The notes below the pieces were generated by a model. It was not told the origin of the DNA. It did no database searches and saw only the letters and a list, made by a program, of their open reading frames with translations. Positions 1 through 64,000 of a DNA stretch of 64,000 nt are shown here, piece by piece. Source of the stretch: an uncultured delta proteobacterium (GTDB lineage: Bacteria > Desulfobacterota > RBG-13-43-22). Position numbers and translations under genes: made by a program. The stretch lies in the NCBI GenBank assembly GCA_963790475.1, contig CAWBOS010000010.1, positions 832,001-896,000 on the forward strand, read 5' to 3'. How positions within the stretch are numbered: position 1 is the first letter of the stretch; each line of letters begins with the position of its first letter.

Positions 1-423
1 AACGGTAACCCCTCCGCCGGAGCGGTTAAAAAACAGTTCATCTTTGATGATCTCGGCCATCACCTGATCAACGGTCATGGTTTCACCCACCGCGGTCAAG
101 GATTTAGAGGGGCAGACTTCGACACAATCCAGGCAGCGGTTGCATCGGCTGCGGATAATCTTACGCCCTTTTTGAGGATGGAAGGTGATGGCCTTTTGCG
201 AACAGGCCTCAAGGCATTTCAGACAGGCGATGCAAAGATCATCGTGGGTCATCAATTCCGGGTAGCTCTTGCCGGATTCGGGGTTGTGACACCAGAGACA
301 TTGGAGGGGACAGCCCTTGGTGAAGACCGTGGTCCTTATTCCCGGGCCGTCATTGGTACTAAATCCTTGAATTAAAAAAATCGATCCCCGGTTATCTACT
401 GTCGCCTGATGAAACTTGTTCAT
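1..423 (-). CDS. Glycyl-radical enzyme activating enzyme (radical SAM), runs off the left edge of the window
   Basis: Manual translation from ATG at 423: MNKFHQATVDNRGSIFLIQGFSTNDGPGIRTTVFTKGCPLQCLWCHNPES. Has the CxxxCxxC motif, a ferredoxin-like insert (CIACLKCLEAC / CNRCLDCVEVC) and SGGGVTV. Absent from the ORF track because it has no stop in the window. Confidence 0.92.
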   Translation of the reverse strand, partial: MNKFHQATVDNRGSIFLIQGFSTNDGPGIRTTVFTKGCPLQCLWCHNPESGKSYPELMTHDDLCIACLKCLEACSQKAITFHPQKGRKIIRSRCNRCLDCVEVCPSKSLTAVGETMTVDQVMAEIIKDELFFNRSGGGVTV

Positions 424-511
424 TGTCTATTTTTTTGATCCGAAGGGGGCGAAAATAATTTTAGAAGGGTAAACATGATGGTTATGTAAAAGTCGCTGAA
501 ACCCAAATTAA

Positions 512-589
512 GTCATTCCGGCGAAAGCCGGAATCCAGTGTTTCTGAGTAATTTTTAATTTACTGGACCCCGGCTTTCGCCGGGGTGAC
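512..589. repeat. REP-like double-hairpin palindromic repeat, copy 1
   Basis: GTCATTCCGGCGAAAGCCGGAATCCAG...CTGGACCCCGGCTTTCGCCGGGGTGAC; related copies at 31644, 36005 and 39482. Confidence 0.85.
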
Positions 590-625
590 GACTTTTACAG
601 AGTCATCAAATATTATCCGTTTGTG

Positions 626-1426
626 TTACAGGCCCTTAAACTGGGCAGGTCTCTTTTCCAGAAAGGCGCGGACGCCTTCGCGATGATCTTCGGACCCGCG
701 GCAGACCCCCTGGGCGAAACTTTCAAAGTCCAGTTGGGTCTGGAGGTCGTTGTGGCGAAGTCCTTTATAGACGGCCTTTTTCATAAGCTTGATCGGCAAG
801 GCGGGGCCATTGGCCAGTTTCAAGGCCAGTTCCTGGGTAATGGACAACAGGGCCTCCGGAGGGACTACCCTGGTCACCAGGCCGATACGCTCGGCCTCCC
901 GGGCGTCAATCATGATCCCGGTGGTCAGCATTTCAATGGCCTTATCCGGGCCGATAAGCTGGGGAAGTAATAGAGTGGCCCCCAAATCGCCGACCAGACC
1001 GACCCGTACCCAGATGGCCCCAAAACGGGCGGTTTCCGAGGCGATGCGGATATCGCTCAACAGGGCCATTGAAAGTCCCGCTCCGGCGGCTACCCCGTTG
1101 ATAGCGGCAATGATGGGGATTTCCAAATCCCTGATCAGTTTGGCAACGTACCCCGTTCCTTCCAGCAGGTCGGCCTGGGTCTTAGCGGGTCCGCGTCCTT
1201 CGATATTGGCGGCCAGTCGGGCGCCGACATCCGAACCGGAACAGAATCCCCGGCCGGAACCGGTGATCACTAATACTTTTATTTCCTTATCTCCCTGAAT
1301 ATGATCGATGATCTTTCGAAAATCGTTCCACATCTCGGTAGACATGGCGTTCAACTTTTCCGGATTTTCCAAAGTCAATGTGCCAATGCCGTCCTTTTGA
1401 TTTAGGGACATTTTATCGAATTTCAT
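626..1426 (-). CDS. Enoyl-CoA hydratase/isomerase (crotonase) family, PaaG-like
   Basis: FCSGSD, PIIAAINGVAAGAG, SEDHREGVRAFLEKRP motifs; both hydratase Glu positions appear replaced, with Asp in GLVGD. Confidence 0.9.
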   Translation of the reverse strand: MKFDKMSLNQKDGIGTLTLENPEKLNAMSTEMWNDFRKIIDHIQGDKEIKVLVITGSGRGFCSGSDVGARLAANIEGRGPAKTQADLLEGTGYVAKLIRDLEIPIIAAINGVAAGAGLSMALLSDIRIASETARFGAIWVRVGLVGDLGATLLLPQLIGPDKAIEMLTTGIMIDAREAERIGLVTRVVPPEALLSITQELALKLANGPALPIKLMKKAVYKGLRHNDLQTQLDFESFAQGVCRGSEDHREGVRAFLEKRPAQFKGL

Positions 1427-1445
1427 TAGTTCTCCCGGAGGTTTT

Positions 1446-1533
1446 AGGCAAGAGGCACGAGGCGAGAGGCAAGAGCTAAGAAATTTTCTTGGTTATTATC
1501 TGCCTGTCGCCTCATGCCTCTCGCCTCTCGCCT
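1446..1533. repeat. Inverted tandem heptamer repeats
   Basis: AGGCAAG/AGGCACG/AGGCGAG units at 1446-1475, mirrored by CTCGCCT-type units at 1501-1533. Confidence 0.7.
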
Positions 1534-1539
1534 ATTTTT

Positions 1540-4023
1540 TTATAGACTCAACTCCGTTCTCTCAATGATCTGATCCTGCACCCCCTTGGTCATGTCCACA
1601 AAATAAGCGGCCAGACCGGCGGTCCTGACCACCAGATCGGAGTATTGATCCGGATGCATTTGGGCATCGATCAAGGTCTCCCGGTCGATGACATTGAATT
1701 GGGTGTGGTGAATGCCGAGGTCGACAAAGGTTTTCAGCAAAGCGATAAAATTGGCCCCGTTGTTCTTCTTTAATTCCTGCGGGGTGAATTTTTGGTTGAA
1801 CAGATGGGTAAAGGTGCCGGCGTGATCCAATTTGCTGATGGATTTCATGGTCGCCAGAGGTCCTTTTTTGTCCGTGCCGATAACCGGGGAAACGGTCCCG
1901 TCATTGAAAAGATCGAGGTCCTTCCGGCCGTCCGGTGTGGCCCCGGTCATTCCGCTGTAATCATAATAGGAAGAGGCCCCGGTTCCGTCTTCGTTGAAAG
2001 GCCAGCCCCAGATATTTTTAAAACTTTTAAAAGCCTGGTTGGTCTTCTTGTAGAATTCACGGCCGATGAGGTCCACATAATCATCGTCGTTGCCCCATTT
2101 GGGGGCGTCATTGATAAATTGCTGACGCAAATCCTCCCGCCCCTCCCAATTATTTTTCAAGGCCTCGAGGAGTTCGGCCATGGGGACCTTCTTTTCATCA
2201 AAGACCATCTTTTTCAGGGCCGCCAGGGAATTGATGATGGTCACCTGTCCCACCGGCTGGATGATCGTATTGTGATAATACTTGAACTCGCGGCAGTCTT
2301 TGCCGGCTTCCATACAGCCGTCCACCACCGCGGAAAGAAAAGGCTGAGGCAGCCATTCTTCTTCCAGAACGTCCACAACGTTATAAATGGTCACCAGCTT
2401 ATGTAAGAAAAATTTGAGCTGTTCCAGATAGGCCTCCATGGCATCACCGACCGAGGTCCAGGTCACAGGATCGCTGGTCTTGGCCCCGACTTGTTTGCCG
2501 CTGAATTTATCTACGCCTTGATAGAGGGCGTATTCCAGACACTTGGGCAGGACAAAGGTGCCTCCCAAGGCCCTCTGGCACATGGCCTTGCCGGGAACGA
2601 TCCAGCGCATACAGCCGTCGGTCCCGTAATCCCGGGCGTCTTCCAGGGGGAGACCGAGGTTCATCAGAAAGGGGATCATCATATTGTCGTTAAAAAAGGA
2701 ATAGACCCCGGGCTGCTTGAGTAAAGAGGAGACGATCTTTTGATAGAGTCTCTGAGGTGTTTGAGGATGGAGCCTGACGGCCAGGGCCGGCTGATTGAAT
2801 CCTACCTCATCCTTGGCGTCCATGATGATGTAGGTCATTTCATTGGTGGCGTCAAAACCATCGGGGTCCACGCCTCCGATGGTCACCACGCGGGTGATCA
2901 AAGGTCCGGCCGAGGGGTGAGAGGGTGGAATCAAGGCCCCTTCTTCATTGAATTTAAGCAGCAGGTGTTCGACCAGTTCCTGGGCCTGCGCATAGGTCAA
3001 GCGCCCTTCTTCCTTATCTTTTTTATAAAAGGGGTAGAAAATCTGGTCCACCCGGTCCCCGTTGCCGGAGGTTTGGAGGTCAAGGACCCGGACAATCAGG
3101 TTGATAAACCAGTAGAACTGCAGGGCCTCATGCAGGGTCCGGGGCGGGTTTTCCGGTACCCAATCGCAAACTTCGGCCATTTCCTCCAGCTCTGCTTTCC
3201 GCTTGGGATCGGTGGCCTTGGCCGCCTCCTGCCGGGAAAGCTCGGCGAACCTTTTGCCCTGCCGGATCACTGCTTCGGAAGAAATAATCACCGCCTCGTA
3301 AAAGGCTTTTTTCTTGAGAAAGTCTTTGGCTTTCAAATAGAGTTCCGGATCGGCTTTGATTTCCTCCAGCTTTTCTTTGGCATCGGCGATAATCCCTTTT
3401 AATCCGGATTGGAAAATTCTGGAATAATTGGGTGCTCCCACATGGCCGCCATGGCGCCACAGGAAAACGCCCTGGTTGGGATAAAACCAGTAGTAGAGGA
3501 TGTCCTTGGGGAGCAGATTTCGCTCCATGCCATGGACGGATTTTCCTTTCCAATACTTATGGATCTGATGCAGTTCGGTCCGTTTTTCATCGGTCAGTAA
3601 TTGGCTATACTCGGTATCGATGGCCTTGTCCAGCCAACTGCTCCATTTTTCAGGGAAGGTGATCATCGAGCAAGGTTCGCTGGACACGTTTCCGACAATG
3701 CGTTCATTAGGCAGGATATAGAGGGTCCGGTTGTCCAGGAAATGGGCCATGGCCTTGGCCCGGCGGAGGACCATGGGTTCGCCTTCCGAGGCCTTATATC
3801 CTTCGGTGATCAACCGCGCCCGTTCAATACAGAGCTTGACCTCATCCCGGTAGGGGTTGCGGCCTTCTTCCTTAACCCGGGTTACATTTCCTTTGGCGGC
3901 TTCAATCCTTCCCGAACCTCGACTGCTCTTGTTCTGGTAAACGATGCTTTTTCTCATCTCCTTAGTTACCCGCGAAGGGTCCGGAGAAACCTGTACCCCG
4001 ATGGTGCGTTTTGCTAAACTCAT
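1540..4023 (-). CDS. Glycyl-radical enzyme (PFL superfamily), function unknown
   Basis: 827 aa; ERARLITE, ATPDGR, Cys loop DGCMR, C-terminal Gly loop LVVRTAGLAAYF; activase in the same cluster. Confidence 0.93.
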   Translation of the reverse strand: MSLAKRTIGVQVSPDPSRVTKEMRKSIVYQNKSSRGSGRIEAAKGNVTRVKEEGRNPYRDEVKLCIERARLITEGYKASEGEPMVLRRAKAMAHFLDNRTLYILPNERIVGNVSSEPCSMITFPEKWSSWLDKAIDTEYSQLLTDEKRTELHQIHKYWKGKSVHGMERNLLPKDILYYWFYPNQGVFLWRHGGHVGAPNYSRIFQSGLKGIIADAKEKLEEIKADPELYLKAKDFLKKKAFYEAVIISSEAVIRQGKRFAELSRQEAAKATDPKRKAELEEMAEVCDWVPENPPRTLHEALQFYWFINLIVRVLDLQTSGNGDRVDQIFYPFYKKDKEEGRLTYAQAQELVEHLLLKFNEEGALIPPSHPSAGPLITRVVTIGGVDPDGFDATNEMTYIIMDAKDEVGFNQPALAVRLHPQTPQRLYQKIVSSLLKQPGVYSFFNDNMMIPFLMNLGLPLEDARDYGTDGCMRWIVPGKAMCQRALGGTFVLPKCLEYALYQGVDKFSGKQVGAKTSDPVTWTSVGDAMEAYLEQLKFFLHKLVTIYNVVDVLEEEWLPQPFLSAVVDGCMEAGKDCREFKYYHNTIIQPVGQVTIINSLAALKKMVFDEKKVPMAELLEALKNNWEGREDLRQQFINDAPKWGNDDDYVDLIGREFYKKTNQAFKSFKNIWGWPFNEDGTGASSYYDYSGMTGATPDGRKDLDLFNDGTVSPVIGTDKKGPLATMKSISKLDHAGTFTHLFNQKFTPQELKKNNGANFIALLKTFVDLGIHHTQFNVIDRETLIDAQMHPDQYSDLVVRTAGLAAYFVDMTKGVQDQIIERTELSL

Positions 4024-4186
4024 GGCATTCCTCCCCTGGAATTTTAAGGGTTTATTTTATTGAATAATGATAACTTTATCGTGATCTTTAACATAAAGAT
4101 TTTCATTCGGTTTTATAAAAATGTCAACAACTTTTTGTGTGCCTTCAACACCGCCCAATTTGAATCCGAAAAATATGATTTTGTCG

Positions 4187-4215
4187 TTGACACCTGTTAC
4201 GCCATAGGTTACAAT
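4187..4215 (+). promoter_or_regulatory. Sigma70 promoter of higBA with an overlapping imperfect palindrome (likely autorepression operator)
   Basis: TTGACA-N17-TACAAT; TGTTAC-N7-GTTACA overlaps the spacer and -10. Confidence 0.7.
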
Positions 4216-4222
4216 TGTTTCT

Positions 4223-4501
4223 GTGATCAAATCATTTAAGCATAAAGGTTTAAAAAGGTTATTTGAAAAGGAACACCCTTATGGAGTTAATCCACAACCT
4301 ATAGAGCGCCTTCGTTATATTCTCGCACTTCTTGAGACGTCGGAGACAGATGAGGATATGGATCTGCCTGGGTTAAATTTACATCATTTAAAAGGAAAAA
4401 GGAAAAATACTTTAGCGGTGAAGATTAGTGGAAATTGGCGAGTTACCTTTACATTGAAAAATGGAGATGTTTTAGAGGTAAATTATGAAGATTATCATTA
4501 A
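4223..4501 (+). CDS. higB: HigB (RelE-like, killer) toxin
   Basis: [14 protein letters not shown]...LHHLKG...ISGNWRVTF...YEDYH; toxin-first order. Confidence 0.92.
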
Positions 4502-4512
4502 AGGAGTTTGTT

Positions 4513-4797
4513 ATGAGTATGCATAATCCGCCTCATCCGGGTGAGATAATTAATGAGTTTTGTGTTAAACCCCTCGGCCTGACCGTTACCAAGGCAGCGA
4601 AATCTTTAGGAATCACCAGGAAAACTTTTTCAATGCTTTTGAACGGAAAGTCGGGGATTAGTCCTGAAATGGCTCTGAGGCTTTCAAAGGTTTTCGGCCG
4701 TACGCCCGAGGGATGGCTAAAACTCCAACTTCAATATGATTTATGGAAAGCAAAAAAGAATGTAGATATTGACCGTCTGGAACGAATAGCAGCCTGA
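4513..4797 (+). CDS. higA: HigA antitoxin (XRE HTH)
   Basis: [10 protein letters not shown]...[10 protein letters not shown]...[11 protein letters not shown]. Confidence 0.93.
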
Positions 4798-4959
4798 TTA
4801 ACTTGAATTCAGGGGGATGCATGTGAACCTTCACCCAAAGATAGCAGTGGTTTTTCAAGCCTTTCAACCAGAGCGAATCCAAAACGGGAAGACAGCAGAA
4901 TTCAAGGTCAAGAATAGGGGGAAGAGACTCTTGTAGCTATTATTGACTTTCCTGTTTGT

Positions 4960-5160
4960 TCAAACAACTCCATGGGACAGTCTTTTGGCCACTTCCCGGG
5001 AAATTTGTTTTTCATCCCAATCAGGATGGGTACTTTTTAGATGGGCCGTCAACATTTTCCGGGCCGATGTCCACAGGCTGAATCCAATTTGAATCCTTAA
5101 GGCCGGGGTCTTTTTTCACAGGATTTCGGCCATGACATCATCTATCACTTCAGTCTTTCT
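4960..5160 (-). pseudogene. Remnant of a small antitoxin-like gene with an in-frame stop
   Basis: Reads EVIDDVMAEIL*KKTPALRIQIGFSLWTSARKMLTAHLKSTHPDWDEKQISREVAKRLSHGVV*; overlaps an MELFEQ start whose gene appears lost. Confidence 0.55.
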
Positions 5161-5258
5161 TGGCCCCAATTTTTGTTTTATTTTTTGTAATTTTTTCAGG
5201 GACTTATTTCTTATATGGAAGTATATACTTGGTGTAAAGTTTAATCGAGAGAAATCAT

Positions 5259-5287
5259 TTGTCAAGATAATCCCTATCATTTATAAT
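5259..5287 (+). promoter_or_regulatory. Conserved 28/29-bp site, copy 1 (dif-like 11-6-11 / promoter / Fur-like)
   Basis: T-TGTCAAGATAA TCCCTA TCATTTATAAT; near-identical sites at 42976 and 47614. Confidence 0.75.
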
Positions 5288-5438
5288 AGGTTACAAAGAA
5301 TCTGAGGAGTTTACCAAACCTTTTGACATCTAAAACAGATAAATGAAAAAGTTTGCTTTCCCTAATTGAAGTGTTCGAATTGTAGGATTATACAGAAAAA
5401 AGTTAGAATTTTTTATTATACCTATATCAAGAGGTAAA

Positions 5439-5600
5439 ATGGAAAATAAGACTAAGCAGAAGACCCCACAATTTAATGATGCTCGCAGTAAAAAAGTAAT
5501 GATTGTAGCTCATTGCATTTTGAATCAAAACGCCCGGATATCTGATCTTAACCCTGATCGGGGTCTTGCTATAGTAAATGACTTGATTGCAGCTGATTAA
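5439..5600 (+). pseudogene. N-terminal fragment of a DUF523/TudS-related protein
   Basis: GAGG RBS then MENKTKQKTPQFNDARSKKVMIVAHCILNQNAR; homology appears to end after about 35 codons. Confidence 0.5.
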
Positions 5601-5665
5601 TAATGTTTCATCAGACTTGCAGAATGGGGTGACGTTGTAAGGTTTTTAACTTTCGCAACAGGATC

Positions 5666-5899
5666 ATGAGATATCCTGTAGCCTCGAACGTAGTAACCTT
5701 AAAACTTAACAGCGTCCACGGTTACACACTTGCGGCCCGGCTAATCCGGATAGTTGATGTATACGGGGCTTTGACGAGCAGTCGTCCTTACAGGCATGCA
5801 TTCATGCAGGCGAGGGTTCTTGAGATTATCCGTGACGAACGTCAGCACTTCGATCCGCAACTCCTTGACCCCTTCACCCAGATCATTTCTGCGGAGTAG
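5666..5899 (+). pseudogene. C-terminal fragment of an HD-GYP phosphodiesterase domain
   Basis: LAARLIRIVDVYGALTSSRPYR...HFDP; the HD and GYP motifs are absent. Confidence 0.7.
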
Positions 5900-6148
5900 T
5901 AGCGGAGTCGATGGACGAAAAAACACTGCGGGTCCAAGCTGCCGAAGCAAGAATAAAAGAGACGGTTCTCTTTAAGACGAAAGAATAAATAATCAGAACC
6001 GTCCTCTTTTATTTAGGGGACACTTTCCTATTTAATTTTCTTAAGTTGAAAAAATGAGTATGATGTCACCAGATTGTTGTTATGAAGAAAGTTGCGATGA
6101 GACTTTGAATCATGACTAAAGTTGTAATAAAAGTTTATAGAGGATGCA

Positions 6149-7696
6149 ATGGCACAAAAACAAGTTGGGGCACGGACGGAGGGCGATGTTTACCAAGGAT
6201 TATTCTTCTGGCGAAATGCCGCATCCCTGCTGATACCAGAATCACTTGTTATTAGAGTTGACATAGAGCATGACAAAGCTGATGGGGTTGATGATGTTGC
6301 AGTCTTCTATGATAGGCCGGGTATAAATGCTGGTGGGTGGCAATGCATGGCTGACTACTATCAACTAAAGTACCATGTTGACAAAAGGGATTCCTATAGT
6401 TCGGTTTCAATTATTGATCCTTCATTTATTAACGCAAAATCCTCATTACTACAGAGATTTCATAAAGCATACAGTAAGTTAAGTATTCTAGCAAATTCTT
6501 TCAGATTAAACTTGGTATCAAATTGGAGATGGCAAGACGATGATTACTTAGCTAAAATGCTCAGAGAATATGATGGTGCCTTACCCCAATCATTTTTTTC
6601 AAAGGAGCTAAAAAGTAAGTTGGGTGAAGTTCGAGAACAATGGCGCGAGCATCTTGAAATGGAGTCAAGCGATTTTGAAGTCTTTGCTAAAACATTGCGG
6701 TTCCAACTTGATCTTTTTGGCCGCCAATACTTCAAAGAATGGGTTAATGACCGATTAGCTCGTGTTGGTTTACGCACCCCATCTGCGGATCATGCTGCTA
6801 GTCCATATGAAAGTCTGGTTCAAAAGTTCTTAATGGATGGTCCAAATTCTTTCGATAGAGAAACCTTCAGCAAAATGTGCCATCGCGAAGGGCTTTTTGA
6901 TCCTAATGTTGTTACTACCCAAAATGATCATGATCCAGTAATCGGCATCAGGAGTTTCATTAGATTTGCAGAAAATATTGAAAACGAAGTAGATAGTTTC
7001 ATTTGTGTAAGTGATCTTTTCGAGGGACGACATCCAATTGATGATGAATCATGGAGAGTTGCTGCTTCAAGGATATTGTTGTTTCTATCTGACACTGCAT
7101 CGAAAAAAGCCTTACGATCAGAGGAGCATCGGCTATTACTCGAATGCCACGGATCACTAGCCCTTTTGGCTGGATACGAATTGAGCAGAAACTCAGGCAG
7201 TCGTGTATACCCCGTTCAAAAACCTAGAATGGAACTATGGAAACCAAGCTCCCAAATATCATTTACAACCCCATCAATACGTATTACTGAAAAAAGCTAT
7301 AAAGATGGTGGTGCTATCGCAATTTCACTTTCGCTTACACACGATATTATGAGGGACGTGGAAAACTATTTTCTTGAAGCCAAGATAAATATTGGCAAGC
7401 TTATTAACATTCAACCAATAGACGGTTCTAGCAGCGGGAGCATCAAAGGTGCCGATCAAGCTGTGCACATAGCAAACGATGTGGTAAGACTATTGCGAGA
7501 ATCAAGGTCCAAGGCATCAGATGTAATTCACGTATTCAGCAGTACTCCAAATTCTTTCATGTTTTTCCTTGGTCAGTATCGGCAGGCACTTGGACGTTTA
7601 CAGCTTTATGAATACGATTTCGGGTTTGAAAGAAACTGCTCCTATTCGCCAAGCATCCTGATACCCGACGATGTCAACCCAAACCATGGAGGGTAA
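6149..7696 (+). CDS. cap4: CBASS effector: Cap4-like endonuclease + SAVED domain
   Basis: N-terminal G..YQ, DDVAV and YQLK (restriction-like D...QxK); C-terminal SAVED signature IHVFSSTPNSFMFFLGQ...LYEY..Y.PS; directly upstream of a CD-NTase. Confidence 0.85.
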   Translation: MAQKQVGARTEGDVYQGLFFWRNAASLLIPESLVIRVDIEHDKADGVDDVAVFYDRPGINAGGWQCMADYYQLKYHVDKRDSYSSVSIIDPSFINAKSSLLQRFHKAYSKLSILANSFRLNLVSNWRWQDDDYLAKMLREYDGALPQSFFSKELKSKLGEVREQWREHLEMESSDFEVFAKTLRFQLDLFGRQYFKEWVNDRLARVGLRTPSADHAASPYESLVQKFLMDGPNSFDRETFSKMCHREGLFDPNVVTTQNDHDPVIGIRSFIRFAENIENEVDSFICVSDLFEGRHPIDDESWRVAASRILLFLSDTASKKALRSEEHRLLLECHGSLALLAGYELSRNSGSRVYPVQKPRMELWKPSSQISFTTPSIRITEKSYKDGGAIAISLSLTHDIMRDVENYFLEAKINIGKLINIQPIDGSSSGSIKGADQAVHIANDVVRLLRESRSKASDVIHVFSSTPNSFMFFLGQYRQALGRLQLYEYDFGFERNCSYSPSILIPDDVNPNHGG

Positions 7697-7699
7697 TAT

Positions 7700-8851
7700 A
7701 TGGAACTTCAAGCTGATTTCACGACTTTCCTCAGCGCGATTAGGCCAACTGAAAATCAGAGATCTGAATTACAAACAGGTCACACCACATTGAGATCAAG
7801 ACTAAAAAGTTATCAAGACCTTTCAAAGATTTTCGTAAGTGATTTTCTACAGGGAAGCTACCGCAGAGTAACCGCCATTCGGCCGAAAGGTGATAAGCGG
7901 TCTGACGTAGACATCATTGTAGTTACGAAATTGCATGAGGACGAATATACACCTGAAGCCGCAATGGACCTCTTTGCTCCTTTTCTTGATGAATACTATA
8001 AAGGCAAGTGGCAAAAACAAGGACGATCACTTGGAATTTCATTGTCATACGTAGATTTGGACCTTGTAATTACATCGGCCCCTTCTGAAGGTGAAATTGG
8101 TGTATTACAATCAGAATCTGTCACTTCAGAAGATGATATTGCCAAAGCTCAAGACTGGCGCTTGCACACCTCCTGGCTTTCATCGAATAGTAGGTTTTTG
8201 ACTGAGAACGCAGCACAACTAATAGAGAAGGCTAAATCGGAAAGTGAATGGAAGCTAACCCCCCTTCGTATTCCAAATCGTGATGCGGGATGTTGGGAAG
8301 ATACACATCCACTTATGCAAATCCAATGGACCAGGGATAAAAATGCATCCACAAACTATCACTTTGTTAATGTAGTCAAAGCGTTAAAATGGTGGAAGCT
8401 TGAAAATTACGATGAGGCCAAGCATCCGAAGGGTTTTACCCTGGAACGGATTATTGGCGACTGCTGTCCGGACGATATATCTTCTGTCTCCGAAGGCATA
8501 GTCCGGACCCTGGAAGGAATAGTGTCAAAATATCAGGTTCTTTCGATGACAAACTCCAAGCCAGTTCTTCCTGATTATGGAGTGCCAGGCCATGATGTTC
8601 TTAGTCGTCTTAGCGTCGAAGATTTTGCCACCTTCTACGATCAGGCCAAGGAAGGCGCCATAATCGCCAGACAGGCTTATGATTCATTGGATCGGACAGA
8701 AAGCGGCAATTTGTGGCGTAAACTGTTGGGCACTAAATTTCCTCCACCACCAGATAATGGGGGAAAAGCAAAGGCTGGCTATACCACGCCGGTCGCTGCC
8801 GCTGCGCCAGGAGGAGGTAGGTTCGCTTCAACAGGAGCGTGTCTTGACTGA
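7700..8851 (+). CDS. CBASS CD-NTase (cGAS/DncV-like, SMODS), CdnD-like
   Basis: FLQGSYRRVTAIRP, SDVDIIVV, LDLV, KALKWW, WRKLLGTKFP, C-terminal GGGRFA followed by a 7-aa tail. Confidence 0.93.
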   Translation: MELQADFTTFLSAIRPTENQRSELQTGHTTLRSRLKSYQDLSKIFVSDFLQGSYRRVTAIRPKGDKRSDVDIIVVTKLHEDEYTPEAAMDLFAPFLDEYYKGKWQKQGRSLGISLSYVDLDLVITSAPSEGEIGVLQSESVTSEDDIAKAQDWRLHTSWLSSNSRFLTENAAQLIEKAKSESEWKLTPLRIPNRDAGCWEDTHPLMQIQWTRDKNASTNYHFVNVVKALKWWKLENYDEAKHPKGFTLERIIGDCCPDDISSVSEGIVRTLEGIVSKYQVLSMTNSKPVLPDYGVPGHDVLSRLSVEDFATFYDQAKEGAIIARQAYDSLDRTESGNLWRKLLGTKFPPPPDNGGKAKAGYTTPVAAAAPGGGRFASTGACLD

Positions 8852-10697
8852 AGAAATACCGCCAAAGGCTATACATGTTGGTGTGCTCAATGCTCAAGCC
8901 ATTCCGGGTGCGGAATTTTTCGGGAAACCATTCTTTGAAAAATTCAAAGAGGTTTCTTTTTGGGCTTTTGCGCTTCGGCTCCACATAGGATCACACTCAG
9001 AATTTATTCCCCAGGCATCCGAATGGTACGCCCTTTTGGAGGATACCTACCCATTTGGAGACATAAGAATTTATCCATCTAAAACAAATGGGATTTCGGT
9101 CACATTTCCACACCAAGACCTCAATTCCTTTGGTAATGAGAAGCTTCCCTGGAGAGAAGGTAAACTTTGTCTCGATACCCCTGTTCAGAGACTTGGTAGA
9201 ATCGCAGGTGGAAAAGACCCGATTGGCGATTATGAGGAAAGGCTTCGATGGTATTTGACACGAGCACTTGCCTGGTTAGATTGTGCCGCCACTAATTCTT
9301 TAATGCAGGATGGTGATCCTTTTGAAATACCATATTATAGGGACTCGTCTCACCAACAGATAATTCATGACGAATCATTAGAAACCTTTCCCTTCTGGAA
9401 GCCCTACGCCGCTAGCTCCGTGGGTGTGGTGGTTTTTAATACGGTATCCAAGACGGATAACCGGGAATCGGTTGTCTGCTTTGAGACCATGAATGGAGCG
9501 CTGATCAGAAAGACTCGCTTCTTTTCTGAGGAAGCACATGGCCCGAAAAACCGCCGTCGGCATACTGGATTTTGGTGGTTATGGGGTGGACCTATTGTTC
9601 TTCTACCATGGAAGGCTCCAACAAACTGGGGAGAACTAAGGGCAGCTGGGAATCATCAAGGTATAAACGTTGACGAGATTCTAAAGGGCATTGCTCCTCT
9701 TGTTCGAGGAAAAGGGGCTACCACTCTTTTGGTCGGATACCCTATACCGCTCCTGTGCGGGGGGGAACCACTTGAGATTTATTGGCACGCCATCATGCTT
9801 CCACCCCTAATGTCTGCAAAGAAGCCACCAAAAGGTTTCAGGCCAACAGAAGGCAACTTTTGGGAAAGGGATCGTCTGCAAGCTTTTTTGGATCAAAAAG
9901 AGTTAGTATATCTGAAAACCGAAAATTGGCATCCGAGTAGAATGCAAGCGAGGGGGCGTTTCAGTCCTCAAATGTGTCAGTCGAAAGTCGGACTCATTGG
10001 ATGTGGCGCGTTAGGGTCCATAGTTGGTGAGCTTTTAGTCCGAGAAGGCATAAAAGATATAATACTCGTAGACAATAAACCGCTCGGCGCCCACAACCTT
10101 GTACGCCATACTCTTTACGGTGATGATATTGGAAAAAATAAAGCGAGTGCCTTGACTGACCGTCTTTCATCCGCTTACCCCTTTTCAAAAATTGTAGCTG
10201 TAAATAAATCCTTACCAATGGATGTTGATGAGCTTGAAGTTCTTCTCATGGATCGAAAAATAGTGATAGATTGTACCGGCAGCGATGCTGTCATTCAGGT
10301 TTTATCGAATGCTTGGTGGGAGATGCCTAGACTATTTGTATCAGCATCGGTTGGCTATAAAGCACTTCGCACTTTTATTTTTACATCTATATGCAATCAA
10401 TTTCCATCAGACCAATTTTTAACTTTATTAGAACCCTTTCTAAATGAAGAACGTAAGCTATGGGTAGAAGACGGTGAAACCTTAGAAGGCCCTGGTTGTT
10501 GGTCGCCTCTGTTTCCTGCGCGTTTCGATGACTTACTGCTTTCTGCAACTGCATGCATCAAAATAGTTGAGGAGTGTTTAATCAATTTCAATCCGGATAC
10601 CCAACTCATTGTTTTTGAGCAAACTTTTTCCGATGGGATATTTACTGGATTCAGTAGGAAGAATCACTCGCTCGAATCTGCGAAGGAGGACGAGTGA
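8844..10697 (+). CDS. cap2: CBASS Cap2 (E2-E1/ThiF fusion)
   Basis: E2-like FPHQ...GKLCL; ThiF GCGALGS, HNLVRH, IDCTG, GCWSP. Start placed at TTG 8844 behind AGGAG rather than at 8679. Confidence 0.88.
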   Translation: MTEEIPPKAIHVGVLNAQAIPGAEFFGKPFFEKFKEVSFWAFALRLHIGSHSEFIPQASEWYALLEDTYPFGDIRIYPSKTNGISVTFPHQDLNSFGNEKLPWREGKLCLDTPVQRLGRIAGGKDPIGDYEERLRWYLTRALAWLDCAATNSLMQDGDPFEIPYYRDSSHQQIIHDESLETFPFWKPYAASSVGVVVFNTVSKTDNRESVVCFETMNGALIRKTRFFSEEAHGPKNRRRHTGFWWLWGGPIVLLPWKAPTNWGELRAAGNHQGINVDEILKGIAPLVRGKGATTLLVGYPIPLLCGGEPLEIYWHAIMLPPLMSAKKPPKGFRPTEGNFWERDRLQAFLDQKELVYLKTENWHPSRMQARGRFSPQMCQSKVGLIGCGALGSIVGELLVREGIKDIILVDNKPLGAHNLVRHTLYGDDIGKNKASALTDRLSSAYPFSKIVAVNKSLPMDVDELEVLLMDRKIVIDCTGSDAVIQVLSNAWWEMPRLFVSASVGYKALRTFIFTSICNQFPSDQFLTLLEPFLNEERKLWVEDGETLEGPGCWSPLFPARFDDLLLSATACIKIVEECLINFNPDTQLIVFEQTFSDGIFTGFSRKNHSLESAKEDE

Positions 10698-11200
10698 TGC
10701 ATCTTGAATGGCGGACTGATTGTGGAAATTACGGGATGATAATCGAAAAGAGTTCTTGGGAAACTATTAAAATTGAGCGCGCTAAATCCATCAACCAAGA
10801 AACTGGTGGGATACTCATCGGCTACTATTCTGATAACAACCAAACCGCCATCGTTTGCGAAGCTACCCCACCCCCAAATGATTCTCAGAAGGGGAGTAAT
10901 TGGTTTTGGAGAGGCGTAACCGGCTTGCGATCACTCCTTCTTGACCGATGGAATCAGAATCAACGGACATATTATATTGGAGAATGGCATTACCATCCGA
11001 CCCAAATAATCGAGCCCAGCATAACCGATTTGAAGCAGATGATCGACATTAGCAAATCGAAGCCCTACCATTGCAGCGAGCCGATTCTTATCATTATTGG
11101 ATGTAGTATAAAAGTCGAAACGCCCGCCCGGGCCTTTGTCTTTCCTAACATCGCAAGGGGGGGCGGACCACGCCAATGGCTTGAATTTACAATGGTTTAA
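10694..11200 (+). CDS. cap3: CBASS Cap3 (JAB/MPN peptidase)
   Basis: ETGGILIG...YIGEWHYHP...PSITD JAMM motif; start overlaps the cap2 stop. Confidence 0.92.
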   Translation: MMHLEWRTDCGNYGMIIEKSSWETIKIERAKSINQETGGILIGYYSDNNQTAIVCEATPPPNDSQKGSNWFWRGVTGLRSLLLDRWNQNQRTYYIGEWHYHPTQIIEPSITDLKQMIDISKSKPYHCSEPILIIIGCSIKVETPARAFVFPNIARGGGPRQWLEFTMV

Positions 11201-11309
11201 AATGGGGTCTGATTACAGGAGTCGGAGCAGACGAAGGGATTGAATCCCTAATGAATTATATTCTAAAGCGGGGTCGGTCCACATTGGTTGATAGCCGAAA
11301 GGAACCAAA

Positions 11310-11714
11310 ATGCAAAGCGATAAATCGACAGCATCGGTCGAACAGCAAATCATCCAACTCGAAATGCAGGCGCTGCAGCGCTGGTGCAATGGGGATCCGT
11401 CCGGCTTCCTTGAGATATCCGCACCCGATGTTGTGTACTTCGATCCATTCCTGGAACGAAGGATTAACGGGATCGGAGCGCTGACCGAATATTACGAGAA
11501 CCTCCGGGGCAAGATCCGCGCCGATCATTTTGAATTGTTGAATCCGCTGGTGCAACGAGTTGGTTCTGCGGCGGTTCTCACCTTCAATTTTCTTTCGAGG
11601 GGACGGGACGGGGACGAGAACCGTTGGAACTGCACAGAAGTTTATCGCCAGAACGGGTCTCGCTGGGAAATCATTCAAACGCACTGGTCGTTCACTAAAG
11701 TCGCGACAGACTAA
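11310..11714 (+). CDS. NTF2/SnoaL-like (DUF4440-type) protein
   Basis: DVVYFDP...WNCTEVY...WEIIQTHWS. Confidence 0.8.
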   Translation: MQSDKSTASVEQQIIQLEMQALQRWCNGDPSGFLEISAPDVVYFDPFLERRINGIGALTEYYENLRGKIRADHFELLNPLVQRVGSAAVLTFNFLSRGRDGDENRWNCTEVYRQNGSRWEIIQTHWSFTKVATD

Positions 11715-11854
11715 GTTTAACAGCTTTAACTTTAACAGAGGTCTTCCTATTAAAAATGGGCCTCTTAGGGGACCTTTTATAGCGGGAGTAGATATTTGAA
11801 AAAAATCCGATATGAATTAGGGATCAATATTTTTAAACGAAAAGGAGAATTATC

Positions 11855-13285
11855 ATGGCTTTTCAGGAATACTCTTCTTATGATGGTCTCGGTTTGGGTG
11901 AACTCGTCCGGAAGGGTGAGGTAACCGCATCCGAGCTTCTGGAGGAGGCGATAGCCCGTGTGGAGCGCCACAACGGCAAGATCAATAGCATCATCTACAA
12001 ATTCTACGACCAGGCCCGCGAGGCTGCACGGAGGAAACCGGGTCACGGCCCTTTCGAGGGCGTCCCCTTCCTCCTCAAAGACATATTAGGCGATTGCGAG
12101 GGGGTGCCGACGCGCTTTGGGAGTTGTTACTTCCCTTCCTTTCCTTCACCAATCGACTCCGAACTGGTAGCCAGGTACAAGCGTGCCGGGCTGATCCCCT
12201 TCGCCAAGACCAACGCCCCGGAGTTCGGCCTCCCTCCCATGACCGAGCCCCAACTTTACGGGCCAGCCCGAAATCCCTGGAACACTGATTACACCCCGGG
12301 AGGTTCGAGCGGAGGGTCGGCTGCGGCTGTAGCTGCCGGGATCGTTCCACTCGCCCATGGCAACGACGGAGGGGGCTCGATCCGAATCCCGGCCGCCTGC
12401 TGCGGTCTGGTCGGTCTCAAACCGACGCGCGGTCGAAATTCGCTTGCCCCGAATCTCGGAGAGATGGCGGGCGGATTGGCCTGCGAGCACGTCTTAAGCC
12501 GAAGTGTGCGGGACAGCGCTGCGGCGCTCGACGCCACCGAGGGACATGTGGCCGGCGACCCATATTCTGCCCCGCCCAAAAAGGCTCCCTACATCCAAGA
12601 GGTCAGGACCGATCCCGGGCGTCTGAAGATCGCCTTCTGGGAAGGCGGGACCCAGGGCGAGTCTCTTCACGAGGAGGCTGTTAAAGCTGTTCGTGGGGCG
12701 GCCAGGCTTTGTTCCGAGCTCGGCCACGAAGTGGAGGAAACCGGACCGACGATCAACGATGATGGAGCGGCCTCCGCATTCATCACGATCTACGCCGCCG
12801 GTCTCGCCTCAACCGTTGAGGTCTTGAAACAGATCACCGGCGTGCCGCCAACCTTGGAAAATCTGGAGAGCCTGACGTTAAATTTTTACGAGATGGGAAG
12901 AAAGATTACCGCCACCCAGTACCTGATGGCGGTTGCCTTACTGCAACGTCTATCCAGGCAGTTTGCCGCCTTCTTCGAGAGGTACGACATATTGATTACC
13001 CCGACCCTTGGATGCCCGCCTTTAAAGGTAGGGACCATCGATTTTCAAAGTCCGTCAGCTTCCATGGAGGACCAGAGGATCGCGGTTTTCGCCCACACCA
13101 ACCCACTTTATAACATCTCCGGCCAGCCCGCCATATCGCTCCCTCTCCACTGGACCGCCGAAGGACTGCCGCTCGGGGTACTCTTCGGCGGAAAGTATGG
13201 GGACGAGGCAACTCTTTTCAGGCTTGCCGGACAGATTGAACAGGCCCGGCCGTGGAGGGACCGGCATCCTTCAGTCTGGGAATAG
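11855..13285 (+). CDS. Amidase signature family enzyme
   Basis: [32 protein letters not shown]. Confidence 0.95.
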
Positions 13286-13353
13286 AGAAAGGCGGGGCGG
13301 ATTTTTGCGCATTCTGTTAAGGACCTAATAAGAAAAGAAGGAGGGATTGAACA

Positions 13354-14238
13354 ATGCCAAATATTAAAGCCAATGGGATCCGGATTGAGTACGATACCTT
13401 TGGTGACCGTATTTCTCCACCTCTCTTGCTCATCAGGGGATTAGGGACCCAGATGACTGACTGGGAAGAGGACTTTTGCAACCTGCTGGCGGATAAAGGT
13501 CTTTTTGTTATCCGGTTCGACAACCGGGATGTCGGCCTTTCCCAAAAATTTGAAGAATACGGGGTTCCCGATATTATGGCGGCATTAACTGCATCTATGC
13601 AAGGGAAAGAGATTCAAGCCCCGTACAGCCTCGATGATATGGCTGATGATGCCATCGGCTTACTCGATGCCTTGGAAATTAAAAAGGCCCATATCTTTGG
13701 AATTTCAATGGGCTCGGCCATAACTCAAATAATAGGCTATAGGCACCCTTCAAGGGTTCTGAGCCTGATTCCAGTAATGGGTTCCACTGGTAATCCCGAT
13801 CTTCCTCCTGCCAAGCCAGAGGCCTGGGAAGTACTTCTTTCCCCTGCGCCAAAGCAACGGGATGCCTATATTGAACATTACCGAAGAGGGCAAAAGGTAA
13901 TTTGGGGCAATTTACCCTATGATGAAGATGATATAAATAAGAGAGCCGAAGTTTCTTACGAAAGGTCAAATTATCCCCAGGGGGTAGCACGTCAGCTTGT
14001 GGCTACTATCGCCAACGGAAATCGAAAGCCCCGTCTTGCTTCCATAACTGCTCCCACACTGGTAATCCATGGCGCAGAAGATCCGCTTATCCCCTTTGCG
14101 GGGGGAATGGACACAGCCAAAGCCATTCCCGGAGCCGATCTATTGAAAATTGAAGGGATGGGTCACTGTCTTCCAAGAGCGGCCTGGCCCCAAATTGTGG
14201 GGGCCATCGCAACGCTGACGAACAGAGTATCAGTTTAG
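13354..14238 (+). CDS. Alpha/beta hydrolase
   Basis: RFDNRDVG, GISMG nucleophile elbow, HGAEDPL, GMGH. Confidence 0.93.
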   Translation: MPNIKANGIRIEYDTFGDRISPPLLLIRGLGTQMTDWEEDFCNLLADKGLFVIRFDNRDVGLSQKFEEYGVPDIMAALTASMQGKEIQAPYSLDDMADDAIGLLDALEIKKAHIFGISMGSAITQIIGYRHPSRVLSLIPVMGSTGNPDLPPAKPEAWEVLLSPAPKQRDAYIEHYRRGQKVIWGNLPYDEDDINKRAEVSYERSNYPQGVARQLVATIANGNRKPRLASITAPTLVIHGAEDPLIPFAGGMDTAKAIPGADLLKIEGMGHCLPRAAWPQIVGAIATLTNRVSV

Positions 14239-14353
14239 CAAGGGCTTAAAGCTTAAAGGCGCTTTTTAATGGGTCGGACCGATTTTTAAGCCTCAGGGGA
14301 CATAAGCGGGACGCTGTCACGCCCTTTAACGCATTAAAACTTTTTATTAAGGA

Positions 14354-14878
14354 GTGAAAAAAATGGACATCAAAACTATTAAGCTGTTGGCCAGTTATAA
14401 TGAAACGACAAACAAAGAAATGAATAAATATATTTCTCAAATAAATGAGACTCAATGGAATAATAACTTTAAGGCCCGCTTCTCCAGCGTCTTCAAGATT
14501 TGTAACCACATTTATATCGGAGATTACAACTGGCTGAAACGTTTCAGTACCTTACGGGATTTCCAATACATAAAAGACGGCTTTTTTTCAAAAGAAATAA
14601 GCTTCACTATGGATGCCTTTAAAGACCCCAAAGAGTATATCGCTAAAAGAGAGTATTTAGACAAAATGATGCATAAATTTGTAGATGAATTAACGGAGAA
14701 TGACCTTGAGAAAAATTTGAGATATACGGATTCAAGGGGAACGGAGCATAATCGAAATTTCGGCGGACTGATCATACACATGTTTAATCATCAAACTCAT
14801 CATCGAGGCATGATATCCGTTTTCCTGGAAATGTTAGGAATAGATAACGATTATAGCAATCTATTCTATTTGGTTTAA
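14354..14878 (+). CDS. DinB family protein
   Basis: NHIYIGD..WL, HMFNHQTHHRG. Confidence 0.9.
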   Translation: MKKMDIKTIKLLASYNETTNKEMNKYISQINETQWNNNFKARFSSVFKICNHIYIGDYNWLKRFSTLRDFQYIKDGFFSKEISFTMDAFKDPKEYIAKREYLDKMMHKFVDELTENDLEKNLRYTDSRGTEHNRNFGGLIIHMFNHQTHHRGMISVFLEMLGIDNDYSNLFYLV

Positions 14879-14916
14879 GGAAAACCAGATCCCTCAAGTT
14901 AGAAGAAGAGAATTGT

Positions 14917-15210
14917 ATGAACATACCGTTTACCGTCGAGCAATTCTTCGATGTTTTCAGAACCTACAACATAGCCATATGGCCTTTTCAGATAGTGGCC
15001 TATTTTCTGGGTGTCACGGCGCTTGCGTTGTCCATTCACCAAAACAAATTGTCCGGCCAGGTCATTTCGGGAATTCTGGCATTATTGTGGATCTCGGAAT
15101 GAGCGCTGCCGTCAGTTTGAAAGTCCCGCAAGACTATGGTCTCATGCTTGCCGGGGTTCTTGGGACAATCTTGATAATAATTCAGAATCGCACGGGAAAA
15201 CAGCCCAACA
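14917..15210 (+). pseudogene. Internally deleted membrane protein (DUF6064-like)
   Basis: MNIPFTVEQFFDVF..YN.AIWP N-terminus joined out of frame to a C-terminal SAAVSLKVPQDYGL fragment. Confidence 0.6.
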
Positions 15211-15276
15211 AGCCAAATCAGTCGCTTTGCTCCACTCGCGGCTGATCACTACCTTGTCGAGGAGGCTGTGTTAGAC
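15203..15276 (+). mobile_element. Degenerate integron attC-like site
   Basis: GCCCAAC ... CACTCGCGGCTGATC (shared with the 50734 site) ... GTTAGAC. Confidence 0.55.
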
Positions 15277-15316
15277 GCAACTCGTCATAGATATTAATAG
15301 AGCGATGAGAATATAA

Positions 15317-16057
15317 ATGGAAATCGATTACAATGATATTTCTAAAACATATGATCACTATCGTTCTTATGCCTATTCTGAAGTAATGCAATTGATGAGG
15401 TTCGGAAGGATTGAGAAAGGAATGAAGATTCTTGATCTTGGGTGCGGAACGGGTAATTTGTCGGCCCAATTATTGGATTGTATCTCGTTGGAGACTATTG
15501 GCGTTGATAAGTCCTTGCCGATGCTGGAGAAAGCCAGCAAAAAAGGATTAAAGGTTTTATGCGCGGATGCTGATCTTAATCCATTGCCCTTCAAAGACGA
15601 ATCCCTTGATGTTGTGATCGGGGCTTATGTTATTCAACATATCAAGAACAGGGTGGATTTGATAAGAGAGTGTCATCGTATCCTAAACGAGGGCGCCCTT
15701 ATCCTGTTGACCTCCAGCCATGTTCAAATTGAAAATTTGCATCCGGTAATGAAAGAATTCTTTCCAAGTCTGATTGAAATGGATAAGAAGAGATTTCCGG
15801 AAATCTCAAAATTAGATTATTTTTTTGAAAGTGCCGGATTTAGGGACATCAGGCATGAAGAATTGGTAATCAGTAAAATTCCTATCGATATGGTTTATCT
15901 GGATAAAGTAAAAAACAAATTTGTTTCGACTTTTCATCTTTTGCCGGAAAATGAGTTTATGGCCGGTGTTGAAAAATTGGACAGGTTTATTAAAAAGAAT
16001 ACCGAACCCATATATAGAGAATGGCGGGGGACTATGATTTATGGAAAAAAATCATGA
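15317..16057 (+). CDS. Class I SAM-dependent methyltransferase
   Basis: ILDLGCGTG, LPFKDESLDVV. Confidence 0.92.
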   Translation: MEIDYNDISKTYDHYRSYAYSEVMQLMRFGRIEKGMKILDLGCGTGNLSAQLLDCISLETIGVDKSLPMLEKASKKGLKVLCADADLNPLPFKDESLDVVIGAYVIQHIKNRVDLIRECHRILNEGALILLTSSHVQIENLHPVMKEFFPSLIEMDKKRFPEISKLDYFFESAGFRDIRHEELVISKIPIDMVYLDKVKNKFVSTFHLLPENEFMAGVEKLDRFIKKNTEPIYREWRGTMIYGKKS

Positions 16058-16112
16058 GGTTTTTCGTCGAGGAAGGCATAATATTTCTGTTGGCTGAGAT
16101 TTCGGGGGGTCT

Positions 16113-16472
16113 ATGGTCACCAAACTGAAGCGAGCGTATGAAGTACCCGAATCGGGTGATGGATTCCGTGTCCTTGTGGACCGGCTCTGGCCACGGGGCG
16201 TGTCCAAGGATTCGGCCCGGATCGATCTCTGGCTCAAGGAGATCGCTCCGAGCGCCGTACTCCGTAAGTGGTTTGGCCACGATCCATTGAAATGGACCGA
16301 GTTTCGCAAGCGCTATTTCCGGGAACTCGACAATAATCCCGGAGCGGTCGATCAGCTCAGAGATCATGCGCGGCGGGGCCTGGTGACACTGGTGTATGGT
16401 GCCAAGGACCGGGAACATAACGACGCCGTTGCCCTTAAGGAGTATCTTGAATCGCATCGGGCACATTCCTGA
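16113..16472 (+). CDS. DUF488 / YeaO family protein
   Basis: KRAYE..DG.RVLVDRLWPRGVSK, APS..LRKWFGHDP. Confidence 0.92.
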   Translation: MVTKLKRAYEVPESGDGFRVLVDRLWPRGVSKDSARIDLWLKEIAPSAVLRKWFGHDPLKWTEFRKRYFRELDNNPGAVDQLRDHARRGLVTLVYGAKDREHNDAVALKEYLESHRAHS

Positions 16473-16535
16473 GATTGATCGTTTGGCCGCTCATTGGATG
16501 GGACTACCTGATAAGATCATGAAACAAATCACTGT

Positions 16536-16581
16536 CGCCAACCGCCCAAAAATCGAACTCGGGATGAACTCAATGTTGGCC
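16536..16581 (+). mobile_element. Short degenerate attC-like site
   Basis: CGCCAAC ... TGAACTCAAT GTTGGCC (complementary R boxes). Confidence 0.55.
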
Positions 16582-16599
16582 GTGAACAGGTAGAATCAA

Positions 16600-16951
16600 A
16601 TGCCAATTACAGAAACCCCAAAAGTGTCCTATCGCCTGACAAAATATCCTCGGTATTATCGAGGTTCGCGAAAACAGTCACGTCGCCCTTCTCTTTGTTG
16701 AAAATTTCTGCCAGAGAAAAGGAATCGGCAAAGAACTTATGAGAAGGTCTATTGAGATATGCAAGAGACGAAAGCCGGACATCAATAAATTAACTGTAAA
16801 TTCATCTCCCAACGCGGTTAAGGCCTATCGAAAGATGGGATTCAAAGGCATCAGGGATGAAAGGGTTGTCAATGGCATTTGTTTTATTCCCATGGAGTTT
16901 TCGCTTGTTCAAAAAGTGAACCGCCAACCTGTCGTTCCACCGGATTGCTAA
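16600..16951 (+). pseudogene. Decayed GNAT acetyltransferase cassette
   Basis: HVALLFVE..QRKGIGKELM...LTVNSSPNAVKAYRKMGF; N-terminus missing or frameshifted. Confidence 0.7.
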
Positions 16952-16977
16952 CGCTCCCGGTGAACTTTTCCTTAGAC
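16922..16977 (+). mobile_element. attC-like site
   Basis: CGCCAAC-N5-GTTCCACCGG...CCGGTGAAC-N5-CTTAGAC; L boxes pair with one extra-helical base. Confidence 0.7.
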
Positions 16978-16978
16978 C

Positions 16979-17512
16979 TTGGAGGAAAAAATGCGTATAG
17001 TTGCCTGCACGCATGAGGGGCATGCAGAATCAATCCTCGATATTCTCAACGAGGCCATCGAAAACTCCACTGCCCTTTACGACTACAGGCCCCGCCCTCT
17101 CTCCTCCATGGAAGGCTGGTTCATGACCAAGGCGGCTGGCGAGTTTCCGGTTATCGGCGTTGAATCCGAAGAAGGCCGGTTGCTGGGGTTTGCCAGTTAC
17201 GGTACCTTTCGAGGCTGGCCGGCCTACAAGTACACCGTTGAGCATTCGGTGTATGTTCATAAAAATCACAGAGGCCAGGGTCTGGGCCTGAAGCTCATGC
17301 GGGAACTCATTGCTATTGCCAGAGCGCAGGAGCGTCACGTTATGGTTGGGGGCGTGGACGCTACGAACGAAGCCAGCATTGCCCTTCATCGTAAGCTTCG
17401 GTTTGTTCACGCCGGCACCATCAAGCAAGCCGGGTTTAAGTTCGGCCGCTGGCTGGATCTGGCCTTCTATCAGCTAACGCTGGAAACGCCGTTGGCGCCA
17501 ATAGATGGGTAG
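16979..17512 (+). CDS. GNAT N-acetyltransferase, YncA/phosphinothricin-acetyltransferase-like
   Basis: GFASYGTFRGWPAYKYTVEHSVYV, GFKFGRWLD. Confidence 0.93.
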   Translation: MEEKMRIVACTHEGHAESILDILNEAIENSTALYDYRPRPLSSMEGWFMTKAAGEFPVIGVESEEGRLLGFASYGTFRGWPAYKYTVEHSVYVHKNHRGQGLGLKLMRELIAIARAQERHVMVGGVDATNEASIALHRKLRFVHAGTIKQAGFKFGRWLDLAFYQLTLETPLAPIDG

Positions 17513-17571
17513 CTGGCTTTGAGCCCAAGGTCGGCCCGCCCCTCCAAAAAAAACGATTTCGGAAAACGGAA

Positions 17572-18048
17572 ATGATCGGTAAGAATCCCAGGATGGAAAA
17601 ATGGAAACCGGCCGTGCCCAAAAGCGGCCTGTTGTTTATGGCCGGCATGATCTGGCTCTCCATCGGAGTCATGATGGACAGCATCGCCTATTCCTGGTTG
17701 AAGTCTGAAAATTCAAGGCCGGTTCTTTTAATCTCAGCCATCGGGTTTGTCCTGGCCCTCCTCATTCATCACTTTGGGTTTTTACGCATTGTCGATAGAA
17801 ATTTAGGGCGGATTCTTCCCCTGGAAGGCCGGCGTTGTCTTTTCTCTTTTATGCCCTGGAAGAGCTATATTCTGGTCATAGTTATGATGTTTGGAGGATT
17901 TTTGCTCCGTCATTCAGCCCTGCCGAAATCCTATTTGGCCCTTCTCTATCTGGCCATCGGAACGGCCTTGATGTTGTCCAGTGTGCGCTATTTGCGTTAT
18001 TTAATCATGGCCGTGAGAGGAAAAGATTTAAACATCTATTGTCTTTGA
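17572..18048 (+). CDS. Hypothetical membrane protein
   Basis: Four hydrophobic segments in a 158-aa ORF. Confidence 0.75.
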   Translation: MIGKNPRMEKWKPAVPKSGLLFMAGMIWLSIGVMMDSIAYSWLKSENSRPVLLISAIGFVLALLIHHFGFLRIVDRNLGRILPLEGRRCLFSFMPWKSYILVIVMMFGGFLLRHSALPKSYLALLYLAIGTALMLSSVRYLRYLIMAVRGKDLNIYCL

Positions 18049-18119
18049 GAATTCTATGTGGTTTTGGGGCCAAATCTCAGAAGAAGTGCCTGCCTCCCAC
18101 TGAATCCCACCGTTCGACG

Positions 18120-18243
18120 ACCTAATGGGAAGTCGAGTATAGATTTCTTCAAGAAGCAGGCGAAGAAGCATAAGACCTCTTATCAAAAAATGATACGAGA
18201 AGTAGTTGACTGGTATGCTTCGCATTATGAAAAGACCGCCTAA
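18120..18243 (+). pseudogene. C-terminal fragment of a CopG/BrnA-like antitoxin
   Basis: SSIDFFKKQAKKHKTSYQKMIREVVDWYA. Confidence 0.6.
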
Positions 18244-18303
18244 CGAATATCGGCGCCGTACGTGGCAAAACAGCTCGCCACGGATGCGAGCAGCCGGTCA
18301 GGC
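18238..18303 (+). mobile_element. attC-like site
   Basis: GCCTAAC (contains the upstream TAA stop) ... CGTGGC/GCCACG stem ... GTCAGGC. Confidence 0.7.
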
Positions 18304-18320
18304 ATTTTATTGGAGGAAAT

Positions 18321-18881
18321 ATGGAAAATAAAAGAAATCGGGTCTGCCCTGCTGAACTTGCTTATTCACTCGATAATAAGATTAGAAGGTGGCTGCAGAA
18401 TCCCAAAAAGATACTGGCGCCCTTCATTAAAGAAGGAATGACCGCACTCGACATCGGCTGCGGCCCTGGATTTTTCTCTATTGAAATGGCCAAGATGGTT
18501 GGCACGGATGGAAAAGTAATCTCCGCTGATCTACAGGAAGGAATGTTAAAAAAGCTCAGCAAAAAGATTAAAGGAACGGAACTGGAGGAAAGGATCAAGC
18601 TGGTGAAATGTGATCAAGATAAAATCAATATATCAGAAAGAGTTGATTTTATATTAGCCTTTTATATGGTTCATGAAGTTCCGGACAAAAACTCCTTTTT
18701 TAATGAACTAAAAAATGTTCTGAAGGAAAAAGGGGAATTTTTATTGGTAGAACCGAAATTATTCCACGTGTCCCAGAAGGAATTTGAATTAACGACCCGG
18801 CTGGCCGAAACCAATGGATTTAAAATATATCCAGGTCCCAAATTACCCTTTAGCAGGTCCGCCATATTAAAAAATGCCTGA
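18321..18881 (+). CDS. Class I SAM-dependent methyltransferase (cassette-like)
   Basis: LDIGCGPGFF, AFYMVHEV; bounded by GTCAGGC and GCCTGAC. Confidence 0.92.
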   Translation: MENKRNRVCPAELAYSLDNKIRRWLQNPKKILAPFIKEGMTALDIGCGPGFFSIEMAKMVGTDGKVISADLQEGMLKKLSKKIKGTELEERIKLVKCDQDKINISERVDFILAFYMVHEVPDKNSFFNELKNVLKEKGEFLLVEPKLFHVSQKEFELTTRLAETNGFKIYPGPKLPFSRSAILKNA

Positions 18882-19001
18882 CCAGTTGTTCAATCTAACG
18901 TGGGAACCATTGTGGAATAATGCATTCTCGGCAGTGAAAGAGGGCAGATCTGCTCTTTGCTCTGAGGGTCGGTAAAATTAAGGAGGCTGTCGAAAAATTG
19001 C

Positions 19002-19325
19002 TCAAAGAAGCCCAGGGGCTCTCTTTTTCAACCTGGATTTCTTAAATCGCTTCAGTTCGTCGGGATCAAAAGTAATATTTTTCCCCACTTTTCCATGATG
19101 AATATTGCCGGCTTGAACCCATCGCCGCATAGTTATCTCAGCCACTTCCAGATACTGTGCAGCCTCCTTGAGGGTAAAAGGGGTTTCCCGGATATCCCCA
19201 AAAACTTCTTCATGGACATAGGAGTCCTTCTCGAAACCCCTTCTGGCAATCACTGCAAAGAGTTTTTCCCTTTCCCCAACCGGCATATCCAAAATCGTTC
19301 TATAGACTTTTTCGGCAGTGATCAT
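19002..19325 (-). CDS. Excisionase-like HTH protein (probable orphan antitoxin)
   Basis: FTLKEAAQYLEVAEITMRRW; preceded by an ENFYRELK RelE-like C-terminal remnant at about 19322-19380. Confidence 0.75.
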   Translation of the reverse strand: MITAEKVYRTILDMPVGEREKLFAVIARRGFEKDSYVHEEVFGDIRETPFTLKEAAQYLEVAEITMRRWVQAGNIHHGKVGKNITFDPDELKRFKKSRLKKRAPGLL

Positions 19326-19721
19326 TTAAGCAACCTCTTTAAAATACTTTTTAGCTCCCGATAAAAATTTTCATAATTGGTCGCGCCATAACATTCCTTT
19401 AGGTCTTCATCCTTTCCACTCGGTGGGGATATGAGAACGTTTTAAGGTTATGACAAAATTATTTTCTAATGTTGAGCAGGAGACTAAGTGTTAAAATCCT
19501 CTCCAATGGTTCCCTAGTCCAGAGTAATTTTGAGACCCTTTGCAAAAGTACGAATTCTTCTTCGCCCTACGGCGTCTCATTAGAGGAAGCTCCTCAGAGG
19601 TTCCTGTTGCCACGCCATTATTTTTTATTTCAGCCATATGTGTTTCCTCCCTTCTAACGTCTAAATGGGTCACGGTCTGTTCTTGACTCTTAATCGTTTT
19701 AACTAATAAGGTCCTTGAATC

Positions 19722-20234
19722 CTACCCCTGGAAGAAATGTATTTTGTTCTCTTGTCCAGTTACTAAATTATTTTTAAAATATTTTTCAGTATGTTTGTCT
19801 TGAAGGTTTTTTACATTCAAACCCGACTCCCTTAATAGCATTTCTGCCGATATGCCCCTTTCAGACAAATCCAGAATTGGCAAGATTTGGATTGGGGCCG
19901 CATCACAACTGCAAAAGATAATATCCGTTCTGTTAAGTAAGATCGATAAAGATTCAAGTTCTCCCATATGAATTCTTGGATGCAGAATTGGAGGTATTAG
20001 TTTGATTATTTGTATTATATCGTCTGAGGTTGCCGAGATTTCTTTAATCAATCCATTTTGGATATAGGACTTTTTGAAATCGATGGGGTGTTTAGTTCCT
20101 TTTCGATAAAAATGGGTAATTTCTCCTGCCACTGATGAGGAAACGTAAACCTCGTGATTCCTGACCAGCTTATCAAGGACATCAAAAGATAAAAAATCGA
20201 TGGTGATATCAGCATCAAGCAACCAGGTTTTCAA
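19722..20234 (-). CDS. PIN-like domain protein
   Basis: WLLDADITIDF, IHMGELESL, FCSCDAA acidic pattern; overlaps the upstream gene. Confidence 0.7.
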   Translation of the reverse strand: MKTWLLDADITIDFLSFDVLDKLVRNHEVYVSSSVAGEITHFYRKGTKHPIDFKKSYIQNGLIKEISATSDDIIQIIKLIPPILHPRIHMGELESLSILLNRTDIIFCSCDAAPIQILPILDLSERGISAEMLLRESGLNVKNLQDKHTEKYFKNNLVTGQENKIHFFQG

Positions 20235-21351
20235 GGGAGATAGAGTTTCCTTCCGTTTGCATCATTCCACTACTTTCAATGAAATCATCTATGTCGGCTC
20301 TGTTGATTTCTACCATTTCCGCAAACTTCCCTCTGGATATTAATCCCTTCCGAAGACAACGGATAGCCAGGGTTATAAAACGGTTTGAAACTTTGATTGA
20401 CTCCTTTTCAATACAGCGCCTTTCTCGACTTAGTTCGGCCAGCTCTTCATCATGGGCAATCTTGTCCGCAGTTTCCCAATCAATGTATTTCAAGTACGCA
20501 AAGCGGTAAAGTAAGGCCTTGGTGGAAACTCCGAAGTCCATGGCTATATCAACTAGGTCGGAGTATGTGAGATTTTTTTGGGATTCCCAAAGACTCAGAG
20601 TTTCCTGCCTGATTCCTTCTTCCGGCAACAGCAACATGGAGGCAAATTTCTCAGCCCTTTTTTCAATATCCGAGAAATAACTGCTATCTTTGAGTTGATC
20701 AGGAGGAAGAATTCTCCATAGAATTATATGAAAAAGCTCATGAGCCAAATCGTAGTGACGCCTCCAGGGAGCCTCTTGAGCATTGATGATTATTACTCTG
20801 CCACATTCTTCATGAACCATGGAAACGGCGGAACCTTCCTCAAGCTGAAGATAAAGAATTTTTACTCCGTAATTTTCCTCTAAAACCTTGGGAAGGGTAA
20901 ATGCTGGACGGCTTCCCAGACCCAATAAATCCCTGGTCTTTGTGGCCAATAAATTCAAAGCATCATTATTCCTGATATCGTTTAGCGAGGTTTCTATAAA
21001 TCCTTTCTCGGCTTTAATATTCAACAATTGCTCCAATAAATGATACTGCTCGCATTTAAAAAATATCTTACTTTCAATTTCTTTTCGCTGATCCTCTGTT
21101 TCGGGTGAGTTTCTCCATAAAAAAGAGAATGTCTGTCTAGTTTTTCCCTGGATCAGGAAGTCTTGAATGTTGCAAAAATAGATCCTGGCCATGTTTACTA
21201 GTTCGGAAGCCTTTACTGCTCTGTCGGCGTTTTCAATGCTGCTTAAGGTCTGATAATTGGCATACCCAAGGCGTTTGGCTGCTTCTGTTAAAGGGAGACC
21301 CGCCGATTCGCGGGCAGATTTGAGACGGGAGGCAAGCTTTTTATCCGGCAT
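20215..21351 (-). CDS. XRE HTH + ImmA/IrrE zinc metallopeptidase
   Basis: N-terminal RLKSARE...LSSIEN HTH; LAHELFH HExxH; EKRAEKFASMLLLP. Confidence 0.92.
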   Translation of the reverse strand: MPDKKLASRLKSARESAGLPLTEAAKRLGYANYQTLSSIENADRAVKASELVNMARIYFCNIQDFLIQGKTRQTFSFLWRNSPETEDQRKEIESKIFFKCEQYHLLEQLLNIKAEKGFIETSLNDIRNNDALNLLATKTRDLLGLGSRPAFTLPKVLEENYGVKILYLQLEEGSAVSMVHEECGRVIIINAQEAPWRRHYDLAHELFHIILWRILPPDQLKDSSYFSDIEKRAEKFASMLLLPEEGIRQETLSLWESQKNLTYSDLVDIAMDFGVSTKALLYRFAYLKYIDWETADKIAHDEELAELSRERRCIEKESIKVSNRFITLAIRCLRKGLISRGKFAEMVEINRADIDDFIESSGMMQTEGNSISLENLVA

Positions 21352-21486
21352 ATGACCCCTCCTTTTTTTAAGAACAGGGGTATATTACTAAATATTATAT
21401 TAATTGTCAATAAAATAATATTTTATTATATTTATTTAGTCTATTCCTTTGATAAATTAAATAACTAACTTAAATAACAATAATAT

Positions 21487-23031
21487 TTATAAACAAGTTA
21501 ACCCGCAGTTGTTAATGACCAATCGGCCGTCCTTAAAGAGGGCGGCCACGCGACTGCCAACCACATGGGGATCGATAAAAGGATCCCCATCCACAATGGC
21601 CAGGTCAGCGGTTTTCCCTGCCTCGATGGATCCCAATTGATCTTCCAGTCCCAGACATACCGCGCTGTTGATCGTGGCCATTTTAATGGCGTCTGCGCCG
21701 GTAAAGATGTTTTCTCCGGTTCCCTTGTTGAGAAACAAATCGAAAAGATCGACCTCCTGCTGCATCATGGCCGGGGTGCAGGGGGGGATGCCCCCGTCGT
21801 TAGAGGTGGTGATTCTGGCACCATTTTGAAACAGGAGCCGAATGTTCCTGGCGCCGTAAACGGCTGCCGGAGCATAATATTTAAACATGGTGGTCATAGG
21901 CAAAAAACCAAAGATCTTCATTTGGCCGCTGTTTGCTTTGTCATAATGCTTCTGAGCACCCGGTTTGAATTCGTCAATCCAATATTCATCCACCAGCGCG
22001 GAATGGACGCGGTTTCTGAATTCGGTCAAAAGGGTCATGTTCGGGTCATCAGCAACCGGATCCCCTTTGATTTTATAACTGACGTCATAGGACACCGAGA
22101 GGGTAGGATCACTGATACAGCCCTTGGAAACGAAGGCCTCGACATCTTTCGCAGAGAGAACCCCGTCTCTGGGAAGATGGGCCAGAGAGGAAATACCGGC
22201 CTCTACCGCCCTTCTAAAGGTGGCCACGGAAACCTGATGAATGGTCGACTTCAGACCGCGTTTCCGCGCCTGATCGGCTATGGCATTCATTTGATTTTGG
22301 GTCATGATGGTCGAAGTGGGTTTATAATTAGTCATGTTCTCTTTTTGCTCGCCGAGCTTGATGATTTGGGCACCCCGTTCATCGATGGCCCGGTCCACCG
22401 CATCCCGGACCCGCTGTTCGTCGGCCTCAACCGGAAACTCAACCCCCCCGCTGTAATCCAGATTGTGGTCAACAGAGGCGATTCCCAAGGCAGACCTCAT
22501 CCAGTGCATCACCAGTCCGACCCTCTCCAGTAAATATCCGCCCGGCGGGCCGACGACAATGGATTGTAAAAAACGGGGCCCGGGAATTTCCCTTTTGGAA
22601 ATTCGTTCTCTTAGCTGTCTGGTCCGACGGAGGTCTTCGGCATAGGCATCTCTGATGGTGGTGATGCCGTGGATGAGGCATTCGGCCATGTTTTTTTCGA
22701 TCTGGCGGTCGCTATAAGCCTTGAAGAGTTTAACATCCTTGAAATCCGGTAGGGTGGTAGGCGCGGTAATAGTGATGTGGCAATGGGTGTTGAAAAGTCC
22801 GGGCAGGATGGTTTTTCCCAGACAATCGATGGTCAGGTCGGCCTTGATTCCCGATTCCCGGTCGGTCGGTCCAGTCAGGGCCAAGATTTTCGAGCCCTTG
22901 ATGATCAGTCCGACACCCGGATCAAAATATCCCCCCTTGATCACATCGACAAACCGGCCATTTTTCAGTTCCACCCGGGCCTCATCGCCGGGCTGGTAAT
23001 CCGTTACAAATCTTGTCTCAGGATAGATCAT
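21487..23031 (-). CDS. Metal-dependent amidohydrolase
   Basis: LPGLFNTHCH, SLAH, SNDGG, GSIEAGKTADL. Confidence 0.9.
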   Translation of the reverse strand: MIYPETRFVTDYQPGDEARVELKNGRFVDVIKGGYFDPGVGLIIKGSKILALTGPTDRESGIKADLTIDCLGKTILPGLFNTHCHITITAPTTLPDFKDVKLFKAYSDRQIEKNMAECLIHGITTIRDAYAEDLRRTRQLRERISKREIPGPRFLQSIVVGPPGGYLLERVGLVMHWMRSALGIASVDHNLDYSGGVEFPVEADEQRVRDAVDRAIDERGAQIIKLGEQKENMTNYKPTSTIMTQNQMNAIADQARKRGLKSTIHQVSVATFRRAVEAGISSLAHLPRDGVLSAKDVEAFVSKGCISDPTLSVSYDVSYKIKGDPVADDPNMTLLTEFRNRVHSALVDEYWIDEFKPGAQKHYDKANSGQMKIFGFLPMTTMFKYYAPAAVYGARNIRLLFQNGARITTSNDGGIPPCTPAMMQQEVDLFDLFLNKGTGENIFTGADAIKMATINSAVCLGLEDQLGSIEAGKTADLAIVDGDPFIDPHVVGSRVAALFKDGRLVINNCGLTCL

Positions 23032-23102
23032 GGCTCCTTCCTCCTTTCAACGGCCTCTAGAATATATTGAAAAAAAGGTTGGTGAAAAATGAGACTCTTC
23101 TT

Positions 23103-23810
23103 CTATGCCTTCTGGCCCAGGAAGGCCTCCTTTATCTTAGACTCCTGGAGCAATTCCCTGGATGGACCCTTGAGGACGATTTTTCCGGTCTCCAGGACAT
23201 AAGCAAAATGGGAAACCTTCATGGCCTGTTTGACGTTTTGTTCCACTAAGAGGACCGTGGTGTCTTCTTTGTTGATCTGTTTGATGGTCCGGAAGATATC
23301 GGCCACTACTAAAGGGGCCAGCCCCAGCGAGGGTTCGTCCAAAAGAAGAAGCTTAGGCCTGGCCAGCAAGGCCCGGGAAATGGCCAGCATCTGCTGCTCG
23401 CCTCCGGAAAGCGACCCGCCCGGCTGATCCTTCCTTTCCCTCAACCAGGGAAAGCGTTCGAATTCCTGTTCGATATCTTCTTTGACCTGATCATCCTTTC
23501 GATGATAGGCCCCCATCTCTAAATTTTCCAGGACGGTCATTTTGGAAAGGATGGCCCGGCCTTCCGGAACCAGGGCGATCCCTTTTTTAACAATCTGATG
23601 CGGCTTTAAGGCCCCCATATCTTCCCCTAAAAAAAGGATCTTCCCGGTCTTGGGTTTCAACAGCCCGGCAATGGTTTTCAGCAAAGTGGTCTTTCCGGCC
23701 CCATTCACCCCCAGGATGGTGACGATAGCCCCGGCCGGGACCTCCAAATCCACGCCCTTGAGGGCCTTGATATTTCCGTAATAGGTTTCGACACCCGTAA
23801 CCGTTAACAA
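23103..23810 (-). CDS. livF: Branched-chain amino acid ABC transporter ATPase
   Basis: GVNGAGKTT, LSGGEQQM, LLLDEPSLGLAP. Confidence 0.93.
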   Translation of the reverse strand: MLTVTGVETYYGNIKALKGVDLEVPAGAIVTILGVNGAGKTTLLKTIAGLLKPKTGKILFLGEDMGALKPHQIVKKGIALVPEGRAILSKMTVLENLEMGAYHRKDDQVKEDIEQEFERFPWLRERKDQPGGSLSGGEQQMLAISRALLARPKLLLLDEPSLGLAPLVVADIFRTIKQINKEDTTVLLVEQNVKQAMKVSHFAYVLETGKIVLKGPSRELLQESKIKEAFLGQKA

Positions 23811-23813
23811 AGA

Positions 23814-24578
23814 CTATTCCTCTTCTTCCCGGCCCAGGTAGGCCTCGATGACTTCCGGATTGCTTTGAATCTCCTGGGGGGTGCCTTCGGCAATCTTTTG
23901 ACCGAAATTTAAAACCACCAGCCGGTCGCAGACCTTCATGACCATGGACATGTCATGTTCGATCAACAGGACGGTAATCCCCAAACCGAGAATCTTTTTG
24001 ATCAGCGCGGCCATCTCTTCGGTCTCGCTGTCGTTCATGCCGGCTACCGGTTCATCCAGTAGAATCAATCGGGGCTGGCCGGCCAGGGCCCGGGCGATCT
24101 CTACTCTTCGTTGCAGACCGTAAGGCAGGCTCATAGCCGGAAAGGTATTATAGCCGGTCAAACCGACCAGTTCCAAGAGGTCGTTGGTTTTTTCCCTGAT
24201 GAGGTTTTCTTCCTTCTTTTGTCCCGGAGTGCGAATGACACTCCTGAAAACACCGGCCCGGCTTCGACAATGACGGCCCACCATCACGTTTTCCTCCACC
24301 GTCATCTGATCGAAAAGCCGGATATTCTGAAAGGTCCGGTTGATTCCCCTCTGGGTAATTTTATGGGTTTTAAGTCCGCCGATCTTTTCCCCGGCAAAGA
24401 AGATTTCTCCGGAAGTGGGGTAGAGAAAGGAGGTGACGACATTGAACAAGGTGGTTTTGCCCGCCCCATTGGGGCCGATCAATCCCAGTATCTCCCCCTC
24501 CTCTAAGGAGAAGGAAATCTGGTTTAAGGCCGCCAGGCCCCCGAAAACCTTACTGACATCTTTCAGCTCAAGCAGCAT
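23814..24578 (-). CDS. livG: Branched-chain amino acid ABC transporter ATPase
   Basis: GPNGAGKTT, RTFQNIRLF, LPYG, LLIEHDM. Confidence 0.93.
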   Translation of the reverse strand: MLLELKDVSKVFGGLAALNQISFSLEEGEILGLIGPNGAGKTTLFNVVTSFLYPTSGEIFFAGEKIGGLKTHKITQRGINRTFQNIRLFDQMTVEENVMVGRHCRSRAGVFRSVIRTPGQKKEENLIREKTNDLLELVGLTGYNTFPAMSLPYGLQRRVEIARALAGQPRLILLDEPVAGMNDSETEEMAALIKKILGLGITVLLIEHDMSMVMKVCDRLVVLNFGQKIAEGTPQEIQSNPEVIEAYLGREEEE

Positions 24579-25509
24579 CGGGTCTCCTGCTTTTTCCCCG
24601 GAAGATTCGGTTGATCAAATTGGCATCGATCAATCCCTGGGGGCGGAAGATCATCATCAGGACCAGAAATCCCCCGTAAAACATATAACGGTATTCACTC
24701 AAAGATCGCAACAGCTCGGGGGTAACGGTTAGAAAGGTGGCCCCGAAAATCGGACCCCAGAGGACTTCGCTGCCTCCAAAGACGGCAAAGACCAGGATCT
24801 CCACCGCCCGGTGATAGGTAAAATCAGCCGGACTGATATAGCCGGTGACATGGGCGAAGAGGGCCCCGGAAAACCCGGCCAAAAAGGCGCCTTGGCTGAA
24901 AGTCAGGATTTTATAATAGGTGGTGTTGATGCCCATGGCCTCAGCCGCTTTTTCGTCCATACGAATGGAATGGAAGGCCCTGCCTATCCGGGATCGGTCT
25001 AGTCTGGCAAAAAAAATAATGACCAGGATAGTGATCAGGAGCAAAGTCGAAAAAACAGTCAGGCTGATGAATTCATTGTTCTTGAGGCCTATCGATTCCG
25101 GTGAAAAGCCGGCTTTTTGAAACCTGGCCAGAATCGTTCGGCCCAGGTGCGGGATCCCGGCGATGCCGACTGCCCCGTTGGTCAAAGATTCCCAATTGAT
25201 GAAGATCACCCGAACGACCTCCCCGAATCCAAGGGTGGCAATGGCCAGATAGACCCCATGCAAGCGCAGGGTGGGTATGCCGATCAGGATGCCGGTCAAG
25301 GCCGCCAGAAAAGAGCCGGCCAGAATGCCGATAGGAATAGGCAGTCCCAGCTTGGAAGTCAAAAGGGCGCTGGTGAAGGCCCCGATACTCATAAACCCGG
25401 CACTGCCCAATGAGAGCTGTCCCGTGGCCAGGGTGATATACATGCTTACCCCGAGCAAAATATTTATGAGGATAAAAGAGGCGACCTGCAAATGATAGGG
25501 ATTAATCAA
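24568..25509 (-). CDS. livM: Branched-chain amino acid ABC transporter permease
   Basis: LRLHGVYLAIATLGFGE, RPQGL. Confidence 0.92.
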   Translation of the reverse strand: MINPYHLQVASFILINILLGVSMYITLATGQLSLGSAGFMSIGAFTSALLTSKLGLPIPIGILAGSFLAALTGILIGIPTLRLHGVYLAIATLGFGEVVRVIFINWESLTNGAVGIAGIPHLGRTILARFQKAGFSPESIGLKNNEFISLTVFSTLLLITILVIIFFARLDRSRIGRAFHSIRMDEKAAEAMGINTTYYKILTFSQGAFLAGFSGALFAHVTGYISPADFTYHRAVEILVFAVFGGSEVLWGPIFGATFLTVTPELLRSLSEYRYMFYGGFLVLMMIFRPQGLIDANLINRIFRGKSRRPDAA

Positions 25510-25549
25510 TGTTTTTATCCTGGGAAAAAGTCGGAAAACGACTCCCTTA

Positions 25550-26434
25550 TTACCCTTTAGCCTCAGGCAGGGCCTGTCCGAAAAGGCCCTGAGGCCTGAC
25601 TAATAAAATGAGAATGATGGCGATGAAGGCTATGGCATCCCTGTACCCGGAATACCCGTAGGCGACGACAAAGGTTTCTGAAAGGCCGAGGATCAGGCCC
25701 CCGGCCATGGCCCCATTGACACTGCCCATCCCGCCCAAAATGATAATGGCCAACCCTTTTAGACCCATGGGAAGCCCCATTTGGTTGTTGATGTAATTAA
25801 AGGCCATGCCGACCAGGACCCCGGCAATGCCGCCCATGGAAGAAGCCACGACTACGGTCGAGGTGATGATCTTTTTGGTGTCGATACCCAGTAAACTGGC
25901 GGTTTCCAGGTTCTCCGCCGTAGCCCTCAGGGCCTTTCCGGTTTTGGCTTTTTTAAGCCAGGTGGAAAGGCCGACCATCAGCAGCAAGGATATGACCAGA
26001 ATAATGATCTGGACCAGGTAAATCGTTATCGAGCCGCTCTCGAATTTGATGTCGGCAAAGGAGGTGGGGAAGGCTTTGTTCCCGGCCCCAAAAAAGTGGT
26101 GGGCCAGATTTTCCAGAAAAATAGAAATACCGATGGTGCTGATCAGGGAGGCCAAATGGGAGGCCCCTTTTCGGCCCCGGATGGGCCTCAGGGCCAAGCG
26201 TTCCAGAAGATAGCCCATAGCCGCCGTGACCAGGATAGCCCCCAGGAAGGCCACGCCGATCGGGGCCCCAAACCGGGTAACGATCAGCATGCCGATAAAG
26301 GCCCCGAACATGAAGATCTCCCCATGAGCCATATTGATAATATCCAGGACGCCGAAGACCAGAGTATACCCTAAGGCCACGATGGCATAGATACTGCCCA
26401 GGGTGATGCCATTGATGAGTTGTTCGAAGAACAA
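25550..26434 (-). CDS. livH: Branched-chain amino acid ABC transporter permease
   Basis: LINGITLGSIYAIVALG, INMAHGE, ILGGMGS. Confidence 0.92.
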   Translation of the reverse strand: MFFEQLINGITLGSIYAIVALGYTLVFGVLDIINMAHGEIFMFGAFIGMLIVTRFGAPIGVAFLGAILVTAAMGYLLERLALRPIRGRKGASHLASLISTIGISIFLENLAHHFFGAGNKAFPTSFADIKFESGSITIYLVQIIILVISLLLMVGLSTWLKKAKTGKALRATAENLETASLLGIDTKKIITSTVVVASSMGGIAGVLVGMAFNYINNQMGLPMGLKGLAIIILGGMGSVNGAMAGGLILGLSETFVVAYGYSGYRDAIAFIAIILILLVRPQGLFGQALPEAKG

Positions 26435-26501
26435 GAGAGACTACCTCACTGAAATGGAGCGGTGACGAGGGTCCGCAATAAAAGACCAACTTGTCTGTAA
26501 T

Positions 26502-26750
26502 AATTTTAGTTGTTTGAAAAAAGGCTTTTGTTCACCGCAGACACAAAGAACGCAAAGAATATTATTTTTTTTCAATCCCATGAGAGGTGGGATTGAAAAA
26601 ACCAACTCTGGGCTCCGCCCAAAAAATTAACCCTACAGCGTAGCATATGTTATTGATTGCCGGCCCCTCAGCGGCAATCAATAAAAAATATTTCTTCTTT
26701 GCGCTCTTTGCGTCTTTGCGGTGAAAACAATTATTTCAAAAAGCTAAATT
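26502..26750. repeat. MITE-like nested inverted-repeat element
   Basis: Terminal IRs (TTTAGTTGTTTGAAA / TTTCAAAAAGCTAAA), inner IRs (TTCACCGCA...CGCAAAGAA / TTCTTTGCG...TGCGGTGAA) and two internal hairpins. Confidence 0.65.
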
Positions 26751-26768
26751 GATGTAAACACCAGCTTT

Positions 26769-27890
26769 TTAATTAAAAAGCTGAAACTTGCCGTTCTTGA
26801 TTACCAGAACATTCGGCTCCATGACCACATCCCGTTCGGAGTCAAAGGAAAATTTTCCCAGGACCCCATTGAAGTTGCGGATGCCGGCCAGGGCGTCCCG
26901 TAACTTATCCCGGTCGGCCACACCTGCTTTTTTCAAAGCCTCGGCCATGATATTGAGGGCATCATAGGCCTGGGCGGCAAACTGATCAGGTTTCTTACCA
27001 AAAGTTTTTTCATATTTCTGGACGAAGGCCTTCACCTTGGGGTCGGGTTTATCCCCGAACCAGGGCGTGGCCACGATCAGCCCATCAGCCGCTTCCTTGG
27101 CAATCTCAATCACCTTGGGGGAGTTGAACCCGTTTCCCCCCAAAAAGGGGACCATGATCCCCATTTTTCGGGCCTGGGAGAGGATGACGGCCCCTTCATT
27201 GTAGAGGGCCGAACAGAAAATGGCATCCGGTTTGGTGGCCTTGATTTTGGTCAGTTGGGCCTTATAGTCGGCCTGTCCCTTTTGAAATTCTTCGATGGTG
27301 GTAATTTTCAGGCCCAGGTCGGTAGCCACTTTTTTCATGGTGTCAAACCCGGACTTGGTAAAGACGTCGTCATTGCCGTAAAGCATGGCCACCTTTTTGA
27401 TATGGTATTTGGCTATGGCCTTTTTTACCATGGGTGGGATAGCCAGGGCCTCCGGCAGAGAGTTCCTGAAAACATATTTCCCGATCTGGGTGATCCCGAC
27501 GGCTGTAGTCGAGGTACCCATGATCGGCACACCGCTGGCGTTGGCTTCGGGGCCGACAACCATCATTTCCGTGCTGAGCGTTGGACCTAAAATCGCAACG
27601 ACCTTCTCGGAGTTGATCAGTTTCTGGGCCGCGGCCAGGGCCTGTTCCTGTTTCCCGGCGGAGTCTTCAAAGAGTAACTCAATTTTAACCGCTCCTTTGG
27701 CGTTGACTTCATCCCGGGCCAGTTTAAAGCCGTTGGTAATGGCTTCCCCATAACCGGACAGCGATCCGGTAATAATGGAAATAACACCGATTTTGGCCGG
27801 AATGGCCGCGGCTTGGGTCATACTCGTCAAGCCGAACAGAAAAAGAAAAACACCAAAAATCGTAAAAAAGACTGGTCTACAATGGTACAT
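26769..27890 (-). CDS. ABC transporter substrate-binding protein (LivK/LivJ-like)
   Basis: Signal peptide; KIGVI, YVFRNS, DQFAAQAYD; heads the liv operon. Confidence 0.92.
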   Translation of the reverse strand: MYHCRPVFFTIFGVFLFLFGLTSMTQAAAIPAKIGVISIITGSLSGYGEAITNGFKLARDEVNAKGAVKIELLFEDSAGKQEQALAAAQKLINSEKVVAILGPTLSTEMMVVGPEANASGVPIMGTSTTAVGITQIGKYVFRNSLPEALAIPPMVKKAIAKYHIKKVAMLYGNDDVFTKSGFDTMKKVATDLGLKITTIEEFQKGQADYKAQLTKIKATKPDAIFCSALYNEGAVILSQARKMGIMVPFLGGNGFNSPKVIEIAKEAADGLIVATPWFGDKPDPKVKAFVQKYEKTFGKKPDQFAAQAYDALNIMAEALKKAGVADRDKLRDALAGIRNFNGVLGKFSFDSERDVVMEPNVLVIKNGKFQLFN

Positions 27891-28059
27891 ATTCCCCTCC
27901 TATAAGAATTTGATGATTTTCTATTAACCCCCAGGGGTCATCTTGTCAAGGTTTTCTCTTTGCGACAGGAATCGTCCTTTTGCTTTCGGGGGGGCACTCC
28001 TCAGATATAGCTAGATAGCCTGGAAGTGGGATCAAGTTGAAACTGGCGATCCTTTAATA

Positions 28060-28497
28060 TCATTTCAAGTTTTCTGTATCCGCCAGATCTTGTGGACGGC
28101 CGATGGAAAGTTTATTCATTTTAAGGTTTTCGATATCGATGAATTCGACCTGTGTCTCATCGATAGTCGTGGAAACTCTGGAATAATAACATGTTTCAAA
28201 ATCAACACCGGCTGCCGCCGTTAATATATCAATCCTGTTTGGAGGATAGCCAAGCTGAATGATTTGGTCTGCAGCAAGAAAATCTTCCAGGGAAAGACCC
28301 AGCGAACCAAAGCCGAATTGATTTAAAGCCTTTAATAAGTTCGCTGCATTATCGATCGATAATTCTATCCAAATGTCGAGATCCTCGGTATAGCGGGGAT
28401 GCCCATGAAAAGCCACCGCATAGCCTCCGACAATCAGATACTTAACGTTATTTTCGTTTAATAATTTTATAAACTCTTTGAAGTCCTTGCTCAGCAT
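28060..28497 (-). CDS. Nucleotidyltransferase (AbiEii/DUF6036-like) putative toxin
   Basis: YLIVGGYAVAFHG.PRYTEDLDIW, GRPQDLAD; start at MLSKDF. Confidence 0.82.
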   Translation of the reverse strand: MLSKDFKEFIKLLNENNVKYLIVGGYAVAFHGHPRYTEDLDIWIELSIDNAANLLKALNQFGFGSLGLSLEDFLAADQIIQLGYPPNRIDILTAAAGVDFETCYYSRVSTTIDETQVEFIDIENLKMNKLSIGRPQDLADTENLK

Positions 28498-28636
28498 GGT
28501 ATCTCCACTGGTTATATTCCTGACGGATTTGTTCCAGGGCATCAATCCGTTCTTCATAGGATTTCGATTGCCAATAAGAAAAATCAGAGGGCTGTTCATC
28601 GATTTTACATTTGGTAACCACTTTATTAATGCTCAT
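28448..28636 (-). CDS. Small putative antitoxin
   Basis: YWQSKSYEERIDALEQIR; overlaps the NTase start. Confidence 0.7.
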   Translation of the reverse strand: MSINKVVTKCKIDEQPSDFSYWQSKSYEERIDALEQIRQEYNQWRYHAEQGLQRVYKIIKRK

Positions 28637-28781
28637 GCTGTTCCCACCTGGTTGACCTCTCTATCTCAAAAAATAATCCTTTCATAATAATCCAAAAAAA
28701 GCTAAAATACAATTAGTTCCTGCTATTTTATCGGGGAAAGCAACTCCAGACCTCCCGAAGCCCGTTTGAGGAAAAATCTTC

Positions 28782-31469
28782 ATGACCGAGCAGCCCAAGC
28801 TCTATCTGATCGACGGCAGTTCTTATATCTACCGGGCTTATTATGCCATCAATCGACTTACCAACTCTAAGGGGATGCCCACCCAGGCCGTCTTTGGCTT
28901 TATTCAGATGATTCGCAAGATCCTCGAGCAGGAAAGACCCGAACACCTGGCCATGGTCTTTGATGCCAAGGGGCCGACCTTTCGCCATGACCTCTACGAA
29001 GAATACAAGGCCCATCGGCCGACCATGCCCGATGACCTGATCGTTCAGATCCCATACATCAAAGAAGTCAGCTGCTATTACGGCCTGCCGATTCTGGAAA
29101 AACAGGGCTATGAAGCCGATGATATCATCGCCACCTTGGCCAAGCAGGCGGAGGCCAAGGGTTTTGTGGTGGTCATCGTCTCCGGGGACAAGGATCTGAT
29201 GCAGATGATCTCTCCCCGGATCTGCATGTGGGACACCCTCAAAAATCAGGTTTTCAATCTGGAAACGGTGCAGGAACGCTTCGGGACCAGCCCCTCCCAA
29301 TGGGTGGATATTATGGGCCTGGCCGGAGACAGCAGCGACAATGTGCCCGGGGTACCCGGCATCGGGGAAAAAACAGCCGTTAAATTGATCCGGGCCCATG
29401 GGTCTCTGGATAACCTTTTGGACGAGTCCACTCCGGTCACCCCACCTAAACTGAAAGAGAAACTGCTTCAGTATAAAGAACAGGCCTTGCTTTCCCGCAC
29501 TCTGGTCACCCTCGATACTGCCGTCCCCCTGGACCTTTCTTCCACGTACCTGGAGATTCAACCCAAGGATGTAGCGGGCTTGAAAAAACTTTTTCAGGAA
29601 CTGGGTTTCAAAAAATTTATCGAAGATCTGGGAGGGGAGGAGGGCAGGGGAGAGCCCTTTCAGGGAGACTTTAAGGGTATTACGGATTGGGAGGAACTGG
29701 TTGCCTTTGTTGAAAACATAAAAAAAACCGGGCGGGTTTCTCTGGATCTGGAGACGACCTCCGAAGACCCGATGCGGGCCGAAATCGTCGGGATAGGCCT
29801 GTCGCATCAAGAGGGCCGGGCGGTTTATATTCCCGTAGACCACCGCTATTTGGGCGCCCCGCCTCAGCTTGACTTATCTGACGTGTTGGACCTGCTGAAA
29901 GAGATCATTGAAGATCCGGCCATTGAAAAGATCGGGCAGAACATCAAATATGAATGGATCATCCTGAAGCGATATGGGCTGTCTTACCGGGGAATAACCT
30001 TTGATACCATGATCGCCTCTTATTTGCTGAACCCTTCACGCAGGACCCACAATCTCACCCAGATCGCCCAGGACTATTCGGACCGGTGTCTAACCACTTA
30101 TAAAGAAATGGTTGGGACCGGAGCCAAGGCCAAGAATTTCAGCGAGGTGCCGGTAGAACAAGCCATCGCCTATGGGGCTGAAGATGCCGAGGTCACCCTG
30201 GCCTGTGCTTTAAAACTGGAGCCCCTGCTCAAAAGAGAGGGGTTGGAAGACCTTTTCAGCGATATGGAAATGCCTTTGATCCCGGTCTTGTCGGAAATGG
30301 AAATGAATGGGGTGCGGTTGGATAGTCAAGCCCTGTATTCCTTTTCCAAAGAAGTGGAGGCCCAATTATTTCAGCTGGAAGAACAGATTTTTCAAATGGC
30401 CGGAGAGCGGTTTAACCTCAATTCTCCCCAGCAACTGGGTTTTATCCTTTTTGAAAAGCTGGGTCTCCCTCAGGGGAAAAAAACCAAGGGCAAGACCCGC
30501 CTGTCCACCGATGCCGAGGTCCTCAAGGATTTATCGCTTCACCACCCTCTGGCAGCCGCGGTCTGGAATTATCGCACCTTGAGCAAACTCAAATCCACCT
30601 ATATCGATGCCCTGCCCAAACTGATCCATCCCGGAACCGGGCGTTTACACACCTCCTTTAATCAAACGATCACGGCCACCGGACGTTTGAGCAGCAGTGA
30701 GCCCAATCTGCAGAATATCCCGGTCCGTACCGAAGAAGGGCGCCGGATCCGTCAGGCCTTTATCCCCGAAGCGGGATGGACCATGCTCTCCGCCGATTAT
30801 TCGCAAATCGAGCTGCGCATCCTGGCCCATAACAGCGCCGATGAAACCCTGGTCCAGGCCTTTAAGGAAGGCCAGGATATCCACAGCCGGACCGCAGCCG
30901 AACTTTTTAATCGCTCTCCGGATGAGGTCACCTCGGAAATGCGCCGTCAGGCCAAGGTGATTAATTTCGGCATCCTCTATGGGATGAGTGCTTTTGGGCT
31001 CTCCAAAGAACTGGGGATCAATAACCGGGATGCCCAGATCATGATCGACCAGTATTTTTTAAAGTACCAAGGGGTCAAACAGTATATTGAAGACACCCTG
31101 GCCGAGGCCCGCCGCATGCGTATTGTCACCACTCTGTTTAACCGCCGCCGTCATATTGAGGATATCAATAGTTCCAATCGGGCTGTACGGCAGTTCGCCG
31201 AGAGAACGGCAATCAATACCCCTATCCAGGGCACGGCCGCCGACCTGATCAAAATGGCCATGATCCGGATTCAGGATACCCTGCACCATGAAAAAATGGA
31301 TGCACGCATGCTCCTCCAGGTCCACGACGAACTGGTCTTTGAGTCCCCGGAAAACGAATTGGGTGCCTTAAAAACCATGGTTAAAGAGATCATGGAAGGG
31401 GTGCTGACCCTGAGAGTCCCGTTGCTGGTTCAAATTTCCCAGGGAAACAACTGGGCGGATTTGAAATAG
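28782..31469 (+). CDS. polA: DNA polymerase I
   Basis: 5'-3' exonuclease LIDGSSY, 3'-5' exonuclease DLETT, polymerase ADYSQIELR, AKVINFG, LQVHDEL. Confidence 0.98.
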   Translation: MTEQPKLYLIDGSSYIYRAYYAINRLTNSKGMPTQAVFGFIQMIRKILEQERPEHLAMVFDAKGPTFRHDLYEEYKAHRPTMPDDLIVQIPYIKEVSCYYGLPILEKQGYEADDIIATLAKQAEAKGFVVVIVSGDKDLMQMISPRICMWDTLKNQVFNLETVQERFGTSPSQWVDIMGLAGDSSDNVPGVPGIGEKTAVKLIRAHGSLDNLLDESTPVTPPKLKEKLLQYKEQALLSRTLVTLDTAVPLDLSSTYLEIQPKDVAGLKKLFQELGFKKFIEDLGGEEGRGEPFQGDFKGITDWEELVAFVENIKKTGRVSLDLETTSEDPMRAEIVGIGLSHQEGRAVYIPVDHRYLGAPPQLDLSDVLDLLKEIIEDPAIEKIGQNIKYEWIILKRYGLSYRGITFDTMIASYLLNPSRRTHNLTQIAQDYSDRCLTTYKEMVGTGAKAKNFSEVPVEQAIAYGAEDAEVTLACALKLEPLLKREGLEDLFSDMEMPLIPVLSEMEMNGVRLDSQALYSFSKEVEAQLFQLEEQIFQMAGERFNLNSPQQLGFILFEKLGLPQGKKTKGKTRLSTDAEVLKDLSLHHPLAAAVWNYRTLSKLKSTYIDALPKLIHPGTGRLHTSFNQTITATGRLSSSEPNLQNIPVRTEEGRRIRQAFIPEAGWTMLSADYSQIELRILAHNSADETLVQAFKEGQDIHSRTAAELFNRSPDEVTSEMRRQAKVINFGILYGMSAFGLSKELGINNRDAQIMIDQYFLKYQGVKQYIEDTLAEARRMRIVTTLFNRRRHIEDINSSNRAVRQFAERTAINTPIQGTAADLIKMAMIRIQDTLHHEKMDARMLLQVHDELVFESPENELGALKTMVKEIMEGVLTLRVPLLVQISQGNNWADLK

Positions 31470-31643
31470 GAAGTTGGTATCAGTTTAGCTTTTTAAAATT
31501 TAAATATTTTTTTTAGACAGGATTTACAGGATTCCTTTGATTTTGCTCGGGTCGTCCGGAGCCTGAGCAACCTCGATCTAAATTCTCATGCCCGCCTGGG
31601 CACAGGCGAATCATGAAGATATTGCCCAAACGCCAGGTTGGTC

Positions 31644-31704
31644 GTCATTCCGGCGAAAGCCGGAATCCAGGAGTCCCTGGATGCCGGATCAAGTCCGGCA
31701 TGAC
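31644..31704. repeat. REP-like double-hairpin repeat, copy 2
   Basis: GTCATTCCGGCGAAAGCCGGAATCCAG...CTGGATGCCGGATCAAGTCCGGCATGAC. Confidence 0.85.
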
Positions 31705-31831
31705 GGAGAAGAAACAACTCAATTCAAATTAACCCGGGTAAGCAATGTGCCGCACCCAGTTACAAAACCGGTCAAGGTCAATCAATATTGTTCGTTTACG
31801 TCAGGTGAAATATTCTTGACAGCGGATCTTA

Positions 31832-31849
31832 TATGTCATATTTGACATA
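31832..31849. promoter_or_regulatory. Palindromic operator upstream of the XDH-family operon
   Basis: TATGTCA-TATT-TGACATA downstream of TTGACA (31816); second copy at 35896. Confidence 0.7.
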
Positions 31850-31891
31850 ATCAATTAACCGTTGAGGCAAAACAGAAATGGAGACCTGCCC

Positions 31892-32806
31892 ATGAAACCC
31901 TTTGCATACCAAGCGCCCTTATCGCTCCGAGAGGCAACGGCTATATTGAGCAATCGAGACCTCGGCGCTCGGCCGATGGCCGGCGGTACCGATTTGCTGG
32001 TCCAGCTTCGCGCCGGTCGTTTGGATCTCAACCTGATTGTAGATATCAAACGAATTCCGGAGACCAGCCAACTGGCTTACAATCCTGTGGAAGGACTCAC
32101 CCTGGGATCGGCGGTAACCTGTTGCCGGGTCTATGAGGATCAGGTGATTCAGGAGTTCTACCCGGCCTTGATCGACTCAGCCTCGCTGATCGGGGGTGTG
32201 GCCGTTCAGGGGCGGGCGACCATCGGCGGGAACGTCTGCAACGCCGCCCCCAGCGGCGACACCCTGCCGACGCTGATTGTCCTTGAGGCGAACTGCCGGA
32301 TCTTCGGACCTCGAGGCGAACGCATCGTACCGGTGGAACAGTTCTTTACCGGTCCGGGGGCCACCGTGCTGGAGCGGGACGAACTGCTTGTTTCCATGCA
32401 TATCCCGCCGCCAAGTCCTAACTCGGGCGTCCGTTATCTGCGTTTCATCCCCCGCAATGAAATGGACATCGCCGTGGTGGGAGTCGGTGCAAAAGTGGGA
32501 CTGAGCGATGACCTGCAAAGAATCGTCTCGGCCCGGATTGCCCTGGGTGCCGTTGCTCCGACACCGATCTTGATTCGCGAGGCAGGTGAGGCCCTCATTG
32601 GCAAATCCCCTACCGAAGAGTCCTTTAGCAAGGCGGCGGCCGTAGCCCAAGAGGCGGCCTGTCCGATTACTGATATGCGAGGGACGATAGCCTACCGCCG
32701 GCATCTGGTAAGTATCCTGGTCAAACGAGCGCTGCTGGACGCGGTCGAAAGGGCGCGGTCAACGGCCAAAGGAAAAAAGAAGGAGGTTGGAACCCATGTC
32801 CGATAA
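31892..32806 (+). CDS. Xanthine dehydrogenase family FAD-binding (medium) subunit
   Basis: AGGTDL, ATIGGNVCNAAPSGD, ALGAVAPTP. Confidence 0.93.
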   Translation: MKPFAYQAPLSLREATAILSNRDLGARPMAGGTDLLVQLRAGRLDLNLIVDIKRIPETSQLAYNPVEGLTLGSAVTCCRVYEDQVIQEFYPALIDSASLIGGVAVQGRATIGGNVCNAAPSGDTLPTLIVLEANCRIFGPRGERIVPVEQFFTGPGATVLERDELLVSMHIPPPSPNSGVRYLRFIPRNEMDIAVVGVGAKVGLSDDLQRIVSARIALGAVAPTPILIREAGEALIGKSPTEESFSKAAAVAQEAACPITDMRGTIAYRRHLVSILVKRALLDAVERARSTAKGKKKEVGTHVR

Positions 32807-33302
32807 GGTTCGCGTTAAGGCGCGCGTGAATAATGAAGAAGTGGAATTTCTCTGTGATCCCCGCCAGAGTCTAATGGATTGCCTGCGGGACATTCTTAAT
32901 CTGACGGGAACCAAGGAAGGCTGCAATGACGGCAACTGCGGGTCCTGCAGCGTCCTGCTCAACGGCCGCCTGGTGAACTCCTGTCTGGTCCTGGGTGCGG
33001 AAATTGACGGGCAGGAAGTTATGACCGTGGAAGGGTTGGCCGATGCCGGAAATCTCCATGTACTTCAACAGGCTTTTCTGGAAAACGCCGCCATCCAATG
33101 CGGCTATTGCACCCCTGGGATGCTGATGGCTGCGAAAGCCCTGCTGGATCGTCATCCTGACCCTACGGAGGAACAGATCCGCTTCTGGCTGGCCGGAAAC
33201 CTGTGCCGATGCACCGGGTATGATAAAATCATCCGGGCGGTCAAGGATGCGGCGGCTCGGATGCGGGGTCATCAATTAAGGGAAGGGAGGGTGACCCAAT
33301 GA
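32796..33302 (+). CDS. Xanthine dehydrogenase family [2Fe-2S] (small) subunit
   Basis: GTKEGC..G.CGSC, QCGYCTPG, GNLCRCTGY. Confidence 0.95.
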   Translation: MSDKVRVKARVNNEEVEFLCDPRQSLMDCLRDILNLTGTKEGCNDGNCGSCSVLLNGRLVNSCLVLGAEIDGQEVMTVEGLADAGNLHVLQQAFLENAAIQCGYCTPGMLMAAKALLDRHPDPTEEQIRFWLAGNLCRCTGYDKIIRAVKDAAARMRGHQLREGRVTQ

Positions 33303-35584
33303 GTGAATCCGCCAAACAAAAAGCAGCCCCGGAAAAGTCAGCGGCCCGATATAAGGTAATCGGCGCCCGACCGGTGGCCCAGGATGCGGTGGATAAGTCA
33401 ACCGGTCGGGCTGCCTATACGGGTGACATCAAGCTGCCCCGGATGATCCAGGGCAAGATCCTGCGCAGCCCTCATGCCCATGCCCGCATCCGATCCATCG
33501 ACACCAGTCGGGCGGAAGCCCTCCCCGGCGTTTTTGCCGTCGTCACCTGGCGGGACCTCTGGCCCGCTAAAGACATCGCCAATCCGGAAAAGGTCAGGAC
33601 CAAAGACAGTCATTTCCGGGACAGCTATTTTGCCCGCCAAAAAGCCCTTTACTGTGGCCATCCCATCGCGGCGGTGGCCGCTGCTGAGCCCTGGCTGGCG
33701 CAAGAGGCCTTAAGGTTGATCGTTGTGGACTATGAACGGTTTCCTTTCGTTTTGGACCCCCTCCGGGCCATGGAGGAAGGCAGTCCTATCCTCCACGAAG
33801 GGGTTGTCCGCAAAGAACTGACCGGCATGGGCAATAATCTGGCTTTCCGGGTCGATCACCTCAAAGGCAATCCGGACGAAGGTTTTGCCCAGGCCGATGT
33901 GGTCATTGAGCGGGAATTCCGGGTCGGCACCGTCCGCCAGGGTTATATCGAACCTATGGCCGCCGTTGCCGACTGGACATCCGAAGGGCAGCTTAAGCTC
34001 TGGTCCACAACCCAGGGCGCCTTTTTTGTGCGCCGGGACGTGGCCGATCTGTTGCCCATCCCTCTGGCCCATATTCAGGTTATTTCCACAGAGGTAGGTG
34101 GTTCTTTCGGAGGGAAAAGCGCCGCCTTCCTGGAACCGGCAGCCGCCCTGTTGTCCAGGAAATCCGGACGGCCGGTCAGGATGGCGATGACCCGGGAGGA
34201 AGTTTTCACGGCCACGGTGCCTTCTACCGCCTGCTTCATCCGAGTGAAGATGGGAGCAACGCGCCAGGGCCGGATTACCGCGGCCTCCGCCTATATGGTA
34301 TTTGAAACGGGGGCCTACCGCGGGCTCAGTTGGGTCGCCGGCGGGGCCAGGTGCATGTTCGCCCCCTACGATATTCCCAATGGACGCATCGAAGGTTTTG
34401 ATGTCTTCGTCAACAAACCGAAGAGCGGCTCCTTTCGGGCCCCGAACGCTCCACAGGTCACCTTTGCTTATGAGAACGTCATCGACGAGTTGAGTGAAAA
34501 GATCGGGCTGGACCCTATGGAATTCCGACTGAAGAATATAGCCAAGCAGGGAACGCGGAAGATCGACGGCATGGTTTATCCCCTCGTCGGATTTAAGGAA
34601 ACGCTGGAGGCAGCCATGAAAACGGCGCATTACCGGACACCGCTCCAAGGAGCCTATCGAGGACGAGGTATCGCCTGTGGTTGGTGGCCCAACAATGCCC
34701 TGCAGTCCACCTGCTCCCTGGGTGTGAACGATGACGGTTCGGTAAACCTGATCACCGGGTCGATTGACGTCGGCAGCAGCGCCAGAACCGCCATAGCCAT
34801 GCAGGCCGCCGAAAGGCTGTCGATTCCTCTGGCGGAAATACACCCTATTACCGGAGACACCAGCTCCATCGGCTACACGGCCACCACTGGAGGAAGCCGC
34901 ACCACCTTTGCCACCGGCATAGCCGCCATCACCGCAGCCGACGAGCTGATCCACAAAATGAGGGAACGGGCGGCCCTGATTTGGAGTGTCGATTCTCCCA
35001 CTGTATATTACGGGGAAGGCGTTTTCACCACCACTAACGATCCGGCCAAACGCCTCACCTTCAAGGAGGTGGCGGCCCAGGTACTCCTCACCGGCGGGCC
35101 CATTTACGTGACCGCCAGTCTGGAGCCTAAAGGCGTCGGCAGTGCTATTTCAGTCTGTATCGTGGACCTGGAGGTTGATCCGGAAACCGGAAAGGTCACC
35201 ATTCTTCGCTGTACATCGGTCCAGGATGTTGGTAAAGCCATTCACCCGGGGCATGTCGAAGGGCAGATCCAGGGCGCCGTTGCCCAGGGAATCGGCCGGG
35301 CACTCTTCGAAGAATATCAGTTTGACGACCAGGGCCGAATGCTCAACCGAAGTTTTCTCGACTACCGGATGCCGACGGCAACTGACGTTCCCCGGATCGA
35401 GACGGTCCTGGTGGAAGTGCCCAATCCGGGTCATCCCTACGGGGTCCGGGGGGTCGCCGAACCGCCGGTGGTGCCGCCGCCCGCAGCCATTGCCATTGCC
35501 ATTCATCGGGCCCTTGGTGTTCGCCTGTCCGAACTGCCCATGACTCCGGAAAGGGTCCTGCGGGCTACGGGAAAACTTGGGTAG
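33299..35584 (+). CDS. Xanthine dehydrogenase family molybdopterin-binding (large) subunit
   Basis: LRSPHAHA, GGSFGGK, FRAP, GGSR, EGQIQG, GVAEPP. Confidence 0.95.
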   Translation: MSESAKQKAAPEKSAARYKVIGARPVAQDAVDKSTGRAAYTGDIKLPRMIQGKILRSPHAHARIRSIDTSRAEALPGVFAVVTWRDLWPAKDIANPEKVRTKDSHFRDSYFARQKALYCGHPIAAVAAAEPWLAQEALRLIVVDYERFPFVLDPLRAMEEGSPILHEGVVRKELTGMGNNLAFRVDHLKGNPDEGFAQADVVIEREFRVGTVRQGYIEPMAAVADWTSEGQLKLWSTTQGAFFVRRDVADLLPIPLAHIQVISTEVGGSFGGKSAAFLEPAAALLSRKSGRPVRMAMTREEVFTATVPSTACFIRVKMGATRQGRITAASAYMVFETGAYRGLSWVAGGARCMFAPYDIPNGRIEGFDVFVNKPKSGSFRAPNAPQVTFAYENVIDELSEKIGLDPMEFRLKNIAKQGTRKIDGMVYPLVGFKETLEAAMKTAHYRTPLQGAYRGRGIACGWWPNNALQSTCSLGVNDDGSVNLITGSIDVGSSARTAIAMQAAERLSIPLAEIHPITGDTSSIGYTATTGGSRTTFATGIAAITAADELIHKMRERAALIWSVDSPTVYYGEGVFTTTNDPAKRLTFKEVAAQVLLTGGPIYVTASLEPKGVGSAISVCIVDLEVDPETGKVTILRCTSVQDVGKAIHPGHVEGQIQGAVAQGIGRALFEEYQFDDQGRMLNRSFLDYRMPTATDVPRIETVLVEVPNPGHPYGVRGVAEPPVVPPPAAIAIAIHRALGVRLSELPMTPERVLRATGKLG

Positions 35585-35586
35585 CC

Positions 35587-35850
35587 ATGCCGGTTCTTTC
35601 GATTCCTCCGGACCTGCGCCACCTGACCGAAGATAAAGGGGTGATTCGGGTTCCCGGGAAAACCGTCGGCCAGGCCCTGGTAAACCTGGAGACCATTCAC
35701 CCCGGTGTCTGGGACCGCCTCTGTGAAGGGAAGAACCTCAATCCCTATGTTACTATAGTGGTGGATGGCGAAGTCAGCGGCATGGGATTGTATGAACCCC
35801 TCCGGGAAGACAGCGAGGTGCACTTTCTGCCGACCATGGAAGGGGGGTAG
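35587..35850 (+). CDS. MoaD/ThiS family sulfur carrier
   Basis: 87 aa ending in GG. Confidence 0.9.
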   Translation: MPVLSIPPDLRHLTEDKGVIRVPGKTVGQALVNLETIHPGVWDRLCEGKNLNPYVTIVVDGEVSGMGLYEPLREDSEVHFLPTMEGG

Positions 35851-35895
35851 AAGGAGAAGGCGTTTCCCGTCACAATTAATCCCACGCTTTTCTTT

Positions 35896-35913
35896 TATGT
35901 CAAATTTGACATC
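35896..35913. promoter_or_regulatory. Palindromic operator upstream of ADH-AOR
   Basis: TATGTCA-AATT-TGACATC, immediately followed by TTGACT...TAGAAT. Confidence 0.7.
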
Positions 35914-36004
35914 TTGACTTTATCAACCACCTTCCTATAGAATTTCAACGATTTGTTTTTTCAAAAAAAATTAAGCACTTTGTAAGATGGATTCGCGATA
36001 AGTC

Positions 36005-36081
36005 GTCACCCCGGCGAAAGCCGGGGTCCAGGAGATTAAAACTACTTAAAATCACTGGATTCCGGCTTTCGCCGGAATGAC
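36005..36081. repeat. REP-like double-hairpin repeat, copy 3
   Basis: GTCACCCCGGCGAAAGCCGGGGTCCAG...CTGGATTCCGGCTTTCGCCGGAATGAC. Confidence 0.85.
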
Positions 36082-36275
36082 TAATGCGAGTTTCGGCGAT
36101 TTTTTGCGAGTTCATGTTGTAAGTTTTGTCATTTTCAACCATCACCGAAGGACGGATTCAAAAGGTCGAAGGTCCATGGTGTAAGGATTTGCCGTATATG
36201 GTGAATCCTATTCCGCTTCCTCCCTCGAATCCTGGTAACCTCAAACAAAAAAACCATCAAAACGGAGGTTGAGTT

Positions 36276-37544
36276 ATGGGATACTGGTTTACTGATCCGA
36301 TTATCAAAGGTCTTCTCCCGCTGGCGTCCGCATCTTCCATGAGGGGTCTTTCATCTTCATTCGCCACTCCCAAGATTTTTATGGGCGCCAATGTACTCCC
36401 CGAAGGGCCGGCCATTGGGGTGACGGCCGTTGATGTCTTTGCCGACAGGTGTCCCCGCAAACGGGCCTTTTTTGTGACCGATACCATCGCGGAAAAATCG
36501 GCTACCAAGGTGGCCAAGGCTCTTCAGGCCGGGGGGTTTACGACAAAAATCTGGAACAAGGCCCTGCCCGAAGCTCCATTGGATAATGTCAGGGAATCGG
36601 GCACGGCCATGACCGAATTCGAACCTGACTTCATCGTAGCGGTAGGGGGGGGCTCGGTAATTGACGGGGCAAAGGCGGCCTGGGTCCATTATGAACGGCC
36701 GGATATACCCCATCTGGGAATGATAAGCCCCCTTGAACCTCTGCACTTGCGAAAGAAGGCCGTCCTGGCAGCCGTACCGACTACCAGCGGTACCGGGTCG
36801 GAATGCACCAGTGTCTTTGTGGCCCACGATCCGGAAGTTCACCGGAAAGTGCCCGTGGCCTGTGGTGAGCTGATGCCTGATTTTGCCATATTGGTGCCGG
36901 AATTTACCATGAGTATGCCTCCCAAATTGACCGCCGGGACCGGCTTGGACGTTCTGGCCCACGCCATGGACAGCGCTGCTATCGTGGGTGGGAACGAGAT
37001 CACCCACTCACTGGCCCTGACCGCTACCGAGATGGCCTTCAAATATCTACCCCGGGCCTTTCGCAACGGCCAGGATCATGAGGCCCGGTTGCGCATGTTG
37101 CTGGCCGCCAGTACCGCCGGAATCGCCTTTGGGCAGGGGGGCGTTGCTCTGACGCACAGTTTCGGACATTCCCTGGGATCCCTTTTTAATATTCATCACG
37201 GGATTGCCGTGGGGATGTTTATTCCCGCCTCCCTTCAATTTTATTCACCGATAACGGATAATTACCTCAGCTTATGCAAAACCCTGAATATTTTGGGGAA
37301 GTCCGACAAAGATAGTCTTTCCCGTCTGGTGAAGAAAGTGAGAGGCTTTTTGACCGAGCTGGACATCCCTGTGACTGTAAAAGATCTGGGTATATCCAAA
37401 AGTGATTTTAAGAAAAAAATGGAGATGCTGGTGCTCTATTCGGTCGAGGATATTGATTCTTATTTCAGTCCCCGGCCGATGACCGCTGAGCAGTGTGAAA
37501 AGATATTCTGGTATGCTTACGAAGGCAAGGACATCGATTTCTAA
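36276..37544 (+). CDS. Iron-containing alcohol dehydrogenase
   Basis: AVGGGSVIDGAK, PTTSGTGSE, LDVLAHA, THSFGH, IHHG. Confidence 0.93.
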   Translation: MGYWFTDPIIKGLLPLASASSMRGLSSSFATPKIFMGANVLPEGPAIGVTAVDVFADRCPRKRAFFVTDTIAEKSATKVAKALQAGGFTTKIWNKALPEAPLDNVRESGTAMTEFEPDFIVAVGGGSVIDGAKAAWVHYERPDIPHLGMISPLEPLHLRKKAVLAAVPTTSGTGSECTSVFVAHDPEVHRKVPVACGELMPDFAILVPEFTMSMPPKLTAGTGLDVLAHAMDSAAIVGGNEITHSLALTATEMAFKYLPRAFRNGQDHEARLRMLLAASTAGIAFGQGGVALTHSFGHSLGSLFNIHHGIAVGMFIPASLQFYSPITDNYLSLCKTLNILGKSDKDSLSRLVKKVRGFLTELDIPVTVKDLGISKSDFKKKMEMLVLYSVEDIDSYFSPRPMTAEQCEKIFWYAYEGKDIDF

Positions 37545-37558
37545 AGGAGGGAAAAAAT

Positions 37559-39397
37559 ATGTACGGATATCACGGAAAGTTCCTCAACGTGGATTTGACC
37601 GAGAACCGGATCTCGGAAATGCCCCTGGCTGAAGATGATTTAAAGAAATTTATCGGCGGTGCCAGCTTAAGCGCCAAGTTGATATATGATCACGTCAAAA
37701 AAGGGATGGATCCCTTAAGCCCGGAGAGTCCTCTGATCTTTTCCACCGGACCTTTAACCGCCACCTCTTTTCCGATGGTCAGCCGTTATGCGGTCAGCGG
37801 CATATCGCCTTTGACAGGGTACTGGGGGGAGGCGACCAGCGGTGGGAAGTTTCCCTTCCGTTTGAAGGAAAGCGGATTTGACGGCATTTTTATTACCGGG
37901 CGCGCAAAAAAGCCGGTTTACCTCCATATTGATAATGGAACGGCCCGGATTGAGGAAGCGACAAAACTCTGGGGCAAGGATATCTACAAGACTCAGAAGA
38001 TGATAGCCGAGGAAGTCAAAGATAAGGGGGCCAGCGTGGCCTGCATCGGCCCGGCAGGAGAGAGGCAGATACGATATGCCTCGGTCATGAACGATGAAGG
38101 TCGTGCTGCCGGACGCTGCGGCCTGGGGGCCTTGATGGGTTCTAAAAATCTGAAGGCCGTGGTGGCCGTTGGCAAAAAAAGAGCGGAACCGGCCGACAGG
38201 GGCAAGCTGACGGAACTCTCCAAGGAGGCCAACAATATAATCAGAGGCAATATGCTGACCCTGGCCTACCGGGAATACGGAACGATGATGTACACGGATA
38301 TGGGGATGATCCTGGGAGATGTGCCGGCCAAATATTTCACCAAGAATGTTTTCCCGGTCGATAAGGTTACCAGTCAGACCATTCGACAGAATTATAGTAT
38401 GGGAAATTATGCCTGTCTGGGTTGCCCGATTGGATGCGGCAGGGAAATAAAGAATTTCCGAACGGGTTTGCCCTCCGTGGATGGGCCTGAATATGAAACC
38501 CTGGTGGCCTTCGGCCCCTTGTGCATGAATTTTGATTTGGATTCGATCATCTATGCCAACCATCTGTGCAATGCCAACGGGCTGGATACCATTTCGGCCG
38601 GTGTCTCCATCGCCTATGCCCTTTATTTGGCCGAGCAAGGGGTGCTCAACAAGAAAAAGGCCGGAGTTGACCTGAAGTGGGGAGACAGTAAGACTGTTGT
38701 TAAACTGCTGGAGATGATCATCAGTCAAAAAGGCATCGGGAAAATGCTATCCGAGGGGACACTCCGGATGGCTCGTGAATTGGGCCGTGACGAGGGCGAG
38801 GCGGCCCAGGTCAAAGGGATGGAAATGCCTATGCATGAGGGGCGGGCCTTTCACGGCCTGGCGGCCTCCTATGCCACCGGTCCTCGCGGGGCGTGTCATC
38901 TAAAAGGAGATTACTACACGGTCGATATCGGAGGAGGGGTGCCGGAACTGGGTCTCGGTTCAACCGGCAACCGCTTGAGTTCGGTCGATACCGGCGAAAG
39001 GGCGGCCAAGTTCCAGAGCGTGAAAGACCTTTATGATTCCTTGACCCTCTGCAAATTTTCCCCCGCGCCCTTAACCCTGATCGGTCAGGCCCTGGGTGCC
39101 GTAACCGGCTGGGAATACACTCCCAACGATTTGCTGACCGCCGGCGATAGATCGATGACTATTAAAAGGGCCATCAGCAATAAACTCGGCCTCAAACGCA
39201 AGGATGACAAGCTGCCCAAGATTTGTCTGCAGGCGCTCAAAGAAGGCAGCACTGCAGGCACGGCCCCGGATATGAATTTGCTCATGAAAGATTATTACCA
39301 GTACCGGGGATGGGATTGGGATACCGGCCGTCCAACGGAAAAGAAATTAAATGAACTGGATCTGGGATGGATTGCGGAGGATCTGTATAAAAAATAA
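37559..39397 (+). CDS. aor: Aldehyde:ferredoxin oxidoreductase (W-type AOR family)
   Basis: ACIGPAGE, AAGRCGLGALMGSKNLKA, CLGCPIGC, GPEYET, GLDTIS, PRGACH. Confidence 0.93.
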   Translation: MYGYHGKFLNVDLTENRISEMPLAEDDLKKFIGGASLSAKLIYDHVKKGMDPLSPESPLIFSTGPLTATSFPMVSRYAVSGISPLTGYWGEATSGGKFPFRLKESGFDGIFITGRAKKPVYLHIDNGTARIEEATKLWGKDIYKTQKMIAEEVKDKGASVACIGPAGERQIRYASVMNDEGRAAGRCGLGALMGSKNLKAVVAVGKKRAEPADRGKLTELSKEANNIIRGNMLTLAYREYGTMMYTDMGMILGDVPAKYFTKNVFPVDKVTSQTIRQNYSMGNYACLGCPIGCGREIKNFRTGLPSVDGPEYETLVAFGPLCMNFDLDSIIYANHLCNANGLDTISAGVSIAYALYLAEQGVLNKKKAGVDLKWGDSKTVVKLLEMIISQKGIGKMLSEGTLRMARELGRDEGEAAQVKGMEMPMHEGRAFHGLAASYATGPRGACHLKGDYYTVDIGGGVPELGLGSTGNRLSSVDTGERAAKFQSVKDLYDSLTLCKFSPAPLTLIGQALGAVTGWEYTPNDLLTAGDRSMTIKRAISNKLGLKRKDDKLPKICLQALKEGSTAGTAPDMNLLMKDYYQYRGWDWDTGRPTEKKLNELDLGWIAEDLYKK

Positions 39398-39481
39398 ATA
39401 ACTGAATATCTATGTACGCTAAATAAAAGCGCATCGACAAAGTTTTGTCGATCTTTCGGGGACCAGGAAATCCCTTTGCCC

Positions 39482-39560
39482 GTCACCCCGGCGAAAGCCG
39501 GGGTCCAGGAGCGCCTTTGACGGAATAAATTCTCTGGATTCCGGCTTTCGCCGGAATGAC
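39482..39560. repeat. REP-like double-hairpin repeat, copy 4
   Basis: Same arms as copy 3; lies between convergent genes. Confidence 0.85.
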
Positions 39561-39753
39561 AGGAAGAGGACTCCAAGTTTTTAAGTCAACTGCTCAGTTT
39601 GGAGCCGCCTCTTGCAGGGAAACTCTCGGACGGGGCGTAGATCCTAACTCCAGAACTCAGAGAATTCATCTTTAAGTTGCGACTCTAAAGTCCAAGGGGG
39701 GTCAAGGAAAGGGGAATCTTTTAATCACTCGAATCCTTGACCCCCTCATTCCT

Positions 39754-41277
39754 TTATTGACTAATCCCTTCCCCGCAGGCCCGGCCTCTCAAATGAAAGA
39801 AAAAGTGAAGCCCTTTCTTGACCTTTTCTGATAAAAACTTTTTGGACACAAAATCTCCGGCCACTTTTTTATTGATTTCCCCCAAGGTCGGGTAGGGGTG
39901 AACGGCCATGGCCAGGGTGGAAAGCTTAGTTTGGCCATTCAGGACCGCCACCCATTCGTTCATCAATTCACCGCCCCCCGGCCCTAAAATTTGTATACCT
40001 AAAGGTTTATCCTTTTCATCCAGCAGCATTTTTATTTTTCCGATAGATTCACCTTGGGCCAGACTTCGATCGTTATTTTTGAATTCTTCGGTCCAGACCG
40101 AATATTTGATTCCCGCCTTCTGCGCTTCCTTTTCATTCAGGCCGATGCCGGCCAGTTCCGGATCGGTATAGGTACACCAGGGAAGATAGGTATAATCCGT
40201 CTTTCGGGGTAAGTGAAGAATCGCATTACTGAGGACAATGCCCGCCTCATAGCCGGCGGCATGGGTAAACTGGTATTCCCCCGTCACATCCCCGGCCCCA
40301 TAGATATGAGTGTGATTGGTCCTTAAACGTTGGTCCAGCTTCAGCCCCTTGGAGTCAAAAGTCAGACCGATGGTATCCAGACCTAATCCACCCAGGTTGG
40401 CCTCCCGGCCCATGGCCACCAGAAGGGTCTCGGCTCGAAGGGTCAGGGTCCGGTCCTGTTCTATCTTAACCACCTCATCCGGCCACATTTTGGACAACAT
40501 TTTCTTGGTCTGATTCGGATCAATCCTGAGAAATACGACCCGTTCCTGACCCAGATCCTCAGTCCGAAGGATCGAGGTGTTCAGGAAAAAAAACACCCCT
40601 TCTTTTTCCAGAACCTGCATCACCTGGTCGGCCATATCCTTATCTTCCCTGGTCAGGACCTGGGGACCTCGATGGACGACGAAAACCCTGGTTCCCAGGC
40701 GGGAGAAGGCCTGAGCCATTTCAATGGCCACCGGGCCGGCCCCCAGGATAATCATGGATCGGGGGAGTTTGGGCAAAGAAAAAAGATCTCTGTTGGTAAT
40801 AAAGGTAGTTTTAGACAATCCTTCAAGAGGAGGGACAGCCGGAGAAGATCCGGTGGCAATCACCCAGTTCTTGGCGGTGATCGAATTTCCATTCAGGCGG
40901 ACCGTATTTAGATCCAAAAATTCAGCTTGACCAAATAGGACTTTGACCCCTAAGGAGCAAAAACGTTTCTCGGAGTCATGCTCCTGGATTATCTCGATAA
41001 CCGATTGAATCCTTTGCGCCACCTGATCGAAAGACACCGGAGGGACGTTCACTGCCGGCAAACCAAAAGTTTTGGACTGCTTAAGGAGATGATACACCTG
41101 GGCGGTTCGTATCAGGGTTTTGCTGGGTACACAGCCGAAGTGGAGACAATCGCCACCCAGGTTTTCTTCTTTTTCGATCAGCAGGGTTTTGGCCCCCAAT
41201 TGGGCCGCTCCGGCTGCGACGCTCAATCCAGCCGAACCCCCGCCGAGTATACCAAGATCAAAATCATACTGGATCAT
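39754..41277 (-). CDS. Pyridine nucleotide-disulfide oxidoreductase (dihydrolipoamide dehydrogenase/MerA-like)
   Basis: GGGSAG, GGDCLHFGCVPSK, GAGDV, HPYPTLGE. Confidence 0.92.
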   Translation of the reverse strand: MIQYDFDLGILGGGSAGLSVAAGAAQLGAKTLLIEKEENLGGDCLHFGCVPSKTLIRTAQVYHLLKQSKTFGLPAVNVPPVSFDQVAQRIQSVIEIIQEHDSEKRFCSLGVKVLFGQAEFLDLNTVRLNGNSITAKNWVIATGSSPAVPPLEGLSKTTFITNRDLFSLPKLPRSMIILGAGPVAIEMAQAFSRLGTRVFVVHRGPQVLTREDKDMADQVMQVLEKEGVFFFLNTSILRTEDLGQERVVFLRIDPNQTKKMLSKMWPDEVVKIEQDRTLTLRAETLLVAMGREANLGGLGLDTIGLTFDSKGLKLDQRLRTNHTHIYGAGDVTGEYQFTHAAGYEAGIVLSNAILHLPRKTDYTYLPWCTYTDPELAGIGLNEKEAQKAGIKYSVWTEEFKNNDRSLAQGESIGKIKMLLDEKDKPLGIQILGPGGGELMNEWVAVLNGQTKLSTLAMAVHPYPTLGEINKKVAGDFVSKKFLSEKVKKGLHFFFHLRGRACGEGISQ

Positions 41278-41765
41278 TCAATCCTCCTGAATTTTTCTTT
41301 TTTGGCCCCGCAGACCGGACATTGATCGGGCAGATGGTCTTCTTCGAAGACATATCCGCAGATCTGGCAGACATGATAAGGAAGGTGTTTATCCGAGAGC
41401 ATGGCCGTCAAAGCGTCTTTATATAATAGGGCATGCCGTTCTTCCACGTCGCGGGAACGGATAAAACTCCAGGCCAAATCTTCACGTTTAAGGGCCAAGG
41501 CTTCTTTGATGAATTCCGGGTAAAAATCGGTTTTAGCCCGGATTTCATTTTCAAAGGCCGCTTTCAGGTTGTCTTCTGTCTTTCCAACGACCCCTTCAAG
41601 ATATTTGAGGTATTCCTCGGCATGGACCTTCTCGGCCTCAGCCACGGCCCGAAATAACCGGGCGATCTGGGAATAGCCCTCCTTCTCGGCCTGCCCTGCA
41701 TAAGCCATATTCCGGATATAGGCCTTGGATTCTCCGGCAAAGGCCTCCCGGAGCCGTTTTTCCAA
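41274..41765 (-). CDS. Rubrerythrin family protein
   Basis: AFAGESKA, EKVHA, EERHA, CQICGY...CPVCG; start codon uncertain. Confidence 0.88.
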   Translation of the reverse strand: MEKRLREAFAGESKAYIRNMAYAGQAEKEGYSQIARLFRAVAEAEKVHAEEYLKYLEGVVGKTEDNLKAAFENEIRAKTDFYPEFIKEALALKREDLAWSFIRSRDVEERHALLYKDALTAMLSDKHLPYHVCQICGYVFEEDHLPDQCPVCGAKKEKFRRIE

Positions 41766-42003
41766 ATCCTGGGGAAGCTCTTCATATCAAGGACAATCCG
41801 CCAAAAATAGCGGCGGATCGTCCTTGATCAGATTAGCCCTGCTTAGCATAAAAATATTCGCGATAGCCTTGTCTGTAATTCCCGGCAGTTCTCTCCTTTG
41901 TTAGGATATCTTAGGCAGCCAGGCCTTGGCCGGAAAAAAGTCTGTATCTGACCGTGAGAGTCCGTGGCAAAGAAAGTTTTTGACTTACCTGGTTAATAAT
42001 CTA

Positions 42004-42327
42004 TCATTTTAACGCTTCCATGGAAATACAGGAATGGGCAAAAGAGGCCCCGGCATTCATGGCTACGGCCACAAAAACCACCTCAGCGATTTCCGCATCT
42101 GTGGCCCCCAGCTGTTTGGCCTTCTTGGTGTGACCGTCTATGCAATAGGGGCAGCGGGTAATGTGGGCGCAGGCCACGGCCACCAATTCCTTCATTTTAC
42201 CGGGCAGGGCACCGTCATCAAAGACTTTCTGGTTAAAGGTTAAAAATGAAGTAAAGAGATCCGGGTTGAGTTCCATCAATTTTTGAAAATTTTTCACGCC
42301 TTCCTTGTTGTAATAACTTTCACTCAT
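42004..42327 (-). CDS. Carboxymuconolactone decarboxylase / AhpD-like protein
   Basis: KELVAVA..HITRCPYCIDGH. Confidence 0.9.
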   Translation of the reverse strand: MSESYYNKEGVKNFQKLMELNPDLFTSFLTFNQKVFDDGALPGKMKELVAVACAHITRCPYCIDGHTKKAKQLGATDAEIAEVVFVAVAMNAGASFAHSCISMEALK

Positions 42328-42347
42328 CGGGCATTTCCTCCTTAGGT

Positions 42348-42764
42348 TTATTCGCCTATGATTTTTACCAAAACTCGTTTCTTTCTTCTTCCGTCAAATT
42401 CTCCGTAAAAGATTTGTTCCCAGGGACCGAAATCCAACTTCCCTTTGGTCACGGCAACCACCACTTCCCGGCCCATGACCTGGCGTTTCAAGTGGGCATC
42501 GGCATTGTCTTCCCCTACATTATGGCGATACCCGGAAACCGGCTCATGGGGGGCCAGTTTTTCAAGCCAGCGGTCATAATCCTGGTGAAGCCCTGATTCG
42601 TCGTCGTTGATAAAAACGGAAGCGGTGATGTGCATGGCATTGACTAAAACCAGCCCTTCGCTGATGCCGCTTTCTCTCAGGCATTCTTCCACCTGGGAGG
42701 TGATATTGATAAAGGCCCGGCGGGTCGGCACCTGATACCATAGTTCCTTACGATAACTTTTCAC
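42348..42764 (-). CDS. yjbQ: YjbQ (secondary thiamine-phosphate synthase) family protein
   Basis: [30 protein letters not shown]. Confidence 0.9.
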
Positions 42765-42975
42765 CTTGATTCCTCATCTCTCTTTAAAGAAAAGGACGTT
42801 CTGCGACAACCTCCTGACTTCCGGACGGTGTCCTTTAGCAGCCGGTGCAGCGCCTTCCCGGCAATCTTTTCTATCATACCTGAATAGCCATCGGAATACA
42901 TCAGCTTTTTTTGATCTTACCAAGCAGGACTGATATCTATAAAAGGTCAAATAAATCTTGATGTCAGTAATTAAT

Positions 42976-43004
42976 TTGTCAAGATAATATTTATCATTTA
43001 TAAT
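42976..43004 (+). promoter_or_regulatory. Conserved 28/29-bp site, copy 2
   Basis: T-TGTCAAGATAA TATTTA TCATTTATAAT, followed by AATAACTTGTTAGGC. Confidence 0.75.
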
Positions 43005-43048
43005 CAGAATAACTTGTTAGGCCTGAAGTATCAGCAGGGGAGGGTGTC

Positions 43049-43327
43049 TTGAAGCGTTTCGGTCTCGGCTTGCTCTGTGGGCTCGGTGGCTATCTTATCG
43101 TCGCCGTCGTAAGCTATTTTGCCATACTGCAGTTTTCGCCGAACAGGCATGACCGTGAACTCGAGGCGGCGATGACGAGCGTTTTCTTCATTGGACCTAT
43201 TGGAGCAGTCCTCTCATTCATACTCGGCGATTCTTATCGACGGTTTTTGAATTCAGAACGAAGTTTTTTAACAAGAAAGGTGAAGGTGAAACATGTTTAT
43301 CGTTATTATCTCTTTCCCACCCATTAA
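43049..43327 (+). CDS. Small two-TM membrane protein with chimeric C-terminus
   Basis: KRFGLGLLCGLGGY...NRHDRELEAAMTSVFF; diverges from the 47868 copy after LSFI. Confidence 0.65.
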   Translation: MKRFGLGLLCGLGGYLIVAVVSYFAILQFSPNRHDRELEAAMTSVFFIGPIGAVLSFILGDSYRRFLNSERSFLTRKVKVKHVYRYYLFPTH

Positions 43328-43583
43328 GGAAGGCAGGGATGCCGATTTCCAAAGATGGTTTGCCTCTTCAAACCAAGCGTTCGGCAACTTTAGTGGCTTT
43401 ATAAGCAGAAGACTTCTGAAGCCTGTAAATGGAGGGAACTACGCGGCTATAGTTGAATTCAAGGATCAAGCTGCATTCCAAGCAATGCATAGCAGTGCTA
43501 CCCATGATGCAGAGGGCGACCAAGTGAGACCTCTCTTTGATGGTAAACCCACGCCGACATTCTACCAAGTTATTGGTGGATAG
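43293..43583 (+). CDS. Antibiotic biosynthesis monooxygenase (ABM) domain protein
   Basis: GFISRRLLKP...F..MHSS..H; 96 aa. Confidence 0.8.
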   Translation: MFIVIISFPPIKEGRDADFQRWFASSNQAFGNFSGFISRRLLKPVNGGNYAAIVEFKDQAAFQAMHSSATHDAEGDQVRPLFDGKPTPTFYQVIGG

Positions 43584-43633
43584 TTTGGACGCAATATGGC
43601 AGCTCTCGTAGAGTGGGACGGGGAATTGCAAGC

Positions 43634-43671
43634 TGGTGTGGGAGGGGGGAAAAACACTCCCGTTACCCGAT
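43634..43671 (+). mobile_element. 3' end remnant (domain VI) of a group II intron
   Basis: TGGTGTGGGAGGGGGG...CTCCCGTTACCCGAT. Confidence 0.55.
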
Positions 43672-43699
43672 TAGCGTCCTCATTCAGATAATAGTGTGA

Positions 43700-44050
43700 T
43701 AAAGTCAGGAGAACACACAATCTTACCCACAAGATTCTGAACTGCCGGCATCAAAGCCTTGAGCGGTCTGAGTACAAGCCACATTTCCGGCAAAGCTTGT
43801 TTCCTAAGAATAATCCTCTGTGACCACCATGAACTTCCCGTTTGAGGACTTGATTGTCATTGCCAAATTCGATCTACCTTCATTCGTATCGAAGTCTATT
43901 TGATCAAGATTTCCGGTGAAGGTAACTGGAGCGGTAGCAGAGAAAGCATTTGCCAATTTGAGTTCATCTAAGAGTGCCTTTCGGATGAATTCCGAAAAAG
44001 ACGCACCATCAGGAGTTTTTATTGGTCCGAATTTAATGTTTTTTTTTGGG
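43700..44050 (-). pseudogene. Fragment of a putative lipoprotein-like gene
   Basis: GPIKTPDGASFSEFIRKALLDELKLA...EDYS*ETSFAGNVAC with an internal stop and no start. Confidence 0.45.
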
Positions 44051-44082
44051 TAAGGCCTACGAATAGAAAAACTGAATAATTT

Positions 44083-44766
44083 CTAACTAAACCTTATCCG
44101 GTTTATATCCTGATTGAATTCAATGGCAAACTTGTCAAATGCTTTATTAAGCATATCAAGGTTTAGAGGAAGCGGAGTGGCTCGGGAAGGCCTTTTCATT
44201 TCCCTTACATCAACATCATAAACCTTATGAAAAATATACTTTTCATCTCTGTCTAGGATAGAAACCTCTACCTTCATGATCCCATGGAATTCGGATTTTG
44301 CTGCGGGAGCAAGCAATGGACCTATAATTGGGAAAGCAAAAATTTCATTAGGTTTAACTGTTGGATACCATGCCTTCAGCTTGAGTTCTGCCTTGTTACC
44401 TTGAGGGTTGTCCCCGAACTGTTTCAAGACCATTTTTTGGAAGACATCAAAAAGGGAAGAATCATATGCCGGATCTCCCAATGTAACTGTCGGTAATACA
44501 TACTGAACTACAAACTTCTTCTCAGTCTTAAATCTATCATCTCTTTCATCAAGGAAGACAAAGTTAATATTGCTATTCTTTTCAACTCTTGCCTGATTTT
44601 CTATTAATAGCCCCGTCTTACGATAGTTGTCGTGAGCACATCCCCAGGTTCCCAAAACCAGAAGCGGGAGAAAGATAGAAACAGAGTATTTGACCAGAAA
44701 ATTATATTTATTCAGAAAATATTTTATGGATCCCATCAATTTTCTCCCTGTGTAGCTTTTTTGCAA
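44083..44766 (-). CDS. Hypothetical lipoprotein
   Basis: Hydrophobic stretch followed by a TWGC lipobox-like motif. Confidence 0.65.
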   Translation of the reverse strand: MQKSYTGRKLMGSIKYFLNKYNFLVKYSVSIFLPLLVLGTWGCAHDNYRKTGLLIENQARVEKNSNINFVFLDERDDRFKTEKKFVVQYVLPTVTLGDPAYDSSLFDVFQKMVLKQFGDNPQGNKAELKLKAWYPTVKPNEIFAFPIIGPLLAPAAKSEFHGIMKVEVSILDRDEKYIFHKVYDVDVREMKRPSRATPLPLNLDMLNKAFDKFAIEFNQDINRIRFS

Positions 44767-45234
44767 TAACGATCTTTACGCCCTTTTACAATACCAATAG
44801 AATATATGGTGGTATTTTGGACTTTAATTTAACCATTAATGTGGTCTTTGTCAAATAAACCAAGATTTTTGGAATGGTATTGAAAAATAGGTAATGATTA
44901 TTTTTATAAAGGAGGGGAGAATAATATATCCCAATGCTAAATATCGTTAAGATGTTGTCTTTCTAGAGGTAGAATTATAGGTCTTTCAAATACCTAGGTG
45001 CAGGACTTTCACAGCTTATGGTACGTTGATGATACTTGTTACGGTCAATTTTCTTCAGACAGGGGGAAAGGGGGAAGCAAGAAGCTCGATTAGATGGCCC
45101 TTTCTTGCTAATATTTATTCATCTAGACATATTTTTTCTATTGGTCCAAGCAATACCAGTCAGAGTAAGGGAGAGAAAATTTTAATTGAAAACCTGCTCT
45201 CTGCTGTCATGATTTTAATTGTCTTAACCATTAG

Positions 45235-46137
45235 CTATGGCATTTGGGTACGAGGATACTGATGCCATTTACGATAGATATATCGAAAAGCCACATTCCT
45301 GGAGTACTTTGCCTCAGTGGTAGGCTTATAGTCCGGCCCTTCAAGATTTCCGATGACCTTTTGGATAATATCGGCACCGATTATTTTCACAGAGGCATTA
45401 TAACCGTTAAAAAGGGCATTATCGCAGATGTTGTTGATCTGCCTGGGGATTCCTTCAGCCTTTTCAACTATCAGGGAAATGGCCTGGGGGGAAAAAATTT
45501 CACTCGAATACTTTCCGACCCTTCTCAGTCGATGCTCGATATAATCCAGCGATTCTTTCGCTGACAGAGATTTGATCTTTATCCCCAGAGGGGTCTTCTG
45601 GAGCCGGTTCCTATAAAAAGCGGCAACGTAGGTTTCCTCAAGCTCTGGCTGCCCAACTAGGACAATCTGGAGGGTTTCGGAAATCCAGGGTTCCAATTCG
45701 AAGAGGTGGAACAGATCCTCGACCACATCCTTTGGGAGTAAATGGGCTTCATCGATCAGGACGGCCAGTAACTCCCCCTGCTCCCTGATCTCTCTCAAAT
45801 AAACCAAGAATGGCTTTTTGAGTTCTTGGGTCTCTTCAAAAGCTGTTGGTTCTCCCAACTCAAATAAGATCTGTTGGAGCAATTCGTTAAATGCGTAAGT
45901 GGAATGGAAAATAAAAGCCGTTTTTACTTTTTGGGGGAGCCTCTCCATGACCTCGTGAATCAACATGGTTTTCCCTGTTCCAACTTCGCCTATAAGGACC
46001 ATCAACCCCTTTCTTTCATTTATTCCTCTTAATATAGTCTCCAGGGCCATCTTGTAACTCCTGGTCAGATAAAGAAACGTGAGGTCTGGCGATAATTCGA
46101 AAGGTTTATCCGAAAAACCATAAAAGTCTAATAGCAT
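45235..46137 (-). CDS. ExeA/GspA-like AAA ATPase
   Basis: FYGFSDKPFELSPD, GEVGTGKT, IDEAH, LVGQPEL, GIPRQIN. Confidence 0.9.
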   Translation of the reverse strand: MLLDFYGFSDKPFELSPDLTFLYLTRSYKMALETILRGINERKGLMVLIGEVGTGKTMLIHEVMERLPQKVKTAFIFHSTYAFNELLQQILFELGEPTAFEETQELKKPFLVYLREIREQGELLAVLIDEAHLLPKDVVEDLFHLFELEPWISETLQIVLVGQPELEETYVAAFYRNRLQKTPLGIKIKSLSAKESLDYIEHRLRRVGKYSSEIFSPQAISLIVEKAEGIPRQINNICDNALFNGYNASVKIIGADIIQKVIGNLEGPDYKPTTEAKYSRNVAFRYIYRKWHQYPRTQMP

Positions 46138-46896
46138 GAAATATCATCCTTTGTTTTTTACACCCATGTTATCAAATGATATGGGCTCTTTTTTCAAAAA
46201 CAGCCTGCCGATTGTGAGGGATTTAGATCGGGCGGTCAGACTATTGATAATTCAAGTTTTCATGTATCCTTAACTTCAGGGAAAAATGAATGGGACAAGA
46301 AAAGATTTATGAAGCTTCTTCTTTTCTTCACGCAAAAGATGTGCCGTTTTTTTATTTTTTATATCTCAATGAAATAAAAAAGTTTTTATAAGACAGAGGA
46401 TTTTTGGAAAGGGTCAAATGATTGAGTTTTCCTACAGAAGTCAGAAAGGAAATGCATGATATTTCATACATGCTTCTAGTAACCTGAATTTTTCTCGATA
46501 AATCTTTCTTCGATCTCTCGAAACAATCCCCTTTAACCGAACTGTGAGACACTACAAGCATAGGTCGATCATTGAGACTGCTCTGTCTGCGTTCAAGAGA
46601 TGGAAGAGCTTAAAATCGATTATTTTCAATTAAACCTATCCCTTAAAACCAAAGGTCATTTCTTCCCAAAAAATAAGACAAATTAAAAGAAAATCGATTT
46701 ATTTTTTATGAAAAAAAGGCTGATAATGGGTTGTTAATTTTATTAGCAGTCCAATGACAGTCTTTCATCGTTTATTTATCGTTTGTGATGTGGTCGAGTC
46801 CTGATCCTCTACCAGCTTCAGAGCCATGATACGAACCATATCGTGATAGCGAGTACCGGACATTGTAAAAATGGAATTCATACCCTTTAATATTTA

Positions 46897-47277
46897 TTAA
46901 TTGTTCTTACCGCTAATCGGCAAGGATCGGATACGAAGGCGGGATTGTTCAAAGACTACGACGCTTCCTTGCTCTAAAGCCTCTAATAATATATCTAAAT
47001 TTCTTTGGAGAAGTGTGATTTGATCCTCGGGTCGTCTTTCTGTTCCACGCCGAAATAAAATCACCGATGGTTTGTTTTCCTGACGAAGAGCCAATAAGGT
47101 GGAAAAGTCGGTATCGGCTGAAATAATCACACGATCTTCAGCATACGCCAGTGAGAAAATTGCTTCGTCTTCTGCTGCTTGCATCCCCAAGTCACGCACA
47201 TGGACGGCATCATATCCTTGTTGGCGCAAGGCCTTGGCTACTATGGGGGAGAGAGCGTTGTCTATCAGGAATTTCAT
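46897..47277 (-). CDS. DUF5615 PIN-like toxin (VapC45-like)
   Basis: [24 protein letters not shown]. Confidence 0.88.
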
Positions 47278-47504
47278 GAAGCCATCAATAAAGGCAATTC
47301 ACGCTCCCGAACAGCTTCAGCCGCGTAACGCAATGATTCCTGAATATCTTCAGGCTCCAAATCAGGAAAGGCTTGAAGAATTTCTTCTGTTCCCATCCCT
47401 TCGGCGACCATTCCAACTACAGTTGCCACAGGGATTCGAAGCCCGCGAAGACAAGGAATCCCCCCCATTTGAGCAGGATTAACCGTAATTCGTCTGAATG
47501 CCAT
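47274..47504 (-). CDS. DUF433 antitoxin
   Basis: [22 protein letters not shown]...[10 protein letters not shown]. Confidence 0.92.
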
Positions 47505-47613
47505 TTTCTACCTCCCAGGACTATTTGGTTAAGATTATACCTGATTAGCCGGTGGAATACATCAGTTTTTTTGACCCTGCTGATTCAGAGTTGGAGTGCA
47601 AAGGCTTAAAATA

Positions 47614-47642
47614 TTGTCAAGGTAATCTTTATCATTTATAAT
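47614..47642 (+). promoter_or_regulatory. Conserved 28/29-bp site, copy 3
   Basis: T-TGTCAAGGTAA TCTTTA TCATTTATAAT, followed by GGTAACTGGATTGTTAGAG. Confidence 0.75.
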
Positions 47643-47867
47643 GGGTAACTGGATTGTTAGAGATATTTAATGCCAGTGAACCTCTAACATCGGGAGCGGC
47701 ACCAACTTCGTGATAAGTTATAGAAAAAAATGATCGGTAAAGAGTGCCTTAAAGTGACCTTTTTACCCCAAAAAGAAAGTTCCAAGAGAAACCATAATGC
47801 TGCGAGGCAATCGATATTTCGCGCCGAATCAAGGGACCAGCATCATCATAAGCAGGGGAGGGTGGCG

Positions 47868-48068
47868 GTGAAGCGTTTTGGTCTCGGCCTGCTCTGTGGG
47901 CTTGGTGGCTATCTCATCGTCGCCGTCGTAAGCTATTTTGCCGTATTACAGTTTTCGCCGAACAGGCATGACCGCGAGCTCGAGGCCGCAATGACGAGTG
48001 TTTTTTTCTTTGGGCCTATTGGTGCGGCCCTCTCGTTCATATTCGGAATTACCCTGGGTGGCCGTTGA
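47868..48068 (+). CDS. Small two-TM membrane protein, probable intact copy (66 aa)
   Basis: GTG start behind GGGAGGG; paralogous to 43049 and 49794; ends FGITLGGR. Confidence 0.75.
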   Translation: MKRFGLGLLCGLGGYLIVAVVSYFAVLQFSPNRHDRELEAAMTSVFFFGPIGAALSFIFGITLGGR

Positions 48069-48261
48069 GCAGCAAAATCTCATCTCGACGCTTAAGATAA
48101 AAGGGACGGTTCTCTATAGAGGCCATTTTGATCCCCAAAAAGTTTGTTTAAGGCAAATTATTGGCCTCAACTGGTACGTTTATCATGATATTAAACAGGT
48201 TTGGTCTGGTCCGGCCTCAAAAGAAACGGTGTAACGATAACCTTTTGGAGTTGATTAAATA

Positions 48262-49224
48262 ATGAAAGCCATTATTTTTGATACCGAACTGAAATATCTC
48301 GAAGACTATCCTGTTCCTGAACCGGGGCCGAATGAGGCCCTGGTCAAAGTCCTGATGGCCGGGATTTGCAATACGGACCTGGAAATCACTAAGGGCTACA
48401 TGGGATTCAAAGGCGTTCTGGGTCACGAGTTTGTTGGTCTGGTGGAGAAGGTTAACGGGCCGGATCAGCAACTGGTCGGACAGCGGGTAGTCGGCGAGAT
48501 CAACTGTTATTGCGGCACTTGCGATTATTGTCAAAAGGAAATGAAGACCCATTGCCCCAACCGGTTCACCTTGGGCATCAAGAACAAAGACGGTGCCTTT
48601 GCCCAGTTCCTCACCTTACCGGTTTCCAACCTTTGGGCCGTCCCCCCCCAACTGACGGACGAGGCAGCAGTCTTCGTCGAACCCCTCGCGGCCGCTTTCG
48701 AGATCCTGGAACAGATACATCTAACCCCCACCAATCGCGTCTTGGTGCTGGGCGATGGAAAACTCGGGCTGCTCTGCGCCTTCGTCCTTAACCTGGTCGG
48801 CCTGGAAGTAACCGTTTCCGGAAACCACACGGAAAAACTCCGCCTGGCCTCGGAACAGCATATCGTCACCATCCACCGGTCTGACCTCAAACCGGCAAAG
48901 AGTTATGACGTAATAATAGAGGCCACTGGGTCAGCGGCCGGCTTCGAGACCGCCGCTCAATGCGTGCGGCCCCGAGGCTTTATCGTGTTGAAGAGCACCA
49001 TTGCCGCCGGAAAAGAGATGAACCTCACGTCCCTGGTAATAGATGAGATTACCCTCTTAGGATCCCGCTGCGGCCCCTTCGGCCCGGCCCTCCGGACTAT
49101 GGCTAAGGGTATCCTTCCCCTCAGGCAAATGATAACCGGGATTTACAGACCGGAACAATGTAAGGAAGCCTTTGCAAAGGCCAGTGAACGCGGGACCCTC
49201 AAGATCCTGTTTGATTTTCGATAA
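48262..49224 (+). CDS. Zinc-dependent alcohol dehydrogenase (MDR family)
   Basis: GICNTD, GHEFVG, C..C..C......HC, GDGKLG. Confidence 0.93.
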   Translation: MKAIIFDTELKYLEDYPVPEPGPNEALVKVLMAGICNTDLEITKGYMGFKGVLGHEFVGLVEKVNGPDQQLVGQRVVGEINCYCGTCDYCQKEMKTHCPNRFTLGIKNKDGAFAQFLTLPVSNLWAVPPQLTDEAAVFVEPLAAAFEILEQIHLTPTNRVLVLGDGKLGLLCAFVLNLVGLEVTVSGNHTEKLRLASEQHIVTIHRSDLKPAKSYDVIIEATGSAAGFETAAQCVRPRGFIVLKSTIAAGKEMNLTSLVIDEITLLGSRCGPFGPALRTMAKGILPLRQMITGIYRPEQCKEAFAKASERGTLKILFDFR

Positions 49225-49295
49225 CCGAGCAAGGGGTGGGGTGGGTCCGACCCCTTTTGAACCCAAAAGCCAACCAGCAACCATAGGAGGAAAAT

Positions 49296-49766
49296 ATGCG
49301 ATCATTTTTGGTGACCTTGGCGATTTTAATTTCCTTGATATCGGCCGACACCGGTCACACTGATTTCTTAAAAGATCTTGCCTGCCACCGGGGTCTTAGC
49401 AAGGATTGTCTCAGAACCCATAGAGAGAATCCCAATGGGATACTTCCTTCCGGTGCCAGGCTTCATACAGGAGAGTCCATTTGGGCACCGAGCGGTGAAT
49501 TTGAACTGAGTTGCCAGAGAGATGGCAACTTGGTTCTTTACCGCGACAGGACGCCTATCTGGTCGACAGGAACTGCCGGAAGGGAAGTCAGAGAATGTAT
49601 TATGCAGCCTGATGGTAATCTCGTTTTGTACGGCCATGACAGGGAACCGGTTTGGTCATCAAACACCTTTGGAAACCCCGGTTCTTTTCTGGCAGTTCAG
49701 GATGACGGGAATGTTGTCATTTATAAACCGGTATACCCGGTCTGGTCGACGGGCACTTATCATTAA
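49296..49766 (+). CDS. Secreted bulb-type (B-) mannose-binding lectin
   Basis: Signal peptide; three QxDxNxVxY motifs (QRDGNLVLY, QPDGNLVLY, QDDGNVVIY). Confidence 0.9.
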   Translation: MRSFLVTLAILISLISADTGHTDFLKDLACHRGLSKDCLRTHRENPNGILPSGARLHTGESIWAPSGEFELSCQRDGNLVLYRDRTPIWSTGTAGREVRECIMQPDGNLVLYGHDREPVWSSNTFGNPGSFLAVQDDGNVVIYKPVYPVWSTGTYH

Positions 49767-49793
49767 TTGGATATTTTTCATAATCATAGGGTG

Positions 49794-50365
49794 ATGAAAC
49801 GTTTCGGTCTCGGTCTGCTCTGTGGGCTCGGTGGCTACTTCGTCGCCGCCGTCGTAAGCTATTTTGCCATACTGCAGTTTTCGCCGAACAGGCATGACCG
49901 CGAACTCGAGGCGGCGATGACGAGCGTTTTCTTCATTGGACCTATTGGAGCAGTCCTCTCATTCATACTCGGCGATTCTTATCGACGGTTTTTGAATTCA
50001 GAACGAAGTTTTTTAACAAGAAAGGTGAAGGTGAAACATGTTTATCGTTATTATCTCTTTCCCACCCATTAAGGAAGGCAGGGATGCCGATTTCCAAAGA
50101 TGGTTTGCCTCTTCAAACCAAGCGTTCGGCAACTTTAGTGGCTTTATAAGCAGAAGACTTCTGAAGCCTGTAAATGGAGGGAACTACGCGGCTATAGTTG
50201 AATTCAAGGATCAAGCTGCATTCCAAGCAATGCATAGCAGTGCTACCCATGATGCAGAGGGCGACCAAGTGAGACCTCTCTTTGATGGTAAACCCACGCC
50301 GACATTCTACCAAGTTATTGGTGGATAGTTTGGACGCAATATGGCAGCTCTCGTAGAGTGGGACG
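49794..50365 (+). repeat. 572-bp direct repeat, copy B (membrane ORF 49794-50072 + ABM gene)
   Basis: Near-identical to 43049-43620. Confidence 0.95.
50038..50328 (+). CDS. ABM domain protein, copy 2
   Basis: Translation identical to 43293-43583. Confidence 0.8.
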   Translation: MFIVIISFPPIKEGRDADFQRWFASSNQAFGNFSGFISRRLLKPVNGGNYAAIVEFKDQAAFQAMHSSATHDAEGDQVRPLFDGKPTPTFYQVIGG

Positions 50366-50388
50366 TTATCCAAGCCCGGAACAAGCAG

Positions 50389-50430
50389 CTGAATCGACTG
50401 AATCGGCGCTGAATCGCTGAATCGGGGTCA
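50389..50430 (+). repeat. Four CTGAATCG units ending in GGGGTCA
   Basis: CTGAATCG A CTGAATCG GCG CTGAATCG CTGAATCG GGGTCA. Confidence 0.8.
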
Positions 50431-50739
50431 TCAGATGAAGAGGCTTATCCATGAAGACGGTCATGTCACAGAGGGCACTGTATGCGTACCATCCATGCCG
50501 AACAGAATGCTATTTGTCAGGCAGCGAAACAAGGTGTTTCCGTGGAAGGAGCAACCCTATACACGAGAATGACTCCTTGCCGCACTTGCGCGATGCTCAT
50601 TATCAACTGTGGCATCAAGAGGGTGTTTTGTGAGAGGCGATATCACTCCGGCCAAGAATCAGAACATATGTTTCTGGAGGCCGGAATCCATTTGGAGTAC
50701 AAGTACCAAGAACTTCAGCAATACCAAGACGAGACTTAA
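50425..50739 (+). pseudogene. 5'-truncated dCMP deaminase family gene
   Basis: GHQMK...EDGH (frameshifted) then CMRTIHAEQNAI...TPCRTCA. Confidence 0.8.
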
Positions 50740-50791
50740 CAGCCTTATGCAGACGGACTCGTTACACTCGCGGCTGATCCAGGCATTGGGG
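50734..50791 (+). mobile_element. attC-like site
   Basis: ACTTAAC (contains the stop codon)...ATGCAG...CACTCGCGGCTGAT...ATTGGGG. Confidence 0.6.
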
Positions 50792-51038
50792 AGAAATAAC
50801 GGATCAAAACCCACAAAGAATATTCCTGCAAGCCCTTCTCCATACCTTTTCGATCCAACTCTTCAGTGCCGGAATGCGGGTCGAGAGAGGAGATAGGGAT
50901 AGATCTTAAAACATCCATAAATATATGAATAATAGACAATAAAAATTACTTGAAAAGCGGATTCGCTTGTCTTACACTCAAATCGTCAACAAAAATATCG
51001 TATAAGAATCTCCTACAGGATCCTAAAGGCGATATAAA

Positions 51039-52063
51039 ATGGCGAGGCGAATAAACGAAACAAAGTCCGGTGGGCTAAGAAGAATTTTGAAGAGTTTAAG
51101 CCTCGCCGCTTCAAGTGGCTATTCGTATTGCAGACATGGGTTGTCTGTGTTCATCAGGCAGATTGCTCTCCTCATCAAACAAATCAGCAAAACAATATGG
51201 GGCTGGCTAGGCCAATTATGGAAAGCCTTGAACCGCTCCCGTTCGAAGGGATATCCCTATTACCGGCATCCGTTGCCTGTACGCATCATGCACTGGAGCA
51301 ATGTCGTTTTGCTGGCCACACTCCTGATGAGCGGTCTCAATATTTTCAATGCCCATCCGGCGCTCTACTGGGGCAAGTCGTCTTACCGCGGCGTTCCCCC
51401 GGTATTGGAGATACGAGGCAAAGAAAACGATGAAGGAGAAATCTCCGGCCTCACCCGCGTCTTTGGCCACGAATTCAATACAACCGGATTCCTCGGCGCC
51501 TCCAAAAACTCGGCGGGAGAATTAACCGAACGTGGCTTCCCGTCCTGGCTTACCATACCCGACTGAGCAATGGCTTGCCATGGCCCGACGCTGGCACTTT
51601 TTTTGCGCCTGGCTGTTCGTGGTAAACGGCCTCACCTTTGTGACCTACATCCATTGTGAGCCGGCATTTGCAGCGGGATCTTCTTCCCACCAGGCAGGAT
51701 TGGCGTTCGATAGGCAGAACGATTATCGATCATCTGCGCTTTCGACATCCCAAGGGCGAGGCGGCCAAGCGACTACAACGTACTGCAGAAAATGCGCCTA
51801 TTTGGTGGTGATCTTCTTCCTTCTCCCCCTGATGATCCTGATGGGACTGGGTATGTCGCCGGCGATGGACGCCTTATATCCCCGGCTGGGTGGATCTCTT
51901 TTTCGGCCGACAATCCGTGAGGACTATCCATTTCATCGTCGCCTGGGCGCTGGTGCTGTTCGTGATCATTCATGTGTTTATGGTGATCATCACCGGCTTC
52001 TGGAACAACCTTCGCTCGATGATTACCGGATACTACAGGATCAAATCGGAGGCGAGATCATGA
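51039..52063 (+). pseudogene. Cytochrome b subunit (YdhU/thiosulfate reductase cyt b-like), frameshifted
   Basis: RHPLPVRIMHW, MSGLNIFNAHP, ARRWHFF, YNVLQK, RTIHF, IHVFMV spread over several frames. Confidence 0.8.
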
Positions 52064-52839
52064 GTGATGACGACAAACTCACCCGGCGTAGTCTCCTGAC
52101 ACGCCTTCTGGCCGGCGCAGGCGTAGTGGTGCTTGGCGGCTGCGAAAAACTTTCGGAAACCACCTGGTTTCCCAAGGTGCTGGGTTTAGGCGAAAAGGCT
52201 ACCTATAAATTTCAAAGGCTGATCCTGCCGCGCAAAGCGATGGCGCAGGAATTCTCGGCAACCGATCTGTCACCCGCAATTCCGCAGCAACGGGACGTCA
52301 ATGCCGAAAAATCCGACATACATGGCGATGGCAGCCAGAGGATTTTACGGACTATCGCCTCAAGGTAGGCGGTCTGGTTGAACAGCCCATGACTTTTTCG
52401 CTGGCCGACATTCGAAAGCTTCTCCAGTCGTACTCAGATAACGCGCCACGATTGCGTTGAGGGGTGGAGCGCCATAGGCAAGTGGAAGGGGGCACGCCTC
52501 AGCGCACTGCTCGAAGCGGTCCATCTGAAACCCAATGCCCGTTATGTCGTTTTCCACTGCGCAGACCCGATGGAAGAAGATGGCAGCTCCCCCTATTACG
52601 AGAGCATCGACCTGGAAGACGCCTTTCACCCGCAGACGATACTCGCTTATGAGCTGAATGACAAACCATTGCCGATCCAGAACGGCGCGCCGCTTCGCTT
52701 GCGATTGGAGCGGCAGCTGGGCTACAAAATGGCGAAGTATGTCATGCGCCTTGAAATCGTCGAAGATTTTTCCGGGATAGCCGGGGGAAAAGGAGGATAC
52801 TGGGAAGATCAGGGATACGAGTGGTATGCCGGCATCTGA
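52060..52839 (+). pseudogene. Tat-exported molybdopterin oxidoreductase (MsrP/sulfite oxidase-like), frameshifted
   Basis: TRRSLL Tat signal; TRHDCVEGWS; GAPLRLRLERQLGYK; GGYWED; several frame changes. Confidence 0.82.
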
Positions 52840-52994
52840 GAAGGCCGGACCAAAATACGAGTACAGTTTCAAGGGCATCATCAAACTACTCGTATCTAAA
52901 TTTCTATTTGACTTTGAAATTAATTAACTATAGGTTATATTTGTAAAATATTATAGTTCAATTATTGGTCAATCCATAGAAGGGGAGGCCCATC

Positions 52995-54122
52995 TTGAAA
53001 AAATATATCCTGTTACTTTTTTGCTTTCTGCTGATCCCTTGGTCTGTAGAAGCCAAAGATCAAACGATCAATCTTAAGTATATGCCCCGAGAAAAGGTAA
53101 AGGTTAAGCCCAAGAATGTCTCGGCCGAAAGGATTTATTTCGAGGAAGTCGATGACACCCGCTCCAGACCGCAAGAAATCGGAGAGAATACGGAAAACAA
53201 AGATAAACCAGTCAAGATCCTGACTTCCCACGAAGATGGGGCCGGCCAGTTCACGCTTTCGGTCTTGAAAAATGAATTCCAGGACAAAGGTTTCAAGGTG
53301 GAAAGCAGATCCGGTGACGCTTCGAAAATAGTCAGCACCACCCTGTTGAAATTCTGGACTCAGGAAGAAAGCAATTATAACACTGAAATCCAACTCAGGG
53401 TCGAGATCAAAGAAAAAAGGGGGGAATATTATTTTAAAAGAACCTATTCCTCCAAGGGCACAAACAGAGGGAGGAGCCTCTCAGAGGTCAACTATGATGA
53501 ATGTATCAGTGATGCCCTGGCCAGACTGACGGACGACCTTTTTTCGGATTCGGAATTCCTCAGGGTACTGGCGGAAAGGCCAAGGCCGCCCCGGGTGGAA
53601 GAAAGACGAATCGATGAAAGAAAGCCGGAAGATAAAAAATTAGAAGATTTGAAGGCTGGAGAAAAGAAATTAGAAGAATTAAAGATGGAAGTAAAAAGAT
53701 TAGAGGAAATAAAAGCGGCAGAAAGACGCGCTAAAGAAAAACAAGACGAAGAAAAAAGAGCCGAAGAAAAACGGTTAAGAGATATAAAAGCGGAAGAAAA
53801 ACGGTTAGAGGAAAGAAAAGTGGAAGAAAGTCGCGTTAAAGAAAAACAAGACGAGGAAAAAAGATTAGAAGAAATAAGAATGGAAGTTCAAAGATTGGAA
53901 GAAAAAAAAGCGGAAGAGAAACTCGCGGAAGAAAAACGGGCTGAAGAATTAAAAGCTGAAGAAAAAAGATTGCAAGAAATAAAGGCGGAGGTAAAAAGAT
54001 TAGAAGACCTGAAGGCTGTAAAAGAAGGAATTAAAGCCGAGGGAAAACCGGCCAAAAAAGCGCCGGCACCGACCCCTGCCAAACCTAAACCGGTGATGGA
54101 GCCGGTCTTCGGCCCGAAATAA
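52995..54122 (+). CDS. Secreted protein with a long Glu/Lys-rich repeat tail
   Basis: Signal peptide, globular N-terminal half, repeated EEKRLEE-like units, Pro-rich end. Confidence 0.8.
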   Translation: MKKYILLLFCFLLIPWSVEAKDQTINLKYMPREKVKVKPKNVSAERIYFEEVDDTRSRPQEIGENTENKDKPVKILTSHEDGAGQFTLSVLKNEFQDKGFKVESRSGDASKIVSTTLLKFWTQEESNYNTEIQLRVEIKEKRGEYYFKRTYSSKGTNRGRSLSEVNYDECISDALARLTDDLFSDSEFLRVLAERPRPPRVEERRIDERKPEDKKLEDLKAGEKKLEELKMEVKRLEEIKAAERRAKEKQDEEKRAEEKRLRDIKAEEKRLEERKVEESRVKEKQDEEKRLEEIRMEVQRLEEKKAEEKLAEEKRAEELKAEEKRLQEIKAEVKRLEDLKAVKEGIKAEGKPAKKAPAPTPAKPKPVMEPVFGPK

Positions 54123-54377
54123 TTCCAGTTTTGTTCCTAACCCCTTCCCTCGCCGTGACTCTTCCACCCAAAATTGGCTGATCTCGCAGCACCCGCCCCA
54201 CGTGTGTCCACAAATGCCCGCGACGATTCGATTGCGATCATCCAGCTCAAAGATTCCCAGACCCTGGCCATCTGTAATCCCTGTCGTTCTTGAATTGAAC
54301 TCGTAGAGGCGATCTTCCTGGTACCGAACTTGTTCGGGCGTGGGGTTCGTCTCGACAATGAATTCCGATCTCGGCAT
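54120..54377 (-). pseudogene. 3'-truncated GNAT acetyltransferase
   Basis: MPRSEF...AGICGHTWGGCCEISQFWVEESRRGKGLGTKL, then runs into the convergent gene. Confidence 0.7.
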
Positions 54378-54381
54378 AAAT

Positions 54382-57018
54382 TCAAACCTCCTTGCCCAAT
54401 CGTTGTTCCCCCGTACTACTCCCGTTTTGATGCGGTTCGTTTTCCGGATTACGCTCGAAGGTATAATTGCCTTTGAAAAACTGATCCCGGCACCAATCGA
54501 TTTTCCGGTCATCATCCAGGACCATATCCAACAGCCGAACCGCCCCCATCAGACGCCCCAGAAGATCCAGTTTTTCCTGAATCATGTAGGAATTGAGTTT
54601 TTTTAGTTCCCCTTTGACCATATCCCCTTTTTGATTGACCGCGAAACCCATTTTTCTCAGGATGGAGGCGATTAGTATGGCCCTTCGGGACCGGCGTTCG
54701 ATGTCGGCCGCCCCGCCCTTGAAATAAAAAGTGACATAGTTATTGTTGATATTCTGGCCGCAATAGGTATCCAGGGTAGCAAAGTGGTAACCCAGGCGGG
54801 AGCTGAAGTTCAAATATTTTCCGGAGACCACGGCGTAACTGGGACCGCCCATATCTCCCTCCCTTTCCGGGTCATGCAGGATACTTTCCATCAAAATGGA
54901 CCCGAAACCGCCCCAACTCATCTTGTTCTGGCCTAGCCATTCTACTCCTTTATGGGTCATGCCCCGGTACAAAGCCTTGAAGGGTACGGAAAGGATCTGT
55001 TCCGGCCGGACTTCCCTCTGGTTTCGATCGATATCAAGTCCTTCCCCCAGATCGACGATATAGAGATCCAGGGGCAGGGGGGAGCGAAAACGGACCGAAA
55101 CCTTCTTGCCATCTTCAATGGTTTCTCCGATCTGAAACATCTCCTGCATAGCCATTTCATGGGCAAAACGGATAATATCATGGATTGTCTCACAGGACTG
55201 GGGATTGAAATTTTCCTGCTTGGGATCGATCAGATGCAAAGGGGCGACTTTTTGCAAGGTGGCCTTCAGGACTTTGTAAGTCGGGCTCCCTTTCATGGGA
55301 TTGTGGGGTTTGCCCTTTCCCAGAAGAGTTTCGATCCTGCCCTGAAAAACCAATCCCCTGGTGGCATCAACGGTTATCTCCTGGCCGTGGGGAATCAGGG
55401 TGGTGGCATTTTCCGTTCCAACCAGGGTGGGAATCTGGAATTCCCGGGCCACCGAGGCCATATGACCGGTGACGCTGCCCACATCGGTAATAATGGCCCT
55501 TACCCGCCCGATTATCGGCACATAACGGGGGGAGGTCTGGGGGGCAATCAAGATAGAACCATCCGGAATATTCAGGAGATTATGGTCCGATTTGATCACA
55601 TAGGCCAGGCCTGAGGCCACCCCGTTGGAAGCTGAAACTCCGCCTTTCAACAAAACAGGAAATCCCTCCTCCTGCTGATCGGCGTCCGGAGTCGGTTTGG
55701 AAAAGGACTGTTCGGTAAATCGCAGAGGCCGGGCCTGGAGGACATAGAGACGTTTATCCGCATCAATGGCCCATTCAATATCCAGAGGGAATTTATAATG
55801 ATCCTCCAGTCTAAAGGCGTAGTGAACCAGCAGCTGAATCTGGGAACGGCTCAAACAGGGTTTATCCATAAAGGCATGGGCCACCGGTTCCTGTTTAATT
55901 CCTTGAACCGGATCCGAGAAGACACGCGTTTCTTTTCGAACCACTTCCTCTTTTTCAATCTGACGGTTCGATTTACGGATCTGATAAAAATCGGCCGACT
56001 GGGAACCATCGACCAGGCCGACTCCCAGACCCCACACGGCACTGATCAGGATCACTTCATGCCCACTGTCATTGGGATCCAGGGTGTACATAACCCCGCT
56101 GACCTGGGCATCGATCATTTGGACACAGGCCACGCTCATAACCACGTCCTGATCCAGGTAACCTTTACTGCGCCGGTAATAAATGGCCCGAGGGTTGAAA
56201 GTGCTGGCCACCACTTCCTTATAGGCCTCGAACAATGTATCCTCGGCCACGTTTAAGACCGTGGAATGCTGCCCGGCAAAACTGGCTTCCGAATCTTCGC
56301 TGGTGGCACTGCTTCTGACTGCCAGGCGCAAGGGTCCGGTAATTTTTTCTTTTAATTCCTTAATGGCCCCGAGGAGGTCCTGTTCAAGATTCGGGGGAAT
56401 CCGACCCGAAATAATGAAGGATCGAATTTCCTCACTGACTTGCATGAGTTTTTCCGTATCGTTGACCTCGAGGTTCTTCAATGCCTTTTCGATCCGTTCC
56501 GGGAAGTGATTAAACTCCAGGAAAACCTGACAGGCGTAGGCCGTCACGGCAAAACCCCGGGGGACCGGAAGTTTGACCCGGCTTAGGATTTCCCCCAAGT
56601 TGGCCGCCTTTCCACCAACCTCGGGCACATGCTCCTGACCGATCCGGTCCAGGGGCAGGACCAGTCGGGTCGGCACGATTGTCTTTTTGGTCCCCGGTCC
56701 TTGACGGACCTCCAGGCCCACCTTTTCCACGGCTTCAAACAGGTCAAGAAATTTCGCCCCGGCCAGGGCATTGAGGTCCTCAGCAATACGGCAGGTTGAT
56801 TCGATCAGGTTTTCGCCCTGAGTCCGGACATGGTTCAAGGACACCGGCTGGTCTTCATAGAAAATATGCTCCAGGTCGGTGATGATATCCAGGGCCTTGT
56901 TGTTTCCGGTCAGGACGGCCTTAAAATGGTTGTACTTGAGGGTCAGAAAGGTCTTTTCGGGCGATAAGCTGGAAACCGCTTTACTTTTCTTAAAAATATC
57001 GAGAATTCTGAACATCAA
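54382..57018 (-). CDS. PEP synthase / pyruvate,water dikinase-like protein
   Basis: VGGKAANLG, AVRSSATSED, SFAGQH, DIEWA, LQARP, phospho-His TGHMASVARE. Confidence 0.9.
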   Translation of the reverse strand: MMFRILDIFKKSKAVSSLSPEKTFLTLKYNHFKAVLTGNNKALDIITDLEHIFYEDQPVSLNHVRTQGENLIESTCRIAEDLNALAGAKFLDLFEAVEKVGLEVRQGPGTKKTIVPTRLVLPLDRIGQEHVPEVGGKAANLGEILSRVKLPVPRGFAVTAYACQVFLEFNHFPERIEKALKNLEVNDTEKLMQVSEEIRSFIISGRIPPNLEQDLLGAIKELKEKITGPLRLAVRSSATSEDSEASFAGQHSTVLNVAEDTLFEAYKEVVASTFNPRAIYYRRSKGYLDQDVVMSVACVQMIDAQVSGVMYTLDPNDSGHEVILISAVWGLGVGLVDGSQSADFYQIRKSNRQIEKEEVVRKETRVFSDPVQGIKQEPVAHAFMDKPCLSRSQIQLLVHYAFRLEDHYKFPLDIEWAIDADKRLYVLQARPLRFTEQSFSKPTPDADQQEEGFPVLLKGGVSASNGVASGLAYVIKSDHNLLNIPDGSILIAPQTSPRYVPIIGRVRAIITDVGSVTGHMASVAREFQIPTLVGTENATTLIPHGQEITVDATRGLVFQGRIETLLGKGKPHNPMKGSPTYKVLKATLQKVAPLHLIDPKQENFNPQSCETIHDIIRFAHEMAMQEMFQIGETIEDGKKVSVRFRSPLPLDLYIVDLGEGLDIDRNQREVRPEQILSVPFKALYRGMTHKGVEWLGQNKMSWGGFGSILMESILHDPEREGDMGGPSYAVVSGKYLNFSSRLGYHFATLDTYCGQNINNNYVTFYFKGGAADIERRSRRAILIASILRKMGFAVNQKGDMVKGELKKLNSYMIQEKLDLLGRLMGAVRLLDMVLDDDRKIDWCRDQFFKGNYTFERNPENEPHQNGSSTGEQRLGKEV

Positions 57019-57159
57019 ATAATCCCCGGCGATTACAATAAACCCTCATCGAACAAACATTTGACAATTGCTTGATTTTTGTTTATTTATTAAACAATAT
57101 CAGCTTTCTTTTTGGCAAGTCATTTTGTATTGGATTCGGGTTATTTCGCAAGATGCCGT

Positions 57160-57681
57160 ATGGCGGACTCTCAATATTTTATTCCCACATTAATCGAAGT
57201 TATTCCTGCGCCAGCGGAGCAGGAGCCGATCCTGGCTAATTTGCTTGAGCTTTATGCCCACGATTTCAGCGAGTATATGGAACTGGAGCTTGGCCCGGAC
57301 GGGCGATTTGGCTATGAGCATCTTCCTCTCTACTGGAAAGAGGATGGCCGTCATCCTCTTCTCATTAAAGTCAGCGGCAGTCTGGCCGGGTTTGCTCTGG
57401 TGAGCATGGGTTCGCGAATCTCCGGCGCTGAAAATGTCCGGGATATGACTGAATTCTTCATTATTCGCGGTCGTCGCCGACTGGGGGTAGGGACAAAAGC
57501 GGCCCAGGCCATTTAGAAAAGGTTCCCGGGAAAGTGGGAAGTGCGCGTTAGAGACCGAAATCGAGCAGCGAAAGAGTTCTGGGCGGGTACCATTACTGCT
57601 TTTATCGGTAAGCCGATTCACCCGCTGGTTCTCGAAAAAAAAGGAGAACTCTGGCAGGTATTTTCCTTTGAATCGGATTAA
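57160..57681 (+). pseudogene. GNAT acetyltransferase with a single in-frame amber stop
   Basis: ...KAAQAI*KRFPGKWEVRVRDRN...FW; TAG at 57514-57516 and the frame continues to TAA at 57681. Confidence 0.75.
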
Positions 57682-57685
57682 GGAA

Positions 57686-57841
57686 CTAATGCTCATCCGG
57701 AAATGATATTTTCGGATGAGGCTATTAGCGTTCAGCGGTCAGCTTTTAGAGAAATCTTTTTAAAAGTGTTTTTGCTGACTGCTAAATGCTGAAAGCCGTC
57801 CGCTCCATCTGCAAATCCGAGGTTTCCGGATAAAAACCAAC
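57686..57841. repeat. MITE-like inverted-repeat element
   Basis: CTCATCCGGAAA...TTTCCGGATAAA termini; inner GTCAGC/GCTGAC heptamer inverted repeats. Confidence 0.55.
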
Positions 57842-57892
57842 TATAAATCAAGCAACAAATCAGATACTCCATTCTCGAGGTAACTTCCCGTA

Positions 57893-58789
57893 ATGCGCTA
57901 CACCGACCTTCAGGCCTCAGGTGAGCTCAGACGCCGAGCCGAGGAGGCGGGCCTCTGGCTTCTCCACTGCATCGTGTGTCCGCACCAATGCGAAACCGAC
58001 CGCACCAGAGAGCCAGGGGCCTTTTGCCGGGCCAGCGACCGCGTTCGTGTCGTCTCTTTCGGCCCCCATTTTGGCGAGGAGCGGCCGCTGGTGGGAAGAG
58101 GCGGGAGTGGCACCATTTTTTTCGGCAGGTGCAACCTGAGCTGCGTCTATTGTCAGAACTATGATATTTCGCAGGCCGATTCCGGCAAGGAGGTCTCCGC
58201 CCGGGATCTGGCGGACATCATGCTCCGGGTGCAGGAAATGGGCTGTGAGAACCTCAATCTGGTATCGCCAACGCATTACACGCCCCAGATCCTGGACGCC
58301 CTCGACCTGGCAGCAAAGCACGGATTGCGCCTCCCGCTGGTCTGGAATACCGGCACCTTCGAGCGGCTGGAGACATTAGGGCTGCTTGACGGAGTCGTAG
58401 ACATATATCTGCCCGACACCAAGTATGCGGATCCGCAAGTCGCCCGGCGTCTTTCAGGTGCCCCCGCCTACCCGCAACGAATGCGCGAGGCCCTTCGGGA
58501 GATGCACCGGCAGGTCGGTGACCTGATCATTGACGAGCTTGGAGTCGCCCTCCGCGGGCTTATCGTCCGCCACCTGGTGCTGCCCGGCGGGCTGGCCGGC
58601 ACCGCCGATACCATGCGCTTCATCGCCGAGGAGCTTTCGCCGGATACCTACGTCAACGTCATGGGGCAGTACCGCCCGGAGTACCGGGCGCAAGAGTACC
58701 CCGAGATCGCCCGATCAGTTACCGTGGAAGAGGTCATCGAAGGCAAGCGTCTCGCTCGCCAGGCTGGGCTGCACAGGCTGGATTGTTGA
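57893..58789 (+). CDS. Radical SAM protein, PflX-like
   Basis: HFGEE..LVG..GSGTIFF..CNLSCVYCQN, VRHLVLPG, NVMGQYRP. Confidence 0.9.
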   Translation: MRYTDLQASGELRRRAEEAGLWLLHCIVCPHQCETDRTREPGAFCRASDRVRVVSFGPHFGEERPLVGRGGSGTIFFGRCNLSCVYCQNYDISQADSGKEVSARDLADIMLRVQEMGCENLNLVSPTHYTPQILDALDLAAKHGLRLPLVWNTGTFERLETLGLLDGVVDIYLPDTKYADPQVARRLSGAPAYPQRMREALREMHRQVGDLIIDELGVALRGLIVRHLVLPGGLAGTADTMRFIAEELSPDTYVNVMGQYRPEYRAQEYPEIARSVTVEEVIEGKRLARQAGLHRLDC

Positions 58790-58900
58790 GTACGACCCGC
58801 CCCGAACCTTCATTCCCTGGGGTCGGGCTACGCAAACAATTTAGAATAAGATGATAATTATTCAACAAAGAGCTTTTTTAAAACCTATGCGGATATTATT

Positions 58901-59344
58901 TTATTTTTTGAAAAGTAAGCCCTCTAACGGAGCACCCGTCTCCCCCTCCCAGACAGCGTGCAATTCTTTCCCGACAATACTTAATTTCACCTTACCGTTC
59001 TTCAACTCAAGAATAATGGAGGTTTCTTCGACTCTTCCTACTGTCCTGATGTTTCCCGCAGCTGATCCCTGTCTCGGTCCCCACGACCACACTACGGTTG
59101 CCTTTGTCGAATCGACCTTTTCTACCACTACAGTAAGATTCCTTCCGACAGGCCGCCTCCTTTCGTTTGGAAAAGAGCCCTCCCAGACGCCTGAGAAAAC
59201 CCTTAATTCAGGAGGAACATCATCTCCGGGTTTTATAATGTTTATGTTGTTAGGCAACGGCGTCCATTCCGCCATTGCCATTGTGGGCATAAAACAAAAG
59301 AGTCCCCAACAAGCTGCCAGCAAAAAAAATAATTTTCTTTTCAT
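58901..59344 (-). CDS. Hypothetical secreted protein
   Basis: MKRKLFFLL signal peptide; FSGVWEG. Confidence 0.65.
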   Translation of the reverse strand: MKRKLFFLLAACWGLFCFMPTMAMAEWTPLPNNINIIKPGDDVPPELRVFSGVWEGSFPNERRRPVGRNLTVVVEKVDSTKATVVWSWGPRQGSAAGNIRTVGRVEETSIILELKNGKVKLSIVGKELHAVWEGETGAPLEGLLFKK

Positions 59345-59594
59345 TTTTCTTTCTCCCTTGCCGGTTTTCAAAAAAGTTTTTGCATATTTTTAATATTAAA
59401 AATTTATCTCTCTCCTGAGGAATGGGGTCTAGTATTCTTTTATTGGAATTACTTAAGGCATTACCTTCCGAGATAGCGTAAGATGGGGGACGGGTTCAAA
59501 TTTTTCTGAGAGGTCAGGTAGAAAGCCCAGAATGGGAACCTGTCCCCGTTTGTTTACAAAAATAGAAATGGTTCGACCGCCGGAACCATCCCGG

Positions 59595-60605
59595 CTATAT
59601 CCCTTTCTGCTCCATTAAATTGGCCAGGTCGGCCACCCGGCAGGAATAACCCCATTCATTATCATACCAGGTGACGATCTTGGCCATGTTTTTCTGCAAC
59701 ACCTGGGTGAACTCCAGGTCCACAATGGAGGAATGTTCATCGCCTTTGAAATCCATGGAGACCAGCGGTTCTTCCTCACAAGCCATAATTCCCTTTAAGG
59801 CCGATTGGGCGGCTTTTTTTAGTACCTCCCGAAGTTCCTCAGTCTGAGTCTCATTTTTCAGTTCCACGGTAAGGTCCACCACCGAGACGGTCGGGGTAGG
59901 GACCCGCAGGGAATAGCCGTCAAGGCGGCCGGCCAGGTCGGGAATAACCAAAGACAGTGCCCTGGCAGCGCCGGTGGTGGTGGGAATGATATTCTGTCCG
60001 GCGGCCCGGGCCCGGCGCAGATCCTTATGAGGCAGATCCAGGATACGCTGATCATTGGTATAGGAATGGATGGTAACCATCATACCTTTTTCGATGCCGA
60101 AGGCTTGATGGATGACCAGGGCCGGAGGGGCCAGACAGTTGGTAGTACAGGAGGCATTGGAAACAATATGATGTTTTTTAGCTTCATAAGCCCCCTGGTT
60201 GACTCCTAAAACCACCGTCAGGTCAACTTCCGTGGCCGGAGCGGAGATAATGACTTTTTTAGCCCCGGCCTCCAGGTGGGCCGCGGCTTTGGGGCCGCTG
60301 GTAAACAAACCCGTGCTTTCAATGACGATCTCCACTCCTTCTTCGTCCCAGGGAATAGCCGCCGGGTCACGATAGGCAAAGCACTTGATTGGCTTTTTGT
60401 TGATATAAAAAAGTTCCTTTTCAACAGTAATATCGCCCACGAATCTTCCATAGTTGGTGTCGTATTTGAAAAGATGGGCATTGGTTTCCGTATCAAAAAG
60501 ATCGTTAATGGCTACCACCTGCAGAGTTCTCGGATATTTTTCCAGAACGGCCTTCAATACTTGTCGTCCAATTCGGCCAAAACCATTTATCCCAAGGCGT
60601 ATCAT
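59595..60605 (-). CDS. gap: Type I glyceraldehyde-3-phosphate dehydrogenase
   Basis: [30 protein letters not shown]. Confidence 0.98.
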
Positions 60606-60619
60606 CGGTTTTCTCCTTT

Positions 60620-61183
60620 CTAATTATCATCCAGACGGTATTTGGCGGCCGAAAGCAGGTCGCACTCGGTTTTGAGATTTTGATGAAGCCGGGCATTCTC
60701 AATAGCCAGGGTGCTTAAGCTGGCTACCGCCTCCAGGAATTGAATATCCTTATCACTGAATTCATGGACCTTTTCCGTATAGACTCTCATGACCCCGATG
60801 ACTTTTTTCCCGATCCCCATGGGAACCACCAAAACGGACCTGATCCCTTCTTCCCGAGCCCGTCCTCCATACTGGAAATTTTTATCGGTCTGAGCATCCT
60901 TAATATAAAAGGATTTACCTTTCAGGGCCTTGCGATCCAAACCGCTTTTTTCCACCAGGACCGGTCCTTTCCGGATATACCCATCGGACAAACCATAGGT
61001 GGCGGCCAGGAGCAACTTCTTCTTTCGACGGTCCAAGAGGCGCAAGGAACTGGCCTTGACCCCCATGGTTTCGGTTATACAACGGACAATTTCCGACAAA
61101 ACTTGGGGCAGTTCCAGAGTAGCGTTAATAACTTTGGCCACGTTGTACAGGGCCGCAAAATAATCCAATTTCTTTTTCTTCAT
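60620..61183 (-). CDS. Stand-alone GAF domain protein
   Basis: [17 protein letters not shown]...[14 protein letters not shown]. Confidence 0.88.
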
Positions 61184-61412
61184 CCCTCTTCTCCTTTCAC
61201 CACTTGATACAAAAGATTCTTTATGACAGCTGTTTAGACCATTGTAATGGATGATGTTAAGAATTCAAGAAGATAATTTTGTCCATGGTCTAAATGAGTG
61301 ACGGAGAAGGGCTCCTGGAAGCCTTCAGGTTCTTTCCGGCGAATGCCCTTTCGGTGGATTATCTGATCGATGCCCCGTACTAAAAAAATTAACCTTTGTT
61401 TAGTTGATTTAG

Positions 61413-62089
61413 AAACCCCCGCCCTAAGGGCGGGGTCATGTGGACTGGCTATGCCGGTCCCGAATGGGCTTGGCTGAAAGCCCACCCACTGCTATTTTTT
61501 CCATCGAGTTGTTGCCGCAACATCGAAAGAAAGGAGATAGCAGTGAGTAGATTCCGAAAATTATCACATACCATATGGCATTGTCAGTATCATATTGTCT
61601 GGGTTCCGAAATATCGCTATCAGATATTGGCTGGGAACATCGGGGAAACGATGGCCAGCGGGATCCAAGCGATTTGCGGGTATGCGGGTTGTGAAGTTAA
61701 CGAGTTGAATGTTCAAAAGGATCATATTCATCTGGTAGCCATGGTTCCGCCCGAAGTATCGATATCGGACTTGATGGGGCGGGTCAAGGGTCAGACATCG
61801 ATGAAAATGTTTAACCAGTATCGGCAGTTGCGGAAGAAGCCGTATTGGGGTAATCATTTTTGGACCCCGGGGTATTGTGTGGATACCGTTGGAATGGATG
61901 AGGAACTGATCCGGAAGTATGTCCGGTATCAAGAGGAAAAAGAAAAACAGTTCGAACAATTGCACTTGAATTTGTAGATCATCCATAACGCGGCACAACT
62001 CGGAAGCCCTGCCTCCTCAGGGGGCAGGGCCATTGCCCCCCTATGGGGGGCCCAGTTAAAGCCACGCCCTATGGGCGTGGATTATTTAC
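61413..62089 (+). mobile_element. IS200/IS605-family element (tnpA only)
   Basis: Left hairpin CCCGCCCTAAGGGCGGG after TTTAG; right hairpins GCCCCCCTATGGGGGGC and CCACGCCCTATGGGCGTGG; ends TTTAC. Confidence 0.88.
61543..61977 (+). CDS. tnpA: IS200-family HUH (Y1) transposase
   Basis: YHIVWVPKYR, DHIH, FWTPGY, IRKYVRYQ; GTG start behind AGGAG. Confidence 0.95.
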   Translation: MSRFRKLSHTIWHCQYHIVWVPKYRYQILAGNIGETMASGIQAICGYAGCEVNELNVQKDHIHLVAMVPPEVSISDLMGRVKGQTSMKMFNQYRQLRKKPYWGNHFWTPGYCVDTVGMDEELIRKYVRYQEEKEKQFEQLHLNL

Positions 62090-64000
62090 GTGCGCCTGGC
62101 ATGATGCACTGGCCGACCTTCCAGGAATGAACCTGGAAGTAAAACATCCACCGTTACCGGACGGAAGGATAACGCCAACAAGGCAAGGGCATTCTCAGAA
62201 ATGAGGAGTCCGGAGGAAGCATGAGGCAGAATCTGTGTACGTAGCGAACAGCGAACCGACTATATGGCCGTGGGGAGGAGGTCGAGTTGACGTGACTAAA
62301 CGAGACCGGATATCCGGTGAACCGAACCGCTGTGAAGTTGGACGGGATACAGGGAGGTTGGTGTATCTTACCCAGGGAAGCCCTCCTGCACTGGAACCTA
62401 ATTGGCGTCAAGGATTTCATAAAACCGAACCGCGAAGGCGAACCCGAAGCGGGGTAGGGTGCAAAGGGTGGCAGATTCACGGGTAGTACTGAGGACTCAG
62501 GGCCGATGAAGCCTGGTAACAGAGCGAAGGATAAAACCCTGACGACCGGGAGAAGGAAAAGAAGGGAAGGAATCCGATAGAGAACCCACCGCTGGCGATG
62601 GTAAACAAACAACTTAAGGACCTATCCTGAAGCCTGGGCAGCCCAAAGATCGTCCTTGGGATGCGGGAAGCCGTGGACGAGAGGCGATGGAGACGACATT
62701 AGAGAGCCGACTTAGAGTTACGATGGTACAAGAAGGGACCAGAAAACCGAAGGGGGATGAACGAAACCCGCAAGAGGGTACCGGACGGGAAGAGACTTGG
62801 ACGGTCAACAGGCATCCGGTCCCCAGCCCAAAGGGCTGCTCGTAACCCGGCAATCTTTAATGGAAGAGCAAGTCACGGAGGAAGTTGGAAGTGAAGGTTA
62901 GGGAAGCACTGGAAAGGGTCTACGAACCGAGACGACTGCGGGAGGCATGGCACCAGATTAAACGAAACGCCGGAGCAGCGGGAATAGACCGGATGACGGT
63001 AGAGGAGTTCGAAAAGCGAGAAAGAGAGCTTTTGCAGCTCATCGGCGAGAAGCTGAAAGCGGGCACCTACCGTTTCAAACCTGCCAGAAGAGTTCTGATT
63101 CCCAAGGAAGGCAGTAATAAGATGCGTCCCCTTGGGATACCGGTGGTCATGGATCGAATAATCAGCCAGAGTATCAATTTGGTATTTGAGGGGTTGTTCG
63201 ACCCGGCTTTTACGAAGTCCAATTTTGGATTTCGTCGAGGCCACAGCCAGCATCAGGCGATTAGACATGTTCAGGGGATAGTGGAAGATGGATATGAATG
63301 GGCGGCATCGATAGACTTGAAGAGTTTCTTTGATGAAATCCCGCATGAACTGATATTAACACTTATACGGCGGAAGATAGCCGATGAGAGGCTGGTAACG
63401 CTGATTGCAAGAGCGTTAAGGGCCGGTATCGTTATTGATGGAGAATATCAGGAAACACCCAAGGGATGTCCACAAGGATCTCCGCTCTCCCCGATGCTAT
63501 CGAACATTGTTTTGAATGAACTGGACTGGGAATTGGAAAAGAGAGGGCACCGGTACGGTCGATGGGCTGATGACTTCCTGATTTTACTTAAATCAGAAAG
63601 AGCGGCTGAACGGATCATGGAGGGAATAACGGCGTACCTGGAAGGGAAGCTGGGACTTCCGGTTAACCGGGAAAAGAGCCAAGTAGCTCCGATTAAAGAC
63701 ATTCCTTTCCTGGGGTTTCAAATACTCAGGGGGAAAATCCGAGTCAGCGACAAGGCCCGGGTTAAATTTAAGAATAGGATACGAGAACTAACCCGGAGAA
63801 ACAATCCCTTATCTATGAACCAGGTGATCCAGGAACTCAATGAATACTTACGAGGGTGGATAGCCTACTTTCGGGTCCAAGAGTTTAGCAAACCATTAGT
63901 GGAACTCGATGGCTGGATTCGGAGTCGGCTCAGATCCATGCAACTAAAGAAATGGAAAAATCCCCGCAAATTTCAAAGGATGCTAAACCGGTCCGACTAT
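62090..64000 (+). mobile_element. Group II intron (IIC-like 5' end), truncated by the window edge
   Basis: Begins GTGCGCCTGGCATG; about 800 nt of purine-rich noncoding leader, then an RT ORF. Confidence 0.88.
62891..64000 (+). CDS. ltrA: Group II intron reverse transcriptase/maturase (partial)
   Basis: Manual translation: AW..IKRNAGAAGID, RVLIPK, RPLGIP..DR, NFGFR, IDLKSFFD, GCPQGSPLSP, RWADDF, FLGF, LRGWIAYF. Confidence 0.93.
   Translation, partial: MKVREALERVYEPRRLREAWHQIKRNAGAAGIDRMTVEEFEKRERELLQLIGEKLKAGTYRFKPARRVLIPKEGSNKMRPLGIPVVMDRIISQSINLVFEGLFDPAFTKSNFGFRRGHSQHQAIRHVQGIVEDGYEWAASIDLKSFFDEIPHELILTLIRRKIADERLVTLIARALRAGIVIDGEYQETPKGCPQGSPLSPMLSNIVLNELDWELEKRGHRYGRWADDFLILLKSERAAERIMEGITAYLEGKLGLPVNREKSQVAPIKDIPFLGFQILRGKIRVSDKARVKFKNRIRELTRRNNPLSMNQVIQELNEYLRGWIAYFRVQEFSKPLVELDGWIRSRLRSMQLKKWKNPRKFQRMLNRSDY

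What the first reader, a model, noticed from the sequence alone, without database searches (positions are those of the whole stretch)
1..4023. Glycyl-radical enzyme with non-canonical active-site loops, coupled to a PaaG-like CoA isomerase
Seen: the Cys loop reads DGCMRW and the Gly loop RTAGL. The gene order is GRE, crotonase-family protein, activase with a ferredoxin insert. Known: GRE eliminases and HPA decarboxylase use GC[V/L]E, PFL uses CC, fumarate-adding enzymes use CMSP, and Gly loops are usually RV[A/S]G[Y/F]. Arg at the usual catalytic Glu position fits none of these classes. The crotonase appears to lack both hydratase glutamates and has a PaaG-type Asp. Inference: an uncharacterised radical reaction, perhaps on a carboxylate or CoA-thioester with Arg binding the anion.
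Basis: partly seen in the sequence, partly recalled or inferred. Interest (0 to 1): 0.72.

Follow-up and report, generated by a model that had tools for sequence, protein, structure and literature searches.

The report
Uncharacterised arginine-loop glycyl radical enzyme
This is an intact gene for an oxygen-sensitive radical enzyme from an unstudied family of sediment bacteria, related to the enzymes that attach hydrocarbons to fumarate but with a differently charged active site and no helper subunits, so it probably starts an undescribed anaerobic breakdown of an organic acid.

Summary
Observation confirmed: GRE (1540-4023, minus strand; C471 in DGCMRW, G803 in RTAGL), crotonase, and a ferredoxin-insert activase that runs off the window. 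The gene is not degenerate: dN/dS 0.045-0.049, and C471, R473, W474, R484, D679 are invariant in 120 of 120 aligned rows. The Gly loop is not diagnostic: 48 of 120 have the canonical aromatic residue. No characterised class fits (about 22-36% identity; no NCBIfam cut-off met). The tree places the family's lineage beside the fumarate-adding X-succinate synthases (100/99; grouping with its best hit, glycerol dehydratase, rejected, p=0.0006), though decarboxylases and C-S lyases were missing from it. R484 probably equals BSS Arg508; small subunits are absent. The crotonase has the PaaG catalytic Asp; it recurs beside the GRE (9 of 25 groups, 1.3 expected) but is not obligatory; carboxyltransferase and acyl-CoA dehydrogenase pairs recur too. 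Best reading: radical C-C chemistry on arginine-clamped carboxylates, most likely adding an organic acid to a fumarate-like acceptor (0.38). No structure model was obtainable. The scan had already noted this family on other DNA (e1-2380543). No description found in ten literature searches.

The parts
1540..4023 (-). Glycyl radical enzyme of the CMRW subfamily, 827 aa, intact
   Evidence: PF02901 + PF01228; dN/dS 0.045-0.049
2602..2619 (-). Cys loop DGCMRW (catalytic C471; R473 at the position of the eliminase Glu and of BSS S495)
2572..2574 (-). R484 codon (RALGG motif, strand beta-6), probable equivalent of BSS Arg508 / MASS Arg492
   Evidence: 120 of 120; aligned with the BssA Arg by hhalign, two columns off in MAFFT L-INS-i
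1981..1989 (-). D679-G680-T681, invariant pocket motif (D679 at the place of IseG Arg676, T681 at that of BSS Gln707)
1612..1626 (-). Gly loop RTAGL (radical site G803)
626..1426 (-). Crotonase-fold protein with a single PaaG-type Asp (D147), S119 and W139 in place of the hydratase glutamates; likely a delta3-delta2 enoyl-CoA isomerase type
476..608 (.). Dispersed palindromic (REP-like) element between crotonase and activase; not specific to this operon
   Evidence: matches in 169 200-bp bins of the genome
1..423 (-). 5' part of the GRE activating enzyme (radical SAM with ferredoxin insert; 309 aa, continues beyond the window)

Best explanation
An active, single-subunit glycyl radical enzyme from the sister lineage of the X-succinate synthases (XSS). 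Shown: intact gene, conserved C471 and G803, own activase, phylogenetic position, no CXE, no small subunits nearby. Inferred from family knowledge: the activase installs the radical on G803 and C471 forms the thiyl radical. Inferred from alignment: R484 with G487/G488 and the Cys loop keep the XSS-type carboxylate clamp, and R473, H191, Q589, D679, T681 replace the hydrophobic toluene/alkane pocket with a polar one. Most likely reaction (hypothesis): the thiyl radical abstracts H from an organic acid that resists beta-oxidation (branched or unsaturated), and the carbon radical adds to fumarate or a similar enoate; the di- or tricarboxylic product is then CoA-activated and processed by the recurring carboxyltransferase pair, acyl-CoA dehydrogenase pair and the PaaG-type isomerase. 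My confidence that it is an active XSS-sister enzyme acting on a carboxylate and not a CXE-type eliminase is about 0.8; the figure given is for the specific addition reaction.
For: IQ-TREE, 38 rows: the 16-row clade holding the family, the 9-row clade holding BssA-like and MasD-like proteins and one further row form a clade at 100/99; same in FastTree with 192 rows; holding the 16 rows with GD and PDD is rejected, p-AU 0.0006. References checked: L159 scores 1571 bits to 4pkc, L171 1441 bits to 9o8u. hhalign pairs C471-M472 with C493-M494, R484 with R508, Q589 with N615, T681 with Q707; the Cys-loop oxyanion hole and this Arg are the fumarate contacts shared by BSS and MASS (PMC12358834, passages). 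The Arg is kept in 12 of 12 relatives scoring over 870 bits, whatever their C+2 residue. Context within 4 kb in 25 groups with enough flank (of 43 groups, 89 loci): any acyl-CoA gene 18 (6.5 expected from G000), crotonase 9 (1.3), carboxyltransferase 8 (0.5), carboxyltransferase pair 5 (0.08), ACAD pair 4 (0.3), FadH-like OYE 3 (0.35) (labels). Mutase plus carboxyl transferase follow fumarate addition in alkane degraders (PMC5606693, passages); B12 mutase genes lie near the GRE in L060, L067, L191, L196, L197, L217. TRAP and ABC transporter genes occur in several loci.
Against: No small Fe-S subunit gene near the GRE in any of 101 loci (the 11 hits are activase fragments or unconserved ORFs), whereas BSS and MASS alpha subunits need them (PMC13450708 section 4.2). 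Cys loop is CMRW, not CMSP; BSS Y197, S199, W613, Q707 are replaced. Identity to BssA-like 30.5% and MasD-like 32-33% is lower than to GD 34.5% and PDD 36.4%; best PDB hit is GD. The R484=R508 match depends on the aligner (vs 68, 91) and no structure model was obtained. The family is beside, not inside, the XSS clade, and several deeper rows of its clade lack the Arg (P0160, P0165, P0174). A mutase is within 4 kb in only 1 of 25 groups; the window's operon has none of the downstream genes, and its genus lacks close orthologs of the carboxyltransferase pair (at most 42% in five genomes; 39-41% in G000). Decarboxylases (PAD, AAD, IAD, HPAD) and C-S lyases were not in the tree.
Confidence: 0.38

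Rival explanations
1. B12-independent C-C cleavage or skeleton rearrangement of one branched di- or tricarboxylate: R473 and R484 clamp two carboxylates, the substrate radical fragments to an enoate plus a carbon radical (XSS chemistry in reverse), and the pieces are released or rejoined at another position.
For: Two invariant Arg in an XSS-sister scaffold; no gating small subunits, as expected if no volatile hydrocarbon must be trapped (inference); carboxyltransferase pair without a mutase in the 5 pair-bearing groups, where the alkane route needs a mutase before decarboxylation; BSS modelling disfavours a charged carboxylate at the Cys loop (PMC4848970, passages), which an Arg at C+2 could change (inference).
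Against: No GRE mutase among the seven classes of the 2026 review; B12 mutases do occur beside some relatives, and genomes may hold one elsewhere (G000 has four); geometry of R473 and R484 untested.
Confidence: 0.2
2. Radical decarboxylase of the PAD/IAD/AAD kind: Arg residues orient a carboxylate, H is abstracted next to it, and invariant D679 supplies the proton, removing CO2 from an acid that cannot be decarboxylated by polar chemistry.
For: AAD works without an accessory subunit and PAD/AAD lack the Cys-loop Glu; D679 invariant in 120 of 120 and the D-G-[ST] motif is kept across the wider clade.
Against: NCBIfam IAD 373 of 1100 bits, HPAD 288 of 1150; AAD ranks 22nd of 37 PDB hits; known decarboxylases end fermentations, whereas this context is CoA-dependent catabolism.
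Confidence: 0.17
3. Eliminase with a relocated acid/base: D679 replaces the CXE Glu and water (or another group) is eliminated from a hydroxy acid to give a beta,gamma-unsaturated acid, which after CoA ligation needs the neighbouring delta3-delta2 isomerase.
For: PaaG-type crotonase is the only partner kept in the window's lineage; FadH-like reductases recur; best sequence hits are eliminases; HpaB-fold genes (fold of 4-hydroxybutyryl-CoA dehydratase, recalled) near the GRE in L052, L056, L217.
Against: All characterised eliminases and isomerases keep CXE; grouping with GD/PDD rejected; GD His281 position is T318 and the beta-1 His position is V195.
Confidence: 0.12
4. The GRE acts directly on an acyl-CoA thioester, the crotonase supplying or removing an enoyl-CoA.
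For: Nearly all recurring neighbours act on CoA esters; PFL admits CoA near its channel.
Against: No CoA site could be tested; only one Cys on the loop; CoA ligases and transferases beside the GRE fit activation of a free-acid product equally well.
Confidence: 0.1
5. Degenerate or inactive copy.
For: Three deviations from the published Gly-loop fingerprint (T801, L804, M811).
Against: dN/dS 0.045-0.049 against four relatives; RTAGL kept in relatives down to about 80% identity; catalytic Cys and Gly in 120 of 120; activase linked.
Confidence: 0.03

Closest known systems
X-succinate synthases: benzylsuccinate synthase alpha (BssA/TutD, PDB 4pkc/5bwe) and MASS alpha (MasD/AssA, PDB 9o8u)
   Same: Nearest characterised lineage among those in the tree; Cys-Met on the Cys loop; probable beta-6 Arg followed by Gly-Gly; Gln at the Asn615 position; activase with ferredoxin insert; carboxyltransferase, ACAD and occasional mutase neighbours.
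   Different: 30-33% identity; CMRW not CMSP, loop two residues shorter; Y197, S199, W613, Q707 and L492 positions changed to G, V, I, T, G; extra invariant R473, D679, H191; no beta/gamma/delta subunit genes.
B12-independent glycerol dehydratase (PDB 1r8w) and other GRE 1,2-eliminases and isomerases (PDD, HypD, CutC, IseG, YbiW, PflD)
   Same: Best sequence hits; single subunit; same domain content.
   Different: No CXE; His/Asp substrate-binding positions not kept; IseG Arg676 position is Asp; grouping with GD/PDD rejected.
GRE decarboxylases (AAD PDB 7e7l, PAD/PhdB, IAD, HPAD)
   Same: Carboxylate substrates; AAD lacks the Cys-loop Glu and a small subunit.
   Different: Far below NCBIfam cut-offs for IAD and HPAD; different beta-6 residues; relationship to AAD/PAD not tested in a tree.
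PaaG, 1,2-epoxyphenylacetyl-CoA isomerase (T. thermophilus, PDB 3hrx/6sl9/6sla)
   Same: Top PDB hits for the crotonase; single catalytic Asp aligned.
   Different: 198 bits against a cut-off of 345; Trp139 where PaaG has Phe; found beside an oxygen-sensitive GRE rather than in a phenylacetate cluster.

Membership tests
Glycyl radical enzyme superfamily (PFL-like) | PFL-like and Gly-radical domains, Cys on the Cys loop, Gly on the Gly loop | tested here: met
   PF02901 + PF01228; C471 and G803 align with GD C433 and the Gly loop
Glycyl radical enzyme superfamily (PFL-like) | Fingerprint RVxG[FWY]x6-8[FL]x4Qx2[IV]x2R (PMC13450708) | tested here: inconclusive
   R800, G803, Q816, I819, R822 match; T801, L804, M811 deviate; 48 of 120 rows keep the aromatic
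Glycyl radical enzyme superfamily (PFL-like) | Cognate radical-SAM activase | tested here: met
   adjacent gene; within 4 kb in 11 of 25 groups
Glycyl radical enzyme superfamily (PFL-like) | 10-stranded barrel and a glycyl radical on activation | not testable with these tools
   no structure model was obtained; EPR needed
GRE 1,2-eliminases and isomerases | CXE on the Cys loop | tested here: not met
   C-M-R; Arg in 120 of 120; CXE universal in these classes
GRE C-S lyases (IseG/IslA/HpsG) | Arg-Gln-Arg sulfonate clamp (IseG R187, Q191, R676) | tested here: not met
   D679 aligns with R676; H191 and V195 at the other two by anchoring on the next conserved column (my reading)
Formate lyases (PFL, TdcE) | Two adjacent Cys on the Cys loop | tested here: not met
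   single Cys; 22% identity; TIGR01255 104 of 994 bits
X-succinate synthases | Falls inside the BssA/MasD clade | tested here: not met
   sister lineage, outside the 9-row XSS-containing clade
X-succinate synthases | beta-6 Arg binding fumarate (BSS R508, MASS R492) | tested here: inconclusive
   R484 aligned by hhalign, two columns off in MAFFT; same distance to the downstream Lys as the MasD Arg (my count)
X-succinate synthases | CMSP Cys loop | tested here: not met
   CMRW against CMSP in both references
X-succinate synthases | Small Fe-S subunits encoded beside the alpha subunit | tested here: not met
   none in 101 loci; many contigs are short
X-succinate synthases | Adds a C-H substrate to fumarate | not testable with these tools
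   needs assay
GRE decarboxylases | Curated IAD / HPAD model cut-offs | tested here: not met
   373 of 1100 and 288 of 1150 bits
GRE decarboxylases | Phylogenetic grouping with PAD or AAD | not tested
   no stored sequence of either was available for the tree
Aminoacyl radical enzymes | Ala, Ser or Thr in place of the radical Gly | tested here: not met
   G803 in 120 of 120; class described
PaaG-type enoyl-CoA isomerase (crotonase partner) | Single catalytic Asp, no hydratase Glu pair | tested here: met
   D147 in 119 of 121, S119 in 118, W139 in 115 of 121 rows; aligned with PaaG D136
PaaG-type enoyl-CoA isomerase (crotonase partner) | TIGR02280 PaaG equivalog cut-off | tested here: not met
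   198 of 345 bits

The most novel reading that the evidence does not exclude
A new GRE reaction class on the fumarate-adding scaffold: a single-subunit enzyme that clamps two carboxylates with R473 and R484 and makes, breaks or rearranges a C-C bond of an organic acid, in the boldest form a B12-independent carbon-skeleton mutase or retro-hydroalkylase, as entry to an undescribed anaerobic pathway shared by Desulfobacterota and Dehalococcoidia.
Probability: 0.25. Interest if true: 0.88.

Novelty: new variant of a known kind. Interest (0 to 1): 0.57.

Why it matters
The 2026 review lists seven GRE classes and says whole clades lack validation and that activation and subunit requirements limit work on hydroalkylases. 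A subunit-free sister of the X-succinate synthases with its own activase in a three-gene unit is a simple target: it could show how fumarate addition evolved, give a one-chain radical C-C biocatalyst for polar substrates, and reveal how sediment anaerobes attack acids that resist beta-oxidation. Databases mislabel members as formate C-acetyltransferase or choline trimethylamine-lyase. It is one of many uncharacterised subfamilies in this branch, which tempers the surprise.

Tried and rejected
Structure prediction: no model was obtained, so pocket geometry, fold search and any CoA site are untested. Degenerate copy: rejected. Apparent GCVE/GCIE relatives at 46-47% identity flagged by a pattern were mismatches to a second Cys; their Cys loops read CMYP, so no close homolog restores GCxE. 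C-S lyase: rejected. Small subunits and a biotin-carrier gene near the GRE: none in 101 loci (the one motif hit lies inside a GRE). Crotonase as obligatory partner: rejected; five Chloroflexota/Desulfobacteraceae genomes with the GRE have best hits of 43-47% or none; five same-genus genomes without a CMRW GRE lack the ortholog too (best 40%), which shows only joint gain or loss of the locus. Carboxyltransferase pair as obligatory partner: rejected. Expression: three runs held 5-7% of the words and gave only short contigs of relatives; no evidence either way. Promoter/terminator scan at chance level (7 vs 5.0 +/- 2.0; 9 vs 6.7 +/- 2.6). Profile search of 1.84 billion representatives returned no CMRW member among the best 150 (top 914 bits, 42%), so it did not size the family; 4 of those 150 have Arg at C+2 in other lineages (P0165, P0167, P0168, P0289). 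Protein atlas gave generic GRE clusters only, first one auto-named benzylsuccinate synthase. Plasmids hold no member (55 records, best 36%). The crotonase's Trp/Asp spacing recalls 4-chlorobenzoyl-CoA dehalogenase (recalled, not tested; that enzyme was not among the 32 PDB hits). Complex prediction not attempted: no binding claim is made. Literature: ten searches found no description of this clade; most subscription papers are outside the library and no supplements were read, where trees of unnamed GREs might include it.


Full report
1. Observation. The window (G000:C10:832001-896000) carries on the minus strand an 827-aa GRE at 1540-4023, a 266-aa crotonase at 626-1426 and the start of an activase at 1-423; the activase is complete beyond the window (309 aa), and the next genes downstream are unrelated. 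DGCMRW (C471) and RTAGL (G803) read as stated. The host belongs to the genus of the record titled Deltaproteobacteria bacterium RBG_13_43_22 (95% identical GRE, same-genus genome G105). G000 holds five other GRE loci, all with GC[VAL]E loops.

2. A conserved family, not a damaged copy. The homolog search scored 7997 candidates and listed the best 120 at 61-100% identity over residues 300-827. In their alignment (query plus 119) C471, R473, W474, R484, D679, G680, T681 and G803 are 120 of 120, Q589 and R378 119, M472 118, H191 115 of 115 rows that reach it. The Gly loop varies: RTAGL 23, any RxAGL 72, RxAG[FY] 48. dN/dS against four relatives is 0.045-0.049 for the GRE and 0.05-0.10 (three relatives) for the crotonase. 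Members occur in Desulfobacterota, Chloroflexota (Dehalococcoidia) and a Syntrophomonadaceae record. The wider clade was found in 35 of 401 genomes of the host's phylum (E<=1e-200) and 11 of 201 of the class of G402 (E<=1e-280); most of these are sister subfamilies (CVY, CMYP, CMSW, CMAW loops). The metagenome scan (284 relatives, best 80 kept, 77 loci) used the CMRW motif as a pattern, so I used it for context only.

3. Relation to known classes. No NCBIfam cut-off is met (best: PFL2-3 575 of 678; HypD 530 of 1100). The best PDB hit is glycerol dehydratase. Identities: PDD 36.4, GD 34.5, MasD-like 32-33, YbiW 32.9, HypD 31.2, BssA-like 30.5, CutC 30.5, PFL 22.1%. For trees I fetched a BssA-like protein (L159; 1571 bits to 4pkc), MasD-like proteins (L171-L173; L171 1441 bits to 9o8u) and annotated records (the labels GD, PDD and PflD are my inference from organism, neighbours and motifs). 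FastTree on 192 rows and IQ-TREE LG+G4 on 38 of them agree: the family sits in a 16-row clade (100/98) which, with a 9-row clade holding BssA and MasD (100/100) and P0168, forms a clade at 100/99, apart from eliminases and isomerases. Forcing the 16 rows with GD and PDD costs 183 log units, p-AU 0.0006 (the alternative came from the best hit, but the row set was chosen after seeing the tree; no mixture model). Left out for lack of stored sequences: PAD, AAD, IAD, HPAD, IslA/IseG, HpsG, HpfG, HplG, HpyG, HpzG, archaeal PFL2.

4. Pocket, by alignment only (no model was obtained). hhalign of the family profile with L159 (numbering +2 gives T. aromatica) pairs C471/M472/R473 with C493/M494/S495, R484 with R508, Q589 with N615, T681 with Q707, G470 with L492, G193 with Y197, V195 with S199, I587 with W613. 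MAFFT L-INS-i places R484 two columns before the BssA and MasD Arg; the loop is two residues shorter than in MasD and the Arg lies the same distance from the downstream Lys, so equivalence is probable, not shown. BSS and MASS share only the Cys-loop oxyanion hole and this Arg as fumarate contacts (PMC12358834, passages). D679 aligns with IseG Arg676, excluding a sulfonate clamp. Across sister subfamilies the beta-6 Arg and D-G-[ST] persist while C+2 changes (R, Y, S, A, G, E, Q, N): R484 and D679 mark the wider clade, R473 marks this subfamily. Some deeper rows lack the Arg. No small Cys-rich subunit gene lies beside the GRE in 101 loci, unlike BSS, MASS and HPAD (PMC13450708 section 4.2).

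5. Partners. The crotonase's top PDB hits are T. thermophilus and E. coli PaaG; D147 aligns with the Asp changed to Asn in 6sla, the catalytic Asp136 of a delta3-delta2-type isomerase (PMC7497051, passages). S119, W139 and D147 hold in 118, 115 and 119 of 121 rows. It scores 198 of 345 bits on the PaaG model. Of 89 CMRW-type loci, merged at 85% identity into 43 groups, 25 had at least 3 kb of flank (18 groups dropped as too short). Within 4 kb: activase 11, crotonase 9 (1.3 expected from random places in G000), carboxyltransferase 8 (0.5), tandem pair 5 (0.08), ACAD pair 4 (0.3), CoA ligase 4 (1.9), FadH-like OYE 3 (0.35), mutase 1 (0.15), any acyl-CoA gene 18 (6.5); 7 groups had none. The baseline is one genome and the groups are kin, so these are not independent tests. 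Five of the nine crotonases carry the Trp/Asp signature (L006, L053, L067, L076, L085; 50-90% identity). Shared contig lengths hint that three further orthologs (58-65%) lie on GRE contigs (P0347, P0352, P0361; by eye). The carboxyltransferases are MmdA-like below cut-off, the ACADs PimC/PimD-like below cut-off; each pair forms two ortholog sets. Neither pair has a close ortholog in G000 or its genus, and the crotonase has none in five other carriers: the partners are a recurring toolkit, not a fixed operon.

6. Mechanism. Radical installation and thiyl formation follow from family knowledge. A polar pocket with two Arg on an XSS-sister scaffold, inside acyl-CoA catabolism with acid transporters, points to carboxylate substrates and C-C chemistry. 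I rank addition of an acid's C-H to a fumarate-like enoate first (0.38), since mutase/carboxyl transferase/beta-oxidation is the known sequel of fumarate addition (PMC5606693, passages), then cleavage or rearrangement of one dicarboxylate (0.20), decarboxylation (0.17), elimination with D679 as acid/base (0.12), direct action on a CoA ester (0.10), inactive (0.03). An isomerase plus a dienoyl-CoA-reductase-like gene suggests an unsaturated or branched acid; this is inference.

7. Novelty. PMC13450708 (read: first part, outline, passages, sections 4.2, 5.1-5.6.1 in part, 7) lists seven classes; in what I read none has Arg at C+2. Ten searches found no description (listings and abstracts only). 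Also seen as passages: PMC12583861, PMC4848970. No supplements were read. The scan's own notes had this family on another genome and related clades on several; I had formed the XSS reading before that call and tested it afterwards. Verdict: real, intact, uncharacterised subfamily; a new variant of a known kind with a fair chance of new chemistry; interest 0.57.

Noticed in passing
window 6149-11200 (+): Complete four-gene CBASS system: SAVED-endonuclease effector, cyclase, E1-E2 and JAB proteins (PADLOC).
   Followed up: partly
window 4223-4797 (+): Two small ORFs (92, 94 aa) that look like a HigB/HigA toxin-antitoxin pair (recalled resemblance; no PADLOC hit), divergent from the GRE.
   Followed up: no
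window 476-608 and 1446-1536: Palindromic intergenic elements; the first recurs at about 169 places in the genome, the second at about 5. In L006 a small inserted gene pair sits between crotonase and activase.
   Followed up: partly
L077 3033-12944: Four tandem CMRW-type GRE paralogs with different residues at pocket positions 193-195 and 678-683, suggesting a substrate series.
   Followed up: partly
G401 (genome of L008) and G404 (genome of L011): Large GRE expansions: 23 and 13 matches in genomes of 5.0 and 2.3 Mb.
   Followed up: no
G000:C1:180345-182756 (+): A GRE in three ORF pieces (157, 481, 188 aa) in the window's genome: frameshifts, assembly error or a natural split.
   Followed up: no
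phylum sample: 12 of the 15 genomes whose pattern match reads as the MasD-type His-Gln-Ala-Cys-Met-Ser-Pro loop (three translated and confirmed) also carry a member of the wider CMRW/CVY clade (my count); mostly three families, so kinship may explain it. G000 has no MasD/BssA.
   Followed up: partly
L197 4773-11511: Two GREs of the wider clade followed by a divergent B12 mutase.
   Followed up: partly
G000:C12:978306-985657 (L157/L158): An ACAD pair and a carboxyltransferase pair in one acyl-CoA cluster of the window's genome, only 34-42% identical to those beside CMRW GREs.
   Followed up: partly
P0095, P0122: CMRW members (RQAGL sub-clade) on NCBI contigs of 3.8 Mb, possibly complete genomes; if cultured, a route to the substrate.
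   Followed up: no

Follow-up and report, generated by a model that had tools for sequence, protein, structure and literature searches.

Integrons are catalogued by way of their integrase and their attC sites, and clusters of attC sites that have neither attI nor intI are known in the IntegronFinder literature as CALIN. The side of the platform that carries attI and the cassette promoter, Pc, has to my knowledge been described in detail for a few classes only, and it is assumed to be present in a single copy. A literature search on integrons in Desulfomonile returned nothing relevant by title or abstract. Described below are a family of repeated elements, their common architecture, the covariation of a hairpin within them, their link to integron integrase genes or remnants of these, and the variable cargo that they head at loci shared between species.

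The starting point was the window, i.e. the whole stretch of 64,000 nt that was analysed; coordinates without a contig name are positions in it, and G000 denotes the genome to which it belongs. An initial annotation had noted three same-orientation copies of a 28-bp site, and these exist with the sequences given there: at a tolerance of three mismatches the pattern matches at 5260-5287, 42977-43004 and 47615-47642, always on the plus strand, and it is absent from all of 100 dinucleotide-preserving shuffles of the window. The arms do vary at one position only, where copy 3 has G in place of A. The six central bases read TCCCTA, TATTTA and TCTTTA in copies 1, 2 and 3, respectively, so that the variation is centred there as far as the window copies go, but not genome-wide, since TATTTA is found in 12 of 17 copies. 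These 17 copies came from the scan of the full genome and its relatives that the annotation had proposed: G000 holds 17 sites within five substitutions of a 29-mer (reversed-pattern control, 0), and most genomes of its class contain the family as well. The 29-mer has the form of a near-consensus sigma-70 promoter, with TTGTCA, a 17-bp spacer and TATAAT, and it agrees with the consensus at 11 of 12 positions in each window copy, the top match of each region scanned. The promoter reading of the site, also put forward in the annotation, is thereby borne out at the level of sequence, and the 28 bp would hold the -35, the spacer and the -10 of a strong sigma-70-type promoter that is directed rightward and predicted to be active. 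All 17 copies point toward their cargo. The spacer contains a dyad, GATAA-N3-TTATC (GATAA-TAT-TTATC), with a 3-bp centre, and the six exact occurrences of this 13-nt core in G000 all sit in the family promoter context. A switch from leftward to rightward genes, claimed for every site, is seen at copy 2, where the UPF0047 gene lies upstream on the minus strand, and at copy 3, downstream of a minus-strand DUF433/PIN-like pair, but not at copy 1, whose nearest upstream genes are a rightward HigB/HigA pair (4223-4797).

Table 1. Features of the three window copies and their surroundings (a slash marks the leader-end junction).
Feature	Position	Strand	Remarks
Promoter copy 1	5259..5287	+	TTGTCA, 17 bp, TATAAT; spacer dyad degraded to GATAATCCCTATC; 11/12 consensus
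Copy 1 leader, full length, structured (predicted)	5288..5417	+	Covariance model R2, E=2.4e-8 at G000:C10:837288-837417; R1, E=0.043-0.065
53-aa ORF ahead of CBASS-type operon	5439-5600	+	
HD-domain fragment ahead of CBASS-type operon	5666-5899	+	
Copy 1 cargo: four-gene CBASS-type operon (SAVED-domain protein, SMODS cyclase, ThiF/E1-like, JAB)	6149..11197	+	Pfam
UPF0047, conserved flank gene	42348..42764	-	Marks orthologous locus in six species
Repeat D2, 39 nt	42873..42911	+	UPF0047 intergenic region upstream of copy 2
Promoter copy 2	42976..43004	+	29-nt family consensus exactly
Copy 2 leader remnant, last ~17 nt only	43005..43023	+	CAGAATAACTTG/TTAGGCC; attI-like core abuts -10
Copy 2 cargo: 92-aa ORF and ABM monooxygenase	43049..43583	+	
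DUF433/PIN-like pair	46897-47504	-	Upstream of copy 3
Repeat D2, second copy	47534..47572	+	85% identical to first
Promoter copy 3	47614..47642	+	Spacer with GGTAATCTTTATC
Copy 3 leader, diverged, non-canonical	47643..47729	+	GGGTAACTGGATTGTTAGAG...; orthologous to G012 leader
Copy 3 cargo: 112-aa ORF, zinc alcohol dehydrogenase, lectin-like ORF, 101-aa ORF, ABM monooxygenase	47730..50328	+	

The predicted promoter is part of a larger module of about 170 bp, which consists of an A-rich stretch of 8 bp, the 29-bp promoter and a leader of about 130 nt. The leader measures 124-135 nt in 29 of 29 collected instances and, in most copies, ends in an invariant ...TTAGAATAACTTG followed by TT. Sequence conservation stays at or above 0.88 up to the end of ...AACTTGTT and drops to 0.3-0.6 immediately beyond it, GTT being absent from some copies. 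The window copies represent different states of this arrangement. The leader of copy 1 has a decayed 3' end (..AGTTAGAATTTTTTATTAT) and, in the alignment, has lost the AACTTGTT core; copy 2 is followed by ..AATAACTTGTTAGG.. (43009-43022) and copy 3 by ..GTAACTGGATTGTTAGAG.., and copy 3 matches a promoter-plus-leader HMM at positions 1-81 only. The TAAC..GTTAG sequence in which the initial annotation saw an attI-like core proves to be the conserved end of the module, which in relatives adjoins an integron integrase and precedes attC cassettes. Its ..AAC-TT-GTT.. form presumably resembles the simple site of class 1 attI.

The link to integron integrases was followed with the TIGR02249 profile, which finds eight loci above its cut-off in 6 of the 21 genomes of the class. 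The module stands back-to-back with the integron integrase gene in five related genomes. It adjoins a divergent intI at G001:C166, G002:C47 and G004:C14, abuts a 5'-truncated intI at G007:C174, and adjoins intI at G102:C19, with three canonical attC sites (59-95 nt) downstream. The distance between the module and the divergent intI start codon is 77 nt in the relatives. The same association is seen in metagenomes: IntI or its remnants lie directly upstream of the exact 29-mer in 9 of 22 contigs, and an intact example, locus L134, has a 59-nt attC 1.8 kb downstream. Cassettes with canonical attC sites are thus found behind the module in at least two cases. The module-linked integrase is a protein of 491 aa with an N-terminal extension of roughly 170 aa, its SAM-like domain starting at residue 180; the 'type B' integrases (G009:C5, G004:C29, G007:C210) have no module upstream. 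G000 itself is integrase-less, as the annotation had held: the best TIGR02249 score in this genome is 105 bits against a cut-off of 265, no integron integrase was found adjoining a site, and tblastn with a relative's IntI retrieved generic recombinases at 25-30% identity, none of them near a module, together with one fragment of 70 residues at 40% on C15, likewise away from any module. One copy in G000, S6 (C6:809187-809215), keeps the intI-side spacer of about 100 bp, intI itself being gone. Since G000 has no integron integrase, a recombination role of the module in this genome would be historical or would require a recombinase acting in trans.

If the module end is an attI-like site, G/TT at the end of the leader is the candidate crossover. 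In two copies of the 3' motif in G000, the 7-mer at the junction and the initial box of the attC that comes next are exact reverse complements, 7/7. When junctions were compared with attC candidates at the four variable positions, two cases scored 4/4 and two 3/4, which is very few; one of the latter, S2, is probably spurious, its candidate being located in a GNAT ORF, and the intergenic gaps of the gene cluster downstream of S2 contain no attC. The candidates numbered ten in all, several of them not real junctions, and mismatched control pairs reached 4/4 in 6 of 90. The attC search relied on a crude rule (complementary 7-mers ending in AAC and starting with GTT, a single hairpin, an energy cut-off) that is unspecific, giving 1718 raw hits genome-wide. 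By this crude scan, 6 of 35 modules in G000 have an attC-like hairpin in the 4 kb that follow them, as against 15 of 120 random windows, which is no enrichment; hits behind copies in G000 are found at C6:802643-802699, C10:1797497-1797562 and C13:509314-509383, and none that convinces is found downstream of the three window copies.

The leader was then considered as an RNA. Its structure was drawn by hand on a seed of 11 sequences (A4) and refitted with Infernal, because RNAalifold predicted no pairs on a plain MAFFT alignment of 30 leaders and a weak outer stem only on a 10-sequence subset. Hairpin H2 has changes on both sides in all ten of its pairs, and its covariation score of 0.176 compares with 0.142 ± 0.007 for shuffles, none of 500 reaching the observed value; when the partners are slid, the score is at most 0.105. 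G-U pairs are frequent, which favours the sense strand. Other parts of the model fit less uniformly: treated as fixed columns, helix H3 is poor (48% paired), single-sequence folds giving a variable GC hairpin at that place, and P1b, the second outer helix, does not hold in one subfamily, where its first pair is unpaired in 25 of 40 cells. As judged from aligned sequences, the leader folds on the sense strand and contains at least one covarying hairpin. The corresponding covariance model gives 83 hits in 17 of the 21 genomes of the class (the class set and the order set being the same 21 genomes), with up to 13 per genome. Among 136 genomes of the phylum that belong to other families, 3 have hits. 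Against Rfam 15, nine sources gave no match that reached the gathering threshold, and the leaders of eight loci gave none even at E up to 1; the same search speaks against a tRNA or a known ribozyme, both of which are rejected. A retron ncRNA is rejected in view of downstream genes devoid of reverse transcriptase, and a leader peptide in view of the lack of a conserved ORF across the alignment. A second sigma-70 promoter within the 3' motif is rejected as well, since its would-be -35 is not conserved and pairs in H3 instead.

The genes behind the modules belong, by Pfam, to toxin-antitoxin, defence and miscellaneous accessory families, and they change while the module stays. Three of six species carry the module at the UPF0047 locus, and the genes behind it differ. 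At the SDR locus, G000 and G004 carry the module and G012 has it in decayed form, and here too the cargo varies. The claim that the sites head variable accessory tracts is thus supported at both of the orthologous loci examined. Within the window, the cargo of copy 2 is a 97% duplicate of 49767-50328. Chromosomal integrons, too, are reported to be rich in toxin-antitoxin and defence cargo (PMC13108822; bioRxiv 10.1101/2024.07.02.601686).

The explanation that I favour, and hold to be probable if by no great measure, is that the module represents the cassette side of an integron platform peculiar to this lineage, of which the integrase has been lost in G000 whereas orphan copies have persisted. 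This half would comprise Pc and an attI-like end; in the relatives, cassettes with canonical attC sites would come after the terminal G/TT. Orphan copies would be expected to drive transcription of the genes that come next, which are for the most part toxin-antitoxin, anti-phage or small accessory genes. A repressor may act at the spacer dyad, and the leader RNA may have a role of its own. The initial annotation, which proposed a promoter combined with a gene-capture platform, would then be largely right, except that the candidate crossover is the leader-end G/TT and not the 28-bp site.

The strongest competitor, unlikely as it seems, is a lineage-specific regulatory module that has no part in recombination: a strong promoter, repressed by way of the dyad, and a cis-acting 5'-UTR RNA would have been duplicated to positions ahead of accessory genes, and the integron would merely use the same module for cassette expression. 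The composition of the family speaks to this. G000 contains about 12 full modules, about 5 copies of the promoter only and about 15 more of the 3' part alone. S1, S4, S8, S10, S15 and S16 have the promoter and no leader, and a substitution-only test detects no such promoter at 17 of the 26 copies of the 3' motif. The elements are therefore separable, which also suits the regulatory reading, with two functional parts. Hairpin covariation and G-U pairs suggest a function at the RNA level, most copies in G000 have no canonical attC cassettes behind them, and the same locus is kept across species, as would be the case for a stable regulatory element. Against this account stand the recurrent and tight link to intI, or to remnants of it at varied stages of decay, in the five genomes and the nine metagenome contigs, and the fact that conservation ends exactly at G/TT, the next bases matching the cassette's own attC box 7/7 in two copies.

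Less likely again is that the module, alone or with its cargo, is a mobile unit: a cassette that bears a promoter but no ORF, or else a small non-autonomous element. Its left end would lie about 8 bp before the -35 hexamer, its right end at ...AACTTG. The left edge does occupy the same position in all copies, about 8 bp upstream of -35, and abuts sequences as varied as the intact spacer, codon 28 of intI, internal positions of intI and unrelated genes. Moreover, AAAATAATTTGTCAAG, the 16 nt that run across the left edge and -35, agrees with the right end, AGAATAACTTGTTAGG, at 12 of 16 positions, the four differences all being transitions, although by a rough estimate such likeness is of borderline significance in AT-rich sequence. 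Against mobility, neither terminal inverted repeats nor target duplications were seen, an attC-like hairpin lies directly upstream of one module in 52 only, and the module is stable across species at two loci.

An iron regulon, in which the spacer dyad would be a Fur box and the copies ordinary Fur-repressed promoters, was the alternative named in the initial annotation and is very improbable. The dyad region comes within two mismatches of the 15-nt '7-1-7' Fur consensus in six promoter copies, and an AT-rich dyad also lies between -35 and -10 at the fur-feoB promoter of G000. That promoter, however, has a distinct, classical box made of tandem hexamers; iron-uptake families are absent from the 100 ORFs around the 17 sites of G000 and from 37 flanking ORFs in relatives; and a regulon leaves both the long homologous leader of about 130 nt and the intI linkage unexplained. 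Fur or another repressor may act on Pc all the same.

The suggestion that the 28 bp are themselves an XerCD/dif-like (pdif-type) 11-6-11 site, which drew only on the annotation's own parse, a left arm ending in ATAA and the 28-bp length, is scarcely credible given a right arm that in this register starts with TCAT instead of TTAT, a 3-bp dyad centre too short for the overlap region of a tyrosine recombinase, a central 'spacer' that is constant in 12 of 17 copies, a single orientation toward the cargo in all 17 with no inverted pairs bracketing modules, and repeats around the 4.6-kb segment between copies 2 and 3 that reach about 100 bp past the site. Nor is the 28-bp site an edge, as homology ends about 8 bp upstream of -35 and about 130 nt downstream of -10. 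The repeats include D2, located 65-104 bp upstream of the promoter within the duplication that flanks the 4.6 kb and found also at the orthologous site in G012; this favours homologous or duplicative rearrangement over site-specific exchange at the 28 bp. The likeness to dif/pdif modules comes down to 28 AT-rich base pairs near accessory genes; here, no 6-bp overlap separates symmetric inner arms, and the site coincides with the -35 and -10 hexamers.

If the module is the cassette-side half of an integron, what is new about the attI/Pc side is that it is recognisable as a module of about 170 bp, with a covarying leader absent from Rfam, and that it has been multiplied and has outlived its integrase at many loci, where it heads variable defence and toxin-antitoxin genes. 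A bolder version, which I put forward tentatively and which may well prove wrong, is that of a distinct class of integrons in Thermodesulfobacteriota with an external near-consensus Pc, an operator-like dyad and a structured leader of about 130 nt, whose multiplied copies would be 'landing-and-expression pads' usable in trans. Each genome would then offer a dozen or more stand-alone pads as targets for an integrase from another replicon or a co-resident integron, defence and toxin-antitoxin genes would be captured at dispersed places, and the leader would provide a common regulatory or stabilising 5' UTR. Were the pads still usable in trans, gene capture would not be limited to one array per integron; were they unusable, integron decay would seed strong promoters and a shared 5' UTR across the genome. 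Either way, the sequence of the module can be used to search for relics of this kind, and the module offers a candidate for a new cis-acting RNA.

Among known systems, the cis-regulatory leader RNAs of Rfam share with the module a covarying 5' leader of constant length ahead of coding genes, and differ from it in that the leader matches no Rfam family and the downstream genes have no common function. Fur-regulated promoters share the AT-rich dyad between -35 and -10, and differ in the sequence of the box, in the genes behind, which are not iron genes here, and in the long homologous leader of the module. CALIN and In0 elements are alike in being integron-derived pieces that persist outside a complete platform, but here it is the promoter/attI-like side that survives, usually with no attC detectable by the crude scanner. 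There is likeness, too, with class 1 and sedentary chromosomal integrons: the relatives display the divergent integrase, a predicted outward promoter, the conserved region up to G/TT, beyond which the sequence varies, and, in at least two cases, canonical attC cassettes, and the cargo is rich in toxin-antitoxin and defence genes, as is reported for chromosomal integrons in the sources cited above. The module departs from these platforms in its N-terminally extended integrase, in its many copies, mostly with no integrase alongside, and in a putative Pc located outside intI and some 130 nt ahead of the junction, with a covarying structured leader in between.

The three 28-bp copies from which the initial annotation started were all found again on the forward strand, and none of 100 shuffles of the window sequence contained a match. 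They are not private to the window but part of a genome-wide family: the source assembly (G000; 6.34 Mb in 20 contigs, with completeness estimated at 100% and contamination at 9.7%) holds 17 sites at five or fewer substitutions from TTGTCAAGATAATATTTATCATTTATAAT, two of them exact, and no match to the reversed pattern. Each window copy is the top sigma-70-type match of its region (TTGTCA, 17 bp, TATAAT; 11 of 12 consensus positions). The spacer contains the dyad GATAA-TAT-TTATC, a 13-mer whose six exact copies in G000 all lie within the promoter context. Among 63 distinct instances, 8 A-rich bases 5' of the -35 are conserved (AAAATAAT, frequency 0.56-0.92), and conservation beyond them is weak (at most 0.68). 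These features suggest that the 28-bp site drives transcription as a promoter and that its copies could bind a repressor.

Features of the window and of the source genome
Feature	Position	Strand	Remark
28-bp copy 1	5260-5287	+	pattern search of window
28-bp copy 2	42977-43004	+	pattern search of window
28-bp copy 3	47615-47642	+	pattern search of window
Copy 1, full module	leader 5288-5417	+	3' end decayed
Copy 2, -10 fused straight to final ~17 nt, CAGAATAACTTGTTAGGCC		+	sequence reading
Copy 3, module with diverged leader		+	sequence reading
Four-gene CBASS-type operon (SAVED-domain protein, SMODS cyclase, ThiF/E1-like, JAB)	6149-11197	+	Pfam; behind copy 1
Toxin-antitoxin pair HigB-like/HTH	4223-4797	+	upstream of copy 1
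Toxin-antitoxin pair PIN-like DUF5615/DUF433	46897-47504	-	upstream of copy 3
fur-feoB operon	G000:C12:340147-340506 and 339650-340051	-	box overlaps TTGACA-N17-TATAAT promoter

Homology runs on 3' of the -10: the promoter heads a longer module. All 29 instances collected from G000 and its relatives have 124-135 nt between the -10 and the motif ...CTTTAGAATAACTTGTT, and despite this constant length the middle of the leader has strongly diverged. Searched with a promoter-plus-leader HMM, G000 yields 12-13 near-full-length copies, and the terminal ~60 nt of the leader alone occur 26 times, with the promoter at 200 nt or less from nine of them as judged by a substitution-only test. The left edge plus -35, AAAATAATTTGTCAAG, and the leader end, AGAATAACTTGTTAGG, are identical at 12 of 16 positions, all four differences being transitions, and may preserve the trace of a duplicated core site. 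Three full modules stand in tandem within 2.6 kb at G000:C12:1521463-1524080 (+), each with 1-3 small genes behind it (a ParE-like pair, a zinc-ribbon ORF, unknowns), and a HicA/HicB-like pair then follows. At G000:C13:504516-510498 (-), four copies of the 3' motif, the terminal part of the leader, lie in the same orientation in 6 kb, interspersed with genes and a single canonical 70-nt attC; two of the four have a different conserved 5' part in common, and these copies would be a second element family with the same end.

The initial annotation had taken the 28 bp for an 11-6-11 XerCD/dif architecture with a variable central 6 bp, and for the recombinase target itself. The centre is the same TATTTA in 12 of the 17 sites, which leaves that architecture unsupported, and conservation ends elsewhere, at the G/TT of the leader: it is at least 0.88 up to ...AACTTGTT and drops at once to 0.3-0.6. 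In two 3' motif copies of G000 (contigs C6 and C13), the 7 bases from the terminal G and the first box of the next attC downstream are perfectly reverse-complementary, the relation that insertion of a cassette should leave. Another two cases agree at 3 of 4 variable positions, of which the one at own-genome copy S2, inside a GNAT ORF, is probably spurious; 6 of 90 mismatched control pairs also reach 4 of 4. The drop in conservation after the G and the complementarity to attC together point to a candidate crossover at G/TT, ~130 nt from the 28-bp site and, in copy 2, straight after the -10. With a crude attC rule of my own, no enrichment was seen behind the G000 modules (6/35 versus 15/120 random windows) and nothing convincing behind the three window copies, the methyltransferase/GNAT cluster behind S2 has gaps without attC, and an attC-like hairpin stands directly upstream in only 1 of 52 modules; these outcomes count against a classical array. 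The ~105 nt straight after the junction of copy S12 (L025:3153-3259; G000:C10:~1797000-1797106) are GC-rich and hairpin-forming, and are a dispersed repeat found without the module in many genomes. In several relatives, too, GC-rich hairpins of this kind come after ...AACTTG and form attC-like structures with GAATAAC as first box.

An integron integrase is absent from G000, where the best TIGR02249 score is 105 bits against a cut-off of 265, in agreement with tblastn. Across the class, this profile exceeds its cut-off at 8 loci in 6 of 21 genomes, and in three relatives (G001:C166, G002:C47, G004:C14) the module stands back-to-back with the integrase across a conserved spacer. The G001 integrase, of 491 aa with a SAM-like domain that begins only at residue 180, has its start codon 77 nt from the -35. 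At G007:C174 the left edge of the module meets the integrase coding sequence ~20-30 codons in, and in another family (G102:C19) integrase and module again stand back-to-back, ahead of an array that holds three canonical attC of 95, 59 and 80 nt. Integrase sequence lies directly upstream in 9 of 22 metagenome contigs carrying the exact 29-mer: in four the N-terminus begins 78 nt upstream (three of these are full length), two retain just the first 28 codons, and three have internal or C-terminal fragments adjoining the module. On a tenth contig the upstream sequence is just 40 nt long and matches one fragment type, and one intact example has a 59-nt attC 1.8 kb downstream. A second integrase type (54-59% identical) shows no module at the three loci checked, for one of which only ~300 bp of upstream sequence was available. 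Within G000, copy S6 (C6:809187-809215, minus) keeps the ~100-bp integrase-side spacer to the start-codon position, where homology stops; another copy of the leader lies 6 kb downstream in the same orientation, together with a canonical 57-nt attC.

Module-linked integrases measure 465-491 aa (for example L111:1495-2970, -), their N-terminal extension of ~150-180 residues having no Pfam match ahead of the SAM-like domain. The integrase-promoter spacer (L111:2975-3040 and homologues) contains a long dyad, ..CTGTATATCAT..ATGATATA(C)AG.., conserved in five sequences including S6 and possibly serving the integrase promoter as an operator. Opposite the -35 region, all module copies read a perfect TTGACA, which in integrase-linked copies could belong to a divergent integrase promoter; on the minus strand of copy 1 (window 5238-5265) its partner at 16 bp is TAAACT (10 of 12 positions).

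No Rfam family matches any leader, either at the gathering threshold or at E up to 1. A covariance model, R1, was built from a hand-drawn structure on an 11-sequence seed, and realignment gave 47 matches, 42 of them distinct, in which all 10 pairs of hairpin H2 have changes on both sides. The covariation score of the whole structure is 0.176, against 0.142 ± 0.007 in shuffles (reached by 0 of 500) and at most 0.105 with slid partners, in an alignment fitted to the model and hence biased in favour of the structure. Hairpin H3 is a variable GC hairpin in single-sequence folds that fixed columns capture poorly, and the end-closing stem AGGTTA/TAACTT, mainly invariant or G-U, carries little information. 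The many G-U pairs imply that the leader would fold as sense-strand RNA, that is, in the transcript, and a function for it seems plausible.

Of the 13 other genomes in the genus, 12 contain the 29-mer at three or fewer mismatches, as do 3 of 4 in a second genus; it was not found in three genomes representing another two genera of the family, nor in 20 from other families. Its 15 exact loci in public sequences are all in MAGs, labelled Thermodesulfobacteriota, delta proteobacterium, Desulfobacterales or Desulfomonile tiedjei. Of the 21 genomes in the class, 17 have matches to a second leader model, R2 (1-13 matches each, 83 in total), as do 3 of 136 sampled genomes of other families in the phylum, two of these three having a diverged yet recognisably related promoter.

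The flank at the UPF0047 locus (window 42348-42764) is common to six species, and the module follows ~80-130 bp past it in three (G000, G011, G012); the genes behind it vary by species, and a common right flank reappears in G011. G012 lacks the 4.6-kb segment that separates copies 2 and 3. In G000 this segment lies between the halves of a duplication that takes in 39 nt situated well 5' of the promoter, a layout that speaks for rearrangement by duplication or homology rather than for exchange at the 28-bp site. The two genes that follow copy 2 duplicate, at 97%, the final two genes behind copy 3. At the SDR locus (S12), G000 and G004 have the module, G012 has a decayed version of it, and the cargo differs again.

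A Pfam search on 100 ORFs surrounding the 17 sites places directly behind them BrnT/BrnA, ParE-like and HicA toxin-antitoxin genes, Mrr nucleases, an nSTAND3 NTPase, an SNase-like nuclease, a DUF6036 nucleotidyltransferase, DUF1003 (twice), GH57, ABM monooxygenases and several unknowns. In the ORF lists, the CBASS cyclase ORF (7700-8851) overlaps the next one (8679-10697). The 37 ORFs behind modules of relatives include AbiEii-like, AbiTii, CopG, BrnT, ParE, HicB, NYN, methyltransferase and HAD proteins, among others. A Fur regulon, which the initial annotation had named among the findings that would overturn its reading, is not borne out: iron-uptake families are lacking among the 100 ORFs and iron genes among the 37, and the classical tandem-hexamer Fur box of the genome's own fur-feoB promoter is unlike the module dyad.

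Elsewhere in the window, 62192-62368 (+) matches a group II intron domain (RF02001, 62.3 bits, E=1.1e-9), and 39432-39561 (+) is a dispersed repeat of ~80-130 nt with a palindrome of the type ..GGATTCCGGCTTTCGCCGGAATGAC.., which has dozens of matches, 75-90% identical, in every genome of the genus; a tRNA check ruled out that it is a tRNA. A resembling palindrome sits upstream of the fur gene.

Broadly, then, the promoter and the gene-capture platform without an integrase in this genome survive from the initial annotation, and XerCD/dif and the 28-bp recombinase target do not. The best reading of these sequences is that the sites would be the orphaned half of a lineage-specific integron platform, including a previously uncatalogued structured leader: the module would correspond to the Pc and attI-like part of such a platform, standing here without the integrase.
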